Positions 1-64,000 of a DNA stretch of 64,000 bases are shown one piece after another. Position 1 is the first letter of the stretch. Every line of letters starts with the position of its first letter. The notes under the pieces are model-generated. The model made no database searches, had not been told where the DNA came from, and worked only from the letters and a program-made list of their open reading frames with translations. The stretch is from positions 1,440,001 to 1,504,000 of the forward strand of contig CAXXHB010000003.1 of assembly GCA_963664815.2 (NCBI GenBank). The letters run 5' to 3'. The translations under genes and the position numbers were made by a program. The DNA is from Spirochaetota bacterium (lineage in GTDB: Bacteria > Spirochaetota > UBA4802 > UBA5550).

Positions 1-1434
1 AAGGGAAGTCCTACTCTTACAGAAGTAGCGGCTGAAGTAGGCCATACAAAAGTTGCATTAAATCTTGTCTGGACTCTTATCGCTGCATTTCTTGTAATGT
101 TTATGCAGGCGGGATTCGCCATCGTTGAAAGCGGCCTGACAAGGGCAAAAAATGTGGCGCATACTATGTCGATGAACTTTATGATTTATCCGCTTGGAAT
201 GCTCGGCTTTTATCTGTGCGGGTTTGCAATTATGTTCGGTGGTGTAGGCGCGCTTGGTACTCTCGGTGGTTATGACGGGTTATCATCCGAGTTTGTGATT
301 CACCTTTTCGGGAAGGAATTCGGACTTTTCGGTACAAAGGGTTTTATGCTTACAGGTGTATATGATGTGGCTATTTTCGGGCTGTTTATTTTCCAGATGG
401 TTTTTATGGATACTACAGCAACTATCCCTACGGGTTCAATGGCTGAGCGATGGAAATTTTCATCATTTTTCATATATGGAATTTTTGTAGGAACCATAAT
501 ATATCCTATATATGGTAACTGGGTATGGGGAGGTGGATGGCTGGCATCACTTGGGAAGAATTTCGCACTTGGGCATGGACATGTCGACTTCGCCGGTTCA
601 TCAGTTGTCCATATGACTGGTGGTGTACTTGCACTTGTCGGTGCAAAAATACTGGGACCCAGAATAGGGAAGTATAATGAAGACGGATCTCCCAATGCTA
701 TACCTGGCCATAATATACCGCTGGCCATTTTGGGAACCTTTATCCTCGCATTCGGATGGTTCGGTTTTAATGCGGGCTCGACACTGGCAGGGACAGATCT
801 TCGTATAAGTGTTGTTGCAGTAAATACAATGCTTGCTTCCGGTGCAGGTGCAATAGTATCAGCACTATGGATGTGGGGAGTAAGGGGGAATAAACCTGAT
901 CCAAGTATGATGTGTAATGGTATGCTCGCAGGCCTTGTTGCAATTACTGCTCCATGTGCTTTTGTTGGTTCAGGTGCAGCGGTTATTATAGGGACAATAT
1001 CCGGTATACTGGTTATTGAAGCAGCATTTTTTGTTGAAAGAAAACTAAAAGTAGATGATCCTGTCGGCGCAGTTGCTGTCCATGGTGTTAATGGAGCATG
1101 GGGATGCCTTGCACTCGGAATTTTTGCTGATGGTTCTTATGGCGACGGATGGAACGGTGTTTCAGGAACAGTTAAAGGTCTGTTATATGGAGATACGTCA
1201 CAGTTTTTTGCCCAGTCCATAGGTGTAATAACTAATATAATTTATGTTGCGGTTATTGGTTATCTGGTATTCAAACTGGTAGACTTAACAATAGGTAACA
1301 GGGTACCGGCGTCTTATGAATTAGACGGGCTTGATATCCCGGAGATGGGAGTTATTGGATATTCAGGTGTTAAACTGGATAAATATTCAGAAACGCCAAT
1401 ATCGCGAAAAAGTTCAACTGCCGGTTTACTATAG
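1..1434 (+). CDS. amtB: Ammonium transporter (Amt family), 5'-truncated by the window edge
   Basis: Frame open from base 1 (…NLVWTLIAAFLVMFMQAGF); Amt motifs FMQAGFA, DFAGSSVVH, GWFGFNAGS, DDPVGAVAVHG; followed by a PII gene. Confidence 0.96.
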   Translation, partial: KGSPTLTEVAAEVGHTKVALNLVWTLIAAFLVMFMQAGFAIVESGLTRAKNVAHTMSMNFMIYPLGMLGFYLCGFAIMFGGVGALGTLGGYDGLSSEFVIHLFGKEFGLFGTKGFMLTGVYDVAIFGLFIFQMVFMDTTATIPTGSMAERWKFSSFFIYGIFVGTIIYPIYGNWVWGGGWLASLGKNFALGHGHVDFAGSSVVHMTGGVLALVGAKILGPRIGKYNEDGSPNAIPGHNIPLAILGTFILAFGWFGFNAGSTLAGTDLRISVVAVNTMLASGAGAIVSALWMWGVRGNKPDPSMMCNGMLAGLVAITAPCAFVGSGAAVIIGTISGILVIEAAFFVERKLKVDDPVGAVAVHGVNGAWGCLALGIFADGSYGDGWNGVSGTVKGLLYGDTSQFFAQSIGVITNIIYVAVIGYLVFKLVDLTIGNRVPASYELDGLDIPEMGVIGYSGVKLDKYSETPISRKSSTAGLL

Positions 1435-1449
1435 GATAGAGGTGACAAG

Positions 1450-1788
1450 ATGAAAAAAATTGAAGCAATTATAAGACCTGAAAAACTCGATGCAGTTCTT
1501 GATGAACTTGAAAATGTAGGTTATTCGGGATTGATGATCACCGAAATTAAGGGTCATGGAAAGCAAAAGGGAGTTGTGCAGCAGTGGCGTGGAGAAAGTT
1601 ATAAAGTAAAACTGATCTACAAGGTTAAAATTGAAATAATCGCAAAAGACAATGAAGTTGCGAATATAAAGGATACAATTATTAAAGCAGCAAAAACAGG
1701 TGAGATGGGAGACGGCAAGATTTTTATTTATTCAATTGAGGAAGCTGTTAAAATCAGGACAGGTGAAACAGGAGACAATACTCTCTGA
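1450..1788 (+). CDS. glnK: PII nitrogen regulatory protein (GlnK/GlnB)
   Basis: 112 aa; MKKIEAIIRP, GHGKQKG T-loop, TGEMGDGKIF, KIRTGE; adjacent to amtB. Confidence 0.93.
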   Translation: MKKIEAIIRPEKLDAVLDELENVGYSGLMITEIKGHGKQKGVVQQWRGESYKVKLIYKVKIEIIAKDNEVANIKDTIIKAAKTGEMGDGKIFIYSIEEAVKIRTGETGDNTL

Positions 1789-1796
1789 CGAAATTA

Positions 1797-1841
1797 AAAA
1801 AAGGTAATGGGGGTTCATTTATGAATCCCCATTACCTTTTT
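1797..1841 (+). terminator. Intrinsic terminator after amtB-glnK
   Basis: aaaaaggtaatggggg…ccccattaccttttt long stem with flanking A and T tracts. Confidence 0.85.
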
Positions 1842-2021
1842 ATTGATCAAACTCATTTTTTTCAGTTAATACACCCCGTTAAATTACATTTTTGTTAAAT
1901 TGTCTTATTGTTATATGTTCTCCGGGAAAATTATTTGTTTAAAATGTATGGATTAATATTATGTCTATTAATCAGGAGTAACCGCTATATTTAAAATTGC
2001 GGTGAGATTTAGGAATATAAA

Positions 2022-3554
2022 ATGGATCTGATAAACGACAGACAGAGTGGTTTGCTGGAAAAAATTGGAAGAATTTTTATCGAGGATAACGGCGATATTA
2101 AAATACTTATGTCCAATGTGTTTAAACTCATTGTAACCTATTACAATATTGAACGCGGAATGATAAGCATATATCACAAGGAGGAGGGTGAGATATGTGT
2201 TGATATATATCATGGATACACTGAGGAAGAGGTTGCAAGGGGGGTATACAGACCGGGAGAGGGAATAATCGGTACTGTTATTAAAACCGGAAATCCTTAT
2301 ATTGTAATGGATATAATGAATGAACCGAAGTTTCTTAACAGGACAGGTGCTGACAGAAATACAACAGCTAACAAGATTTCATTTATTTGTGTCCCTATTA
2401 AACTGAATTCAGCGGTTATTGGTACAATTTCTGTTGATATTATTAATAATTTCGGAAGAGATCTCGCCGAAGAATACCATGCCCTTACTACTGTATCTAT
2501 TATGATTGCACAGGCGGTTAACGGCAGAATTGAATCAGTTTTAAGAGAGAAAATGCTTAAAGATGAGAATGAACTTCTCCGTAAAAAAATATCGATCAAT
2601 AGTGTCCAGGGGAAACTGTTGGGAACCTCCAGTGAGATGAAAGAAGTATATGAAAAAATCATTATGGTATCGGGGACTGACACAACTGTGCTCATTACGG
2701 GTGAGAGCGGGACAGGGAAGGAGCTTATTGCTGATGCCATACAAAGAAATAGTAAGCGATACGGTGGTCCGTTTGTAAAAGTAAATGTTGCATCATTGCC
2801 GAAGAATCTTATTGAGACTGAACTTTTCGGTTATGAAAAGGGGGCATTTACAGGTGCTGATAAGATGAAAAAGGGGAGATTTGAGCTGGCCCATGGGGGG
2901 ACGATTTTCCTTGATGAGATAGGTGACCTGGATATTTCTTTACAGGTTCATCTTTTAAGGGTTTTACAGGAAAAAAGTATCGATAGAGTGGGGGGAAATG
3001 CGCCGGTTCCAGTTGACGTAAGGGTTATTGCCGCTACTAACCAGAACCTTGAAGAAAAGATTAAAAATAATGAGTTCAGGGAGGATCTCTATTACAGGCT
3101 CAATGTTTTTCCAATACAATCACCTAAATTGCGGGACAGAAGATCTGATATTGTTCTGCTGGCGGATCACTTTCTTGAAATTTATAATTCAAGAGCGGAA
3201 AAAAAGATAAGCAGGATAAGTACGGATACAATTGATCTTCTTGTCGCGTATCACTGGCCGGGGAACGTAAGAGAGCTGGAGAATTGTATCGAACGGGCAG
3301 TAATTCTATGCAATGAGGATGTTATAAGAAATTATCATCTTCCTCCATCTCTTCAGATATTTAACGATAAAAACGGATCAGGGACTCTTGAAGAGAGGAC
3401 TAACATGTTTGAAAAGGAACTTATTATTGATGCCTTAAAAGTATCAAATGGTAATGTTTCAAATGCATCGAAAAAACTCGGAACAACAAAAAGAATACTC
3501 GGTTATAAAATGGATAAGCTTGGAATTGACTATAAAATTTTCAGAAATCACTGA
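2022..3554 (+). CDS. NifA-like sigma-54 enhancer-binding protein (GAF-AAA+-Fis HTH)
   Basis: N-terminal GAF; GESGTGKE Walker A; [13 protein letters not shown]; FLDEIG; [10 protein letters not shown]; C-terminal HTH. Confidence 0.92.
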
Positions 3555-3692
3555 AAAATTCAAGTGATAAAATAAAGCCTTTCATTTGAGCAATCATAAA
3601 TACTGTTTAATATTCAGACTGAATTTCCTCCATATTTAATTAATATTACAAATTACTGGCATTGATATCAAGTGTTAAAATTATATCAGTTT

Positions 3693-3855
3693 ACAAGTAT
3701 GTTAGTTGGTACAAATAAATTGTTACAAATTTGCATTTTGTTTGTTTGAATGATTTTAAATATAACATTATGGTAACATATTTGTAATAATAATCCGCCT
3801 GCAGATTTTCACTCCGATAATTGGTGTTTTGAAAATTCATAAAATACAATTACGT
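3693..3855. promoter_or_regulatory. Cluster of ACA-N4-TGT-like boxes upstream of the mvhD-metF-glt-hdr operon
   Basis: acaagtatgt 3693, acaaatttgc 3725, acatatttgt 3776, acaattacgt 3846; another copy (acatttttgt, 1886) precedes the regulator gene. Confidence 0.4.
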
Positions 3856-3977
3856 AACTGATTTTTAATGCAATGTTAAAATTTAACATAATTGAAATAT
3901 TGAATCATCAGTTTTCATTGATTGTATATCGGGTACGATGTTTTGTTGTAATATAATTTAATTCATGGAGCGGTGTT

Positions 3978-4424
3978 ATGAATATAACAGTCGTTAGGAC
4001 ATTGAAATTGTTTGTTATGTATTGTTCCTCCTCTTTCAGTTCTGAAGAATTGTCTGTCGCGATAAAGATGGATGAAGGTGATGAACTCAGACTGATCGGG
4101 CTTCCATGTTCAGGGAAGGTTGACCTTCTTTACCTTTTAAAAGCATTTGAGAAGGGGGCAGACGGTCTGGTAATACTCACATGCCCGAAAAATGAATGCC
4201 GTCATCTGGAGGGTAATCTCCGGGCGTTGCGAAGGGCTGACAGTGTAAGCTCAATACTCGATGAAACAGGGCTTGGTAATGACAGAATAACCGTATTACA
4301 GTTGAAAGAGGACGGAATTGACGGCATAGTGTCGGAGATTGCTGCGTTTGCAGGCAGCCTGAGGCCGTTAGCCTTTAAAAATTCCGGTTCGTCTGCAGTT
4401 GATGCAACAGCTGTTTCAAATTAG
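3978..4424 (+). CDS. MvhD/FlpD-family [2Fe-2S] subunit (divergent copy)
   Basis: LPCSGKVD…KAFEKGADG…TCPKNECRHLEGN pattern. Confidence 0.85.
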   Translation: MNITVVRTLKLFVMYCSSSFSSEELSVAIKMDEGDELRLIGLPCSGKVDLLYLLKAFEKGADGLVILTCPKNECRHLEGNLRALRRADSVSSILDETGLGNDRITVLQLKEDGIDGIVSEIAAFAGSLRPLAFKNSGSSAVDATAVSN

Positions 4425-4519
4425 GTAGTTTTTAACTGCTTGTGTGTTCTGAATCCGGGTGAGGCCCGGCTGGTATTTGCAAATATTTAGAAGATATAAA
4501 AAATTCTGGTGATTATATT

Positions 4520-5437
4520 ATGAAAAAAGAGAAAAATTTCGCGGATCAGATAAGGGACAAAGATTTTATTGTAACAGCAGAATACCTTCCGCGTGCTGAA
4601 ACAGATCCGGCGAATATTAAAACAATAATTGACTGCCTGAGAGAGGTACCATCAGCGGTAAACGTTTCGGATAACCCGTTTGGTGTGGCAATGTCAAGTT
4701 TTGCAGCATCAATTCACCTTATCAATGCAGGAATTGAACCTGTACTTCAGATCGTCACAAGAGACAGGAACAGGATTGCAATACAGTCTGATATTCTGGG
4801 AGCGTCATCTCTCGGGATAAGAAATATGCTTTGTCTTTCAGGGTATCATCAGGTGCTTACAGACAATCCTGAATCAGCAAATGTTTATGATATTGACTCA
4901 ACACAGCTCCTGGCAATTGTGGAGAATCTGAGGATGAAGGGAGAGCTTCTGAACGGCGCAAAGATAAATGGGCCGTTTAATATGACTACTGGCGCCGTTG
5001 CAAATCCTTTTATGACACCGGTTGAACTTAACGTGCTGAGAGTTTCACAAAAGGCTGAGGCCGGGGCGGTTTTTTTTCAGACCCATCCCGTTTTTGATGT
5101 TGAGAAATTCAGTTTATGGCTTACTGCAGTAAAAGAATCTGGTGTTGATGAAAAAACCGCGATACTTGCCGGTGTGCTCCCGCTTGAAAGCGTTGAAGAG
5201 GCTGAATCTTTAAGACTAAAATATACTGATTTCAATATACCTCAATCCGTTATCGATCGCCTGAAATCGGCGGGAAGCGCAGAAGCACAGAAAAAGGAAG
5301 GAATTGCAGTCTGCACGGAAATTATATCAAAGGTAAAAAATATGAGCGGCCTCAGAGGAATACATCTTCTTACGGGCGGCAAAGAAAAACTGATACCCGA
5401 GATTCTTGGAGTATCCGGTCTGTCCGGAAAAATATAG
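4520..5437 (+). CDS. metF: Methylenetetrahydrofolate reductase-like flavoprotein (MetF family, altered active site)
   Basis: FIVTAEYLP, NVSDNP, EPVLQIVTRDRNRIAIQS, GIHL; SGY and QTH replace the canonical GD and TQ motifs. Confidence 0.82.
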   Translation: MKKEKNFADQIRDKDFIVTAEYLPRAETDPANIKTIIDCLREVPSAVNVSDNPFGVAMSSFAASIHLINAGIEPVLQIVTRDRNRIAIQSDILGASSLGIRNMLCLSGYHQVLTDNPESANVYDIDSTQLLAIVENLRMKGELLNGAKINGPFNMTTGAVANPFMTPVELNVLRVSQKAEAGAVFFQTHPVFDVEKFSLWLTAVKESGVDEKTAILAGVLPLESVEEAESLRLKYTDFNIPQSVIDRLKSAGSAEAQKKEGIAVCTEIISKVKNMSGLRGIHLLTGGKEKLIPEILGVSGLSGKI

Positions 5438-5457
5438 GAATGAACTGGAGATAATTT

Positions 5458-6864
5458 ATGCCGGAAAAATATCACATTGAAACAAATCCGGTCCCTCCGC
5501 GACGTCCGAGGACAGGTAAATACGGTATTATTGACTGGAGAGAAGATTGTGCAAGGTGCCATAATTGTGTAAAGAAAGCATGTGTTTATGACAGGCACAG
5601 GGATGAAATTAAATATATCAGAAATATGGATGATGTTGATGCACTTTTTTTTGACTGCATGGGATGCTTTTCCTGTGTGCAGGAGTGTACTAAAAACCTT
5701 TTAAGGCTTACCATAAACCCTGAGTATGAGAAACTAGGGAATGATTACTGGACTCCACAGATTATCCAGACTACATGGCTGCAGGCTGAAACTGCGAAGA
5801 TCCCTGTTTCGGGTGCAGGATATGGCGGAAGATTTTCCGGTTATGGTTTTGATTCCATGTGGACCGACATGTCAGAGATAGTAAGGCCAACGAGAGACGG
5901 GATTCACGGGCGTGAATATATAAGTACTTCTGCAGACATAGGCAGGAAAACATCATTTCTTGTGATGAAGGATGGAGAACTTTCAACGGATATCCCTCCA
6001 TTAATATCAACTCCAATGCCGCTGATAATTGATATGATGCCTGAAGAATATTCTCTGGAAATTCTGGAACCATTGATGATGGAAACTGCATATAGAACTG
6101 ATCTGACAGCTGTTATTGATTCAGGAAGATGGTCTTTTAAAAATAATTTCAGCGAGAAGTATCTCCCGCATGTAGCATTTTATTTCGCTGCCGGTTCGGA
6201 ACTCCTTCCTGCGGATATTATACGTAAAACAAAAATGGTGGAGATTGAAAATTCCGGCGATATTAAACGCCGGATAATGGAACTCAAAGAGATCAGTGCG
6301 GACATAGTAGTGTGTGTAAGGATTAAATTAGATGAAAACGGCATTAGCCGGGCAGTTGAACTTTCCGAGCAGGGTATTGAAGCACTGCATATTATAGCAG
6401 ATATGAACGGAAAACAGTATGGCACAGGTTCTCCGTTATTTATAAAAGATATGATACGTCAGATTCATAAATCGCTGATTGAAAGCGGCAGACGTGATGA
6501 TATTACAATAATTTCAGGTGGCGGAATAGCCCTTCCGGAACATATGGTTAAGGGAATTATATGCGGAACTGATCTTGTATCAATAGAACTTCCGCTTTTA
6601 ATTGCAATGGAATGCCATCTGTGTGGGGTTTGCACCGGAGAGAAAAAATGTCCCGCGAAAATCAGGGAAGTTGACATTGAGTATGGCGCTGGCCGGATGA
6701 CTAACCTGATTGCAGCGTGGCATGACCAGATGGTTGAACTTATGGGAGCCATGGGCATCAGAGATGCAAGACGTCTACGCGGTGATGTGGGGCGTGCCAT
6801 GTTTTTTGAACAGATGGAGGAGGAAAGCTTTGGGAGAATTTTTGGTAAACGGAAGCATGCTTGA
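5458..6864 (+). CDS. Fe-S/glutamate synthase FMN-domain-like protein (degenerate paralog)
   Basis: Two CxxCxxC Fe-S motifs, GFDSMWTDMSEIVRP, ISGGGI, MECHLCGVC…CP, LMGAMG…LRG; MSFG/GEGG/QGAKPG not found. Confidence 0.78.
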   Translation: MPEKYHIETNPVPPRRPRTGKYGIIDWREDCARCHNCVKKACVYDRHRDEIKYIRNMDDVDALFFDCMGCFSCVQECTKNLLRLTINPEYEKLGNDYWTPQIIQTTWLQAETAKIPVSGAGYGGRFSGYGFDSMWTDMSEIVRPTRDGIHGREYISTSADIGRKTSFLVMKDGELSTDIPPLISTPMPLIIDMMPEEYSLEILEPLMMETAYRTDLTAVIDSGRWSFKNNFSEKYLPHVAFYFAAGSELLPADIIRKTKMVEIENSGDIKRRIMELKEISADIVVCVRIKLDENGISRAVELSEQGIEALHIIADMNGKQYGTGSPLFIKDMIRQIHKSLIESGRRDDITIISGGGIALPEHMVKGIICGTDLVSIELPLLIAMECHLCGVCTGEKKCPAKIREVDIEYGAGRMTNLIAAWHDQMVELMGAMGIRDARRLRGDVGRAMFFEQMEEESFGRIFGKRKHA

Positions 6865-8419
6865 GAAAATAATTCCTGAAAACACGCTTAAAACCAGGAC
6901 TATACAGCATACAGAAGAGCGGGCAATAAATCCAGCTCCTCCAAGATACAGGAATGAGATGGGAAAATATATAACCCTGAGAGATGAAACAAAATGCATA
7001 TTATGCGGAAAATGTGCCGCTGTATGCCCGCAGGGAGTTCATGTATTGAAACCGGGGTACAAGTATTTTGCTGAGCCTAAAAATCACCTCTGTTTTGGTT
7101 TTAAGTGCGAAGAGAAGGGGTGTTACTGTGTTGCCGCCTGCCCGAACGGCGCATTGAAAGTCGAAGTAAATCCCATGATGAAAGTTCTGGGAGACTACAG
7201 GTGGACAGCAGAGATGATACTTGCTACATGGAAAATGGCTGAAAACGGTAAAATTCCATCTGATGATTATGGGTTGGAATATGAAACCGGAAATTCCGGT
7301 GGAGGTTTTGACCGGATAAGATTTAAATTTCCGGAAAAACCGCCGATAGCACTCAGTGCAGAAGATATTGATACTTCACTTGAACTGAACCGGAGAAATG
7401 ACGGCAGGCCAAAAATAAAAATTGATGTTCCGTGGTATGGCGGAGGTATGTCCTTTGGTTCTGTCAGCAACACTACGCAGCTTTCAAAAGCACGAGCGGC
7501 AGTTGCATGGAACACTTTTACCTGTACCGGTGAAGGCGGGTATATGGAGAGGATGAGGCCATACGATGACCATGTTATAACTCAGGTCGCAACGGGTTTA
7601 TTCGGAATCAGGGAAGAGACTATTCAAAGAGTTCCTATAGTGGAGTTTAAATATGCGCAGGGTGCCAAACCTGGACTCGGCGGTCACCTCCTGGGGGATA
7701 AAAACACCCCGGCAGTTGCTATGATGCGGGGAACGGTCGTAGGTATTCCACTTTTCTCTCCATTTCCGTTTCACAGCGTATATTCCATAGAAGATCACAT
7801 GAAACAGATTGACTGGATTAAGCATGTAAACAGGCGGGCGCTGATTTCAAGCAAGGTATCAACTCCTAATGATGTGGATATGGTTGCTGTAGGGAGTTAT
7901 TCTGCAGGCACCCATATTATACATCTTGACGGAGGGTACGGCGGAACAGGAGCAGCTCCGGAAATTGCCAAAAAGAATATAGCAATGCCGATAGAATATG
8001 CTATTCCGAAAGTTCATAATTTTCTTGTAGCGGAAGGAGCAAGGGAGGGAGTAACACTGATCGCAAGCGGAGGTATCCGTAATCCCTATGATATGGCCAA
8101 GGCAATTGCACTTGGAGCAGATGGAGTTGTTATAGGTACAATGGAGATGGTGGCGCTCGGGTGCGTAAGATGCGGAAGATGTTCCGCAGGCCGTGGTTGT
8201 CCAAGAAGCATAGCTACTACCGATAAAAAACTTGCACCCAAGATAGAACTCGAATGGGGAGCCCAGAGGCTTATTAATACTTACAATGCATGGAGAGACG
8301 AACTTATAAGAATTCTTCAGAGGCTTGGACTGGGAAGCGTAGCTGCCCTGAGGGGCAGATCAGATCTTCTCATGCATCTTGATTATACCAATGACGTGGA
8401 GTATAACCATGAAAAATGA
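6857..8419 (+). CDS. Glutamate synthase FMN-binding subunit with N-terminal ferredoxin domain (split, archaeal-type GltB2)
   Basis: CILCGKCAAVCP; GGMSFGS, TGEGG, QVATGLFG, AQGAKPGLGGHL, DGGYGGTGAAP, ASGGIR, CVRCGRC…CP; start set at ATG 6857, overlapping the upstream stop. Confidence 0.9.
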   Translation: MLEKIIPENTLKTRTIQHTEERAINPAPPRYRNEMGKYITLRDETKCILCGKCAAVCPQGVHVLKPGYKYFAEPKNHLCFGFKCEEKGCYCVAACPNGALKVEVNPMMKVLGDYRWTAEMILATWKMAENGKIPSDDYGLEYETGNSGGGFDRIRFKFPEKPPIALSAEDIDTSLELNRRNDGRPKIKIDVPWYGGGMSFGSVSNTTQLSKARAAVAWNTFTCTGEGGYMERMRPYDDHVITQVATGLFGIREETIQRVPIVEFKYAQGAKPGLGGHLLGDKNTPAVAMMRGTVVGIPLFSPFPFHSVYSIEDHMKQIDWIKHVNRRALISSKVSTPNDVDMVAVGSYSAGTHIIHLDGGYGGTGAAPEIAKKNIAMPIEYAIPKVHNFLVAEGAREGVTLIASGGIRNPYDMAKAIALGADGVVIGTMEMVALGCVRCGRCSAGRGCPRSIATTDKKLAPKIELEWGAQRLINTYNAWRDELIRILQRLGLGSVAALRGRSDLLMHLDYTNDVEYNHEK

Positions 8420-11093
8420 CACGGTGGACAGATTAATCGAATCAAAGGGACGGCTGCTTGCAAATGTCGAATTCCCTTCTATTGTCAGAAAAGGTGAAGA
8501 AGAGGGTGGATGCGGTGTTGTAGGTTTCTGCTGCAGCGAACCCGTTGCAGGAAAACATATTTATGAACCTTCAAAGCAGATGCACAACCGGGGTAATGGC
8601 AAGGGTGGCGGTATTGCGGCTGTAGGTTTTATACCCGAACAGATGAATGTCAGCAGGGATATACTTGAAGACTGCTATATGCTGCATATAGCTTTTCTTG
8701 AAGATAATGTAAAGAGTGATGTCGAGAATGAGTTTATTAACCCGTATTTTAACGTGGCGGCTTCAGCCATGCTCGATAAGGTCGATGACTGGACAACAAT
8801 ACCGGGACTTGAAGTGAAACCTCCCGATGTCTGCAGATATTTTGTCCGCGTAAAAAATGATGTTCTTGCAGGGTTTATAGCTGAAAACAGGCTGGAAGGA
8901 ATAGACAGCAGGGAAGCAGAGGATGAGTTTCTGAACCAGAACAGTTTTAAACTGAATCAGGTATATTATGCGGCTCATGGTGATAAAAGGGCGTTTGTGC
9001 TCTCTCATGGGCGGAATATAATGATTCTTAAGGTTGTAGGTTTTGCCGAGGCGATTGTTGATTATTATAAGATAAGAGAGCTTAAGGCTCATACATGGAT
9101 TGCACATCAGCGCTTCCCTACCAAGGGACGGGTATGGCATCCTGCAGGAGCGCATCCATTCACGGGAATAAATATGGCTCTTGTACACAACGGAGACTTC
9201 GCGAATTATCATTCAGTAACAGAGCACCTTCTTCAGAGAAACATATATCCGCAGTTTCTGACTGACACTGAGGTTTCGGCCCTGTTGTTTGATCTGATGA
9301 ACAGGACATATCATTATTCACTGGAACATATTATTGAAGCGATGGCCCCTACCTCTGAGCTTGACTTTGACAGGCTGCCTGAGAATAAAAAGAAATTATA
9401 CAGGGCAATACAGGCAACGCATATACACGGTTCGCCCGATGGTCCGTGGTTCTTCATTATTACGAGAAATGTCCCTGAAAAGAAACAGTTTCAGCTTCTT
9501 GGGATTACTGATACTGCTATGCTTCGTCCGCAGGTTTTTGCATTCTGTGACGGTGAGGTTCAGGTTGGACTGATAGCTTCAGAAAAACAGGCAATCGATG
9601 CAACTCTTGTAAGTCTGTCGAAAGATGATCCCAGGATCTGTCCTGTTGCAGAAAAGTACTGGAATGCACGCGGTGGAAGCCATACAGACGGTGGCGCTTT
9701 TATTTTTAATATTTCTGAAGTATCTGGTAAGATGAGAATTGAATGCACAGATAAATTTGGTAAACCGGTTTCACTTCCCGGGAACGGGGAGGTATGTGAT
9801 TTTATATCTGAAAAATATCTTTCACATAAGCTGAAAGACGATGTCGTGAATTATATCAGGCAGTATAACGATAATAATCCTTACGGGCTTTACAGTTATA
9901 TCCGTGATAATATACCTTTTTGGTCATATGATGATATCCGCGCGGCTCTGAGGATGATTACAGATATGGCTTCAGATAATTCAGGTATTGAGAGAGCTGT
10001 ATCGGTATTAACTTTATTAAATGATCTTAAATATCCGGTCGGAAAAAAGAAAAGAAGCAACTTAATACATCTTATAAGAATGGAACTTACGAAGATGTTT
10101 AAAAAACTGCCATATCTTGATGATAAGACTGTATCAGACGGGAACAGTTACAGGCTTATTGATCTTGATAAAAGAGATACGCTTCGCGGTCCTGAGCAGA
10201 ACGAATCTGTTCTTGTAATTAATGCATATAACTTTCCTCCTGAAGGCGTACTGAGCGATGCATCGCTGCTTATGGATGCGTATATGAAAGGATGGAAAAA
10301 GTTCATTTCATTCGGATGTACGGGACAGAGATATATAGGGAATGGTCTGGGCCCGGATACCGATGATGTGGTAATAGACGTTTATGACAGCTGCGGCGAT
10401 TATCTTGCTTCTGGAATTGACGGCCTTACAATAAAGGTTCATAATAATGCGCAGGATCAGCTGGGGCAGATAATAAAGAGAGGAAAGCTTGTAATCTACG
10501 GCGATGTAGGACAGACTTTTCTCTACGGCGCGAAGGGCGGAGACATTTACGTGATGGGTAACGCAGCAGGGCGTCCGCTGATAAATTCTGTCGGGAGGCC
10601 AAGAGTAATAATTAATGGCACATGCCTCGACTTTCTGGGTGAATCATTTATGGCTGGAGACCCTCATAAAGAAGGTGGGTTTGTCGTGCTGAATGGTACA
10701 AAGTTTGATGATGAAGGGAAGGTGCAGCTGCTCGATGAACCTTATCCCGGAAGTAATATTTTTTCTCTTGCAACAGGTGGAGCTGTATATGTCCGGGATC
10801 CGCATAAAACGCTTGTTGATCAGCAGCTTAACGGTGGTGTAATTGAATCGATAAATAAAAAAGACTGGGAACTTATTCTTCCATATCTCGAGGAGAATCA
10901 GCGTCTTTTCAATATCAGGTTAGACGAATTATTAACTGTTAACGGTGCTGTTAAAAACCCGTTAAAAGTTTATAGAAAAGTTATCCCCGCATCGGCAGCA
11001 AAGCGAGCGGATACCGATACAGATGATCTTTTTGATGATGAATTTACCGAAGAGGAAATATTTTTTAAAAAGGAGCCGGTGACTATCAGCTGA
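8409..11093 (+). CDS. Glutamate synthase class II glutamine amidotransferase + GXGXG subunit (GltB1-GltB3 fusion)
   Basis: EGGCGVVG Ntn cysteine, AHQRFPT, AHPF, HNGDFAN, TDTE, DGPW; C-terminal glycine-rich beta-helix (GQRYIG, GDYLASG, GESFMAG). Confidence 0.9.
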   Translation: MKNDTVDRLIESKGRLLANVEFPSIVRKGEEEGGCGVVGFCCSEPVAGKHIYEPSKQMHNRGNGKGGGIAAVGFIPEQMNVSRDILEDCYMLHIAFLEDNVKSDVENEFINPYFNVAASAMLDKVDDWTTIPGLEVKPPDVCRYFVRVKNDVLAGFIAENRLEGIDSREAEDEFLNQNSFKLNQVYYAAHGDKRAFVLSHGRNIMILKVVGFAEAIVDYYKIRELKAHTWIAHQRFPTKGRVWHPAGAHPFTGINMALVHNGDFANYHSVTEHLLQRNIYPQFLTDTEVSALLFDLMNRTYHYSLEHIIEAMAPTSELDFDRLPENKKKLYRAIQATHIHGSPDGPWFFIITRNVPEKKQFQLLGITDTAMLRPQVFAFCDGEVQVGLIASEKQAIDATLVSLSKDDPRICPVAEKYWNARGGSHTDGGAFIFNISEVSGKMRIECTDKFGKPVSLPGNGEVCDFISEKYLSHKLKDDVVNYIRQYNDNNPYGLYSYIRDNIPFWSYDDIRAALRMITDMASDNSGIERAVSVLTLLNDLKYPVGKKKRSNLIHLIRMELTKMFKKLPYLDDKTVSDGNSYRLIDLDKRDTLRGPEQNESVLVINAYNFPPEGVLSDASLLMDAYMKGWKKFISFGCTGQRYIGNGLGPDTDDVVIDVYDSCGDYLASGIDGLTIKVHNNAQDQLGQIIKRGKLVIYGDVGQTFLYGAKGGDIYVMGNAAGRPLINSVGRPRVIINGTCLDFLGESFMAGDPHKEGGFVVLNGTKFDDEGKVQLLDEPYPGSNIFSLATGGAVYVRDPHKTLVDQQLNGGVIESINKKDWELILPYLEENQRLFNIRLDELLTVNGAVKNPLKVYRKVIPASAAKRADTDTDDLFDDEFTEEEIFFKKEPVTIS

Positions 11094-11118
11094 AAGAAAT
11101 GTCTAATGGAGTAGCTAT

Positions 11119-11682
11119 ATGACAATAATTATAAAGAGTGAAAATAAAGGGAAGAGTTTTTTCGAAAAGATAAAGACCGGGTCGGGTGTGGACATCAGTC
11201 TTTGCCTCCAGTGCAGGAGATGTTCAAATGGCTGTCCTGCAGCTGCTTTTACAGGAGCATCCCCTTCGGAAATAATAAGAAAGCTTCAGCTTGGTATGAG
11301 TAAGGAAATTCTTGATGATGATTTTATATGGGTCTGCGCTTCATGCGAAACCTGTTTTGCAAGATGCCCGATGAAGATCAATATGGCGGCAGTGATCGAT
11401 GAACTTAGAATTTCCGCCGGTGATTTAAAGTCAAAGACCCCGGCGGGGAATATGCCTATGATGAACAGGTTTCTTCTCGGTACTATGAGATCATTCGGAA
11501 GAACATATGATCTCGGAGCCATGATTCTTTACAAGGCCGGGACTTTCTCGTATTTCAGGGATGCGGGAAAATTTCCTATGATCCTTAAAAAGGGTAAAAT
11601 AGCGCTTTTTCCTTCATCAGCTGGTGATAAAAAAAGTGTAAAGAATATATTTAAAAATATTGAAAAGATGAGGAAACAGTAA
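11119..11682 (+). CDS. hdrC: Heterodisulfide reductase subunit C-like
   Basis: CLQCRRCSNGCP and WVCASCETCFARCP; precedes hdrB. Confidence 0.88.
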   Translation: MTIIIKSENKGKSFFEKIKTGSGVDISLCLQCRRCSNGCPAAAFTGASPSEIIRKLQLGMSKEILDDDFIWVCASCETCFARCPMKINMAAVIDELRISAGDLKSKTPAGNMPMMNRFLLGTMRSFGRTYDLGAMILYKAGTFSYFRDAGKFPMILKKGKIALFPSSAGDKKSVKNIFKNIEKMRKQ

Positions 11683-11683
11683 G

Positions 11684-12556
11684 ATGAAATACGCGTACTA
11701 TCCGGGATGTTCTGCCGAATCGACGGCACGCGATCAGTATACATCAACAATGGCTGTTGCGCGCTCTCTGGGGATTGAGCTTGTTGAACCGGAGGGATGG
11801 ACTTGTTGCGGTTCAACGCCTGCCCACCAGGTAAATCACGATCTGGCTGTTTCATTATCAGTGGCAAATCTGCAGAAGGTGCAGGATCTTGGACTCGATA
11901 TGGTGGTAAGCTGCGCATCATGTTACAGCAGGATGAAAGCTGCAAATCATGCAGTTGCTTCAGATCCGGCAGTAAGAAAACGGATTTCAGAGATTACCGG
12001 AAAAGACTATGACGGATCTGTCCGTGTGAGGCATTTTATTGAAATATTACTTGAAGACATCGGTTTGATGCAGTTTAAAAGAATGCTTACAGGCTCTCTT
12101 GACGGAATGAAGGTTGCTTCATATTATGGATGCCTGCTTGTGCGTCCCAATGAGATAACGGGTTTTGACGATCCGGAAAATCCGGTTTATATGGATAAGA
12201 TTATAAATGCCATGGGTGGAGATAGCATTGACTGGCCGCATAAAACAGAGTGCTGTGGCGCGTCACTTACCCTTACAAGACCCGGGATAGTTTTAAAACT
12301 GTCTGATTCAATTATTGCAATGGCGGAGGGATACGGGGCGGAATGCATTTCTGTTGCATGCCCGATGTGCCAGATAAACCTTGATATGAGACAGGGAGAT
12401 ATAAAAAAAGAAACAGGAAAAGACTACAGGATGCCTGTAATGTATATAACACAGCTTATCGGGCTATGTCTTGGAATTCCGGGGAATGACCTTGGAATCG
12501 GCAGGCTGATAAATTCGCCCGAAAAGATTATGACAGGAGTAGTTAATAATGCATAA
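11684..12556 (+). CDS. hdrB: Heterodisulfide reductase subunit B-like
   Basis: YYPGC, WTCCG, CASC, YYGC, ECCG, ACPMC (two CCG domains). Confidence 0.92.
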   Translation: MKYAYYPGCSAESTARDQYTSTMAVARSLGIELVEPEGWTCCGSTPAHQVNHDLAVSLSVANLQKVQDLGLDMVVSCASCYSRMKAANHAVASDPAVRKRISEITGKDYDGSVRVRHFIEILLEDIGLMQFKRMLTGSLDGMKVASYYGCLLVRPNEITGFDDPENPVYMDKIINAMGGDSIDWPHKTECCGASLTLTRPGIVLKLSDSIIAMAEGYGAECISVACPMCQINLDMRQGDIKKETGKDYRMPVMYITQLIGLCLGIPGNDLGIGRLINSPEKIMTGVVNNA

Positions 12557-15500
12557 GAGTAATAATAAAAAAACCGGAGCGGTAATTGTTCAGGGGGGCG
12601 GTATTGCAGGAGTGCAGGCATCTCTTGATCTTGCGAACTCGGGATTTAAAGTACATCTGGTTGAAAGCAGTTCAGCGATTGGCGGAATGATGGCTCATCT
12701 TGACAAAACATTCCCTACCGGTGATTGCGCAACATGTATTGTTTCTCCAAAACTGGTTGAATGTTCAAGAAACCTTAACATAGAAATACATACACTCTCC
12801 GAGCTTGAATCTCTTGAAGGGGAGGCTGGAAACTTCAAGGCAGGGATAAGAAAATCACCAAGGTATATAGACGAAAAAATCTGCAATGACTGCGGTGATT
12901 GCACAAAGGCCTGCCCCGTTGAAATCAGCGACAGGTTTAACCGGGGTCTCGGGAAAAGAAAGGCAATTCAGAAATATAACGCGCAGGCTATACCTAACAA
13001 ACCGGCAATAATGAAGCTGGGACACGCGCCGTGTAAGGTTACATGTCCTGCAAATATAAATGTTCAGGGTTATATTCAGCTTATAAAAAAGGGTGAATAT
13101 ATAAAAGCGGTGAATATGATAAGGGAAAGAAATCCCCTGTCAGCTGTATGCGGGCGTGTCTGTCCTGCGCCATGCGAGAATGCATGCACAAGATCAAAAT
13201 TTGATTCCGCTGTTGCAATAAGGCAGCTCAAGCGTTTTGCCTCTGATCAGGAGATGATGCTGGTGAAATCAGGAAAAATACAGCTTCCTGAAGAGAGAAG
13301 ACCCTCATCAAATGCGGAAAAAGTTGCTGTTATAGGTGCAGGTCCGGCAGGGCTCACATGTGCTGCCGATCTTGCAGACAGGGGGTTTGCTGTTACGGTT
13401 TTTGAAACAGGAGAGCGTGCAGGCGGGATGCTTATATGGGGCATTCCCGAATACCGGCTCCCCAGGAATATCCTTGATTATGAAGTTGAACTTATAAGGC
13501 GGAAAGGTGTTGAATTTGTTTTCAACTATCGTGCAGGAAGGGATGCGTCGATCAGTGAATTGAAAAGTAAATATGACGCTCTCTTTATAAGCGCCGGTGC
13601 GCATGGAGGGAGACGTTTAGGAGTAGAAGGTGAAGACCTTACAGGAGTTGATTCAGGAGTTGATTTTTTAAGAGAGAACGGCAAAGAAGGGGGCAGACCC
13701 CATGTAGGCGAAAATGTTGTAGTAATAGGGGGCGGTAACGTAGCGGTGGATGTAGCCCGTACGGCACTCCGTCTGGGCGCAAAAAATGTACAACTTGTTG
13801 CTCTTGAAAAATATGGGGAGATGCCGGCATATGAGGATGAAATAAAGGCTTCTGTTGAAGAAGGTATTGTCATAAAAAATGGATGGGGACCGGAGAAAAT
13901 TACAGGTAAAGGATCGGTTTCCGGTATTGAACTTAAAGAATGCGTCAGGGTCTTTGATGATAAAGGGAAATTCAGCCCGATATATAATAATGAAAATCTG
14001 ATAACATTAAAAGCTGACCAGATTATAGTTGCCATAGGGCAGATGGTTGAAAAGGATCTTCTTGAAAACAGCTGTGTAGATACGGAATTCGGATGCATAT
14101 CAGCTGACCCGGTTACACTTGAAACTACAGAAAAGGGCGTTTTTGCAGGCGGAGACAATGTATCCGGGCCTGCAAGTGTCATCGAAGCCGTTGCTGCAGG
14201 AAAAAGGGCTGCTGAATCTATAGAAAGGTTTTTAAACGGAAAAGATATGTTTACTGACCGTTTCGAATCAACGGTTAAACCGGTTCCGGAAAATATGCTT
14301 CCTTCTGCATCTGATGTAATTAAAAAAGAACGCTCTGTGGCAGATGAACTTCCGGTAAGTGAGAGAATACTGAATTTCAAGGAAGTGGAATCGGCATTTA
14401 CAGCTGAGCAGGCTGCGGCAGAGGCGGAGAGATGCCTTAACTGTGCCCTCTGTTCGGAGTGCAATGAATGTGTTTCCGCCTGTGAAAAACAGGCTGTACG
14501 GCACAATATGAAGGATGAGTACATTGAGCTTGATGCGGGATCGGTAATAATGACTGCCGGTTTTAAGGAGTTCGACGCATCAGAGAAAGGTGAGTTCGGA
14601 TATGGCAGATATAAAAATGTCGTTACGAATGTTCAGTTTGAAAGAATGCTCTCTGCGGCAGGACCATCCGGAGGGCATGTACTGAGACTTTCCGATGGGG
14701 AAGAGGCAAAGCGCATCGCCTTTATACAGTGTGTCGGTTCAAGGGATTCCAAATGCGGCAACGAATACTGCTCATCAATATGCTGCATGGCAACAACCAA
14801 GCAGGCGCTTGTTGCAGATGAACATATAGAAGGGATGAATGCGTCTATATTCTATATGGATATACGTGCTTTTGGAAAGGACTTCGACCGTTATTATGAA
14901 AGGGCAAGAAGTAAAGAAAATATAAAGTATATAAAAGGGATCCCTTCACGTACAGTGCAGGTTCCCGGATCTATGGATATACGTCTTAAATATATGGATG
15001 AGAATTTCAATTATATTGAAAGTGATTTTGACCTTGTGGTGCTTGCGGTTGGGATGGAGCCTCAGGATAAAATTGAAGAAAAGATGTCCGGAATAGGAGT
15101 TAAGCTAAACGAGTATGGATTCGCAGGGAGAAGCCGTCTCTATCCTCTTCAGACATCACGCGACGGGGTCTTCATCGCAGGGGCATTTAATGAACCGAAA
15201 GATATCCCGGAGACTGTTACGCAGGCAAGTGCGGCTGCGTCAATGGCTATGGAGATACTTAACCAGGCAAGGAATACACTCACGGCAGGAAAGAAGTACC
15301 CGGCAGAACATGATACTACGGATGAAAAACCGAGAATCGGTGTTTTTGTATGTCACTGCGGGATCAATATAGCTTCAACAGTTGATGTGGAAAAAGTGAC
15401 GGAAGCAGTAGCGGGTGAACCGGGTGTAATAGTGGCATCTCATACAATGTATACATGTTCCGATTCCAGCTTAACAAATATTAAAAAATGTATTATAGAA

Positions 15501-17036
15501 AACAGGCTCAACAGGGTTGTTGTGGCCTCATGTACACCAAGAACGCATGAAGACCTTTTCAGGGATACTCTCCGTGAGGCCGGACTTAACCAGTACCTTT
15601 TTGAACTGGCCAATATACGGGACCAATGTTCATGGGTTCACAGCGGAGAACCTGAACCGGCAACTGAAAAGGCTGTTCAGCTTGTAAAGATGTCAATAGC
15701 ACGTTCGAGAATGCTGAAACCACTGACAGGCGAATCATTACTGATAAACCAGAACGGACTTGTAATAGGGGGTGGACTGAGCGGGATGACTGCAGCTCTG
15801 TCGCTTGCGGAGCAGGGATTTAAAGTTACGCTTGTTGAGAAGTCAGAGGTACTGGGGGGAAATATGCTGAATATTTACAGTACTCTTGAGAATGAAGATA
15901 TAGGCGGTTTTCTGGGTGAAATGGTTTCAAAAGTTGGAAATCATAAAAACATTCAGCTTTACCTGAACAGCGAGGTGGTTAAATTAAATGGCCATATCGG
16001 AAAATTTACTGTTACCATAAGTCAGAAGGGAGTAACTAACGGTAAAGGTATTGATATCAACTGCGGTGCGATTGTTGTCGCCACTGGGGGTAAACCTGCA
16101 GAAGTAAAGGATTTCTCTTATGGAAAATCAGAGAATATATTAACACAGCTAGATCTGGAGAAAATGATTCATGAAAACAGTTTTTCATCTTTAAATTCTT
16201 CTGGCAGCAGCAAAAATATTGTAATGATTCAATGTGCGGGCTCACGCAACAATGAAAGGGAATACTGCAGCAGGATATGCTGCTCCATGGCAGTGAAAAA
16301 TGCTCTGAAAATAAAAAAAGGGAATCCTGATGTGAATGTTTATATTTTGTATCGTGATATAAGGACATATGGCTTCAGGGAAAAATATTATCTTGAGGCA
16401 AGGAAGTCGGGTGTAGTTTTTATAAGGTATGATGAAAAGAATCCTCCGGTAGTGTCGGAAGATGAAAAACTTTTTGTAACGCTTAAAAGCCCCGATATTC
16501 GCGATGTCGTTATGATTGAAGCTGATAATCTGATACTGAGTACCGGGATAGATGCACATGCTGAGAACAGGGCGGTTTCTGACATGCTTAAGCTTCAACT
16601 CAACCAGGATGGTTTTTTTCTTGAGGCACACGTTAAACTGCGACCTGTAGACTTTGCGACAGAGGGGATATATCTCTGCGGTCTTGCTCATTCACCGAAA
16701 ATGATTGATGAGAACATATCGCAGGCAAAGGCAGCAGCATCACGCGCTGCGACTATTCTTTCAAAGAACAGCCTTGAAGTTGGTGCACAGGTGTCGGAGG
16801 TAGACCAGAATAAATGTATATCTTGTATGACCTGTGTTCATGCATGCCCGTATGGAGCTCCGTCGGCAAATATTGACGGTAAGGCTGAAATAGCCGCAGC
16901 AAAATGCATGGGTTGCGGCATATGTGCATCGGAATGTCCCGCAAGGGCTATACAGCTTAACCATTTTGAGACAAAACAGTTCAACATTATGCTAGAGGAT
17001 CTGATAGAAAACTATATAGCAGTACATCGTAATTAA
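12549..17036 (+). CDS. hdrA: Large HdrA-family FAD/Fe-S protein with inserted GltD/SudA-like NAD(P)H oxidoreductase module (HdrL-like)
   Basis: GGGIAG…LDKTFPTGDC; insert PCKVTCP…CGRVCPAPCENAC…GAGPAG…GGGNVA; IQCVGSR…CSSICC; second HdrA repeat GVFVCHCG…QCAGSR…CSRICC; C-terminal 2x[4Fe-4S]. Confidence 0.9.
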   Translation: MHKSNNKKTGAVIVQGGGIAGVQASLDLANSGFKVHLVESSSAIGGMMAHLDKTFPTGDCATCIVSPKLVECSRNLNIEIHTLSELESLEGEAGNFKAGIRKSPRYIDEKICNDCGDCTKACPVEISDRFNRGLGKRKAIQKYNAQAIPNKPAIMKLGHAPCKVTCPANINVQGYIQLIKKGEYIKAVNMIRERNPLSAVCGRVCPAPCENACTRSKFDSAVAIRQLKRFASDQEMMLVKSGKIQLPEERRPSSNAEKVAVIGAGPAGLTCAADLADRGFAVTVFETGERAGGMLIWGIPEYRLPRNILDYEVELIRRKGVEFVFNYRAGRDASISELKSKYDALFISAGAHGGRRLGVEGEDLTGVDSGVDFLRENGKEGGRPHVGENVVVIGGGNVAVDVARTALRLGAKNVQLVALEKYGEMPAYEDEIKASVEEGIVIKNGWGPEKITGKGSVSGIELKECVRVFDDKGKFSPIYNNENLITLKADQIIVAIGQMVEKDLLENSCVDTEFGCISADPVTLETTEKGVFAGGDNVSGPASVIEAVAAGKRAAESIERFLNGKDMFTDRFESTVKPVPENMLPSASDVIKKERSVADELPVSERILNFKEVESAFTAEQAAAEAERCLNCALCSECNECVSACEKQAVRHNMKDEYIELDAGSVIMTAGFKEFDASEKGEFGYGRYKNVVTNVQFERMLSAAGPSGGHVLRLSDGEEAKRIAFIQCVGSRDSKCGNEYCSSICCMATTKQALVADEHIEGMNASIFYMDIRAFGKDFDRYYERARSKENIKYIKGIPSRTVQVPGSMDIRLKYMDENFNYIESDFDLVVLAVGMEPQDKIEEKMSGIGVKLNEYGFAGRSRLYPLQTSRDGVFIAGAFNEPKDIPETVTQASAAASMAMEILNQARNTLTAGKKYPAEHDTTDEKPRIGVFVCHCGINIASTVDVEKVTEAVAGEPGVIVASHTMYTCSDSSLTNIKKCIIENRLNRVVVASCTPRTHEDLFRDTLREAGLNQYLFELANIRDQCSWVHSGEPEPATEKAVQLVKMSIARSRMLKPLTGESLLINQNGLVIGGGLSGMTAALSLAEQGFKVTLVEKSEVLGGNMLNIYSTLENEDIGGFLGEMVSKVGNHKNIQLYLNSEVVKLNGHIGKFTVTISQKGVTNGKGIDINCGAIVVATGGKPAEVKDFSYGKSENILTQLDLEKMIHENSFSSLNSSGSSKNIVMIQCAGSRNNEREYCSRICCSMAVKNALKIKKGNPDVNVYILYRDIRTYGFREKYYLEARKSGVVFIRYDEKNPPVVSEDEKLFVTLKSPDIRDVVMIEADNLILSTGIDAHAENRAVSDMLKLQLNQDGFFLEAHVKLRPVDFATEGIYLCGLAHSPKMIDENISQAKAAASRAATILSKNSLEVGAQVSEVDQNKCISCMTCVHACPYGAPSANIDGKAEIAAAKCMGCGICASECPARAIQLNHFETKQFNIMLEDLIENYIAVHRN

Positions 17037-17050
17037 ACGAGAGGAATATA

Positions 17051-17500
17051 ATGAGTGATAAAAATTTTGAACCTCTGATTATCGCTTTCTGCTGCCAGTA
17101 CTGTTCGTATTCAGCGGCAGACCTTGCGGGTTCCATGAGGCTTCAGTATCCGCCTAATGTAAGAATTGTACGAACTCCCTGTACCGGCAGGCTTGAAGTT
17201 AATTTTTTTATGAAGGCGTTTGAAAAAGGTGCTGATGGAATACTTGTAGCCGGGTGCCTTGAAGGAGGCTGCCATTTTACTGAGGGTAATTTTCTTGCGA
17301 AAGGCAGAGTGGGATATACCCGGACAATACTTCATGAAAGCGGACTTGAAGCTGAACGTATAAAAATGATAAATGTATCGGCGGCAATGGCACGGCCGTT
17401 TGTAGACCATCTGAACGATTTGATTGAAACAGTAAAAAAACTCGGGCCTAATCCTCTTTCGGGTAAGGTCAACAGTGTTAAAGAGGAGATAGAAGTATGA
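17051..17500 (+). CDS. mvhD: MvhD [2Fe-2S] subunit
   Basis: AFCCQYCSYSAADLAG, PCTGR, GADG, GCLEGGCHF. Confidence 0.92.
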   Translation: MSDKNFEPLIIAFCCQYCSYSAADLAGSMRLQYPPNVRIVRTPCTGRLEVNFFMKAFEKGADGILVAGCLEGGCHFTEGNFLAKGRVGYTRTILHESGLEAERIKMINVSAAMARPFVDHLNDLIETVKKLGPNPLSGKVNSVKEEIEV

Positions 17501-18162
17501 TAGTAGCGCAGAGAAAAAGTATTCCCGAACTCACAGAGATACTTGAGGGGCATAAAAAAATACTTGTACTGGGATGCGGTACATGCGTCACGGTTTGCCT
17601 TGCCGGTGGAGAACGTGAAGTGAGTATTATCTCTTCGGCTCTTAGAATTTCTTCCAGTCTGAAAGGGCTCGGTTTCGAGGTAGAGGAGCTTACAATAGAG
17701 AGACAGTGTGACAATATTTTTATAGAGAAGGCAGCGGAAGCGGTTTCCAGAAATGACGTTGTTCTGTCACTGGGATGCGGCGCGGGCGTACAGGCAATAG
17801 CGGAAAGGTTTGATAAGCCTGTATATGCCGGACTTGACACCGAATTTATCGGAATACTCGAGGAGAGGGCAACCTGGACTGAAAAATGTATATCATGCGG
17901 GAAATGCGTTCTGCATATGTATGGAGGAATATGCCCTGTCACAAGATGTGCAAAGCATATGTTGAACGGGCCCTGCAGCGGTTCCAGGGAAGACAGGTGC
18001 GAGGTGAGACCAGACCGCCCATGTGCATGGCAACTTATTTATCAGAGACTTAAAAAAATTGGTGAACTTGATAAACTTAAACAGATAAAAGCGCCAAAAA
18101 ACTGGAATTACAGCCTTCATGGCGGTTCCAGGGTTATTATTCGCGAGGATCACAGAATATAA
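17497..18162 (+). CDS. metV: MetV (MTHFR Fe-S/Zn partner subunit)
   Basis: GCGTCVTVC, RQC, GCGAGVQ, CISCGKC…GGICPVTRCAKHMLNGPCSG…CE…CAW. Confidence 0.88.
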   Translation: MIVAQRKSIPELTEILEGHKKILVLGCGTCVTVCLAGGEREVSIISSALRISSSLKGLGFEVEELTIERQCDNIFIEKAAEAVSRNDVVLSLGCGAGVQAIAERFDKPVYAGLDTEFIGILEERATWTEKCISCGKCVLHMYGGICPVTRCAKHMLNGPCSGSREDRCEVRPDRPCAWQLIYQRLKKIGELDKLKQIKAPKNWNYSLHGGSRVIIREDHRI

Positions 18163-18197
18163 CATATTAACCTGCAAGTTTCAAAAACAGACATAGA

Positions 18198-18251
18198 GGC
18201 AGTATGATAATCAGGAGAGTGCTGAATTTTTAACCGGATTATCATACTGCC
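18198..18251. repeat. 15-bp perfect inverted repeat at the end of the glt/hdr operon
   Basis: ggcagtatgataatc-N24-gattatcatactgcc; no U-tract. Confidence 0.7.
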
Positions 18252-18479
18252 AATCTCCGGTTTAACAATTCCGTATATGTTTTGTTTGATAGCTAAATCC
18301 AGTAATAATTTCTTAACATATATTTTGTGTAAAAACGATTATATCTCTTCTCCGTCATCGGTAGCGGAGAGATATAAAAAATTAAGGAATAATTATTGAA
18401 TTAAGTCTATATTTATAAATATGGTCGACATTAATCCTCATCTATTGTAGTATACAAAAAAAGAATGTGGAGAATATAA

Positions 18480-18923
18480 ATGAAACACTCGGAAGTATAT
18501 TTGATAATAATACTCTCATTACTGATGATTAACTCTTCATGCTGCAGTAAACCAAAAGAGGAAATAAGTGGAGGCAGCTGCAGCTATGTAAAATTTGAAG
18601 GTTTTGCTGTAATAAAATCAATTACAGCCGCACCTGCATCAGAATATAACTGCCCTGTTAAACCCATGCAGATTATATTTGAATTCACACCTTTAAATAT
18701 TTCAGACAGACAGAAGTATAAATTTAAGGAATTTAAAGATACTGCGGTCAAAATGAGGATCAATGATGGCGCCAATCCACCACTTGCATGGATCAAAAAG
18801 AACGGGATTGAGCCCGGAAAAAAATTCAGATGTTTCAGGGAAGAGATTACAAAAGGTACATGCACTCCTGTATGTTTCAAATTCACAGATCTGAATTTAT
18901 TTCCGGAAACCGGATGTAAATAA
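18480..18923 (+). CDS. Hypothetical Cys-rich lipoprotein
   Basis: RBS ggag, hydrophobic signal ending NSSCC, several further Cys. Confidence 0.65.
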   Translation: MKHSEVYLIIILSLLMINSSCCSKPKEEISGGSCSYVKFEGFAVIKSITAAPASEYNCPVKPMQIIFEFTPLNISDRQKYKFKEFKDTAVKMRINDGANPPLAWIKKNGIEPGKKFRCFREEITKGTCTPVCFKFTDLNLFPETGCK

Positions 18924-19116
18924 AAGTCGTTTCTGAAAAATACGAGGAGATACAAAATCAGGGAAAATGCAGGCAGAAATGGGTACAAATGGCAAATTTA
19001 AAGGTAATTTAAGAGTGAGAAATGGAAATTGATGATAAAAACTGTTTTTAAATTGACAAAAATATACTCTGCGGAAGCCTTAAGTAAAATATATTATATA
19101 AAGGATGTGATTTTCT

Positions 19117-19362
19117 ATGACAAGCCCATTAGAGGTTGAAGTCAACGGCGACATTGAAAAAGCGTTTAAAAATCTGAAGAAAAAAATGGCATTCGAAGGC
19201 ATCTTCAAAGAACTCAAGCGAAGGAGATATTATGAGAAACCGAGCGAAGAGAAGAAGCGTAAAAAAGAAGAAGCTGAAAGACGTCGAATCAAAAAGATGA
19301 GAAGAATGCAGGTTCAGAGTTCAAGAACGAAAAAGACAGGCCGTTCAGCCGGAAAAGAATAG
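19117..19362 (+). CDS. rpsU: 30S ribosomal protein bS21
   Basis: IEKAFKNLKKK…GIFKELKRRRYYEKPSEEKKRK. Confidence 0.93.
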   Translation: MTSPLEVEVNGDIEKAFKNLKKKMAFEGIFKELKRRRYYEKPSEEKKRKKEEAERRRIKKMRRMQVQSSRTKKTGRSAGKE

Positions 19363-19386
19363 GGTATAGAAAAATCTAAGAGAAAG

Positions 19387-19416
19387 AGGCTGTTCCTGAA
19401 TGGGCAGCCTTTTTTT
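19387..19416 (+). terminator. Intrinsic terminator after rpsU
   Basis: aggctgttc-ctgaat-gggcagcct followed by a T tract. Confidence 0.85.
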
Positions 19417-19419
19417 ATA

Positions 19420-19464
19420 GTGCGCCCGGCACGAACGCACGCTTGACAGTGCGGTTGTGAGCCG
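19420..19464 (+). mobile_element. Putative 5' stub of a group IIC intron
   Basis: GTGCGCCCGGCACGAACGCACGCTTGAC begins 3 nt after a terminator U-tract, the known IIC target; no RT ORF. Confidence 0.55.
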
Positions 19465-19591
19465 GCATGCTTCGTTCTGTTCAGCATATATTTGATAAAA
19501 AACCGTCCTGGTCAGACGAACTCACCAGATACCTGGCCTGACGAAAAGACAAACCAATATGCTTTGTTCAAACTACGTTTTTCATCAAATG

Positions 19592-21709
19592 TCATAAACT
19601 CAAAGACAATCCGGCATTAAATCCTATCCAGGTATATAATTTACCATCTGTCCATTCATTTGTATGAATAGTGTATGGAATATCCAGAGTTCCATATCTG
19701 CCATCAACTTTTTCTTTCGTTATATATATATTAAACGATGGTCCAATCAAAAAAGATAGTTTTTCAGTAAATTGATATTTATAATTTAAATCAACCTTGT
19801 TTAATAAATTCAGATCACCGTCCCATTTGTTATTATAATATATGTTATTAGACGATAAATCAAGGCTGAGTTTTTGTTTCTCAGATAAGGGAATATTCCC
19901 TCCAAACCCTATTCCAAGGCTGTAAACAGAATTATTCTTATAAGACGAATAACCTGTTTTGAAAATTGTATAAAATTTTTCAATCCCCATTTTATAATTA
20001 AAATTAGAGTATATTACTTCACCTGCTGTAGGTTCAAATTCAAAATGCCCATTTTTCACAATGCTGATTATTCCAATCGGTAAACCTTCCTCGCCGTCAT
20101 TCAGATAATTGATAACACCAAACTGAACTCCGTTAATTTTCTGTGCATAATTGAAAACACCTAATTGAAATCCCTTAACATCACTTGAGGTAATATTAAT
20201 TGTCGAAAGTTGGAATCCTTTTGAGTTTTGATCAGAATAATTAAGCACTCCTGATATAAACAGGCCGGAGGTCGAATCCATACAAACATTTGAAACGCCT
20301 GAAAGAAAAAATCCCTCTGACTTTTTTTCAGAATAATTGACCACTCCCGATACAAACAGACCGGATGCTGAATCCATGCATATATTTGAAACACCTGAAA
20401 GCAAAAATCCTTTTGAGTTTTCCCTGTTTATATTTGAAATCCCCGATAATTGAAATCCTTTAATTTCCCCTTCGTTATAATTTAAGATTGAACCCATTTC
20501 AAATATATTTACACCGCCATTTATACCATATAATAAATTAATTGAGAAATCATTTGAATATTCTAAAGAATTAAATCCATTACTTCCAAGCGGATAGCCG
20601 AATGTAACCTGAACTTTCCTGTGTGTTTTTTCCGGTTTCTGTTTTCCCCTTAAAACTGTTTCCTCGCCGGCGGATTGTTTCATGTCATTCAGCGCAATGC
20701 GATAACTTTTTTCAGGTGATACTTTTACGTTTATTTCAAAAGCACTTTTGTCTATCTGATTCAGCAGAGAGTATTCCCCTGCCGGGATGGCAATCTCCAT
20801 TTCTTTACCGTATGGTTTCTGAAGTTCGGCAATGAATACATTGTCACTATTGCGTATATACACCTTACCTGTAATTTTTTTATCAAGAATGAGCCTTGAT
20901 GTTTTTATTTTGATGTCAGTTATGACAACATCACCGGTGCCGTTCATCTGTATGTCGTAATTAGGATGCTGTGCTCCTCCCAGTGTTTTCTCTGTCCTTT
21001 CCAGCGTTTCGTTGTATGCGTACTGATAAGCTTCATTCAGGGTTATCCGGCCATCCGGAATCATATCCGCGGCTCCCCGCAGACCAGATACAAGATAATA
21101 TGTAAAGAATGAGCCTTTAATGGAATCAGATTCCTGAGATGCTTCATTCGAAGAGCTCGACGTCATAAATGCATCACCCACCATGTTAAACGATGAATCC
21201 AAAACAAATGGATATCTGAAGGTTCCACCTTTTATGCGGGTAAAAGCTCCTGATGAACAGGAGTCAAGTATAGCTATGCGTACATCGGCGGGTATGCCGC
21301 GTATACAATCTTTAAGTTCTTTATAATAAACTTTTTCCCGGCCGAGGAGTAAAGCTTCTTCATCAGAGTGACCTGAAAAATAGAAAACAAACTCTATCCT
21401 CTTATCTTTCTGTTTGCTGCCGGCTATTTCATTTTTAATTTTACTCAGAGCGGAGATGAAACTTTTCCGGTCAGGATCAAGCAGCAGAAGACTGTCGTTT
21501 CCAGATACTCCACCTATGCTGTTTAATACATTCATCATAGTGTCTGCGTCTGATGCCGCATAACGGAGCATCACCCTGTCTGGCCCCCCGTTGTTTGACC
21601 CGACTATGACCGCGAATCTCCGGATATTCTTAGCTTCTGCTGAATTCTTTATGCCTGATATTACTGTAATCAGAAGCATTATCACAACTACTCGGTTTAT
21701 TTTATTCAT
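19592..21709 (-). CDS. Secreted caspase-family (peptidase C14) protein with LA_2272-like repeats and barrel-like C-terminus
   Basis: Signal peptide; FYFSGH and ILDSC dyad; GSFFT, QHP; 16-aa GFQLSGISN-type repeats; ends FNAGLSLSL. Confidence 0.82.
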   Translation of the reverse strand: MNKINRVVVIMLLITVISGIKNSAEAKNIRRFAVIVGSNNGGPDRVMLRYAASDADTMMNVLNSIGGVSGNDSLLLLDPDRKSFISALSKIKNEIAGSKQKDKRIEFVFYFSGHSDEEALLLGREKVYYKELKDCIRGIPADVRIAILDSCSSGAFTRIKGGTFRYPFVLDSSFNMVGDAFMTSSSSNEASQESDSIKGSFFTYYLVSGLRGAADMIPDGRITLNEAYQYAYNETLERTEKTLGGAQHPNYDIQMNGTGDVVITDIKIKTSRLILDKKITGKVYIRNSDNVFIAELQKPYGKEMEIAIPAGEYSLLNQIDKSAFEINVKVSPEKSYRIALNDMKQSAGEETVLRGKQKPEKTHRKVQVTFGYPLGSNGFNSLEYSNDFSINLLYGINGGVNIFEMGSILNYNEGEIKGFQLSGISNINRENSKGFLLSGVSNICMDSASGLFVSGVVNYSEKKSEGFFLSGVSNVCMDSTSGLFISGVLNYSDQNSKGFQLSTINITSSDVKGFQLGVFNYAQKINGVQFGVINYLNDGEEGLPIGIISIVKNGHFEFEPTAGEVIYSNFNYKMGIEKFYTIFKTGYSSYKNNSVYSLGIGFGGNIPLSEKQKLSLDLSSNNIYYNNKWDGDLNLLNKVDLNYKYQFTEKLSFLIGPSFNIYITKEKVDGRYGTLDIPYTIHTNEWTDGKLYTWIGFNAGLSLSL

Positions 21710-21755
21710 TTGTGTTGCTCTCCGGTCACATGGATCTTTTATAAAGTAAAGACAA

Positions 21756-21794
21756 TTGACACCAGAGAGTTTGAAAATAACTCCCTGGTGTCAA
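21756..21794. promoter_or_regulatory. Inverted repeat upstream of the caspase gene
   Basis: ttgacaccagagagtt…aactccctggtgtcaa; both arms carry TTGACA. Confidence 0.45.
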
Positions 21795-22144
21795 AGAATA
21801 ATAAAGAATATTATAGATAGAACTGTTCAGAAACATTTCTGAAAAAAGTATTTAATAAACCCTTTTCAAATACTTTTTTACATTTTCAGTATGATTTTAT
21901 CAGCAACAATCACTATTACTTAAACACATTATATATATAAATCTGTTACTTCATTTTAAAATAAAACAAAATTTTTAAAATTCCGAAATTTAACCGTAAA
22001 TTTGTATCAGACCTGTTTTTTCTATAAAGATAGTATGGGAGTCACACCCATGAATAAGAAAATAGCATATATGCCGGCCTTGATGTCCACAAGAATTCAA
22101 TTACGATAGCTCTTTTTGTTGAGCAGAGAAAAAAGAGGAATGAA

Positions 22145-22732
22145 TTAAAAAGATTGCTCACAATAATAACCCTGTGTTACTCTGGCTTAGTTTACAGGAA
22201 GAACGTGCTGGATGGTGAATGCGAGTCAGCTGATTGTACAAATGGTGAAGGATGTATGTTTTTTGATAATGGTTGTTATATAGGCACGTTTTAAAACAGT
22301 CACATGAATGATACCGGCACTTTCAGGTCTTTTAATTTGACATATACGGGGAATTATGAAAACGGTTTTCGTAATGGCAAAGGGATAATGGCAAACCTTC
22401 ATACCAGTGAAAAATATGAAGGAGACTGGAAAGAAGACTATACGCATGGTAAAGGAACGCTAACAGGTAATGAATACGAAAAATGCAAAGAGGAAAATTG
22501 TGAAGATAGCCATATTCCCTGTTTGAACAGTGTTTATGTTGGAGACTTCAAATAGGGTAATAGAGACGGTCACGGTGTATACACAGACAGTGAAGGCAAT
22601 AAGTATAAAGGGGAATGGAAAAATGACATGAAAAACGGTCAGGGAAAAATAGAGTACTATAGCATGGAAGATAATGGAGGCAGTTTTGTGGGACAATGGA
22701 AAGATGACAAACAGGATGGAGAGGCTATATGA
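22145..22732 (+). pseudogene. MORN-repeat exported protein pseudogene
   Basis: One frame with MORN repeats (YEGDWKED..HGKG, YKGEWKNDMKNGQG) broken by TAA 22292-22294 and TAG 22553-22555; signal-like KRLLTIITL lacking an ATG. Confidence 0.8.
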
Positions 22733-23250
22733 AAAATAAATCTTTAAAGATTTTAATTATAATGAGTTTATTTTTTTTTATCAGCATTGTATTTATAATA
22801 AAACATGTTAATGTACAAGATCCAGATTTATCTTTAACTGAAGCATTGAAAAGTAGCTCGATTAAGCTTGCAAATAAAGCATTAGATTCAGGTGCTAACC
22901 CAAATTATAAAATTAACAATAGAAGTAACATAGTAATTGTTGCTACTATTTCAGATGAATTTGAATTTGCAAAATTACTGATAAGAAGAGGGGCTGATGT
23001 AAATGTCAAAGTTTCTAATGGTACTCCGTTAATATTTTTTGCGATAGCACGCGCATGTCAAACAAAATCACCTGATGCTATTGAATATGTCAAATTTTTA
23101 ATAGAGAACGGAGCTGATGTAAATTCGCAGACAGCAGCAAACATAACACCGCTTTGTTATACAAGAACGATAAATGATAAAGGTGGATGTTCTGAAATAA
23201 CTTCAATTTTAGAAAAACATGGCGCAATAACCGGTGATGCATGTTATTAA
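22729..23250 (+). CDS. Ankyrin-repeat protein with N-terminal membrane anchor
   Basis: LLIRRGADVN, GTPLIFFA, FLIENGADVN, TPL, LEKHGA. Confidence 0.85.
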   Translation: MKNKSLKILIIMSLFFFISIVFIIKHVNVQDPDLSLTEALKSSSIKLANKALDSGANPNYKINNRSNIVIVATISDEFEFAKLLIRRGADVNVKVSNGTPLIFFAIARACQTKSPDAIEYVKFLIENGADVNSQTAANITPLCYTRTINDKGGCSEITSILEKHGAITGDACY

Positions 23251-23304
23251 AAATAAAGCAATTTTCCCGCGCCGGTTTCGGCCTCTCATTCTGAAGGTGA
23301 TATT

Positions 23305-23538
23305 ATGAAAAAGCGGATTCTATTCATGGTGCTTGACCTTTTCGCGGCTGTTTCATGCAACACGGTTATAACGACATGTATAACGAGTCGGGGATTGTCT
23401 ATAAAGTGATCTATAAAGCCAACGGCGGTACGGGCAAATCCACTTCAGAGATGAAAATCCAGTAGACTTTTACCGGATGGGATTTTTTTAATACCTGGGG
23501 AATCGATCCTGCGATAAACAGCGGTTACCCTTAACTGA
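23305..23538 (+). pseudogene. Remnant of a lipoprotein with an InlB B-repeat-like domain
   Basis: MKKRILF…AAVSC lipobox-like start, then YKVIYKANGGTG fragment with stops and frameshifts. Confidence 0.4.
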
Positions 23539-23631
23539 GATGTAAACCTCCGAGGTAACGGTACAGTTTGAAAAGAATCCCCTCTGATGGCAACTGGGAA
23601 TTCATTTTGGTGCGCCCGTGATGGGTGCACC

Positions 23632-23663
23632 AAAAGTACCGGTCAAATGATGACCGGTACTTT
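23632..23663 (-). terminator. Intrinsic terminator of the acyl-CoA dehydrogenase gene
   Basis: aaaagtaccggtca-aatga-tgaccggtacttt. Confidence 0.85.
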
Positions 23664-23681
23664 ATGTATTCTGCTGAAGAT

Positions 23682-25541
23682 TTATTCCTCGAGAGCGCCG
23701 GTGAAAATTTCAGGAGACGCCAATATGCAGGCATCGTCATTATTCATAATACATTCCAGTTTTCCGAAAAATTTGGGAAATTCTGAAGAGATATAGAACT
23801 GCGATGAAAGAACGCGGCCTGAATAGTAGGCGGCTTCATTGTTATCCGCGATAATCTTCGCCCGCTCTTTCCCTTTTGCATCGCCGATGATGGCTTTCAT
23901 TTTTGGTATTGATATTGTAAGACTCTGAAGGTGAAGCCATGCAATGACAATCTGAAACATCGCCTGCTGAAGCTGTGTTGAATTAGAGAAGAGGGCCAGA
24001 AACTTCTGTTCTGCAAGCTGTGTTTTCATCATATCAATGACTTCGTCCAGTTTTACAACTCCACGTTCAACAAGTTTGATGTATTTATCGTCAACAATTC
24101 CTCCGGCCTTCTTTATTGTAGCGGCTACGCGGTTTTTGAATACCGTATAGTTCTGGTAATTTTTATTTGTAAGGATTTTCCTCATTTGAAGGTCAATAGA
24201 CTGGATACCGTTTGCTCCTTCATAGACAGAGAAAACCTTAATATCACGTGCATACTGTTCAACCGGGTAATCCTGGCAGTAGCCGTATCCGCCGTATACC
24301 TGGATTGCTTCTGCAGTTACCAGCCAGCCTGCGTCTGAGTTACCGGCTTTAACAATCGGGGTGAGAAGTTCTACAAATGCACCCGCCTCCTGTATTTCTT
24401 CGGCATCTTTTGAAGCGCTCACAATGTCTATATTGTAGCAGAGATAGTAGGTAAGCATCCTCATCCCTTCAACAAGGCTTTTCATGTAAAGCAGCATCCT
24501 TTTTACGTCTGTATGCTCAACGATGTTGACTTTGCCTTTGCCGGGAATAATCTCTCCCTGAATCCTGTTTTTTGCATAGGTTACTGCATGCATGTATGCA
24601 GCGCTTGAGACGCCGAGAGCCTGACATCCGGTAAAGGTTCTGGCCTCATTCATCAGATTAAACATGATCTTCATTCCGTCACGCTCATTACCCATTAGAT
24701 AACCTACGCACTGTCCGTTTTCTCCGAAACTGAGGGTTGAAGTTGCGTTGCCTCTGAGTCCCATTTTATGTTCTATCCCCACACATGCCATGTCATTGCG
24801 TTTTCCGATAGAACCGTCTTTGTTTATCAGAAACTTCGGAACGGCAAAAATAGAAATACCCTTTGTCCCTTCAGGATCACCTTCGATCCTTGCCAGTACA
24901 GGGTGCATTATATTCTTTACCATGTTATGCTCGCCGTTGCTGATGAATATCTTCTGTCCGGAAATCAGATATGTTCCGTCGGACTGACGCACTGCCTTTG
25001 TTGTCAGGGCTCCGACATCACTTCCTGCGCCAGGTTCTGTCAGACACATGGTTCCGCCGCATTCACCGGAAAACATTGTGTCGCAAAAAACTTTTTTGTA
25101 ATCTTCCGGTGCATGCTCGATCATAAGATGTGCTGTACCATAAAGTGAAGATGCGTACATCAGAAGAGCGGTATTTGCCGCATTGAAGTATTCCATTGAA
25201 CAGTAGTGAATAGCTGTCGGCATCCCCATTCCTCCGAGATCCTGCGGGAAAGGGAGAATATGAAAGCCTGCATCGGTATAAGCCTTAAAAGCTTTGGTAA
25301 AGGATTCGGGTACTGTTACCTCTTTTTTAACCGGATCGTACTTTAATCCGTTACGGTCTCCGTCTGCGAGTGTAGGATAAAACAGTTCAACAGCCATCTT
25401 CTCTGAAAGGTTTAAAGTATCCTCAAAAATGTCCCGATCCAACCCTGAATATGTCTCAAACCTGTTGATTTTATCAATTTCAAGCATCTCAAAAAGTACA
25501 AATCTCACATCACGTGAATCTACCAGTGGATTTAAAGCCAT
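23682..25541 (-). CDS. Acyl-CoA dehydrogenase (long AidB/FadE5-like type)
   Basis: MCLTEPGAGSD, GQKIFIS, EHKMGLRG, MNEAR, QVYGGYGY, YEGANGIQ. Confidence 0.93.
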   Translation of the reverse strand: MALNPLVDSRDVRFVLFEMLEIDKINRFETYSGLDRDIFEDTLNLSEKMAVELFYPTLADGDRNGLKYDPVKKEVTVPESFTKAFKAYTDAGFHILPFPQDLGGMGMPTAIHYCSMEYFNAANTALLMYASSLYGTAHLMIEHAPEDYKKVFCDTMFSGECGGTMCLTEPGAGSDVGALTTKAVRQSDGTYLISGQKIFISNGEHNMVKNIMHPVLARIEGDPEGTKGISIFAVPKFLINKDGSIGKRNDMACVGIEHKMGLRGNATSTLSFGENGQCVGYLMGNERDGMKIMFNLMNEARTFTGCQALGVSSAAYMHAVTYAKNRIQGEIIPGKGKVNIVEHTDVKRMLLYMKSLVEGMRMLTYYLCYNIDIVSASKDAEEIQEAGAFVELLTPIVKAGNSDAGWLVTAEAIQVYGGYGYCQDYPVEQYARDIKVFSVYEGANGIQSIDLQMRKILTNKNYQNYTVFKNRVAATIKKAGGIVDDKYIKLVERGVVKLDEVIDMMKTQLAEQKFLALFSNSTQLQQAMFQIVIAWLHLQSLTISIPKMKAIIGDAKGKERAKIIADNNEAAYYSGRVLSSQFYISSEFPKFFGKLECIMNNDDACILASPEIFTGALEE

Positions 25542-26178
25542 AAAAACCTCCGTATGAATTTATGTAACTGAACATTCAATTAATGAATTGTTTTGCAGTT
25601 ATATTTTTTTGTCAAGAATGATACTTGTCTTTGAACCGCTATGCTGTTGTTTTGAGTGCTGAGTGTTCTGTTGAAATATTTGATTTTTCATTCAGGCTTA
25701 ACATATACTGAAAAAATATATTTGTAAAAATAAGATCAGGAAAAAAAATATTAATTAAAACTGACAGTCGGAAAGATGGCGGGTTAAAAAGATTAGAGTG
25801 ATGCAGGTTAAAAATTTAAAATCTACCGGGAAGACAGCTGAGACGAAAAAAACAATTTATATAAAAAACTAAATAAAACAAAATGTTCATTGAGTATGTG
25901 CTTATTTTATTTAAATTGAAATCAGGTTTTTTAAATTTTTCTGATGTTTCAGCACACATATTATCTGAATAAAATATGAGAATTATATAAACTGGCCGTA
26001 TTATAGCCAGAAGATTGGTTTAGAGAATTATTTAATATTAATTGATAGACATAATTACATAGTAAATTGATAAAAAAATATATAAATTTAAGTATAATAA
26101 TTCCTTAATTTTGCACCAAAATATTTGTTAAGGAATTATTGCTGATAATTAACACAACTACTCAAAATGAGGTAAAAT

Positions 26179-28011
26179 ATGTTTTCGTTTAAAACTATTC
26201 AGTCCAAACTCATTACACTTATTGGAATTACACTGATTGTAATTCTTTCTGTTCTGGGTGTTATAATTGCAGAAACTGAAAGCAATAAAAGATTAAAAGA
26301 AATCAACACTACTGCAATTAATATTCTTGATGGAAGAAAAGAGCAGCTCGGGTCTATAATTACCGGTCTGTCTGATGAAGCAAGGCTATATGCAGAAAAG
26401 CCCGAAATAAGATCAATGAATCCAGCCACTCTTCCTGAAGCTATAAAAAGCATAAAACTCGGAAGTCTGGTGAAGGAGATTGTTGTCGTATTTGAAAACG
26501 GGACTTTTGCAGTAGCCGGCAGATATTTTGATAAAGCAGATGTCAGATACCGGGATTACTATAAAGCAGTATTTACAGAAAAAAAGGATTTATTCATTTC
26601 GACAATTACATCATCAGTCGACGGCAGCAAATATTTTATAATAACAATTCCAATTACAGATAAAACAGGTAAGCGAATTGGTCTCATGAATCTCAGTATG
26701 GATCTTGCTGATCTGAGCGCTCTGATAACTGACAAGATAAATGTGTTGTCCGGATATGCTTTTGTTCTTGATGAGAACGGTACTGCTTTGATGCATCCTA
26801 AAAAGGAATTTATCCTGAAAATGAATCTCAGGGAGATGAAGGACTGGGACGGACTTGGTGACCTTTATGAAAAAATCAGGAAAAATAATTCAGGTTCGCA
26901 TAATTACCATAATCCCCAGGGGGAAGAGATAATGACTTTCTTCAGTAAAATTCCCAACACTCCGGGATGGGTGATATGTGCAACTGTCAGGATGTCTGTT
27001 TTAAAAAACATTACAAAGTCGATGGTGGGTATTCTTTTTGTAGGTATCATTACTGCTGAGATAATAATAATTATCCTGATCTGGTTTATCTGCAGAATTA
27101 CCATCACTGATCCTGTAAAGAAAATTATAGATTTTACAGCAGATCTTGAAAATAAAGAATTATCCAGAAGGCTTGATATCCAGCAGAAAGATGAATTTGG
27201 ACGAATAGGTGAATCCCTTAATATGGCTGTTCTGGCCATTGAAACAGCGATGAAAAAAGTTTTGCTCTCTTCGGAATCACTCCTGCATGGAATGGAACAG
27301 ATATCTTCAGGGAATCATAATCTATCTCAGAGAACCAGTGAGCAGGCGTCGGCAATTGAAGAGGTTTCAGCTACAATTGAAGAAACCGCAGCAACAATAG
27401 CACAGAATTCAGAAAATGCGAAGAATGCAGAAAGGATATCCAGAGAGACAAATTCAATGGCTGAGTCCGGAGGGAAAGAGCTGGAAGAGGCCGTGGTTAC
27501 AATAAACTTAATAAGCGAGTCTAGCGCCAGAATGTCTGAAATAATTCAGGTGATTAATGATATAGCTTTTCAGACAAATCTTCTCGCTCTTAATGCGGCG
27601 GTTGAAGCTGCAAGGGCCGGAGATCAGGGGCGGGGATTTGCAGTTGTGGCCGGAGAGGTCAGGAACCTCGCTCAGAGGTCAGGTGATGCCGCAAAACAGA
27701 TAGGTTCCCTGATAAAAGATTCTGTTGAAAAAATTCAGTCCGGGACAATGCAGGTCAATAAAAGCGGTGAATCCCTGGTGAAAATAATCGAGTCGACAGG
27801 GAATGTAAGTAATGCTGTTTCCGAAATTGCATATGCCAGCGATGAGCAGAAGACAGGGGTAGACCAGATAAACAATGCGATTGTTGAGCTTGATAAGGCA
27901 ACTCAGCAGAATGCTGCCCTTGTTGAGGAAACTGCGTCGGCAAGTGAAGAAATCTCATCCCGGGCTAAAGAACTTGTTGAACTTATACATCAGTTCAGGA
28001 TTAATATATGA
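26179..28011 (+). CDS. Methyl-accepting chemotaxis protein (Cache-HAMP-MA)
   Basis: Two TM helices; [37 protein letters not shown]. Confidence 0.95.
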
Positions 28012-28108
28012 ATTTTTATTGACTAATAACAGTCTGAATTATAATTTATCGTCCTGGATAAAACTGATTTTTTAATGAAAGTTTTGTTTTATTCAGCCTT
28101 AAAAAAAA

Positions 28109-28193
28109 GGAGAGGTGTCAGAGTGGCCGATCGTGTCTGACTCGAAATCAGATGTCCTGCAAGGGACCGGGGGTTCAAATCCCTCCCTCTCCG
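28109..28193 (+). tRNA. tRNA-Ser(CGA)
   Basis: GGAGAGG/CCTCTCC acceptor stem, anticodon arm tctga-ctCGAaa-tcaga, long variable arm, GGTTCAAATCC; CCA not encoded. Confidence 0.95.
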
Positions 28194-28433
28194 GATTTTT
28201 TAATTTTTTATTTAATATATTAATAACCCCATTTTTGCCTCGCCGGTTATAAAATTTTATAGATTGATATTGCTGATATTGGAATTCCCCATGCATTTTA
28301 ATTAAATAAAATTGCTTGACCATTAAAAAATACATGTCATTTTGTATAATGATTTAACAATGTTTATTTTACAAAAAATATATCTTAAGGAATTATTCCT
28401 GATTTATAATTATCATAAACGGAAGAATATAAG

Positions 28434-29126
28434 ATGAATAATATGAAGTTGTATGTAGCAGGTGTGTTGATTTTAATGCTGGTTATTCCCTTGTCAGCTG
28501 AAAACAGATGTGACAGGTCAACCCCGGAAAAATTCTACAAGGCATTCAGCTGGTGTTGTGAAGATATCGAAAAGGGCATAACGGCAGGTGAGTTGTACGA
28601 TACTGCTTCAGCGAAAGCAATTGATGATTATGAAGGTGCTGCCGCAAAGTCTATTCAATCATTCAATACGTTTATGAGTAAAATAAAAACCGGATTTAAT
28701 CCCAGGTTCAGGGAAGCTGGAAAGAATAAGTTCAGGGTTACAATATCATCCGATGGGATCAGCGGCGGGAAAACAGAGATAACCTGGAAATTTTCTGCTA
28801 CTTCAATAATGGAGGATATCAAAGCGCTTTTACCGGGTGATGTAATATTCCATGATGCAGATTGTAAAGACAATATCTGTGTGTCACGTGTTGCAATTGC
28901 AGGGGACAAAAAAAAAATAAGATTAGTGATGACTCAGTCAGGTTACAGAATTAAACTTGATGAGGACGATATAAAAAACTTTACTACGGTAACAATCGTG
29001 CTTAACAGGCTGACTCTGCTTTTTAATACTTTTTCAGATAAAATAGATAAAGGGATAATAAACGAGAGTAATTTTTCCGAGACAATGATGACGTGGAAGA
29101 ATGAATTTGACGAGATGACGAAATAG
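28434..29126 (+). CDS. Hypothetical exported protein
   Basis: 230-aa ORF with Sec-type signal (…VIPLSA). Confidence 0.65.
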   Translation: MNNMKLYVAGVLILMLVIPLSAENRCDRSTPEKFYKAFSWCCEDIEKGITAGELYDTASAKAIDDYEGAAAKSIQSFNTFMSKIKTGFNPRFREAGKNKFRVTISSDGISGGKTEITWKFSATSIMEDIKALLPGDVIFHDADCKDNICVSRVAIAGDKKKIRLVMTQSGYRIKLDEDDIKNFTTVTIVLNRLTLLFNTFSDKIDKGIINESNFSETMMTWKNEFDEMTK

Positions 29127-29166
29127 ACTTACTCTTTTTTTAACATTTACAGAGAAACTATATTTA

Positions 29167-31338
29167 ATGAATATATTAAACAGAATCAACAGATCCATAT
29201 CGGCATTTATAAAAAACCTTAGCAGCACGCTCGTTTTGTCTTCTATACGACAGGGGCTGACATTGATGATTCCTGTTATGATGATAGGTGCTTTCGCACT
29301 GTTTGTAAACAATATTCCGGTTAAATCTTATCAGATTTTCATGAAGAGTATTTTTGGAGAGGGTTGGGAGTCTTTCGGGATTTATGTTCATCGCGGCACA
29401 TTTTCAATAATGTCTGTCGGCATGCTTCTTACAATCAGTTATTCAATGGCCGGTAATTCTACCATGGGGAAGAAGAATAAAGTAAATCCGGTAATTGCTT
29501 CAATTGTTGCTATGGCGTCACTTTTTTCAATTATGCATGTGAGTAATGACATGTTACGTTTCAGCTGGCTTGGCCCTCTTGGCGTATTTCCAGCAATAGT
29601 AATTGCGTGTTTATCAACATCGGTCTTTATCTATTTTTCATCTGTCCCCTGGCTCAGGATAAGGATGTACAGTAATACAGCCGACCAGAATCTTACCCAG
29701 TCAATTGCTTCGATGATTCCTGCGCTGTTGACAATATCAGTCTTTGCACTGTTTCGCCTGTGTATGACGGGATTTGGCATAGAGGATATGTATGCTGAAA
29801 TAAACCTATGGCTTAAAAATTTATTCACTGGGACATCATCTTCGCTGCTGACGGCAGTTATTTTCATCAGCCTTATACATATATTCTGGTTTTTCGGAAT
29901 TCACGGCAATAATGTACTTGAACCTGTGACACAGACTCTATTTGTTCCGGCGCTTGCAGTAAACCAGTCCCTTGTTGCACAGGGGCATCAGCCGGTTGAG
30001 ATATTTACAAAGCAGTTTTTTGATGTGTTTGTTCTGCTTGGCGGATCCGGTTCAACTCTTTGCCTTATAATTGCAATCATTATCAGCACGCGACGCAGCA
30101 ACACGAAACAGATTGCGTCAATATCGGCTCTGCCGAGTCTTATCAACGTCAATGAAATCATGATTTTCGGAATTCCGGTAATTCTTAATTTTTATCTTCT
30201 GATTCCATTTGTTTTACTCCCCGTAATGCTTACGGTTATTACATATACAGCAATGTCGCTCGGCTTTGTAAATCTGACAATTGCCCCTGTTGAATGGACT
30301 ACGCCGATTTTCATTGGAGGCTACATCGCAACCGGATCAATTGCAGGGGCATTTCTGCAGCTGTTTAATCTTGTTGCCGGAATTCTGTTTTACTGGCCTT
30401 TTATCAGGCTTAATGAAAAACATCTGGCTGACGGGCAGGCCGAACAGCTGAAAAAACTCTCACTCGAAATAGAACATCTTGAAGAGATGAAGGAGACAAT
30501 ACTGCTTGGCAGACCCGACAGCATGGGTAATCTTTCAAGGCTTCTGATTAGCGATCTTGAACGCGATCTCAGGAGTGAGAAGCTGAAGCTTGTATATCAG
30601 CCGCAGGTAAACTCTGATAATAAAATGACAGGGATGGAGGCGCTGCTGAGATGGGAACATGCCGAATTGGGTTTCATTGCGCCTCCGTTGATAATAGCAC
30701 TTGCCGAAGAGACACCAATTATAAATGAGCTTGGTATCTGGATAGTCAGAACCGCATGTTTACAGATGAAAGAGTGGAGGCGGGCAGGAATAAAAGGATT
30801 AGATGATATAACAATTTCTATAAATATATCTCCACATCAGCTGGATGATCCCTCGTTTTGTTCAAAAGTGAAGTCCATATTGCTTGAAGCAGGGCTATCT
30901 TCATCATCCCTTGAATTGGAAATTACCGAGCAGGTTGCTCTTGGCGGAATCAAGAGGCTTAAGAGACTTGATGAGCTGAAGGAAATGGGGATTAAACTGG
31001 CAATGGATGATTTTGGTATGGGACATAGTTCATTAATGTATCTGAAAGAGCTGAGTCTTGATACCATTAAACTTGACGGTGCATTGATTCATGAAGTGAC
31101 TGTAAATGAAAAATGCCGTGATATTATCAGCTCAATTGTACAGCTGGGGAATACTATGGGAATTGCTGTAATAGCCGAGTTTGTCGATTCTCTCCACCAG
31201 CAGCAGGAGCTTCTGCGTCTGGGCTGCCTGATATACCAGGGATATCTTTACAGTCCTCCGCTGAAACCTGATGAACTGCTCCCATTCTACATGAAACTGT
31301 CATTTGACCGGCAAAGCAGAATTGAAACTGACATCTGA
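29167..31338 (+). CDS. PTS EIIC (cellobiose/lactose type)-EAL phosphodiesterase fusion
   Basis: FWFFGIHG, GGSGSTL, NVNEIMIFGIP; C-terminal YQPQ…EAL…LEITE…DDFGMGHSS…KLD…AEFV…QGY. Confidence 0.9.
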   Translation: MNILNRINRSISAFIKNLSSTLVLSSIRQGLTLMIPVMMIGAFALFVNNIPVKSYQIFMKSIFGEGWESFGIYVHRGTFSIMSVGMLLTISYSMAGNSTMGKKNKVNPVIASIVAMASLFSIMHVSNDMLRFSWLGPLGVFPAIVIACLSTSVFIYFSSVPWLRIRMYSNTADQNLTQSIASMIPALLTISVFALFRLCMTGFGIEDMYAEINLWLKNLFTGTSSSLLTAVIFISLIHIFWFFGIHGNNVLEPVTQTLFVPALAVNQSLVAQGHQPVEIFTKQFFDVFVLLGGSGSTLCLIIAIIISTRRSNTKQIASISALPSLINVNEIMIFGIPVILNFYLLIPFVLLPVMLTVITYTAMSLGFVNLTIAPVEWTTPIFIGGYIATGSIAGAFLQLFNLVAGILFYWPFIRLNEKHLADGQAEQLKKLSLEIEHLEEMKETILLGRPDSMGNLSRLLISDLERDLRSEKLKLVYQPQVNSDNKMTGMEALLRWEHAELGFIAPPLIIALAEETPIINELGIWIVRTACLQMKEWRRAGIKGLDDITISINISPHQLDDPSFCSKVKSILLEAGLSSSSLELEITEQVALGGIKRLKRLDELKEMGIKLAMDDFGMGHSSLMYLKELSLDTIKLDGALIHEVTVNEKCRDIISSIVQLGNTMGIAVIAEFVDSLHQQQELLRLGCLIYQGYLYSPPLKPDELLPFYMKLSFDRQSRIETDI

Positions 31339-31608
31339 TTTTCAGCAGTTCATATATATAAGACTTGTTTCTTCCACGGTTTTTACAGAGTTAAGGGGGT
31401 GAGCCCCTGAAAAGATTACACTCAAGTATTCCTGAACGCTGTAGATGCCGGTCGGGAAATAACTCAGTTGTTATTATTTCTTGACATTTTATTTGGGATA
31501 AGAATTTTCAGAAAATGAGTATTTAAAAGTTTAAACATTGATATCTGAAGGAAAGTTTAGGGAATCGTTTATATTTCCTGGTCTATTTTTTAAAGGAAGG
31601 AGATTATA

Positions 31609-33534
31609 GTGGCAATTGAAAACAGTAACAATACTGCCTATAATGTGAGTGAATACAGTATTGAAAGAATTGACGGGAAAAAGAAAAAAGCATTTTTTCC
31701 GATAAGTCTTAAACTTATAACAATGATTTCACTGATAGTTTTAATCTCGCTTCTTTCAGTTTCGGTTGTGGCAACTTACTTCTTCATGGCAGACAATAAA
31801 GTCAGGGCTATGGAGGATACTCTCAACTATTCGACTCTGATATCAAAGAAGGTCTATACCGATCTTGTATCGATTACTGATAAAGGAAAAATTGCTGCTA
31901 TTAATTTACGCGGGGTAAAATCGGGAAAAGCAGGGGGGGCTTTATCGTTCATGGAGATGATGCTCTCCGGGGATTCTGATATGATTTTAATCGGCGTTAT
32001 GGATAAGGACAAGATCGATTCAATCCGCTATATTCAGAACAATGATTTTTTTATGCGGAAAGGGATAAAACTAGACGTGAAATCGATTATTAAATCGGAA
32101 TATGAAACAATTTCGAGATCATTTGCCAGGGAGGAGGTTATCTTTAATCCTTCATTATATTTCAACGAGGCTGTTATCGGCATTTCGCTTCCGTATGATC
32201 CGGCCGTGAGTGATTCTATTATAATAATATTCTATTCGATGGACAAAATACTGGAGTCAATAAGCACGGGTGGAATAATAAACAGCATAATCGTCGCAGG
32301 AAACGGTGATATTATTGCACACAGGGACAGGGATCTGGTAAAATCAAAAACGAACTACGCAACAATGCCGGTTGTGAGTCTTATGATGAAAAACCCGAAT
32401 CCCAATGCGCAGACAGCATATACTGATGAAACAGGCGCAAAATGCCTTGGCGCATTTAACAGGATAGGTTTTTCAGACGGAGCAGTCGTTTCATATGTTA
32501 AACAGGATCAGGCTTTCGCCATGGTCTACAAGATCCAGCGGATTATTATATGGCTTACCGGGGTTGTACTCTCGGCTTCGTTTCTGATAACACTTTTATT
32601 CTCACGTTCATTGAGCAGACCTATAAAAATGCTCACAGATGCATCCCGTAAAATAAAGGAGGGGATCTATGATCTTGAGATATCATCTGTTTCGCATGAT
32701 GAGATTGGTGAACTGACAGATTCATTCCGCGATATGGCACAGGGGCTGGCTGAAAGGGAGAGGATAAAGAGCGCATTCGGGAAATTTGTAAATAAAACTA
32801 TTGCCGATCTGGTATTGAACAACGAGGTTAAGGTGGGGGGGGAGAGAAAGGACGTTGCGGTTTTCTTTTCAGATATACGCTCTTTCACCAGTATTTCCGA
32901 ATCGCTTGAACCGGAAGAGGTTGTTGAATTTTTAAATCAATATATTGAACGGATGGTTAACTGCGTAAACAGGACAAGGGGTGTTGTTGATAAGTATATC
33001 GGTGATGCAATAATGGCCATATGGGGCGCACCGGTTACATCCGGCGACGATCCCTTTAATGCGGTAAATGCCTCTCTTCTGATGAGGGAACAGCTTATTG
33101 AATTCAATGCCGACAGAGGAACGGAAAAGAAACCTGTAATCAGTATAGGTATGGGTATACATTACGGACCGGTGCTTGCTGGACAGATAGGATCAGAGGA
33201 TAAAATGGAGTACACCGTAATAGGTGATACTGTAAATCTTGCGTCGCGTATTGAGAGCCTTAACAAGGCTTTCGGTACTGATATACTGATTTCTGAGGAG
33301 ACTGCAAACCGGGTTAAAGACAGGTTCAGGATGGTTCCCATGGAAAAAATCTCAGTGAAGGGTAAAAGCGAACCTCTTACAGTTTATGCTGTTCTTGGAC
33401 GTTTCGCTAATCCAGATTCACCAAAAACCATAACTGAGCTGAGAAGGCTTCTGGGAACCGAGGATTCTTTTAAAGAAAAAGGCGACAAGAATTATACTTT
33501 TGATAAAGAAGTAAAGTATGAAATACCTGGCTAA
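31609..33534 (+). CDS. Membrane class III adenylate/guanylate cyclase (Cache-HAMP-cyclase)
   Basis: FSDIRSFT, VDKYIGDAIMA, YTVIGDTVNLASRIE, VKGK; the K in VDK fits adenylate specificity. Confidence 0.93.
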   Translation: MAIENSNNTAYNVSEYSIERIDGKKKKAFFPISLKLITMISLIVLISLLSVSVVATYFFMADNKVRAMEDTLNYSTLISKKVYTDLVSITDKGKIAAINLRGVKSGKAGGALSFMEMMLSGDSDMILIGVMDKDKIDSIRYIQNNDFFMRKGIKLDVKSIIKSEYETISRSFAREEVIFNPSLYFNEAVIGISLPYDPAVSDSIIIIFYSMDKILESISTGGIINSIIVAGNGDIIAHRDRDLVKSKTNYATMPVVSLMMKNPNPNAQTAYTDETGAKCLGAFNRIGFSDGAVVSYVKQDQAFAMVYKIQRIIIWLTGVVLSASFLITLLFSRSLSRPIKMLTDASRKIKEGIYDLEISSVSHDEIGELTDSFRDMAQGLAERERIKSAFGKFVNKTIADLVLNNEVKVGGERKDVAVFFSDIRSFTSISESLEPEEVVEFLNQYIERMVNCVNRTRGVVDKYIGDAIMAIWGAPVTSGDDPFNAVNASLLMREQLIEFNADRGTEKKPVISIGMGIHYGPVLAGQIGSEDKMEYTVIGDTVNLASRIESLNKAFGTDILISEETANRVKDRFRMVPMEKISVKGKSEPLTVYAVLGRFANPDSPKTITELRRLLGTEDSFKEKGDKNYTFDKEVKYEIPG

Positions 33535-35596
33535 TATTGTAATCGCAATCAGTATCGGTTTTCTCGGCTACTGCTCATACTATCTTTATAAAGAATTGAC
33601 CTCTCATGTTGATAAAAAGGGTGGTGAGGTAATAGGGAACATTGTATTCAAGAAAAAAAATGCATCAAGAAGATATACTGACAGCGTAATATGGGAGGAT
33701 ATTGCGCAGGAATCGGAGATATATAATTACGATGCTATCCGCACGATGGAGCAGTCCTCGGCGGTACTCACACTTAAAGACGGGACTAAAATTGAACTCG
33801 ACCAGAATACAATGCTCGTTGTTATAATGACAGATAAAGCGTTGAATATTAATTTCGATAAAGGTGGAGTTACGGCACAGAACACGTCCGGTTCGCAGAG
33901 TTCAATTGTCCTGAATTCAAAAGATGCTTCAATAGCTCTTAACAAAGGTGATATATCAGTCAACAGCGATGATGGCGGTATGGATATTCACCTTAATTCC
34001 GGGAATGCCAAGGTTTCTGCCGGCGGCAAAGAACTCTCAATCACACCAGATGTGGCGGCAACGTTGAAGAACGGGGTTGCAGAATCAAGCAATGAGGAGC
34101 TGATCCCTGAGTACCCGAAACACAATTCACACATGGTGTCTTTTGACAAATCCATGCCGGTGAGCTTTTCGTGGAAGAGCGGGGCAACAGGTGAGGCAAA
34201 GGTGGAAATTGCACTTAATAACAGGTTTAATCCGGTGCAGAAAAGCTATACATCAAGAAAACCGTCACTTACAGCCGAGCTGCCGGCCGGAGACTACTAC
34301 TGGCGTGTTGTTAAGGGTAAATCGGTCAGTCGTTCAGTAAAGTTTTCGATACTGTCGGATAAAAAGCCTGAACTTATGACGCCATATTCAAACCAGAAAA
34401 TAGTATTAACAGAAGGGGCGGAGAATGTAACATTCCGCTGGGATAAATCTAAGTATGCAGTAAACTATGAAATAACTGTAGCAAGGGATAAGGAGATGTC
34501 GGATATTGCACTGAACCTGACATCGAGGATTAATATAATATCTGCATCACAGCTTGAGCAGGGAAATTATTTCTGGAGAGTGAAAAGCATATATCCTGAA
34601 GGTATGCTTGCAGATTCCACAACATCCGGTCCCGGTTTATTTTCGCTGGAAAAACGACAGTTCGCCCTTGCAAGGGTAATACCTATAGACCAGGGGAGTG
34701 TAACAACGGGCGGGGCATTCAACCTGAAGTGGAAAGGTATGGATGGAGCAAAGGGTTACAGGGTGGAGATTGCCTCCGACCCGGAATTCAGCAGCATTAT
34801 AATGGCGAAGAATGCTGTTGCTACATATGTAAGGATAGATGAAAAATTATCTCCGGGAAAATACTACTGGCGGGTAAACGCCGCGAGGGGGGGGAAAAAC
34901 TCGGAATGGTCAGAAACAGTGCTTCTCCCTGTAACTGAACCTGTTGAGATAAATCTTCTGTACCCGGTAGCGGGAGCAGTGCTTTTTGAGAAACCGGAAA
35001 CAATTAATTTCTCATGGAGCGATCCAAACAGCGGCGGAAATTACACAGTTGAATTGTCGGAAAGGAATGACTTCAGGTATATAAAGGAATCACAGCAGAC
35101 ATCTTCATCGAATATAAAAATAGAGAGCCCTGGACTGGGTGTATACTTCTGGAGGGTTATACTGAAAGATAAAACCGGCAAAACTATTGCCCAGAGCAGA
35201 CCTGGTGATTTTACAATACCGGCCGATATGAAAGCGCCTGTGCTTATCTCCCCGAAAGAACATGAAAAAATTATTCCGGGAATCAGAAAGGGTTTGAGGC
35301 TGCAATGGGAAAAGATTGATGGTGTCAGCGAATATGAAGTGGAGCTTTTCCAGCGTATGGCGGGAACTGAAAGATCACTATCGGTATATACGGCTAAAAA
35401 ACCTTTTATTGATCTTGCAAACGAACTGCTTTACAAACCGGGGGAGTTCAGCTGGAAGGTAAAGGCAAAAAAAATGAAAGGGGGGAAGGTTACAGCCTAC
35501 AGGGAGTCTCAGAAATCATTTTTTGAAATTGAAGCCGTTAACCTGCTCCCGGCGCCGGTAATAAAAAGCCCTGAAATTCTTTTTAACTCGAAGTGA
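33518..35596 (+). CDS. FecR-domain protein with repeated FN3/Ig-like domains
   Basis: N-terminal TM; YDAIRT…DGTKIELDQNT; repeated F.W…Y.VE.A…GxYYWRV units. Confidence 0.82.
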   Translation: MKYLANIVIAISIGFLGYCSYYLYKELTSHVDKKGGEVIGNIVFKKKNASRRYTDSVIWEDIAQESEIYNYDAIRTMEQSSAVLTLKDGTKIELDQNTMLVVIMTDKALNINFDKGGVTAQNTSGSQSSIVLNSKDASIALNKGDISVNSDDGGMDIHLNSGNAKVSAGGKELSITPDVAATLKNGVAESSNEELIPEYPKHNSHMVSFDKSMPVSFSWKSGATGEAKVEIALNNRFNPVQKSYTSRKPSLTAELPAGDYYWRVVKGKSVSRSVKFSILSDKKPELMTPYSNQKIVLTEGAENVTFRWDKSKYAVNYEITVARDKEMSDIALNLTSRINIISASQLEQGNYFWRVKSIYPEGMLADSTTSGPGLFSLEKRQFALARVIPIDQGSVTTGGAFNLKWKGMDGAKGYRVEIASDPEFSSIIMAKNAVATYVRIDEKLSPGKYYWRVNAARGGKNSEWSETVLLPVTEPVEINLLYPVAGAVLFEKPETINFSWSDPNSGGNYTVELSERNDFRYIKESQQTSSSNIKIESPGLGVYFWRVILKDKTGKTIAQSRPGDFTIPADMKAPVLISPKEHEKIIPGIRKGLRLQWEKIDGVSEYEVELFQRMAGTERSLSVYTAKKPFIDLANELLYKPGEFSWKVKAKKMKGGKVTAYRESQKSFFEIEAVNLLPAPVIKSPEILFNSK

Positions 35597-36681
35597 CAGG
35601 GATGAAAAGATTACTTTTACTGCTTCTCGCAATCATCATAACAAAAGCTGCCTATACGGAACCGGGCAGAAAAATTACATGGGAACCTGTTCCCGGCGCC
35701 TGGGGATATGTGCTTGAAATACAGAATTCAGGCGGAACTGTAATTGTTAACAGTGAAATAAAAGACAACTATTATTCAGTATCGGATTTCGAGCCGGGAG
35801 AATACCTCTTCAGGATAGCGACACTTAACCTGCTGAAACAGAAGGGTGAAAGCACCGGCTGGAACAGGTTTGTTGTGGCGAAGCTTTATGTTCCTCAGCT
35901 TTTCTCAGTCTCACGAAGGCAGATGGTCAGCTCCTATATGAACAAAAATATACTTGTAACGGGAAAAAATTTCATGAAGGAGAGCAGGTTCCTTCTGCGT
36001 GGAAACGGAAAGGAGGTAGACCTGACAGGGGGCGTTAAGATTATCTCGGCCGGTGAGGCCATGATCAGCTATAAGCCTGCGTCATCCCTTAAAGGGAGGT
36101 ATGATTTTGTTGTTGTAAACACGGGAGATGTTGAGGCTGTCTTAAAAAATGGAATGGAGATTGTTGAACCTGCAGAGGCTGAGAGGTTTTATTTTATAGG
36201 GATAGGGTATATGCTTAATGTCCCCGGAGGCTTCTGGGCAGATTACTTCGATACCTCGTATACCGGCGGGAAGATGTACTTTCAGTTTTCCTTTAAAAAC
36301 CCTGTATTACAGAATTTCCTGTTTGAAGCAGAGGCTGACGCGGTAAGGCATAACAACAAGAGTTCAATAAATAAAAGTTCGTTTCAGTACGCTTCACTCG
36401 GACTGGGGTTGGGATATTACTACCCCTTTGTAACAACGAACCTTGAGGTATTTATAAAATTCAACGGTGGACCGGTTTATACTGTACTGACGTTGAATAG
36501 TAATGTGGTGGATAAAAAGAACGCTACAGTCGATTATTTTGCCATGGGAGCTGCAGGTATGAGAATAAACATTGGCGACAGATTTTTTATTGAACCATCG
36601 GGAAGCTGGAAGACGATCTTTTACAAAAAGGAATACCTTCATGAAATGGGGGGATCGATCTGTGTCGGGTTTAAGATCTGA
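35593..36681 (+). CDS. Exported FN3/IPT-like + outer-membrane beta-barrel-like protein
   Basis: Signal peptide; WEPVPGAWGY..EI, GEYLFRI; alternating aromatic strands ending VGFKI. Confidence 0.65.
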   Translation: MTGMKRLLLLLLAIIITKAAYTEPGRKITWEPVPGAWGYVLEIQNSGGTVIVNSEIKDNYYSVSDFEPGEYLFRIATLNLLKQKGESTGWNRFVVAKLYVPQLFSVSRRQMVSSYMNKNILVTGKNFMKESRFLLRGNGKEVDLTGGVKIISAGEAMISYKPASSLKGRYDFVVVNTGDVEAVLKNGMEIVEPAEAERFYFIGIGYMLNVPGGFWADYFDTSYTGGKMYFQFSFKNPVLQNFLFEAEADAVRHNNKSSINKSSFQYASLGLGLGYYYPFVTTNLEVFIKFNGGPVYTVLTLNSNVVDKKNATVDYFAMGAAGMRINIGDRFFIEPSGSWKTIFYKKEYLHEMGGSICVGFKI

Positions 36682-36706
36682 AATTAAGCTTTAAGTAAAA
36701 GGAGAA

Positions 36707-39031
36707 TTATAAATTCTCCCAGTGCAAGTAGGGATAGCCGTTGTTTTTGGCTGCATTAATATCCCAGTTTGGTGCAGTAGAGAAGTCCCAGTTTATATAA
36801 GTTGATGCAGTTTTCATAGCGGCTGTATTTACCCCGTATACATATGTAGTTATACTTGCTCCTGAACCTGAAAATGAATCACTATTCCAGAAAAGATAAT
36901 TAAATGTGTTTGAAGTACCATCGTTTCCTATTAGAGCATTGGCTGAAAAAGCGGTACCGGTTGAATAGCAATAATCTATCGTGCCGAAGTTAGAGCCGAC
37001 AAGTCCACCCCTTATAGTACCGGATGTGACATTACCAGTTGAATAACAGTTAGATATTGAACCACTGTTAACACCAGCCAGACCTCCCGCACCAGTATTA
37101 CTCGCAGAGACGTTTCCTTTGGCACAGGAAAGAGATATAGAAAAACCTGCAGTTGAACTGTTATATCCCACAAGACCGCCTACCTGGGTATTCCCGGTGA
37201 CAGTGCAGTCTGAGTAGCATTGAGTTATTGTTCCGGCTGTAGATGAGTTGGTTCCGGCAAATCCGCCGATGGAACTTCCAGTGCCTGTAACAGTGCCTGT
37301 TATATGCCAGCACCCTGTTATTGTAGATGAATTTGAACCGATGAATCCACCAACACTGGATGTACCATTAACATTGCCGGTTGAATAATTGCCTGTGCTG
37401 ATTGATGCTGAAGATAATCCTGCGAATCCTCCTACATTAGACGTTCCTGTTACAGTTCCAGTTGCATAGTTATTTATACCGATAGAACCTGAATTGTTTC
37501 CCACGAACCCTCCAACCCATGCTGTACCTGAAATTGTACCTGCAGCGTAATTTCCGGTACTGATGCTTCCGGCAGATGAGCTGTAACCTGCAAATCCCCC
37601 GACATTTTGTGCTCCTGAAGCGTCACCAGTCGCATAATTATTCATCCCTATTGAACTTGAATTATTACCGATAAAACCGCCTGAATAATTAGCACCTGTA
37701 ACATCACCCGTAGAGTAATTGTTGTCACCTATAACGCCGCTTGATGAATTTTCTCCGACGAAACCGCCGACATCGTTTGCCGAAGATGCGGAAACATTTC
37801 CAGTGGAGTATGAATTATTGATGCTGCCACTGTAGGCATTACTGGCGACAAATCCGCCTGCTATTGTGGTTGAACCTGGTATTGTAACAGTTCCGGATGC
37901 ATTGCAGTTTGCTATACTTCCGCTGCGGTGATTTATACCTGCAAAGCCTCCGATATTATTTGTTCCTGTTACATCTGATGAAGATGAGGAACCGGTAATG
38001 CTGTAACCATATACTGTAAGTCCGTTGGTTCCGATCAGACCACCCGCATTGGTTGCACCATTTACATTTCCGGCTGATGTGCAGCTGCTTATTGAAAAAC
38101 CGGCAGGGCTGCATTCTGTGTGGCCAATAAGCCCCCCTGTATTATTTGATGTACCTGTTACAACAGCGGTTATATCGCAGCCGGAAACGGTGCAGTTATA
38201 GGCATAACCGATAAGTCCGCCTGTATTTTCATTTCCGCTGACAGTTGAAGATCCTGAAACATCACAGTTGGTAACTGTCGCTGCATTAATAGAACCTGCA
38301 AGGGCTCCGGTAAGGTCATGGCCTGTAATATTAACGTCAGCGAGATTAATATTCTGAATTACAGCGGAACTGGTTATGCTTCCGAAAAGACCCTGGTAGT
38401 CCGCTGAGGGACGGTTTATGGTGAGATCCTGTATTATAAAATTTCCACCGTCATAGTTTCCTGTGAATGGACTGGTACTGGTGCCGACAGGAACCCATCC
38501 CGTACCCGATGCGTAAGATGCAAGGGTGATATTTGTTGTCTGTTTAAAATATTTATTTGTATCAATACCGTTATTTACATTAGTAGAGAGATTTTTCAGA
38601 TGCGTTGAGGTGGCAATTTCATAAGGGTATGTTGCCGAACCGTCTCCGATTTTAACTGTAAATGATGATGTGTCACTTACCCTGTTTGGATCGCATACCG
38701 AGACCTTTATCTGGTATGTCCCTGGCGACAGAACCGTTGAATCAATTATAAAAGGGGATGTAAATTCTTTACCGTTGTAATATGTAGGATCCGAACCGTC
38801 TGTTGTATATTTGAAGACTGTTTCAGTATCGCTTGGGGTCATTATTATCTTGAATTTGTCATTGTTGTAACTGGATGTATCGGCGGGTGAACAGCTTGCA
38901 GTTTTTGTGATCACAGTGTTATATTTATCTGCTTTGACAGTAATGTCCTCCGATTGTCCGCAGGATGATATAAAAAAAACTGTAACCGGAATTGTTAATA
39001 ATGATTTTATTGATCTCTTCATTTTTGCCAT
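36707..39031 (-). CDS. Surface lipoprotein with chitobiase-C-like domain and GLUG repeats
   Basis: Lipobox ISSC; YTTDGSDPT; many S.G.VTG…VGG(F/L)VG.N repeats; NNGYPYL. Confidence 0.85.
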   Translation of the reverse strand: MAKMKRSIKSLLTIPVTVFFISSCGQSEDITVKADKYNTVITKTASCSPADTSSYNNDKFKIIMTPSDTETVFKYTTDGSDPTYYNGKEFTSPFIIDSTVLSPGTYQIKVSVCDPNRVSDTSSFTVKIGDGSATYPYEIATSTHLKNLSTNVNNGIDTNKYFKQTTNITLASYASGTGWVPVGTSTSPFTGNYDGGNFIIQDLTINRPSADYQGLFGSITSSAVIQNINLADVNITGHDLTGALAGSINAATVTNCDVSGSSTVSGNENTGGLIGYAYNCTVSGCDITAVVTGTSNNTGGLIGHTECSPAGFSISSCTSAGNVNGATNAGGLIGTNGLTVYGYSITGSSSSSDVTGTNNIGGFAGINHRSGSIANCNASGTVTIPGSTTIAGGFVASNAYSGSINNSYSTGNVSASSANDVGGFVGENSSSGVIGDNNYSTGDVTGANYSGGFIGNNSSSIGMNNYATGDASGAQNVGGFAGYSSSAGSISTGNYAAGTISGTAWVGGFVGNNSGSIGINNYATGTVTGTSNVGGFAGLSSASISTGNYSTGNVNGTSSVGGFIGSNSSTITGCWHITGTVTGTGSSIGGFAGTNSSTAGTITQCYSDCTVTGNTQVGGLVGYNSSTAGFSISLSCAKGNVSASNTGAGGLAGVNSGSISNCYSTGNVTSGTIRGGLVGSNFGTIDYCYSTGTAFSANALIGNDGTSNTFNYLFWNSDSFSGSGASITTYVYGVNTAAMKTASTYINWDFSTAPNWDINAAKNNGYPYLHWENL

Positions 39032-39310
39032 TGATAATTATATATTTAATAAATCTATAATAATTCGTTCTGATATTAATTATGGCCAAATATTAAATAT
39101 TGTCAATAAAATAATATGTAAAAAAAGCGCTGGATACTGTTACAGAGATTCAAAAAAATGAGCTGATTTTATTTCTGAGGATCTTCAAATGACATTAAAT
39201 ACAGGTGTGGAAACATGCCAGGCATATATAAAGCTCTTCCATCCGGAAAAGATTCATATATTTTAAATCGATTCCGGTGGAATGAAAGTCTATAATTATT
39301 ATCTTTTTTA

Positions 39311-39664
39311 TTATCTTTTCATGGCCATACGACCTTCTGAAGCCATATGCCTGGCAAAATTTTCGTAACCGTTTTGCTTTATATATTCAATGCATTTACG
39401 CCTGTCAGATCTGAAGATAAGTCCGAATAAACGTGAGATCGGATTATGAAATTCCCTGCATTCCAATGGTTCGGTATAAGTGGTGCAGTCGCTGCAGCTT
39501 TTATAATTATTGGTTATGCAGCATTTTCTTACTCCGCACCATGTGGCTTTTTCGTTTTTTGCACATCCCGGGCATTTACCTTTGGCGTATTTACCGCATG
39601 CTTCACAGTATAATCCGCAGTATGCTATGTTTTCAGCATTAACATTAATTGTTTTATTATTCAT
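39311..39664 (-). CDS. DUF3795-like Cys-rich protein
   Basis: AYCGLYCEAC…CPGC…CGVRKCC…CSDC; start set at MNNK after GGAGG. Confidence 0.75.
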   Translation of the reverse strand: MNNKTINVNAENIAYCGLYCEACGKYAKGKCPGCAKNEKATWCGVRKCCITNNYKSCSDCTTYTEPLECREFHNPISRLFGLIFRSDRRKCIEYIKQNGYENFARHMASEGRMAMKR

Positions 39665-39764
39665 AATATTACCTCCTTTTTCTAGGGAAACATATGTGTA
39701 GTATAATGTCAAGCAGAAATTTAAGTTTACTGTACCTGTTCATTAATCAACCCATGTATGACAA

Positions 39765-40226
39765 CTATGCCTCTATTACACCTGTTGATTTAAGAGTGTC
39801 CATCTTTTTCGAGATAGGATATTGCAGGAATGTACCCATTCCCTTTGCTATAAGTCTTCCGCTTTTTGCATCCTTTATGCTGCCGCTGGTGCATATTATA
39901 GTTGAACCTGAGAAATCGATATCGGCGGTACCTTCGAGTACTTCACCAGGCTTACCGGTGGATAGATAGTTTATTTTATACTCAACCGTTGAGCAGAGAT
40001 TACCCTGAGATACGGCAAGCGAAAGGGCTGTAACACCGAGAACTGCATCCATCATTGCAGAGATAACTCCCCCGTGGCACTGGTCGGGGGAGGTAAGGTG
40101 GTCGTCAATAACCTCCAGGGTATAGGTAATTCTCCCCGGAGCGTGAACCTGAAGTTTCATCCCGAGAAATCTGTCAAAGCGTACAAGCTCAGAATAATAC
40201 TTTTCAAAAATATCCATAGATACCAT
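39765..40226 (-). CDS. PaaI-family thioesterase
   Basis: HGGVISAMMD, TVEYKINYL. Confidence 0.88.
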   Translation of the reverse strand: MVSMDIFEKYYSELVRFDRFLGMKLQVHAPGRITYTLEVIDDHLTSPDQCHGGVISAMMDAVLGVTALSLAVSQGNLCSTVEYKINYLSTGKPGEVLEGTADIDFSGSTIICTSGSIKDAKSGRLIAKGMGTFLQYPISKKMDTLKSTGVIEA

Positions 40227-40348
40227 GCAATTCTCCTGCGGAATCAGATCATTTATATAATAATTAAAACAGATATCGAAAACTATGCAACATTTAATTG
40301 AATTAATTCAGTAATAATTAAAGTTCGATTAAAACCGGAACATTCAGT

Positions 40349-42520
40349 TTAACTTTTTTTCTGTGATATTTTATCAAGTATTTCGTGAGTCAGAACTTCC
40401 GTGTTGTAATCTCTTTTCAGCAGTTCAAAGGGTATAATGTAGTTACATCCCTCCCTGTAACGGTTGCACCCGAAGGCCGTTCTCCCTTTTATTATTTTTC
40501 CGGTTTTGCACACAGGGCAGACCAGTTCCTGTTTTTCAGGTGAAGCCGGTTTTTCATCTGACAGCAGTTTCTTCTCTTCAGAAAGAACTTTTTGCGGAGC
40601 CTGTTTCTTAGCCTGCTTCTCAGATGAGGAAACGCTGTTCTTTTTTGAAACTTTTTTTACTGTTGTTCTGCTTTTCGCGGGTGATTCTTTGATTTCAGTT
40701 TTTAAGTTCCGCTTTTTTTTATCCGCAAGCTGTATCATTTTGCCGGTCTCTTTTTTAACATCAGATACAAGGTTTGATACCATGTTTTTCATCTCCTGGA
40801 GAAACAGCGATGCATGGTAATCACCCTTTTCTATAAGGCGTAGTTTCCCCTCCCATATTCCGGTCAGTTCAACCGATTTAAGGAGATCATTCTCTATTGT
40901 ATCAATAAGCTGGATACCTGTTGCTGTCGGGATGATGTTCTTCTTCTGGCGTATGATATAGCTGCGCCTGAACAGTGTCTCTATAATACCGGCCCTTGTT
41001 GAGGGGCGCCCTATTCCGTTCTCCTTCATCGCATCGCGGATTTCCTCATCATCAGACCATTTGCCGGCAGTCTCCATGGCGCGGAGGAGTGTGGCCTCGG
41101 TATAATGCCTTGGCGGTTTTGTCTCCTTTTCTTCAGTTTTCGGTGTATGAGGGCCTGATTCACCTGTTACAAATTCCGGTATTAATTGCGATTCCTCATC
41201 TTCTTCCTTTTTCTCATTGTCATCCTTTTTTTCCGGCCTGGGATAGAGCACGCGCCATCCATCCTCAATAATCTGCCGGCCGGAAGCCTTGAACTTCACT
41301 TTATCCGTTTCCCCCAGGGCAGTGGTATTTGAGACTATGCAGTCGGGGTAGAATACGGCTATGAAACGGCGTGTTACCGCGTCATAAACCTTTTCGTCAT
41401 TTGGTGACAGATTCCGGGGGTTTACCCCCGTGGGAATAATCGCATGGTGGTCTGTTACCTTTGAGTCATCGAAAACCTTTTTACTTTTACGTACCGGTCC
41501 GGTCAAAAGCGGTTCAACTTCATTTGCGAATGATTTAAGTCCTTTGAGGATTCCGGTTACCTTAGGATAGATGTCAGAAGGGAGAAACCTCGTATCCACC
41601 CTGGGGTAGGTGATGAATTTTTTCTCGTAGAGATTCTGAACAATCTTCAATGTGCTGTCGGCGGAGAAGCCGAACTTTTTATTACATTCAACCTGCAGCG
41701 AGGTAAGGTCAAACAGCGACGGTGGAGGCTCGGTCCCTCTTTTCTTTGTGAAGGATGTAACTGTAAAAATTCTGTCTTTTATTCTTTCAAGAATTTCATC
41801 TGCCGCATCTGAGCTGCTGAACCTGCCGTCAACTGCAGAAAATGTAACTTCACGGTAGATTGTTTTAAGCTCCCAGTATTTTTCAGGGGTGAAGTTCTCT
41901 ATCTCGTAGTTCCGTTTTACAATAAGAGCCAGTGTCGGTGTCTGTACTCTCCCTATTGAGAGTACACCCTTGCCGTTAGCGTACTTGAGAGTATATAGCC
42001 TTGTGGCATTCATACCAAGGAGCCAGTCACCAACGGCGCGGGAGTTCCCCGCTTCATAGAGAAGGTCGTAATCGCTGCCGTTTTTAAGTTTTGTAAATCC
42101 CTCCCTTATGGCCTCTTCTGTGAGAGATGAGATCCATAGCCTCTTGACAGGTTTTATGCATCCGGCTTTTTTAAGTACCCAGCGCTGTATTAGCTCACCC
42201 TCTATTCCGGCGTCACCGCAGTTTATAACCTCGTCGCAGCTCTCAAAAAGGGTTTTTATTATTTTAAACTGTTTTCCGACACCTGGGTTTGAAATGAGCT
42301 TAATGTCAAAGTTATCGGGAATCATCGGCAGGGTTTCAATGCTCCACCTTTTCCACCCTGCGGTGTAGTCGTCAGGTTCCATCAGGGTGCAGAGATGACC
42401 GAAAGTCCAGGTGACCCTGTAGCCGTTTCCTTCAAAGTACCCGTCTTTTTTTATATTTGCGCCGAGAATCTGTGCAATCTCCCTTGCAACACTAGGTTTT
42501 TCAGCAATACATACTTTCAA
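40349..42520 (-). CDS. topB: DNA topoisomerase III (type IA)
   Basis: IAEKPSVA, GHL, DAGIEGE, SIGRVQTPTL, ITYPRVD catalytic Tyr, DHHAIIPT, GRPSTRA; C-terminal zinc ribbon. Confidence 0.93.
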   Translation of the reverse strand: MKVCIAEKPSVAREIAQILGANIKKDGYFEGNGYRVTWTFGHLCTLMEPDDYTAGWKRWSIETLPMIPDNFDIKLISNPGVGKQFKIIKTLFESCDEVINCGDAGIEGELIQRWVLKKAGCIKPVKRLWISSLTEEAIREGFTKLKNGSDYDLLYEAGNSRAVGDWLLGMNATRLYTLKYANGKGVLSIGRVQTPTLALIVKRNYEIENFTPEKYWELKTIYREVTFSAVDGRFSSSDAADEILERIKDRIFTVTSFTKKRGTEPPPSLFDLTSLQVECNKKFGFSADSTLKIVQNLYEKKFITYPRVDTRFLPSDIYPKVTGILKGLKSFANEVEPLLTGPVRKSKKVFDDSKVTDHHAIIPTGVNPRNLSPNDEKVYDAVTRRFIAVFYPDCIVSNTTALGETDKVKFKASGRQIIEDGWRVLYPRPEKKDDNEKKEEDEESQLIPEFVTGESGPHTPKTEEKETKPPRHYTEATLLRAMETAGKWSDDEEIRDAMKENGIGRPSTRAGIIETLFRRSYIIRQKKNIIPTATGIQLIDTIENDLLKSVELTGIWEGKLRLIEKGDYHASLFLQEMKNMVSNLVSDVKKETGKMIQLADKKKRNLKTEIKESPAKSRTTVKKVSKKNSVSSSEKQAKKQAPQKVLSEEKKLLSDEKPASPEKQELVCPVCKTGKIIKGRTAFGCNRYREGCNYIIPFELLKRDYNTEVLTHEILDKISQKKS

Positions 42521-42706
42521 ATGTCTATACCCCGGCCAGGCTGCCTGTTATGTAGTGTCTATAATTTAATGCGGGAAATAAGTCAAGGAAAACCGTGAAC
42601 AGCAGTTTTAAAAATTTCTGTTAAATAAAGTTAAGACTGAGTGAATAGTAGTTGCCGCTGTAATCAATATTCACTATATATGAGTATATTGTAAAGTATA
42701 TGACTG

Positions 42707-43459
42707 GTGGACAAAATGGAAAATATATCTGTAAGCGCAAAAAAAATAAAGGATATGCTGGGGATGGAATTTTTCCCTGTGGGTCTTTACTATAGTAAGG
42801 AGAGGCCTGAAGATTCTCTGTTTTTTAAAGAAAAGGGTAAAGGGTGTATAATGCCGCTGATATTCTCCGCGGCAAAGGGTAAAACAGTATCAGTTGATGC
42901 AGATTCAACCGGGTGGAACTGTTCGGCTTTTTATTTCGGATATGCTGACTGGATTTTTGAAGGTATTGAATATTATCTTTCAGATGGGCTTGAAGGGCGT
43001 GAGTGTGAGAGGTTTGTGAAAGAACCCTCTGAAGTTAAAAAATACCTTGAAACATTGCGGTTCAGTGAAAGGGTAAGAGCGGTAACAGTGTTGAAACCTC
43101 TTGAGAATTTCACAGCCGGTGAAAAACCTGAGGTTGTTATCTTTTTTGTAAACGCGGATCAGCTGAGCGCCCTTACTTTTCTTGTATACTATAATTCACC
43201 GCTGAGCGATGACAGGGTAATAACACGTTTCGTATCAGCCTGCGGAGCGGCGGTGACTCTGCCTCTTAAGTACCGTTCTGAAAATAAGCTTAAAGCTGTA
43301 ACCGGGTTAAATGATATCTCTGCAAGGTTAAGACTTCCCAAAGAGCTTATGACCTTTTCAATGCCGGTGGAACTTTATGAAGAGATATTCGGTTATGCCG
43401 AAGAAAGTTTTCTTGGTACATCACAGTGGAAAAGGATTCTGGAGAGGAATATGAAATAG
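42707..43459 (+). CDS. DUF169-like protein
   Basis: PVG, CIM…AAKG, PEVVIFFVNADQLSAL, SACG, DISAR. Confidence 0.7.
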   Translation: MDKMENISVSAKKIKDMLGMEFFPVGLYYSKERPEDSLFFKEKGKGCIMPLIFSAAKGKTVSVDADSTGWNCSAFYFGYADWIFEGIEYYLSDGLEGRECERFVKEPSEVKKYLETLRFSERVRAVTVLKPLENFTAGEKPEVVIFFVNADQLSALTFLVYYNSPLSDDRVITRFVSACGAAVTLPLKYRSENKLKAVTGLNDISARLRLPKELMTFSMPVELYEEIFGYAEESFLGTSQWKRILERNMK

Positions 43460-43514
43460 CATATAGCTGAAGAGAATAATCATCTCAGCGGGATTTTTAC
43501 AGATAACTTAAATC

Positions 43515-44903
43515 TCAATCTCCCTGAATAACAAATTTAAGAATAATTTTAGTCCCTTCACCGCGTTCAATCTTTATATTCCCGTCTATCTGTTCAGTGA
43601 GAATACTTACAAGCTGCATGCCAAAACCGGTTGAATTTTTAAAATCAATGAATTCAGGCATACCTATGCCATTGTCCTGTATTACCAGGAGAACATGTTT
43701 ATCCTCTGAATATGCAGATATGGAAATAACTCCATTGTCCATCCCGTTAAAAGCATATTTCATTATATTGGTTAACAGTTCGTTGATTATCATTCCAAGA
43801 GGCTGCAGTCTTTTTATCTGCAATGGAAAATTCTCGATCTTTTTTTCTACATGAACAGATTTACTGTTGGGAAAATTGGCTATGATCTCATCAATCAATG
43901 TAGAAAGGTAATCGTTAAGCGGCATATAACTGAAACTCTCCGACTGGTAGAGTCTGTCGTAAAGAATCATCATGCTCTGAACACGGTTACCGGCGTTATT
44001 GAGAGCCTTAATGGCAGAATATTCTTCCAGAGTATCGGCCTGTATAGCCAGAAGGCTTATTATTGTATTAAGATTGTTTTTTATGCGGTGATGAACCTCT
44101 TTTAGTAACAGTTCTTTGTCTGCCAGCAGCTGATTTATTTTATTTTCATATATTTTACGGTTTGTAATATCTTCTTTAACCGCTATAAAGTTAGTAATTT
44201 CCCCTTTATCATTTGTAATCGGAGAGATTATCGCAGCTTCCCAGTACAGTTCTCCATTTTTCTTTTTATTATGAAAAGTACCCCTCCATACTTTTCCCGA
44301 TGTAATTGTATCCCATAACTGTCTATATACCGCGCCTGAAGTTTCACCGGATTTTAAAATGCGCGGGTTCTGGCCTTTGACCTCCTCCGGAGAATAACCG
44401 GTCAGTGCAGAAAACGTCGGATTTACATATTCAATAGAACCATCTGATCCTGTAATGACAATACTTACAGGACTTTGATTAACAGCTACAGAAAACTTTT
44501 GCAGCTCATTTTCGGCTGTTTTACGTTCAGTGATATCGGTTGAGATTCCAATAACGCCAACAATCTCTCCATTTTCGTCAATGAAAGGAATTTTATTGGT
44601 ATTAACCCATCTTCTTCCGCCAGGGGTATCCCATTGTTCTTCAATATCGAGTTTTGGAACACCGGAATTTATAACATCCAGATCATCCTGATAATATTTA
44701 TCTGCTTCATCCCGTGGATAAAATTCATAAATACTTTTACCTTCAAAAAAAGATTTGTCCATCTTATTTATCTGAGCAAAATATTTATTAACGCGGATGA
44801 AATTATTATTTTTGTCTTTATAAAAAATCAGAGCCGGCAGATTATCAAGTATCGATTCAAGTTCACGACTTAACTTATTATACTTTTTTTCTGTTTTCAT
44901 CAA
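43515..44903 (-). CDS. Cytoplasmic PAS-PAS histidine kinase (HisKA_2 type)
   Basis: LLKEVHHRIKNNL, NELLTNIMKYAF, DNGIG, GFGMQLV. Confidence 0.92.
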   Translation of the reverse strand: MMKTEKKYNKLSRELESILDNLPALIFYKDKNNNFIRVNKYFAQINKMDKSFFEGKSIYEFYPRDEADKYYQDDLDVINSGVPKLDIEEQWDTPGGRRWVNTNKIPFIDENGEIVGVIGISTDITERKTAENELQKFSVAVNQSPVSIVITGSDGSIEYVNPTFSALTGYSPEEVKGQNPRILKSGETSGAVYRQLWDTITSGKVWRGTFHNKKKNGELYWEAAIISPITNDKGEITNFIAVKEDITNRKIYENKINQLLADKELLLKEVHHRIKNNLNTIISLLAIQADTLEEYSAIKALNNAGNRVQSMMILYDRLYQSESFSYMPLNDYLSTLIDEIIANFPNSKSVHVEKKIENFPLQIKRLQPLGMIINELLTNIMKYAFNGMDNGVISISAYSEDKHVLLVIQDNGIGMPEFIDFKNSTGFGMQLVSILTEQIDGNIKIERGEGTKIILKFVIQGD

Positions 44904-45089
44904 AATTATTCTTTATTATTCATTATTTTTCTTTATTATTCTCTAAACATTTAAAAATTAAAATATCAGATTATCCAAATCACTTTTCCCGGTGGAAATT
45001 TGTCAAGAAACTTCTTTTCCTGCTCTGTCAGATTCTGCCGGCAATGCTGTATCTTCGGGCATGGGGATGATGAAAATCATTTTTAATAA

Positions 45090-46544
45090 TCATTTATCCG
45101 GAACAAAATTTGTATGAAGATATTCTATCAGCTGATATTTATTTTTTATATCAAGTTTTGAGTAAATACCGGAGAGCCTTTTTTTGACGGTGATTTCAGC
45201 TATTCCCAGGCGAGCTGCTATCTGGTTGTTGGGCATACCCGACTCAATAAGTTTTAAAATATTTCTGTCTATGGAATCGAATTCAATATTACCACGTTTT
45301 ATTGACTGATTATATACATTTGTTTCAAGCAGAAGTTCGCTCAGCTCATCCATTTCACGCGTTATGCTTTCAATCTGGTTCTGAAGACGAACCTGTTTTA
45401 TTTCCAGTTTTTTTTCAAAGGAGATATCTGACACAAAGAATATAATTTTATAGTTTTCATTAAGCGGTTTTTCCAGTTTTAAAATAATAGTTTTCGATGT
45501 AAAAGAACCTGTTTCTGCTTTAGCAAATTCAATCTCGACAGGGATATAGTTTTTATTATCCAGGCTGTTATCTGACAGCAGATTTTTCCGGGATGACTGA
45601 TACTGCAGGAGTGTGATATTTTTCCCTTCCAGATCGGTCGATGTAAATCCGCTCATAGTTTCAAAGGTTTTATTTGTAAGACTGATAATTCCCTGTGAAT
45701 CTGTAACTATTACACCAATGGGGACGGTTTGAACAATACTGTCCAGAATCTCTTTTATGGTCGTTAGTGATTCACGCTGCTCAATCAGTTCAGATATATC
45801 TCTGCCCGACATCAGAGCCATATTAATGCTTCCGTCTTCAGCAGATATGGGTGAGGCGCTTACGCTGTAGGTGCTGATTTTACCATTTGAATTTTCAAGA
45901 GAGACCTCTTTCCTGTCTATTTTACCTGATGTAAAAGCGTTTTTAAGGAGGCCTGATTTATTATTAAACTCCTCATGCATGAAATTTTTAAAAGCGGCCA
46001 GCAGATTATTTTCTCTAAAAGTATTATTAAAAGATTCATTTGTGAAAAGTATATCTGAGTTACTGTTGGCAACAATTACCCAGTCTGTCATGGAACTGAG
46101 AATTGTATTGTAAAATTCTTTAAGTTCTTTCAGCATAATCTGATTTTTTTTCATTTCACGAAGCATGGCAATTTTCTGATCGGCGAGCATTATCGCATAT
46201 TTTATTTCACTCTCCCGGAATGGTTTTATAATGTAGCCGAAGGGATTTTCACTAATGGCCTGGTCTGCAAATTCAGGCTGAATATTGGATGTAATAAAAA
46301 TAACCGGGGTATCTGAAAATGCTCTTACAGCCCCTGCTGCGGTTATTCCGTCAATGTCGTCATCGAGCAATATATCCATAAGAATGATATCGGGCATATA
46401 ATGCTTTACGGCATCAACGACTTTCCTTCCTTTTGATATCGTAGCAACAGGTTCAAATCCCATTCTTTGCAGAAGCTGGGAAAGATTCCTGGCAATAATA
46501 GCTTCATCCTCAACTATCAGTACTTTTTTAATATTTCTATCCAT
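45090..46544 (-). CDS. Response regulator REC-PAS-PAS-LuxR HTH
   Basis: VEDE, LMDI, IKPF; two PAS domains; GMPNNQIAARLGIAEITVKKRLSGIYSKL. Confidence 0.88.
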   Translation of the reverse strand: MDRNIKKVLIVEDEAIIARNLSQLLQRMGFEPVATISKGRKVVDAVKHYMPDIILMDILLDDDIDGITAAGAVRAFSDTPVIFITSNIQPEFADQAISENPFGYIIKPFRESEIKYAIMLADQKIAMLREMKKNQIMLKELKEFYNTILSSMTDWVIVANSNSDILFTNESFNNTFRENNLLAAFKNFMHEEFNNKSGLLKNAFTSGKIDRKEVSLENSNGKISTYSVSASPISAEDGSINMALMSGRDISELIEQRESLTTIKEILDSIVQTVPIGVIVTDSQGIISLTNKTFETMSGFTSTDLEGKNITLLQYQSSRKNLLSDNSLDNKNYIPVEIEFAKAETGSFTSKTIILKLEKPLNENYKIIFFVSDISFEKKLEIKQVRLQNQIESITREMDELSELLLETNVYNQSIKRGNIEFDSIDRNILKLIESGMPNNQIAARLGIAEITVKKRLSGIYSKLDIKNKYQLIEYLHTNFVPDK

Positions 46545-46578
46545 TTTAGTATTTCTATCCTTTTTAGTATTTCTATCT
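46525..46578. repeat. Three tandem 18-bp repeats spanning the regulator start codon
   Basis: tttttaatatttctatcc / attttagtatttctatcc / tttttagtatttctatct. Confidence 0.8.
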
Positions 46579-46859
46579 TTTCATCAAGCCTGTAACATTT
46601 CAGGTATCAGTAATTAATTGTAATCTTAATAAATCAGGATTTATATAGTCAGTAACAACCCCCGTGTAATAAATCCGGATTCTTTGGCTTCACTAAATAA
46701 GATAACTATCATCATCTATATTTCAAAAAGCCTGAAAAATTGTCAATATACTAAAGTATAATAATGTATACCGATGGTATTGGTATTTTTTATAGTAAAA
46801 AAAATACCGGATAATATTCTGTCAGATAATGGTCAATTTGTATGCTAAGGAGAATTTAA

Positions 46860-47594
46860 ATGAAAAAGATATGTTTATCAGCAATATTAATGATGGCAAT
46901 GCTGATGCCGGTGTTTTCAATTGGACTTGATGACCTTCAGATAAAAAAGCTGACAATTGACAGATTTAAATACTTCCCTGTAACCCCGGATAACATCAAC
47001 TATATATTTTTGCAGTCTATTGATGGTGACACGGTGATTATAATCGGTGATTTTTCCGGCGTGGAGAAAAAGATAATAATGGTTATTGATAAAAACAGTG
47101 ATAACACTATCGATTCAGTAGTTGAATATTTTCCAAACACAAAAGATCTCAAATTCAGATCTGATTCAACATCCAAATTTTTTACTAAAGATCTTGTTAA
47201 ACTGAAAAAGGATATCATTGAAGGGGCTATTTATAAAGGGAACTATACTGACAGCATGAAGTCGCTCAACACTCTTGAAAGTATTTTAAAAGATCCTGAT
47301 ACACATACGTTATTTGCCGATGTATACGGATTTAGTGTTAAATATTTTGATGCTGATGAGATGAAAAAAAATTCTGCCCTGTTCAGGTATGGTAAAGCAT
47401 CGGGAGGGTATTATCTTGAGTTCAGAACTGAGTATTACAGAAAAGATCATGAGACTAAACAAAAACCTGTATTAAGCTACTCTGTCTTCTGCAGAGACAG
47501 TAGTGATCCCGTTGTGAAAGAGACTGTTGAAAATCTCTTTAAAATAAGACAACCCGGGGTAAATTCCGCTAAAGGTACAAAATATTCAGACTGA
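46860..47594 (+). CDS. Hypothetical exported protein
   Basis: AAGGAG RBS, signal peptide, EF-hand-like DKNSDNTID. Confidence 0.7.
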   Translation: MKKICLSAILMMAMLMPVFSIGLDDLQIKKLTIDRFKYFPVTPDNINYIFLQSIDGDTVIIIGDFSGVEKKIIMVIDKNSDNTIDSVVEYFPNTKDLKFRSDSTSKFFTKDLVKLKKDIIEGAIYKGNYTDSMKSLNTLESILKDPDTHTLFADVYGFSVKYFDADEMKKNSALFRYGKASGGYYLEFRTEYYRKDHETKQKPVLSYSVFCRDSSDPVVKETVENLFKIRQPGVNSAKGTKYSD

Positions 47595-47621
47595 GAGATT
47601 AAACCTGTTCCGGAATAAATC

Positions 47622-49061
47622 ATGAATAAAAATATAGAATCAGAAAATAAAAATTTAGTCAGAATAAATCATGAAGAGATGCGTATACTTCTGCCGCAGA
47701 TAATGGAAAGCAACATCCCTCTTATGCGTAAAAAAAAAGATGGTACTTTTACATATATCCCCCCGGAGGATTTTGATAAATATTTTAAAAATACGGTCAC
47801 AGATCTTTATATAAACGAAGAGATTTATGATCGCAATAAGGATATAATAATAAATTTCAATACACAGGCTGTTGAGGACACATTATCGCATAGTACAGAA
47901 AAAACCGTGATTTTAAAAAAAACTGATACTGCATTCAGTACCGGGCTTGCAGAAGCGGGCGAAATGGATATGATGGAGAGGCTTCAAAGTACAATCAACA
48001 GCAATTATCAGATAAAATCTCTTGTTGATAAAAAAAGCCGGTTTGACAACGAAACAGCTTCACAGATATCAAATGCATTTTCCCGTATTTTGTGCATGAG
48101 TAAGGTAACTCTTGAGGAGAATATAGTCAAACCGATCTCTGAAGATCAGATGATACGGCTTGTAAATGAAATTGAGTTTGCAATGGATAACCTCGTCACT
48201 CTTTTATCAAATGGAGAATCGAGCTTTGCCGATCTTGCAAGGCTGGAATTTATACAGACAGGTTCAAATACCCTTAATCATATGAATAGAATGCTCATAC
48301 GTATGGTTTCATTCCTGACTTTTTACAATGAATATTTTACTGAATATTCAAATGATATAAAGAGGATCAGGGCCCATTTCAAAGAAAGATTCCACAAATA
48401 TTATACCAGGCTCTTTGCAGATTCCCAGAATATAAATCTTGAGATTGTATTTAAGGGGGGGATCGCACCGGTAAGAGAAAGAAAAATATTTCTGGAATAT
48501 ACTCTTGGCGGTTTTTTTCATGATATTGGTAAAATACCGGAGATAGAATATCATGACAGCGATGAGGGATTTGTGCCGGTAAAAGCCCGGAGGCATGTTT
48601 TTGACAGTTACAATATGCTGCTCAATTCCGGCAGGTTTACTACGGGGACAGTTGCAATGGGCCTTCTTCACCACGACTATTATAATGCGTCATACGGTTA
48701 CAGGCAGAGAGAAACACTTATAAAAAAATTCGACAAAAGAAAAACCGAGAGAAGTGATTCATTAAGAACGAAATTCTGTATGTCACATAACATCATGGAT
48801 GTGGCATATGGCGCCTCTCTTTCCTATTTCCCCGCCAAAATACTTGAGATACTTGATATATATGATGCTATGACCGATCCGGATAAAAGTTACAGGGCAG
48901 GCTGTTTAAAGCCGGAAGAGGCGCTTATGGAGATGAAACAGAAGTATATTACAAACGGGCAGCCGGGTATTGATCCGATTCTGTTTAATATTTTTATCGA
49001 TTTTTTGAAAGCCGGCAGAGTAGTGACTGACAGTGGTGCAACAGATTCGATAAAACTTTGA
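47622..49061 (+). CDS. HD-domain phosphohydrolase (HD-GYP-like, no GYP loop)
   Basis: NH, FFHDIGK, RRH, LLHHD, DIYDAMT..KSYR, IDP. Confidence 0.78.
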   Translation: MNKNIESENKNLVRINHEEMRILLPQIMESNIPLMRKKKDGTFTYIPPEDFDKYFKNTVTDLYINEEIYDRNKDIIINFNTQAVEDTLSHSTEKTVILKKTDTAFSTGLAEAGEMDMMERLQSTINSNYQIKSLVDKKSRFDNETASQISNAFSRILCMSKVTLEENIVKPISEDQMIRLVNEIEFAMDNLVTLLSNGESSFADLARLEFIQTGSNTLNHMNRMLIRMVSFLTFYNEYFTEYSNDIKRIRAHFKERFHKYYTRLFADSQNINLEIVFKGGIAPVRERKIFLEYTLGGFFHDIGKIPEIEYHDSDEGFVPVKARRHVFDSYNMLLNSGRFTTGTVAMGLLHHDYYNASYGYRQRETLIKKFDKRKTERSDSLRTKFCMSHNIMDVAYGASLSYFPAKILEILDIYDAMTDPDKSYRAGCLKPEEALMEMKQKYITNGQPGIDPILFNIFIDFLKAGRVVTDSGATDSIKL

Positions 49062-49292
49062 TAAGCTGAATTTCTGTAAAATATAGATAAATAGAACTGA
49101 ATGAAATCCGTATTTCAGACAGGTGCCGGGTAAAAAGTATGGTGAATTCAAAACAAACATAATCGCAGAATGTGTTATACGCGATTTTCCGGAATCAGAT
49201 GATTCAGTATTTACAGAAGAATCTGTTAATAAAAAAACAATATGGATATAATTGCCGGCTGATCGGTCATTATATATAGTTTTCAGGAGAAT

Positions 49293-50174
49293 ATGAATAT
49301 GAGGAAATGGTTAATCGTATCAGTTATGATACTGTTTGTAAGTTCTGTTGCCATGGCGGATGTTATAATGCTGTTTGATGGCAGTATATACCTCGGAAAA
49401 ATAACAAGGACAGATTCAAATGGTATAGTAATTGAGTCTTTTGGAAAGTCACTGACAATATCGCAAAGCGATATTTTAAAGAACGAAAAGAACTTTGACA
49501 GTTTTAAAAATGTCACTGCGGATATTATCCTTCGTGATGGATCAATAATCAAAGGTAAAATACAGAATTACGATGAAGAGGTCGGAATATTTGTAAATGT
49601 GGATTTTGGCGCAATCACATTGCCTGTTCAAACAATTAAGGAAATTTCAGATCCTGTTAAAAAAAAGTATTATAATGGTTTACCGGTCATCTTCGGATTT
49701 TCCGGCGGGTATTATATACCGTATGCAGGACTAGCCCCTGATTTTGAAAGCGACTTTAGCTTTTCAGCTTTTGCAGAATTCGATTCAGACTTTGTACGCG
49801 GATTATATATTGGTGGTGAGTTTTCTGCAATTAATATTGATTATAAAGTCGATGATAGTGAGTTTTCAATCTATACGTTCCAGCCATATGCAATTTATAA
49901 ATTCTTGCAGATGAGAAAAAAATCTTCATTAATAAACCGTTTTATTCCGTTCGTTTCTGCAGGGATGGGGGGGGCATATATTATCAGGAAATCTCCACTA
50001 AATACAAAGACTGAAACTGAATTAGATACTGTTTTAAATATTAAGACCGGTTTTGATATAAATATAACAGAGAGATTAGGAACAAGATTTTATACAGGTA
50101 CTGAAACAATATTGCAAAACAGCAGCAAATTCAACCGCGTGTTCTTTAATGCTGGCATAATTTACTCATTTTAA
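49293..50174 (+). CDS. Exported protein: two small beta domains + outer-membrane beta-barrel
   Basis: Signal peptide; duplicated D.I.L.DGS…GKI; barrel strands ending NAGIIYSF. Confidence 0.72.
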   Translation: MNMRKWLIVSVMILFVSSVAMADVIMLFDGSIYLGKITRTDSNGIVIESFGKSLTISQSDILKNEKNFDSFKNVTADIILRDGSIIKGKIQNYDEEVGIFVNVDFGAITLPVQTIKEISDPVKKKYYNGLPVIFGFSGGYYIPYAGLAPDFESDFSFSAFAEFDSDFVRGLYIGGEFSAINIDYKVDDSEFSIYTFQPYAIYKFLQMRKKSSLINRFIPFVSAGMGGAYIIRKSPLNTKTETELDTVLNIKTGFDINITERLGTRFYTGTETILQNSSKFNRVFFNAGIIYSF

Positions 50175-50192
50175 TAAATAGAGAGAAATAAT

Positions 50193-51359
50193 ATGAAGAT
50201 AAAAAATATAATTCTGGTAATATTCTTATTATTTGTTTCATGCGGTGGAGACATACTCGAAGATTCTGAATCCACTGATTCCAACAATATTCTTGCTGTA
50301 AAACTACGCGGTATATGGATGGTAGGAGGATTAACGGGAGCATCCCACACTAATGTTGTCAGTGCTGTTGACATGTATGACCCTGTTACCGATACATGGT
50401 ATCCTTCAATAACAAGACTGCCGACTCCTGTAAGTTTTGCCGGGGCTTGTTCTATAAAAGTTTCGGATTCAGACCACCGTATATATGTCTTTGGCGGCTT
50501 TGATTCTTCCGGAAATGTATTAAGCACAGTACAGTATTATACAATCGAGACAGCGAGCTGGTCTACAGGTGTTTCAATTACAAGCCCGCGGGCAAACATA
50601 AATGCTGTACGGCTTAACAATAAAATTTACATTATGGGTGGCAGCAGTTCAAATGCATCAGCTTCCTATACATCTAATACTACAACTTATGCATATTATC
50701 CGGCAGGAGACTCCTGGACAACAATGACTGTATTTGGAGCCACTGCATCAGAAAGATTTATGCTGGCAAGCGACAGTGTTATTTATAATTTTGCGGGACG
50801 TAATGCCTATGCAACACTGATTCCGGTTACAACAAATCATCTGGGGTTTAATATTTATCAATCCGTACTTGGTGCGGAAACAACGGCAACAGAAACCGTT
50901 TTAACATCAGCCCGCACAGGTATTGCCGGGGACATATATGAAGCGTCTTCCGGAGACGTAATGATAATTGCCGGAGGATTCACTGCATTGACTAAATCTG
51001 CTACTGCAACATCAGTAATAACAAATACAACCAGCAGTACATCAACAAATCTTGTTCAATATCTGGCATATCCATTTATTACTTCCGGTTCTTCCTGGCA
51101 GACCGGAACAGCCACTGGAACGACATTTCCGTCAAGAGGATTTGGATCCTCTGTGGTTTATTATTCATCCTCTCTTAGCCCTAATTACCGGCTTTATAAT
51201 TTCGGCGGGACAGATAATCTTTCATCTGCCAGTGGGTCAATCGGAGCGGGTTGGATAGATCTTCCACAACCACCGGACGCCTGGACTTATACCTGGACAT
51301 CTGTAACCAATATGCCTACAGGGCGGTATGGATTTACTGCGGTAAAAATTCAACAATAA
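50193..51359 (+). CDS. Kelch-repeat lipoprotein
   Basis: Lipobox FVSC; IWMVGG, YDPVTDTW, IYVFGG, IYIMGG, MPTGRYG. Confidence 0.87.
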   Translation: MKIKNIILVIFLLFVSCGGDILEDSESTDSNNILAVKLRGIWMVGGLTGASHTNVVSAVDMYDPVTDTWYPSITRLPTPVSFAGACSIKVSDSDHRIYVFGGFDSSGNVLSTVQYYTIETASWSTGVSITSPRANINAVRLNNKIYIMGGSSSNASASYTSNTTTYAYYPAGDSWTTMTVFGATASERFMLASDSVIYNFAGRNAYATLIPVTTNHLGFNIYQSVLGAETTATETVLTSARTGIAGDIYEASSGDVMIIAGGFTALTKSATATSVITNTTSSTSTNLVQYLAYPFITSGSSWQTGTATGTTFPSRGFGSSVVYYSSSLSPNYRLYNFGGTDNLSSASGSIGAGWIDLPQPPDAWTYTWTSVTNMPTGRYGFTAVKIQQ

Positions 51360-51360
51360 T

Positions 51361-53229
51361 ATGGAAGTGACAAGTATGAAAAAAAAACTATTATTTTCGA
51401 TACTGATATTTTACGGGACAATTATTTTTGCCGCGACCCCTGATGAGTCAATCCAGCAGGCAAAAGTAAAGTACGCTGCAGGCAACCCATCTGAAGCTAT
51501 AGCAATTCTTGAAAATGTAGTGAAGGAAAATCCATCCAATCTGCAGGCAAAAAGGATTTTTGCGGATATATGTGTCGATACGGGTGAAAAAGAGTATGAC
51601 AACCGTAATTTCAAAAATGCCTATGAATACTTCAAGAAGGCTGTAAAGGTTCTTCCAACACATCCAATCGCTACTGAACGCTACTGGAAGATGAAAAGTG
51701 ATTTTGATGTAAGTAATCTGAAGAATGAGGGTGGAACATTATCTGTAAAAAACACAGCAGAAAAGGATAATGCTTCAGTAAATAAAACATCAAACAGGGA
51801 CATTACATCAGAAAATAAAGCTGCCTACACGGACACGGCAGCTGAAAAAAATAAAATCGAAACTGAGAAGGATAGAATCGAAGCTGAAAGAAAGAGAATT
51901 GAATCTGAAAGAAAGAGAATTGAAATTGAAAAAAAAGAGATCAGAAGAATTGAATCGAATCCGCGCATAGCAGAGGATATCTACGAGAAAAAAATACTCA
52001 ACATGGAGGAACGTTTTAACAAGCGCCTTCTTGATTTAAATACACAGCAGAAAAAAACAGAGTCTAAAGATAAGGAAAATGAATTTTTATCCGAAATTAC
52101 AGATAACTCTGCATATATGATAACAGCAGTGAGCCTGTTTGTTATTGCAGCAGCAGCTGTTGCAATGTTCCTTATGTTTCTTATTAAGTTTGTCCGAATA
52201 CGGAGTAAGTCAAAAAAAGGGGGCAAAGAGTATGAACGCCTCTTCGCGGATAACAGCGGCCAGTATTACAACGAACTTATTAAAATGCAGAATATTAAAG
52301 AACTGATTAATAAAATTAAATCCGGCGAACTGGACTGGTCAATGATAAAAAAATCGATCAGCGAGATGGACAGGGAACTCAGGCTTGAGGTTTTTTCATA
52401 TATTGAAACAAAGGTTGATCCTGATCGTCAGCCTTTAACAATGGGGCAGGCTGATATTCTTATGGCTCTGGTTCTTGATGGCGATGAATATCTCAGGCGG
52501 CGTGTTTCTTCATTCCTGAGTTCAAGTCTTTCTCATCAGGGTCTGTCCGGTGTTAAGGCATTGCCGAATATGCAGAGAATGATTGCTGATAAAAAAACGG
52601 CAGTACCACTTGCTGATCAGGCAGAAATTACGGCATCTATGGATTTAACCGTTGATATGGATATGGTTGTATCCCTGTCAAAACTTATTGACAGAAAAGT
52701 ATTCAATGACCGTCACGCTCTTCGTGTAGGTGTGGATGCTTACTATATGGCAGGACTTCTTGGCCTTTCACCGGAGGAGTGTAATCTTTTTTATATAGCC
52801 GGCCTGGTTCATGATGTTGGATATCTTGACGTCTCATCACAGGTACTGAACAAAAGGACGTCCCTTACAGAAAAGGAGTATGAAATAATCAGGACTCATA
52901 CTCAACGTGGTATTGAACTGCTTGATTTCATGATAATACACAGCATAGTAAATGATGGTATTCTTTTTCATCACGAAAGATTTTCAGGTGAAGGTTATCC
53001 TGAAGGACTTTCCGGGAAGAGTATTCCTCTTGTTGCAAGGGTAATCGCAATATTTGACATGTACGAAGCGCTGATACTTCCACGCCCGCAGAGACCGGCT
53101 TTTCCTGTTAAAGAAGCTCAGAAAATTATTAAAAAGGGATCCGGCAAAATATTTGATCCTGAGATCGTGAAAATATTCGAGAAAATGGCGAAAGAAAACC
53201 TGTTATCCAGAGAGGATATATGGAAGTAA
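51361..53229 (+). CDS. Periplasmic TPR/coiled-coil - TM - cytoplasmic HD-GYP protein
   Basis: Signal peptide, TPR helices, heptad repeats, one TM; H..RV, VHDVG, HHERFSGEGYPEGL. Confidence 0.87.
   Translation: MEVTSMKKKLLFSILIFYGTIIFAATPDESIQQAKVKYAAGNPSEAIAILENVVKENPSNLQAKRIFADICVDTGEKEYDNRNFKNAYEYFKKAVKVLPTHPIATERYWKMKSDFDVSNLKNEGGTLSVKNTAEKDNASVNKTSNRDITSENKAAYTDTAAEKNKIETEKDRIEAERKRIESERKRIEIEKKEIRRIESNPRIAEDIYEKKILNMEERFNKRLLDLNTQQKKTESKDKENEFLSEITDNSAYMITAVSLFVIAAAAVAMFLMFLIKFVRIRSKSKKGGKEYERLFADNSGQYYNELIKMQNIKELINKIKSGELDWSMIKKSISEMDRELRLEVFSYIETKVDPDRQPLTMGQADILMALVLDGDEYLRRRVSSFLSSSLSHQGLSGVKALPNMQRMIADKKTAVPLADQAEITASMDLTVDMDMVVSLSKLIDRKVFNDRHALRVGVDAYYMAGLLGLSPEECNLFYIAGLVHDVGYLDVSSQVLNKRTSLTEKEYEIIRTHTQRGIELLDFMIIHSIVNDGILFHHERFSGEGYPEGLSGKSIPLVARVIAIFDMYEALILPRPQRPAFPVKEAQKIIKKGSGKIFDPEIVKIFEKMAKENLLSREDIWK
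51844..51957 (+). repeat. 21-nt coding repeats (EKxRIEx heptads)
   Basis: EKNKIET/EKDRIEA/ERKRIES/ERKRIEI. Confidence 0.7.
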
Positions 53230-54005
53230 TCAAAGATAATGTTCACATATCATTTATAGGATCACGTGAAAATGTCGGTAATAGTTTTGTCAGCCTTAAT
53301 TTTGCCATAGAGATGGTTTCGCGGAATTTTCATGTAATATACAGCAGTTGTGAGGATGACAGCGGTAACAGAGATTTTTTTAAATATATATCCCCGGTAA
53401 AAGGGAAAGACAGTATAGGGATACATAAAACAAAAATAGATAAAATGGAACTGATATCTTTTTCAAAAAACTTTGACTCAAGATATTCTGTTAAAGTTGA
53501 AGAGCTTATAAAAGAGCTGGGAGGGAAATCTGATATTTTCATCTACAATATAAAGGATCCGCTCGCACATCCCTACAATACACTTCTTCAGAATTCAGAT
53601 ATCTGGATTATTACTCTGAGAATTGAAGCAACGGCTGTTTCAGACTATTTTAATGTGGTTAAAAAAATGCTTATGCTTGAGAAGCATCCGGCTGATATCT
53701 TTATAGTATTCAATTATACTCATGATATAGAAAGGGCTTTTGATATGTATCATAAGATACTGAAAGAAACAGTTGAGCTCTCAGTCGGGATTCGCCCGCT
53801 GTTCCTTGGAATTATTCATAATGACATATTGAGACATTCTTACGCGTTGAAACTCGGGATTCCTGTAAGGCAGGCCTTTTCAGAGTGCAGCATCAGCGGG
53901 TCAATATCATTTATGGCAGATAAAATAATCCGTAAAAAACCTGAGGTTGTCACATCCGGCAATTCATTGCTGTTATCAGTGGATGGTTGTAATGACGATA
54001 TTTAA
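53220..54005 (+). CDS. MinD/FlhG-like protein with degenerate Walker A
   Basis: GSRENVGNSFVSLNFA; EATAVSDYFNVVK (cf. EPTSITDAY); IVFN; LGIIHND. Confidence 0.65.
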   Translation: MEVIKDNVHISFIGSRENVGNSFVSLNFAIEMVSRNFHVIYSSCEDDSGNRDFFKYISPVKGKDSIGIHKTKIDKMELISFSKNFDSRYSVKVEELIKELGGKSDIFIYNIKDPLAHPYNTLLQNSDIWIITLRIEATAVSDYFNVVKKMLMLEKHPADIFIVFNYTHDIERAFDMYHKILKETVELSVGIRPLFLGIIHNDILRHSYALKLGIPVRQAFSECSISGSISFMADKIIRKKPEVVTSGNSLLLSVDGCNDDI

Positions 54006-54188
54006 CTGATTTTTGCTGTGACAAAACATACCATGACTTTTTCCTGCAATGAATAATGGAAGAAGGTTCGTATTCTATCTCCATCCGGATTTATAATTAA
54101 TGAATAAATACATCATTTCAGACAATTAATTATTTCTTGACTTGGCCCCTGTAAAAGGTAAAATAATATATCTTCAAAGGAGGCAACT

Positions 54189-55502
54189 ATGACAGCCGGA
54201 GCTCTTATATTCCTGGGTTTCTGTATAATTGCAGCATCATTTATTCTTGTTTCTGTAAGAATATTTCAGGTGCGGCCAGATTTTGTTAAAAAGGTTATGA
54301 AGTATGCCCTGATTTTTATCTTTACAGCTGTTTTCAGCATTGTTGCTATTACAATAGGATTTCGTATTGACGACAGGCACTCAAAAAGTTATTCCTCAAA
54401 TTTAAAGTCTGTCCAGGAGATCTGGGGTGGTGAGATAATTCAGCAGCTCCCTTCTTTTACGTTCATGGAGAAAGGATATATTGAACGTGAGAATAAAAAG
54501 ACGGGTGAGATGGAGAGGGTAATCACTGACGTAAGCAGAAACATGGGTATTTCCGACCAGAAGGTAAAAGTAAAAATAAAATCAAATATAAGACAGAAGG
54601 GTCTGTTAAAATATCCCGGGTTCAATCTGGATTTCAACGGCAGGTATGTGTTGAGGAATCTCAACAAAAAAAGTGAAAAACTCTCATTTTCATTCCCTCT
54701 TCCGCAGGGAGCGGGAAATATTACCGATATAAAAGTAAAGTTAGGGAATAAGGATTATACAGGTGACTCTGACTTTTCAGACGGAGTTCAGTGGGATGGA
54801 GTTCTTTCCGGAGATGAAACCGTAACTGTTGAAGTCAGCTACAACGCCCAGGGGACAGGCACATTTGATTATGCCATGGGGAGTGAAAAGGCCGAGATTA
54901 AAAGCCTCGATGTTGAAATTACTACCGATTTTACCGACAGCGATATACCAAACGGAGCGATGGTGCCTACAACATCATCTGGTGACAGCAAAGAGATGAA
55001 GTATACCTGGAGAGCATCAAACCTTGTTACGGGACAGAATATATCTTTAAAATTCAAGGCTGAGGGTAATTACGGAGAGATTGTTTCCAGATTGTTCTAT
55101 TATGCCCCCATAGCGCTGTTTTTATTTATAGGCTTTCTTCTTGTCTTCTGTGTCTCTAAAAATATCAACCTCCACCCGATGCACTATCTCTTTATTATAA
55201 CTGGTTTTTTTATTTTCTATCTGCTCGGCTCATATCTTGTCAGTTATATGAACATTATACTTGCGGTTTTTATTTCACTTGTTGTATCAACCGGGATAAT
55301 TTTATACTACTGCTCGTTAATCGGGAAGGGAAAAGACATTACAAGGATAGCATTCTTCGGTGCGCTTCTTTTTCAGTGGATTTTTTCAGCTGCTTTTTTT
55401 ATCCCTGAACATACAGGATTCCTTATTACTATAGCAAGTATAATCGCTTTTGTTTTCCTGATGAAAACCACCGCTGCAGTTGACTGGGAGAATAAATGGT
55501 AG
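54189..55502 (+). CDS. CreD-like inner membrane protein
   Basis: IWGGEIIQ, large periplasmic domain, LHPMHY, multiple C-terminal TM helices. Confidence 0.7.
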   Translation: MTAGALIFLGFCIIAASFILVSVRIFQVRPDFVKKVMKYALIFIFTAVFSIVAITIGFRIDDRHSKSYSSNLKSVQEIWGGEIIQQLPSFTFMEKGYIERENKKTGEMERVITDVSRNMGISDQKVKVKIKSNIRQKGLLKYPGFNLDFNGRYVLRNLNKKSEKLSFSFPLPQGAGNITDIKVKLGNKDYTGDSDFSDGVQWDGVLSGDETVTVEVSYNAQGTGTFDYAMGSEKAEIKSLDVEITTDFTDSDIPNGAMVPTTSSGDSKEMKYTWRASNLVTGQNISLKFKAEGNYGEIVSRLFYYAPIALFLFIGFLLVFCVSKNINLHPMHYLFIITGFFIFYLLGSYLVSYMNIILAVFISLVVSTGIILYYCSLIGKGKDITRIAFFGALLFQWIFSAAFFIPEHTGFLITIASIIAFVFLMKTTAAVDWENKW

Positions 55503-56806
55503 AGAGAAACCTCAGCCTCTTTAAGGGGCTCGACGAAAAGATAACCCCTCTTGCGGAGAGATGCAGGCCTTCATCAATTGATGAGTATATCGGGCAGGAG
55601 CACCTTACTGCAAAAGGGAAAATTATACGTTCAGCCATAGACGGGAAAAGGGTGTTTTCAATGATACTCTGGGGTGATCCGGGAACCGGCAAGACAACTC
55701 TCGCGAAGATAATAGCGGAGAGCTGTGAAATGGAGTATCATTACCTCAGTGCGGTATCCTCAGGCGTTGCTGATGTGCGCAAGGTAATAACATCGGGGGA
55801 AAAGAACAGACAGATGGGGAGGCAGACACTTCTCTTCCTTGATGAAATTCACCGGTTCAACAAGGCGCAGCAGGATGCGGTACTCGGCGCAGTGGAATCG
55901 GGTGATATTGTACTTATAGGGGCAACTACGGAAAACCCCTCATTCAGCGTAATATCACCTCTGCTGTCTCGGGCCAGGGTAATGAAGCTTCAGAGACTTT
56001 CAGAAAAAAGCCTTGAGACTATTCTTGATAATGCGGTTAAATCAGATCATATACTTAAAGAGGGCAATATAACCTTTGAGGATGGGGTAAAGGAGAATGT
56101 TGTACTTTTAGGCAACGGGGATGCAAGGAGAATGCTTAACATACTGGAAGTATCCTTTATGCTTTCAGGCGACGGTGTGATTACGGAAAAGGCTGTAAAG
56201 GAGGCATTTGAAAGCACAGTACTTTATTATGACAGGAAGGGGGACAGGCATTACGACACAATCTCCGCCTTTATCAAATCGCTGCGCGGCTCGGATCCTG
56301 ACGCCGCAGTTTACTATATGTCAAGAATGATACTGGCCGGTGAGGACCCTGAGTTTATCGCGCGGAGAATGGTGATACTCGCCTCGGAGGATATAGGAAA
56401 TGCATCCCCGGCGGCGCTTAACCTGGCGGTATCAACCCTTACGGCAGTAAAAAGCATAGGAATGCCGGAATCCGAGATAATACTTTCGCAATGTGCCATA
56501 TTTCTAGCCTCTGCCCCGAAGAGCAACGCTTCATACATGGCAATAAAAAGCGCTAAGGATGCAGCTCTGTCCGGCGATTACGAGATTCCGCTTCATATAA
56601 GAAATGCGCCGACTGGTCTTATGAAAAAAATGAATTACGGGAGAGATTATAAATATCCTCACGATTATGATAATCATTTTGTTGATGATACATATCTCCC
56701 GGAGGAGTTAAAGAATTCCCGCTTTTATAATCCGACAGAGAACGGCAGCGAAAAGTCCATTAAAGAGAGACTTATGTCGCTATGGCCGGAGAGATTCAGG
56801 AAGTAG
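55496..56806 (+). CDS. rarA: Replication-associated recombination protein A
   Basis: PLAERCRP, GDPGTGKT, DEIHRFNKAQQD, GATTENP, SAFIKSLRGSDPDA, ASEDIG. Confidence 0.95.
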   Translation: MVERNLSLFKGLDEKITPLAERCRPSSIDEYIGQEHLTAKGKIIRSAIDGKRVFSMILWGDPGTGKTTLAKIIAESCEMEYHYLSAVSSGVADVRKVITSGEKNRQMGRQTLLFLDEIHRFNKAQQDAVLGAVESGDIVLIGATTENPSFSVISPLLSRARVMKLQRLSEKSLETILDNAVKSDHILKEGNITFEDGVKENVVLLGNGDARRMLNILEVSFMLSGDGVITEKAVKEAFESTVLYYDRKGDRHYDTISAFIKSLRGSDPDAAVYYMSRMILAGEDPEFIARRMVILASEDIGNASPAALNLAVSTLTAVKSIGMPESEIILSQCAIFLASAPKSNASYMAIKSAKDAALSGDYEIPLHIRNAPTGLMKKMNYGRDYKYPHDYDNHFVDDTYLPEELKNSRFYNPTENGSEKSIKERLMSLWPERFRK

Positions 56807-56918
56807 GACACGTTATTTTAAAAGGCCTGAATCCATTTTGGTAAAGATGGTTTTAGCCATTACTCTTTGAGCACACATTGTCGGTAAAGTATACATTCAG
56901 CAGCCATAACTGCCCGGC

Positions 56919-56943
56919 CCCCGCACCTCCGGAGGTGGCAAAG
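56919..56943. repeat. 25-nt direct repeat, copy 1 (palindromic core)
   Basis: ccccgcacctccggaggtggcaaag; core cacctccggaggtg is a perfect 14-bp palindrome. Confidence 0.85.
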
Positions 56944-57081
56944 TGACATTTCCGTAATCCAATCTGGTAAATTTTTTAAAAATTCTGCTTGCACCATGTC
57001 ATTTGCTTTTCCGGACTGGTTATAAGAGACATAAGTTTCAATATAACGATAAAAAATAATGATAAAAAGGAGACTAAATGA

Positions 57082-57627
57082 ATGGCCAGAGTAAAGCTTC
57101 ATCCCTATCTAAGAACTGCGCATGGAGGTCTGGACGGCCTTGTACTTTACAGACGCTATGGTAAAATTTACATTAAAAGACGTACAATCCCGGTTAATCC
57201 ACGCACTGAACCTCAGGTGAAGTGCAGGGGTAATTTCAGCGGCAGCGTAAAAGCATGGCAGGTGCTTCCGGAAGAGGAGAAGGATATTTACAGAAACAGG
57301 GCAAAGAGGAAGAAGAAGTCCGGTTACAATCTCTTTATGTCTGAATACCTTCGTGGCATTGCACCTGGTTCCCCTGTAACTCCATCGGGAAGCGGCGGAA
57401 CAGGGGATGCAGTGGTTGTATCCGCTTCCGGTGAAGTTAAAGAATATACCAGTTACTGTTCAGAAAACAGCAGATCAGCAGATAGACAGAGTAATATTAG
57501 TGCAGCAAAAGACAGAGGTGCAACTATTAAAGCGGAACTCAGGCAGTATATAGACCCTGTTAAAAACCGTTTCAATACCGTTTCAATACCGTTTAAGGCA
57601 GAGAAAAACGCGCATTTAAAGCTGTAA
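57082..57627 (+). CDS. Basic putative nucleic-acid-binding protein (DUF6266-like N-terminus, HMG-like motifs)
   Basis: AAGGAG RBS; HGGLDGLVLY…GK…NPRTEPQ…R..F…AWQVLPEEEKDIY…A…SGYNLFMSEY; low-complexity tail. Confidence 0.7.
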   Translation: MARVKLHPYLRTAHGGLDGLVLYRRYGKIYIKRRTIPVNPRTEPQVKCRGNFSGSVKAWQVLPEEEKDIYRNRAKRKKKSGYNLFMSEYLRGIAPGSPVTPSGSGGTGDAVVVSASGEVKEYTSYCSENSRSADRQSNISAAKDRGATIKAELRQYIDPVKNRFNTVSIPFKAEKNAHLKL

Positions 57628-57663
57628 GTAGCGTGTTTGAGGCGTAATTGAAGCGAAACTGAA
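57554..57663. repeat. ~11-nt periodic repeat tract
   Basis: accgtttcaat at 57566 and 57577, accgtttaagg at 57588; gc-initiated units at 57610, 57621, 57631, 57642, 57653. Confidence 0.6.
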
Positions 57664-57819
57664 TACTCTGTAAACAGATTGTGATATTTGTCATAAATCT
57701 GCCGTGAATTTGAATCTGAAACAGCTGATGCACGATGTAAAGAATGTTCGTGTACAGAAAAACTGTGCGCAGAAAATCCTGCCAATTACCTGAATCTGAT
57801 GTATCATAAATCACAAAGA

Positions 57820-57844
57820 CCCCGCACCCCCGGAGGTGGCAAAG
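57820..57844. repeat. 25-nt direct repeat, copy 2
   Basis: ccccgcacccccggaggtggcaaag, 24/25 identical to copy 1. Confidence 0.85.
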
Positions 57845-58105
57845 CATCTTCAAGTTCCTTCTCCGGGAAAAATAGGGTACCTTCGCTGGGTGACCTGTGC
57901 TTCACATAAAAAGCGGATACAAGTCATTTTAATAAAGGGCGTTTTTAATCTTCCGGACATATCCAGAGCTCGTCGCATGGGGGCAGGGATTTGAAATATG
58001 ATGCTGATAATCATCGTTCAGAAGAATCTTTCACTATTCTGAGAAAAACACTTGATTCCCTGACGCTGCGTTAATAATTGGATTAATTTGTTTTATGGAG
58101 TTTAA

Positions 58106-58405
58106 ATGAAAGAGATCAGCACCAGTCAGAAGAAAAAGCTAAAGGCTCTGGCACACAAGCTTAAACCGGTTGTCCTTATCGGGCAGAAGGGGATAACAGA
58201 GAACCTTGTCAAATCAGTGGATAAAGCGCTTGAAGCTCATGAATTGATAAAAGTAAAATTTATTGATCTTAAAGATGAAAAGATAGAATTAACAGATAAG
58301 GTTGTAACCGGTACCGGATCATTTCTTGTCAATATGATAGGCAACACGGTAATTCTTTATCGTGAAAATCCGGAACGCCCGAAAGATGAGAAGATCAGAA
58401 TATAG
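58106..58405 (+). CDS. yhbY: YhbY/CRM RNA-binding protein
   Basis: LKALAHKLKPVVLIGQKG…HELIKVK…IGNTVILYR. Confidence 0.93.
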   Translation: MKEISTSQKKKLKALAHKLKPVVLIGQKGITENLVKSVDKALEAHELIKVKFIDLKDEKIELTDKVVTGTGSFLVNMIGNTVILYRENPERPKDEKIRI

Positions 58406-58448
58406 ATTATTGAAGGATTAACTGGTGCAGGCCTGTGCCATGAATTTT

Positions 58449-58564
58449 GGCTTCGACTTCACTCAGCCATCGATAAAAGAAATCTTATCTGCATAAAACA
58501 GAATTATTGTTCCCTGAGAGTAAATCCATAGTTTAACCGATTGTCAGGTCTGATAACCGAAGGG
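58449..58564. repeat. Degenerate REP-like element pair
   Basis: ggcttcgacttcactcagcc, then ccctgag…cgaaggg; related atgcttcgttctgttcagcat at 19467. Confidence 0.4.
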
Positions 58565-58604
58565 AAAGTCTGATGTGAAACAAAAATGTTTACAGGAGAT
58601 ATAT

Positions 58605-59618
58605 ATGAAAAAGTACAATGTCGTAATACTCGGCGCACTTGGCGCAGTAGGTAATGAGTTCAGGAAGATACTGCTCCAGAGAAAATTTCCGATTGATAAG
58701 ATAAAGTTTCTTGATCTGACAGATGTGGGGACAGAGGTGCAGTTTGGTAAACGCATGGTTACAGTTGAAGCTCCGGATGAAAACTCCTTTAAAGGTTATG
58801 ATATAGCGCTTTTTTCTGCCGGCGCAGATGTAAGTTTAAAGATAGCAAAACAGGCGGCCGCATCCGGCTGTATAGTAATAGATAACAGTTCCGCGTGGAG
58901 AATGGACCCGGAGATTCCGCTTGTAGTCCCGGAGGTTAATCCTTATGATGTTGAATGGCATAAAGGGATTATTGCAAACCCTAACTGTTCAACAATTCAG
59001 ATGCTGCTTCCTCTCAAACTTATACATGAAAAAGCAAGAATAAAAAGGGTAGTGGTCAGCACATATCAGGCTGTTTCAGGTACAGGAATTAAAGCGATAG
59101 ATGAATGCCGTGCGCAGGCGCTTGAAGTTGCCCAGGGGAAACCTGTTTCAAAGGTATCGGTTTATCCTCACCAGATAGCGTTTAATGCTCTCCCGCAGAT
59201 AGACGATTTTCTGGAGAACGGGTATACCAAAGAAGAGATGAAGATGCTTAATGAAACAAGAAAAATAATGGGGGACAACTCCATAAAACTGACAGCAACT
59301 ACTGTAAGGATACCTGTAATATATGGTCATTCGGAATCGGTAAATATTGAGACAGAGAAAAAGATTACAGCAGCAGAGGTTAAGAAACTACTGAAGGGTA
59401 AACCGGGCATAACCGTTGTGGACAATCCTTCTAAAAAACAGTACCCTATGCCTATAGATGCAGCCGGCCTTGACGATGTATTTGTAGGCAGGATAAGAGA
59501 AGACGAATCCATTGAAAATGGTATCAACATGTGGATTGTATCGGACAATATCCGTAAGGGGGCCGCGCTTAATACAATTCAGATAGCTGAACTTTTGATT
59601 AAAAGGAAACTTGTTTAA
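58605..59618 (+). CDS. asd: Aspartate-semialdehyde dehydrogenase
   Basis: GALGAVG, DNSSAWRM, ANPNCST, YQAVSG, GHSE, DNIRKGAALN; ATG 58605 after AGGAG. Confidence 0.96.
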   Translation: MKKYNVVILGALGAVGNEFRKILLQRKFPIDKIKFLDLTDVGTEVQFGKRMVTVEAPDENSFKGYDIALFSAGADVSLKIAKQAAASGCIVIDNSSAWRMDPEIPLVVPEVNPYDVEWHKGIIANPNCSTIQMLLPLKLIHEKARIKRVVVSTYQAVSGTGIKAIDECRAQALEVAQGKPVSKVSVYPHQIAFNALPQIDDFLENGYTKEEMKMLNETRKIMGDNSIKLTATTVRIPVIYGHSESVNIETEKKITAAEVKKLLKGKPGITVVDNPSKKQYPMPIDAAGLDDVFVGRIREDESIENGINMWIVSDNIRKGAALNTIQIAELLIKRKLV

Positions 59619-59623
59619 TTGAT

Positions 59624-59659
59624 AAAAAGAGGGGCTGTCTTTCAGGGCAGCCCTTTTTT
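59624..59659 (+). terminator. Intrinsic (likely bidirectional) terminator after asd
   Basis: aaaaa…gggctgtc…ggcagccc-tttttt. Confidence 0.85.
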
Positions 59660-59667
59660 ATATGTTT

Positions 59668-60051
59668 CTATGTCGAAACTTTGTCAATCCGGAGAGTAAT
59701 TCCGCTGATTCTGTTCTCTTCAGGTTTATATGACAGCAGTTCAATACCGATAGGTTCATTTGTTTCTGAATCCTTAATAAGGATCAGGCCATCACCCATT
59801 TCAGTGCATATCTGATTTTTCTTGGCTGTTGCCAGGCAATTGTCATATCGATACCTGAATAAAAAAGAAAAATGTATTCATCCCTTTTGCTTTTGCGTAT
59901 TTCATCTGGATTTCTCAGGGTTTCTTTAACATCTTCTATTTTGCCATCAAGCTCCGGATGCTTGGTTAATAATTTATCATAATACTGAAGTGTCGTATGA
60001 ATAGTAAAATCCAGCGGGGATAATATTTCAAATATATAATCGTTCGTTAAA
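59668..60051 (-). pseudogene. Collapsed toxin-antitoxin remnant (PBECR/DUF4258-like toxin N-half + DUF2283-like antitoxin C-half)
   Basis: Startless frame IFEILSPLDF…KHPEL…TLRNPDEIRKSKRDEYIFLFY joined, with a frameshift, to ICTEMGDGLILIKDSETNEPIGIELL. Confidence 0.6.
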
Positions 60052-60171
60052 GATTGCCATTATTCATTTGCAATATAGTGATATTATGAAATATTCAATG
60101 TCAATAATTTTAATCGCGCATTGCTGTATTAAATTTATTGACAATCTTAGATAACTGGTTAAATCTATTTT

Positions 60172-60564
60172 ATGGATATAAAAGAACATATTTTTTACTG
60201 GGAAGAAAGTGCGGCTCATGATCTTGAAAGTGCCGAAAGCCTTTTTTCTGCTGGTAAATATGACTGGTGCCTTTTTATTTCTCATATTGTTATTGAAAAG
60301 ATGCTGAAAGCTATATATGTTTCTTCTCATAATAATGAAGTTCCTCCAAAGGTTCATAACCTTGTAAGACTCGCTGAGCTTTCGGGTTTAAATTTTTCAG
60401 AGGAACAACTGGATTTTCTTGATAAAATTAATGATTTTAATATTGAAGCACGTTACCCGGATTACAAGTTTTCATTTTATAAAATATGTACTCAAGAATT
60501 CACATCTGAATACTTTAATAAAATCAAAGAGCTTTATTTATGGATAAAATCCCGGACAGCATAA
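60172..60564 (+). CDS. HEPN domain protein
   Basis: W…A.HDLESA, EKMLKA, PPKVHNL, EARYPD. Confidence 0.9.
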   Translation: MDIKEHIFYWEESAAHDLESAESLFSAGKYDWCLFISHIVIEKMLKAIYVSSHNNEVPPKVHNLVRLAELSGLNFSEEQLDFLDKINDFNIEARYPDYKFSFYKICTQEFTSEYFNKIKELYLWIKSRTA

Positions 60565-60857
60565 AAAACATTATCGACAGATATATCAATGTTCTCTGCA
60601 GCAATGATATATCTGTTGAAAGCGCGTTTCTTTTTGGCAGCTATTCCAAAGGTACTTCCGATGAGTGGAGCGACATTGATATAGCCCTTGTTTCAGGAAT
60701 TTTCACCGGTGACCGGATAAGGGACAGGGACAAGGTCAGAAAATTCACACGCAGGGTTTCATCAATGATTGAAGTGATGCCTTTCAGTATTGAAGATTTT
60801 AATGACACCAATCCTTTTGCCAGGGAGATTATAAAAACAGGTATCAGAATCCTGTAA
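60540..60857 (+). CDS. Minimal nucleotidyltransferase (MNT), HEPN partner
   Basis: LFGSYSKGTSDEWSDIDIA (GS-x10-DxD). Confidence 0.9.
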   Translation: MDKIPDSIKNIIDRYINVLCSNDISVESAFLFGSYSKGTSDEWSDIDIALVSGIFTGDRIRDRDKVRKFTRRVSSMIEVMPFSIEDFNDTNPFAREIIKTGIRIL

Positions 60858-61211
60858 CGGTTTCCCGGAAAAGTCCATATTTTTTGATAATTGTTCAACC
60901 TCCAATCGTTAACTGCTCCCTATGTGCTATAGTAATCAGGGTTTCCTGAAAAAGTCTTGAGGAGCTTGTACTTATTCTGGGTAAAGATGGTAAGGATATG
61001 TTAAAGCGAAAAAAAGACATTCAGAACGGTAAAGTAAAGACAATAACCCGCAAAGAAACCTTTACTTCATTCTGACTATATTCCCGGCATTAATTTTTCC
61101 TTCAGCACTCCATGCCATTACACCGAGAGTAATAGATGAACATACCGAGTCCGTGCCTCCTGGCCGTTATATGGATATACTTGAAGACCCTGCAGGTAAA
61201 CTAACCATTAA

Positions 61212-61395
61212 AGGATTGACAGGATAAAAAGCCGTCTGAATCAGGATTCCCGGGATTAACAAGATTAACAGGATTAGAAAATACAAAATACAAAAGAATA
61301 AAGAAATAAGGGTAATCAGAGGTAAAATGAATTACAAGAAGATTCTGGATACAACATCCTGAACATCATTAAATCCTGAGAATCCTGATCCGGAC
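61212..61395. repeat. Non-coding element with inverted arms made of ~9-nt (c)aggatt units
   Basis: gtctgaatcaggattcccgggattaacaagattaacaggatt … atcctgaacatcattaaatcctgagaatcctgatccggac. Confidence 0.65.
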
Positions 61396-61541
61396 AGATG
61401 AAAATGCTCCATGTTATACGAAAACATATCTTTCGTACTTTGCTTGCCGCAACACTTATACTCACTGCCGCACCGGGACTTTATGCGCTCACACCGGTAG
61501 TTACATCATATAGTTTATTAAAAAACTAAAAGATTAGACAT

Positions 61542-61577
61542 AGTAACATCAGCAGGGCTTCCCCGGTTGATGTTACT
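61542..61577 (-). terminator. Hairpin downstream of the TetR operon
   Basis: agtaacatcagc…gttgatgttact, starting 7 nt past the last stop; no clear U-tract. Confidence 0.55.
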
Positions 61578-61583
61578 ATGTTA

Positions 61584-62141
61584 TCAATCAAAGAAGAAAT
61601 GATACTCTACCCGGCAGTTGCCCTGTTTATGCATCAGGCAGCCGTCAATCTCCGGATTCATCACATATTCAATGCCAAGAGTCTTATACCAGCTGTTGAC
61701 CCTGTGCATTACGCCGCACTGGTAATTGTCTATATACCCGCTTTTGCAGACACCTTTATAGGCAAAACAACCGTCTTTTTCCCACTCAAAAACTATTATG
61801 TTCTTTTCCGGAAAAGACAAAGAGGTTTTCATAAAGTCAGGTATTATAAGGTCATATGCGTTGCGAATAAAATGCGCAAGTTCATCAAAACTCTCCGGTT
61901 TTTCCTTCATCCCGAGGATTTCTTTCACTCTTTTAACCTCAAACACTGACATCATCTGAATGGCGGCAAGATTCAACCTGTTTCCTGTTTCAATGCCGCA
62001 TTCTTTTACCGCATTGTAGAACCACATCGCATCATGTGTAATCCATCCCTTTGACAGAAATTCTTTCAGTTCTTTTTTGTTAATCTGATCAAGTGCGTTC
62101 ATAATGTCCTCATTCTCTATTTTAAATTCGGGCAATTTCAT
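61584..62141 (-). CDS. DUF6125/ATC-hydrolase-like (V4R/4VR-like) protein
   Basis: WITHDAMWF, CFAYKG, YQCG, GC…GNC. Confidence 0.65.
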   Translation of the reverse strand: MKLPEFKIENEDIMNALDQINKKELKEFLSKGWITHDAMWFYNAVKECGIETGNRLNLAAIQMMSVFEVKRVKEILGMKEKPESFDELAHFIRNAYDLIIPDFMKTSLSFPEKNIIVFEWEKDGCFAYKGVCKSGYIDNYQCGVMHRVNSWYKTLGIEYVMNPEIDGCLMHKQGNCRVEYHFFFD

Positions 62142-62151
62142 TTTATAACCC

Positions 62152-63027
62152 TTAACACAGAGCCAGTCTTCCGCTTATGCAGGGTCTGTCATTGCCTCTG
62201 CAGAACAGATCAAATCTGTTTATATTCCCTGATGCCTGATTTTTCAGTGTAAGCATGTTTTCATAATAAACCGGGCCTTTGAGGAAAAAAATCAGCTCGG
62301 CCGGCTTATCTGCAATCTGGCCGGGGAGTTCAGATATGCATTTGGTTATAATCCGGATCGGTTGTGCGAAGTCCCTTTTAAATCCAAACATCCGTGCATA
62401 GAATGAACCATAGTGGATGCCGTTTGTATCACCGGATATTCTCCCGAATCTGAAACGGTTTTTTGCTTCAAGATACCATGCATTAACGACTGATAAATTA
62501 CCGGGTGTTTCAAGTGCCGGATCTTTATAATCAGGACCTGCATTTCCATACCTGCCGCGGTTAAGATATGTAACGGTAATCTCCCATACTTTTTCAGTCC
62601 CGGAATAAACTTCAGCTTTAAAATCAATTTCAAGGCCTTTCGGTGTAATCCTTGATGCAGAGTTGTAACAATCAATATTTATAAGTTCATCAGCTATTAT
62701 TGTACGGAACATTATAATACGGTTTCTTGTATTTAATATTTTAAAATGTGAGAAGGGCATCTCGTTTCTGCATAATATCCTCATCAGATAGGGATATACG
62801 AGAGTAAATGGATAGAGAATATGCAGGCCCTGTGTCTGATCAATTCCGCATATGGCGTTGAATTCGCCTAGATGTGAAGCATCAATCCTGAAATCCGATC
62901 TTTTAACATGGATTTCAGGAATCTTATCAATGCCTTGAAACATGCTTTTCCTGGAACGATAAGCCTGCCATAAAGTTGAAATATCAGATGGCTTCCGGGT
63001 GAAATACAGTGTGACGTTGTTTTTCAT
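62152..63027 (-). CDS. MaoC-like double hot-dog acyl dehydratase
   Basis: RISGDTNGIH…ARMFGFKR, LKGPV; start set at MKNN after GGAGG. Confidence 0.78.
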   Translation of the reverse strand: MKNNVTLYFTRKPSDISTLWQAYRSRKSMFQGIDKIPEIHVKRSDFRIDASHLGEFNAICGIDQTQGLHILYPFTLVYPYLMRILCRNEMPFSHFKILNTRNRIIMFRTIIADELINIDCYNSASRITPKGLEIDFKAEVYSGTEKVWEITVTYLNRGRYGNAGPDYKDPALETPGNLSVVNAWYLEAKNRFRFGRISGDTNGIHYGSFYARMFGFKRDFAQPIRIITKCISELPGQIADKPAELIFFLKGPVYYENMLTLKNQASGNINRFDLFCRGNDRPCISGRLALC

Positions 63028-63046
63028 AAAATCCTCCAATATTGTA

Positions 63047-63655
63047 TTATTGATTATTTGCAAGTGAGCGCCATACTGAAAGTGAAAGTTCCTTCACGGC
63101 TTCATCAATTTTTGTAACTGTTTTATTGGAAAGATAAAATTTAGTATATTCCTCACAGGGCCCCATCAGCAATGAGAGCAGCAGATCCCATTTAAGATGA
63201 CGTATGGTTCCTGCTTCAATATGCCGGTCAAACCAGCCGGAAACTGTTTTCATGAATTCCCTGTTCAGGCTGGACAGTTTATCCTCATTTTCTTCCAGAA
63301 ATGATGAATGTCTTTTCTGAAAGAGAAACTGAGCCCAATCCCGGTTAACCTGTATCCATTTAAGGTGATATCTTATAACAGCCGTGATCCCCTTAAATGC
63401 ATCAGTCTCCTTAATGATAGTTCTAATCATGCCGGACTGGTAGGCCTCAATACCCTTCAGGTAAACTGCAGCAGCGAGCTGTTCCTTGCTTTTAAAATGA
63501 TGATAAACACTACCCGTGCTTGCATTGGCGGTGGCGCATATATCTGCCATTGATGTATCGGTTAATCCGGAGCTTGTAAAGCATTCAAGAGCGGCCTGTA
63601 TTATATCGGCTGTCCTTTTTTCAGATGATGCATGTTTTGAGTTTAATGTCTTCAT
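63047..63655 (-). CDS. TetR-family transcriptional regulator
   Basis: IIQAALECF…TSMADIC…STGSVYHHFKSKEQL. Confidence 0.93.
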   Translation of the reverse strand: MKTLNSKHASSEKRTADIIQAALECFTSSGLTDTSMADICATANASTGSVYHHFKSKEQLAAAVYLKGIEAYQSGMIRTIIKETDAFKGITAVIRYHLKWIQVNRDWAQFLFQKRHSSFLEENEDKLSSLNREFMKTVSGWFDRHIEAGTIRHLKWDLLLSLLMGPCEEYTKFYLSNKTVTKIDEAVKELSLSVWRSLANNQ

Positions 63656-63692
63656 ATATTAGAATTATATTCTAATATATGATTCTAGTCAA
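63652..63692 (-). promoter_or_regulatory. Sigma-70 promoter overlapped by a 14-bp-arm palindromic operator
   Basis: TTGACT(63692-63687)-17 nt-TATAAT(63669-63664); tcatatattagaat-tat-attctaatatatga at 63652-63682. Confidence 0.8.
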
Positions 63693-63774
63693 CATATTAA
63701 TTTTTTTTTGAAATAAATTGCTCTATTTCCCCGCTGCCAAAGGCATCGGGGAAATATCATTTTATTAAAGTCTG

Positions 63775-64000
63775 TCAGTCGTTAAGATCTTTTTTTATTG
63801 AGTGATATTCTTCTTTAGTAATTTCTCCTTTAGCGTAGCGTGTTTTGAGAATATTCAAAGAGTTATTACCTGTGACTATCTCAGTCTTGTTGTTTTTTAT
63901 ATGCTTAAAGGCCATAAATGCCAACAATCCCAGTATTATAAGAATTATAATCATCATAATGAATCCTCCTGCATGAAATCCTCCATTCCAGCCGGGTCCT
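63775..64000 (-). CDS. SHOCT-domain membrane protein (5' end outside the window)
   Basis: TM helix then ILKTRYAKGEITKEEY; frame open to the window end. Confidence 0.85.
   Translation of the reverse strand, partial: GPGWNGGFHAGGFIMMIIILIILGLLAFMAFKHIKNNKTEIVTGNNSLNILKTRYAKGEITKEEYHSIKKDLND

Follow-up and report, generated by a model that had tools for sequence, protein, structure and literature searches.

Organization of the gene cluster

Ten co-oriented genes lie at positions 3978-18162 (+ strand) of the window, the 64,000-nucleotide stretch of DNA analysed here, downstream of amtB, glnB and the gene for a sigma54 activator. Such a run behind amtB-PII and a NifA-like activator had been noted in the preliminary description, and it is borne out by the ORFs and their Pfam and NCBIfam matches. 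The upstream genes, also on the + strand, encode an AmtB ammonium transporter (97-1434; PF00909, 352 bits; the 5' end may reach the window start), a GlnB/GlnK PII protein (1450-1788; PF00543, 96 bits) and a GAF-AAA+(sigma54)-HTH_8 enhancer-binding protein of NifA-like architecture (2022-3554; PF01590, PF00158 at 238 bits, and PF02954).

The cluster opens with mvhD1 (3978-4424; PF02662, FlpD, 82 bits), coding for an MvhD/FlpD-type [2Fe-2S] adaptor, and metF (4520-5437; PF02219, MTHFR, 106 bits), whose product MetF' is a MetF-like flavoprotein with a MetVF-type methylenetetrahydrofolate reductase (MTHFR) fold. Three glutamate synthase (glt) genes follow: gltBa (5458-6864), a GltB FMN-domain paralogue in which, besides Fer4, just the C-terminal half of the Glu_synthase family is matched (2.5e-13); gltBb (6857-8419), the catalytic GltB FMN domain, preceded at the N-terminus by a 2x[4Fe-4S] domain (Fer4; PF01645, 288 bits, 1.3e-85); and an 894-residue fusion of a class II (Ntn) GATase, a linker and a GXGXG domain (8409-11093; PF13522 and PF01493). 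The remainder comprises hdrC (11119-11682; Fer4 families, and TIGR03290 at 68 bits, below the family cut-off), hdrB with two CCG domains (11684-12556; PF02754 twice, and TIGR03288 at 179 bits, below the family cut-off), a large hdrA of 1495 codons (12549-17036; Pfam/NCBIfam matches, mapped on 5odc_A), mvhD2 (17051-17500; PF02662, 157 bits) and metV (17497-18162; PF12225, 122 bits). The mvhD1-metF gap is 95 nt and the subsequent ones are 20, -8, -11, 25, 1, -8, 14 and -4 nt, in agreement with the earlier statement that from metF onward the genes overlap or lie within 25 nt of each other. The absence of a stand-alone gltD, also remarked upon earlier, holds inside the cluster and is misleading beyond it: a GltD-like domain resides within the large HdrA, and a canonical operon of gltB (1524 aa) and gltD (472 aa) is present elsewhere in the genome.

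The activator gene and mvhD1 are 423 nt apart, and the intervening region (3555-3977, + strand) contains palindromes of the TACAA-N-TTGTA type and an AT-rich block that are conserved in an alignment of four same-genus genomes. Motif scans revealed no sigma54 -24/-12 promoter upstream of mvhD1 or metF, and control of the cluster by the adjacent activator is therefore no more than putative. Activator orthologues occupy the same position in genomes G001 and G007 (85% and 79% identity), and the activator adjoins the cluster only in the same genus and a few other loci (5 of the best 80).

Conservation and genomic context

The arrangement is beyond chance, and gene order is conserved across phyla. 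Seven of nine relatives carrying the GATase-GXGXG fusion gene keep the full ten-gene order, which is complete in 32 of the best 80 public loci, with a further 14 Hdr-linked but cut or rotated; the insertion of glt genes between metF and hdrCBA-mvhD-metV, first pointed out for this locus, is thereby confirmed as a conserved feature. The record titles of these loci span at least seven phyla (Spirochaetota, Thermodesulfobacteriota, Planctomycetota, Verrucomicrobiota, Chloroflexota, Ignavibacteriota and Bacteroidota), between which the order holds down to about 50-60% protein identity. Relatives are encoded on at least 589 stretches of species-representative genomes, and the cluster-bearing metagenome-assembled genomes, from many phyla, come from peat, sediment and groundwater. 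Hdr-less variants also exist, in the orders mvhD-metV-metF-glt or glt-metV-metF, so that metF and metV are found beside glt genes in three different gene orders. MvhD1 is encoded by the first gene in all forms of the cluster, its four cysteines are invariant in 21 orthologues, and mvhD heads the glt genes even without Hdr and MetFV genes (loci L079, L081 and L094). These observations support the view that the glt and Hdr/Mvh/Met genes are one conserved unit. Split forms of glutamate synthase (GOGAT) are also present in genomes G025-G040 of the same order.

A nitrogen context recurs elsewhere. Of the best 80 public loci, 12 have amtB, glnB or both at a distance of no more than 10 kb, and the neighbours in other genomes, annotated for flank families seen in at least two loci, include glnA, glnB, amtB, canonical gltB, gdhA, carAB, nrpR, and genes for PurF-like and HisF proteins.

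The host genome encodes two further MTHFRs, one with its own MetV. Acetyl-CoA synthase (PF03598, CdhC/AcsB) was not found in the 96%-complete genome, nor was nifH found; PF03598 is present in all five relatives tested, which represent both forms of the cluster. Since the host lacks a detectable acetyl-CoA synthase, the cluster does not appear to be a Wood-Ljungdahl MTHFR borrowed in place, and with two other MTHFRs available no bulk methyl-THF flux is expected. The cluster-encoded GOGAT is a second one beside canonical gltBD, and given the latter the need for it is not evident.

The glutamate synthase subunits

The three Glt proteins look like a working glutamine-dependent glutamate synthase, to judge from their catalytic motifs. 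In the GATase part GGC35GV, R235, N261-G262 and D286 are invariant among ten orthologues and align with the AHTRWATHG, VHNG and TDTEV motifs of GlmS; we take Cys35 to be the nucleophile and the other residues to form the glutamine site. Cys35 sits behind a 34-residue leader, and a linker of about 170 residues joins the GATase to the C-terminal GXGXG beta-helix domain (PF01493, 52 bits against a cut-off of 32.5); the Pfam scores of both parts are weak. GltBb aligns to residues 857-1171 of the Azospirillum brasilense GltS alpha subunit (2.4e-44), has glutamate synthase large subunit as its best NCBIfam match, and across 58 orthologues retains the motifs GEGG, QVA(S/T)G, AQGAKPG, GGTGA and CP..IAT, the exception being a His for the GltB Gln in GGQLPG.

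GltBa is about 25% identical to GltBb over residues 6-442 and keeps the FMN-phosphate glycines as well as three Cys4 cluster motifs, two of them in its N-terminal 2x[4Fe-4S] domain; the AQGAKPG substrate loop is absent, and its orthologues share invariant cysteines and a VSGAGY...MSEIVRPTRDGIHGREY block. No protein of the cluster reaches the cut-off for the GltB central domain (PF04898), GltBb scoring 21.7 against 22.8 on its FMN part, and GltBa may stand in for this domain. Natural proteins of 2526-3152 residues consist of a GlcD-type FAD dehydrogenase followed by GltBa-like, GltBb-like, GATase and GXGXG parts, which indicates that the three glt gene products work together and accept swappable donor modules.

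The MetF-like protein

MetF' differs from a standard MTHFR at its active site. Of the E. coli MetF residues Glu28, Asp120 and Gln183, which we take to be those that act in folate catalysis, MetF' keeps the Glu28 equivalent and has Tyr109 and His189 at the Asp and Gln positions, as aligned with the two other MetF proteins of the genome, which retain all three. Among 53 aligned orthologues the Asp equivalent is Tyr, Phe, His or Leu in 34 of 36 Hdr-linked loci, the two that keep Asp both belonging to a divergent clade; in all 14 Hdr-less loci Glu, Asp and Gln are kept. The relatives are not independent, and the pattern may reflect one ancestral event. On these residues the 'MetFV' half of the Hdr-linked cluster is probably no longer a methylene-THF reductase, and the MetF of the Hdr-less forms is probably catalytic.

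The large HdrA

In the large HdrA a TrxR-like half is split by a GltD/NfnA-like NAD(P)H-FAD-FeS domain (residues ~139-665) and followed by a second HdrA half with N- and C-terminal ferredoxin domains. The inserted domain matches 6s6s_G and 2vdc_G at about 1e-53. Both halves contain equivalents of E356 and K409 (FERM...CCMATTK in half 1 and LEKM...CCSMAVK in half 2), the Glu/Lys flavin pair of Methanothermococcus thermolithotrophicus HdrA that serves as a criterion for bifurcation in the available part of one report (PMC9430772); electron bifurcation, a plausible but hypothetical activity here, is compatible with this signature. The inserted ferredoxin domain (HdrA residues 247-304), which in methanogen HdrA binds ferredoxin (a comparison is given in the accessible part of PMC12054007), is interrupted in half 1 by the GltD insert, and no Cys motif of this domain was seen in half 2 between residues 1100 and 1350; both points argue against ferredoxin as a bifurcation partner there.

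Comparison with known systems

The cluster combines elements of several known systems, and we found no paper describing a split glutamate synthase cluster linked to Hdr and MetFV. The closest parallel for the redox genes is the MetFV-HdrABC-MvhD (Hdr-type, 'type IV') MTHFR of Moorella thermoacetica, for which clustering of hdrC, hdrB, mvhD, metV and metF is described in the accessible parts of PMC9430772 and PMC6085437. Its HdrA of about 1490 residues, according to the part of PMC9430772 available to us, contains an additional TrxR-like domain into which a GltD FAD/NAD(P)H domain is inserted; it shares this layout, and the E/K signatures in both halves, with the HdrA of the cluster. The presence or absence of the GltD domain therefore says nothing special about GOGAT. 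Unlike in Moorella, three glt genes stand between metF and hdrC and mvhD is present twice, the distance between metF and metV is 12 kb, Tyr and His replace the Asp and Gln in MetF', and the host is without a detected acetyl-CoA synthase. The HdrL or type III HdrA proteins with an inserted GltD, described for Desulfobacterium autotrophicum (PMC2702500) and for ANME-1 and Bathyarchaeota (PMC12054007), similarly have GltD within the inserted ferredoxin domain and a following mvhD gene; in the accessible parts of these sources their reported partners are dsr, mvh or other genes, with no glt or metF among them.

Archaeal-type split glutamate synthases consist of a separate GATase, a ferredoxin-fused FMN subunit and a GXGXG protein. 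The cluster resembles them in placing GltB domains on separate polypeptides and in the N-terminal 2x[4Fe-4S] domain of the FMN subunit, and differs in the fusion of GATase with GXGXG, in the second FMN-domain paralogue without a substrate loop, and in the MvhD, MetVF and Hdr partners encoded alongside. With the NADPH-dependent GltBD of A. brasilense (PDB 1ea0, 2vdc and 6s6s) it shares the glutaminase and FMN catalytic motifs and the GltD-type NAD(P)H-FAD-2x[4Fe-4S] module; this module is here embedded in HdrA, with neither a free beta subunit nor a PF04898 domain, and the FMN-domain cluster motif is Cys4 (C-x2-C-x2-C-x5-C) in place of the Cys3 motif that forms the GltB [3Fe-4S] site.

A model for electron supply

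We favour, with moderate confidence, the interpretation that the ten genes encode one multi-subunit alternative GOGAT, probably nitrogen-regulated, that is fed with NAD(P)H through HdrABC-MvhD-MetV(F'). Recruitment of the Hdr/Met module as an electron supply for ammonium assimilation had been suggested at the outset, and this remains the best reading in view of the conserved unit, the GOGAT motifs and the recurring nitrogen context, although it requires amendment as regards a Wood-Ljungdahl origin in place and the folate residues of MetF'. The GATase-GXGXG protein would be cleaved before Cys35, exposing it by removal of the leader, and would then hydrolyse glutamine and hand ammonia to GltBb. 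NAD(P)H would deliver its electrons to the GltD-like domain of HdrA, which is of the Moorella type, and they would pass from the HdrA flavins and clusters through MvhD2-MetV-MetF' and MvhD1 to GltBa and GltBb, an order of carriers that we infer from gene order and by analogy to the Moorella and Sporomusa pull-downs described in the accessible part of PMC9430772. GltBa could conduct electrons through its Fe-S clusters, and possibly through a flavin, and serve as a docking platform, in place of the GltB central domain as well as the clusters of GltD. For a contact between MvhD1 and GltBa, complex prediction gave weak support, with a score of 0.49 (best of three controls, 0.00) that passes a mark attained by 58 of 80 solved pairs and by 2 of 110 that were mismatched, although at scores up to 0.60 the mark is reached by only 7 of the 80 solved pairs and by both mismatches; at least 71% of the contacts are common to the runs, with a partner pLDDT of at least 74.

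The Hdr-linked cluster would thus correspond to the Hdr-less MvhD-MetV-MetF-Glt complex with an additional HdrCBA-MvhD module, the one docked to MetVF in Moorella, and because MetF' has lost the folate-catalytic Asp, glutamate synthesis would replace methylene-THF as the terminal acceptor. By our own estimate GOGAT is a strongly exergonic outlet for NAD(P)H electrons; an uphill reduction could therefore be coupled to it as a second reaction, albeit speculatively, by HdrBC and the two flavins with E/K signatures. We raise only tentatively the prospect of a new class of bifurcating glutamate synthase in which the drop from NAD(P)H to glutamine plus 2-oxoglutarate drives such a reduction, with a low-potential carrier or an HdrB substrate as the putative second acceptor.

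Alternative interpretations

The cluster might instead encode a bifunctional complex that acts on methylene-THF/methyl-THF at MetF and on glutamine plus 2-oxoglutarate at GltBb, with methyl-THF oxidation (potential about -200 mV) donating to glutamate synthesis, or one donor reducing both, and with HdrABC balancing the two reactions by bifurcation or confurcation; this corresponds to the 'bifurcation partner' of the preliminary description. The presence of metF and metV beside glt genes in three gene orders fits this arrangement, as do the intact Glu, Asp and Gln of the Hdr-less forms (14 of 14), in which no other donor module is encoded, the persistence of the Glu28 equivalent in MetF' itself, and the GlcD-type modules fused to the same Glt core elsewhere, which agree with a dehydrogenase feeding GOGAT. 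Nevertheless, the substitutions at the Asp and Gln positions of MetF', the missing Asp in 34 of 36 Hdr-linked loci, and a genome with two other MTHFRs in which CdhC/AcsB was not found make it an unlikely description of the present locus.

It is less probable still that the Glt-like trio is not a GOGAT at all and forms another amidotransferase-linked reductive aminase, similar to N-methylglutamate synthase for example, or acting on another 2-oxo acid. The trio shares its GATase, GXGXG and FMN domain set with MgsABC, AmtB can carry methylammonium, the Gln-to-His change in GGQLPG could accommodate a different 2-oxo acid, the GATase and GXGXG scores are weak, and a canonical GOGAT is already present. 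The invariant glutamine-site residues of the Ntn amidotransferase, the other GltB motifs of GltBb and its best NCBIfam match all argue otherwise. The methylamine version, raised as an alternative in the preliminary description, was not sustained: no gmaS or sarcosine-oxidase-type gene occurs among the annotated flank families (those in at least two loci), and all five glutamine-synthetase-like neighbours tested are true GlnA (543-549 bits against a TIGR00653 equivalog cut-off of 429).

The locus might also hold two uncoupled systems, an Hdr-MetFV enzyme of Moorella type and a split GOGAT, simply co-regulated in one operon. In favour of this, unlinked functions can share operons, the MvhD1-GltBa prediction is weak, and neither a sigma54 promoter nor an RNA run covering the stretch was found. 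It nevertheless seems very improbable, since the split GOGAT would lack a donor module of its own, mvhD heads glt genes in loci without Hdr or MetFV, the interleaving is maintained over at least seven phyla, a catalytic residue of MetF is lost exactly in the Hdr-linked form, and the fusion proteins show a Glt core built for a donor module.

Implications

Glutamate synthase is the main point of nitrogen entry into biomass. It is known to draw electrons from NAD(P)H by way of GltD, from ferredoxin and, in some archaea, from F420. If the favoured interpretation is correct, a widespread GOGAT wired to Hdr, Mvh and MetFV would extend this list by another donor system and possibly be a bifurcating enzyme of a new kind. 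Many genes that have been annotated or surveyed as the 'bifurcating MetF/Hdr' of the Wood-Ljungdahl pathway would then have to be reassigned; co-localized MetF-MetV-MvhD was counted in this way in the available part of PMC6085437. Should the more tentative bifurcating reading hold, it could help in approaching the second acceptor of the Moorella Hdr-MetFV complex. Extended to the other forms, this reading would make glutamate synthases dependent on methyl-THF of those without Hdr, and on 2-hydroxyacids of the fusions, which would channel electrons too positive for NAD+ straight into biosynthesis. Occurring in peat, sediment and groundwater genomes of many phyla, the cluster bears on energy budgeting for nitrogen assimilation in uncultured anaerobes, and a bifurcating GOGAT, if one is indeed encoded here, would mean that nitrogen assimilation recovers energy in organisms that are starved of it.

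Organization and regulation of the cluster

Open reading frames and profile searches place amtB, glnB and a GAF-sigma54-HTH_8 activator on the plus strand in the first 18.2 kb of the window, followed on the same strand by ten genes in the order mvhD1, metF-like, gltBa, gltBb, gatGXG (a GATase-GXGXG fusion, 8409..11093), hdrC, hdrB, hdrA (12549..17036, encoding 1495 aa), mvhD2 and metV. The intergenic gaps from metF onward measure 20, -8, -11, 25, 1, -8, 14 and -4 nt, mvhD1 is separated from metF by 95 nt and from the activator before it by 423 nt, and past metV the G+C content drops to 0.35 from about 0.43-0.45; by these measures the gene content and layout given in the preliminary description are correct. 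The low-GC stretch beyond metV includes a 147-aa ORF with a lipoprotein-like N terminus and no Pfam family (18480-18923, plus strand). Further on are a 705-aa protein with a caspase (Peptidase_C14) domain at its N terminus and no further Pfam match (19592-21709, minus strand), and a 723-aa protein in which a PTS EIIC membrane domain is combined with an EAL domain (c-di-GMP phosphodiesterase; 29167-31338, plus strand).

No match to the sigma54 consensus with two or fewer mismatches was found on the plus strand upstream of mvhD1 or metF. A relaxed candidate, TGGTAACATATTTGTA at 3771, was rejected, as it has GT for GC and the related genomes G001 and G003 do not conserve its GG; it more probably belongs to a palindromic operator. 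The palindromes TACAAATTTG.. and TACAA(A/T)ATTGTA are conserved upstream of mvhD1 in four same-genus genomes (window 3700-3960 and loci L015, L016 and L017), which also share there the AT-rich block AAAATTTAACATAA..GAAA.AT.G..CA.TTT..ATTGAT, and both are candidate operator sites. A GC-rich hairpin with a weak T-tail, CCGGGTGAGGCCCGG (4455-4469), occupies part of the mvhD1-metF gap and could be an attenuator or a processing site. Five read sets of unrecorded library kind, from two studies, cover positions 3900-13800, none of them on record as RNA.

Conservation and gene orders

The synteny search proposed in the preliminary description does find glt genes between metF and the hdr and metV genes elsewhere. 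Ten of 41 related genomes, counting the organism's own, carry the fused GATase-GXGXG gene, and the entire ten-gene order is intact in seven of the nine other carriers, with 59-94% identity per protein; the remaining two, which are the most distant at about 54% identity, have mvhD-metV-metF-gltBa-gltBb-gatGXG with no hdr genes near. In a scan of one genome per species, at least 589 stretches encode a relative. Among the best 80 loci of these, the ten-gene order is complete in 32 and, as far as the contig end, in 2 more, and 12 are Hdr-linked (hdrCBA-mvhD-metV beside the glt genes) but cut or rotated (the rotated ones being L040 and L045). The order mvhD-metV-metF-glt occurs in 10 and in one cut locus, mvhD-glt-metV-metF in 8, and mvhD-glt with no MetVF in the available sequence in 6 (L093 and L101 being glt only, with no mvhD match); the sequence of the remaining 9 is too short to assign a form. 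The invariable core of the best 80 loci is MvhD with gltBa, gltBb and gatGXG, MetVF being usual and Hdr present in slightly more than half. Complete loci carry titles from Leptospirales, Syntrophaceae/Smithella, Syntrophorhabdus, Sedimentisphaerales/Phycisphaerae/Pirellulales, Verrucomicrobiota, Dehalococcoidia/Chloroflexia, Ignavibacteriae and Bacteroidales.

In both rotated loci (L045 is titled as a Desulfosudis oleivorans MAG) gatGXG-hdrC-hdrB-hdrA-mvhD2-metV precedes mvhD1-metF-gltBa. In locus L069 (4554-7481) an HdrA-like gene and mvhD come after glt-metV-metF; its 7.8-kb contig gives no hdrBC match, and the locus may be an intermediate form. Three apparent flanking families (266, about 1000 and about 185 aa) were dropped, being ORFs that run antisense to metV, gatGXG and gltBa where the G+C content is high.

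Full-text literature searches found no description of glt genes inside a metFV/hdr cluster; the supplementary gene tables of PMC6085437 or PMC2702500 could list such loci uncommented. Unlike the window cluster, HdrL/type III HdrA (PMC2702500, PMC12054007) and the Moorella complex (PMC9430772) are described without glt genes in the accessible parts of those papers.

Metabolic and nitrogen context

Profile searches of the organism's own genome (5.2 Mb, 96% complete) found neither CdhC/AcsB nor nifH, the top PF00142 match scoring 44 bits and having an in-frame stop; judged by these searches, the organism neither runs the Wood-Ljungdahl pathway nor fixes nitrogen. A role for the cluster in supplying ferredoxin to nitrogenase was rejected for this organism, given the missing nifH, as was a tie between cluster form and the Wood-Ljungdahl pathway, since CdhC is missing here and was found in all five relatives tested, three Hdr-linked and two Hdr-less (mvhD, metV, metF and glt without hdr). 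Elsewhere the genome encodes a canonical MetF (323 bits) and, apart from it, a metV-metF pair.

The genes amtB and glnB and the activator adjoin the cluster in the window and in G001, and the activator alone does so in the relative G007; within 10 kb of the cluster, amtB and/or glnB occur in 12 of the best 80 loci and a sigma54 activator in 5. Recurrent neighbours in 89 loci are GlnA (6), CarA (6), CarB (6), PurF-like (4) and HisF (4), with a canonical GltB in five loci and a cut copy in L021; GdhA (L022) and NrpR (L021) occur once each. The preliminary description had offered an N-methylglutamate-synthase-like methylamine pathway as the alternative to glutamate synthesis. All five GS-like neighbours score over the GlnA equivalog cut-off, which speaks for a GS-GOGAT role and against the methylamine route. 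In four relatives the cluster adjoins a 421-469-aa protein whose KaiC/RecA-like N terminus shows no obvious P-loop and is followed by HTH_3 and Cupin_2 domains (L019 1-667, L020 1-433, L021 1862-3127, where it is beside NrpR, and L022 13417-14826). In same-genus genomes the cluster or its activator is immediately preceded by a gene resembling homocitrate/isopropylmalate synthase (HMGL-like and HCS_D2 domains) and by a GNAT gene (L016 15854-17881, L017 1-2049, and L044).

HdrA, MetF and a proposed electron path

Residues about 139-665 of HdrA form a GltD/NfnA-like FAD-NAD(P)H-2x[4Fe-4S] domain (NF009410, 541 bits) that matches the NfnA/GltD chains in the PDB. The claim that there is no stand-alone gltD holds for the ten-gene cluster but not beyond it: this GltD-like domain lies within HdrA, and elsewhere in the genome gltB (1524 aa) and gltD (472 aa) form a canonical operon. 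Mapped onto M. thermolithotrophicus HdrA (5odc_A), residues 11-155 correspond to 145-289, with the GltD insert following, 633-851 to 291-510, 926-1099 to 2-175, and 1344-1485 to 505-649. The architecture is that given for the 162.8-kDa HdrA of M. thermoacetica in the accessible part of PMC9430772, where a Glu/Lys flavin pair serves as the bifurcation signature, and both HdrA-like halves of the window protein carry this pair. Bifurcation by the complex is possible, being thermodynamically feasible by our own estimate and consistent with the signature; counted against it, the ferredoxin-binding inserted domain is taken up by the GltD insert in the first half and was not seen in the second (compare the available text of PMC12054007).

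The window's MetF-like protein was aligned with the genome's two other MetFs and 53 cluster MetFs (ORFs recovered from the 89 loci), with attention to Glu28, Asp120 and Gln183, whose roles we take to be those indicated by E. coli MetF work. The Glu28 equivalent is conserved in 51 of the 53 cluster MetFs. The Asp120 equivalent (LRGD/LSGDH) is Tyr in the window protein (CLSGYH); at 36 Hdr-linked loci it is Y in 30, F in 2, H in 1, L in 1 and D in 2, the last two belonging to a divergent clade (40-43% identity). It is D at every one of the 14 Hdr-less loci that extend 3 kb or more downstream, and Y in 1 and D in 2 of three cut loci. At the Gln183 position the window protein has His, the Hdr-linked loci have H18 Q12 S3 N1 D2, and all 14 Hdr-less loci have Q. 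As the related genomes are not independent, the pattern may reflect a single loss of Asp. These substitutions suggest that MetF has given up folate chemistry in clusters that include Hdr and its NAD(P)H domain.

The Hdr-less complex would comprise MetF-MetV-MvhD-gltBa-gltBb-gatGXG, with MetF as a catalytic donor or acceptor site. To this the window form would add HdrCBA-MvhD, a module that in Moorella and Sporomusa docks on MetVF, according to pull-downs quoted in the accessible part of PMC9430772. NAD(P)H electrons would enter at the GltD domain of HdrA, pass its flavins and clusters, and proceed through MvhD2, MetV with the MetF-like protein, MvhD1 and gltBa to the FMN of gltBb. A predicted complex of gltBa and MvhD1 scored 0.49 (best of three controls 0.00), with contact agreement between runs of at least 71% and partner pLDDT of at least 74; 58 of 80 solved pairs reached the score mark, as did 2 of 110 mismatched ones, with only 7 of the 80 solved pairs and both mismatches lying at 0.60 or below, so that the prediction lends weak support to this contact.

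The Glt proteins

The gatGXG motifs GGC35GV, HNRGNGKGGG, AHQR(F/Y)PTKG, VHNGDFANY and TDTEV are invariant in 10 orthologues and align with the Arg, Asn-Gly and Asp of GlmS, which we take to be its glutamine-site residues; the 34-residue leader in front of Cys35 presumably resembles the propeptides of GltB or PurF. gltBb aligns with residues 857-1171 of A. brasilense GltS alpha (2.4e-44), its GltB motifs being conserved in 58 orthologues with the one exception of GGQLPG, which becomes GGHLLG. Its full-length paralogue gltBa (about 25% identity) lacks the AQGAKPG loop; it carries three Cys4 motifs, two of them ferredoxin-type, together with the GGI/GxD glycines and a specific invariant block, VSGAGY..FSG.GFD.MWTDMSEIVRPTRDGIHGREY. 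The PDB holds no solved complex of this kind and no fused GATase-GXGXG chain, the top matches (GlmS, FwdC) reaching 22 bits.

Four natural metagenome proteins of 2526-3152 aa (P0025, P0041, P0073 and P0120) are giant fusions that join, in one chain, a GlcD-type FAD-linked 2-hydroxyacid dehydrogenase, Fer4, gltBa-like, gltBb-like, GATase and GXGXG parts, the gltBa-like part of P0073 being residues 644-1096 (7e-34); a Brocadiia MAG encodes a related partial protein under the name 'alpha-hydroxy-acid oxidizing protein'. Such fusions may be glutamate synthases driven by 2-hydroxyacids. Their existence as single chains indicates, by domain content, that the three Glt genes probably encode one enzyme, with exchangeable donor dehydrogenases at the position taken in the window by metF.
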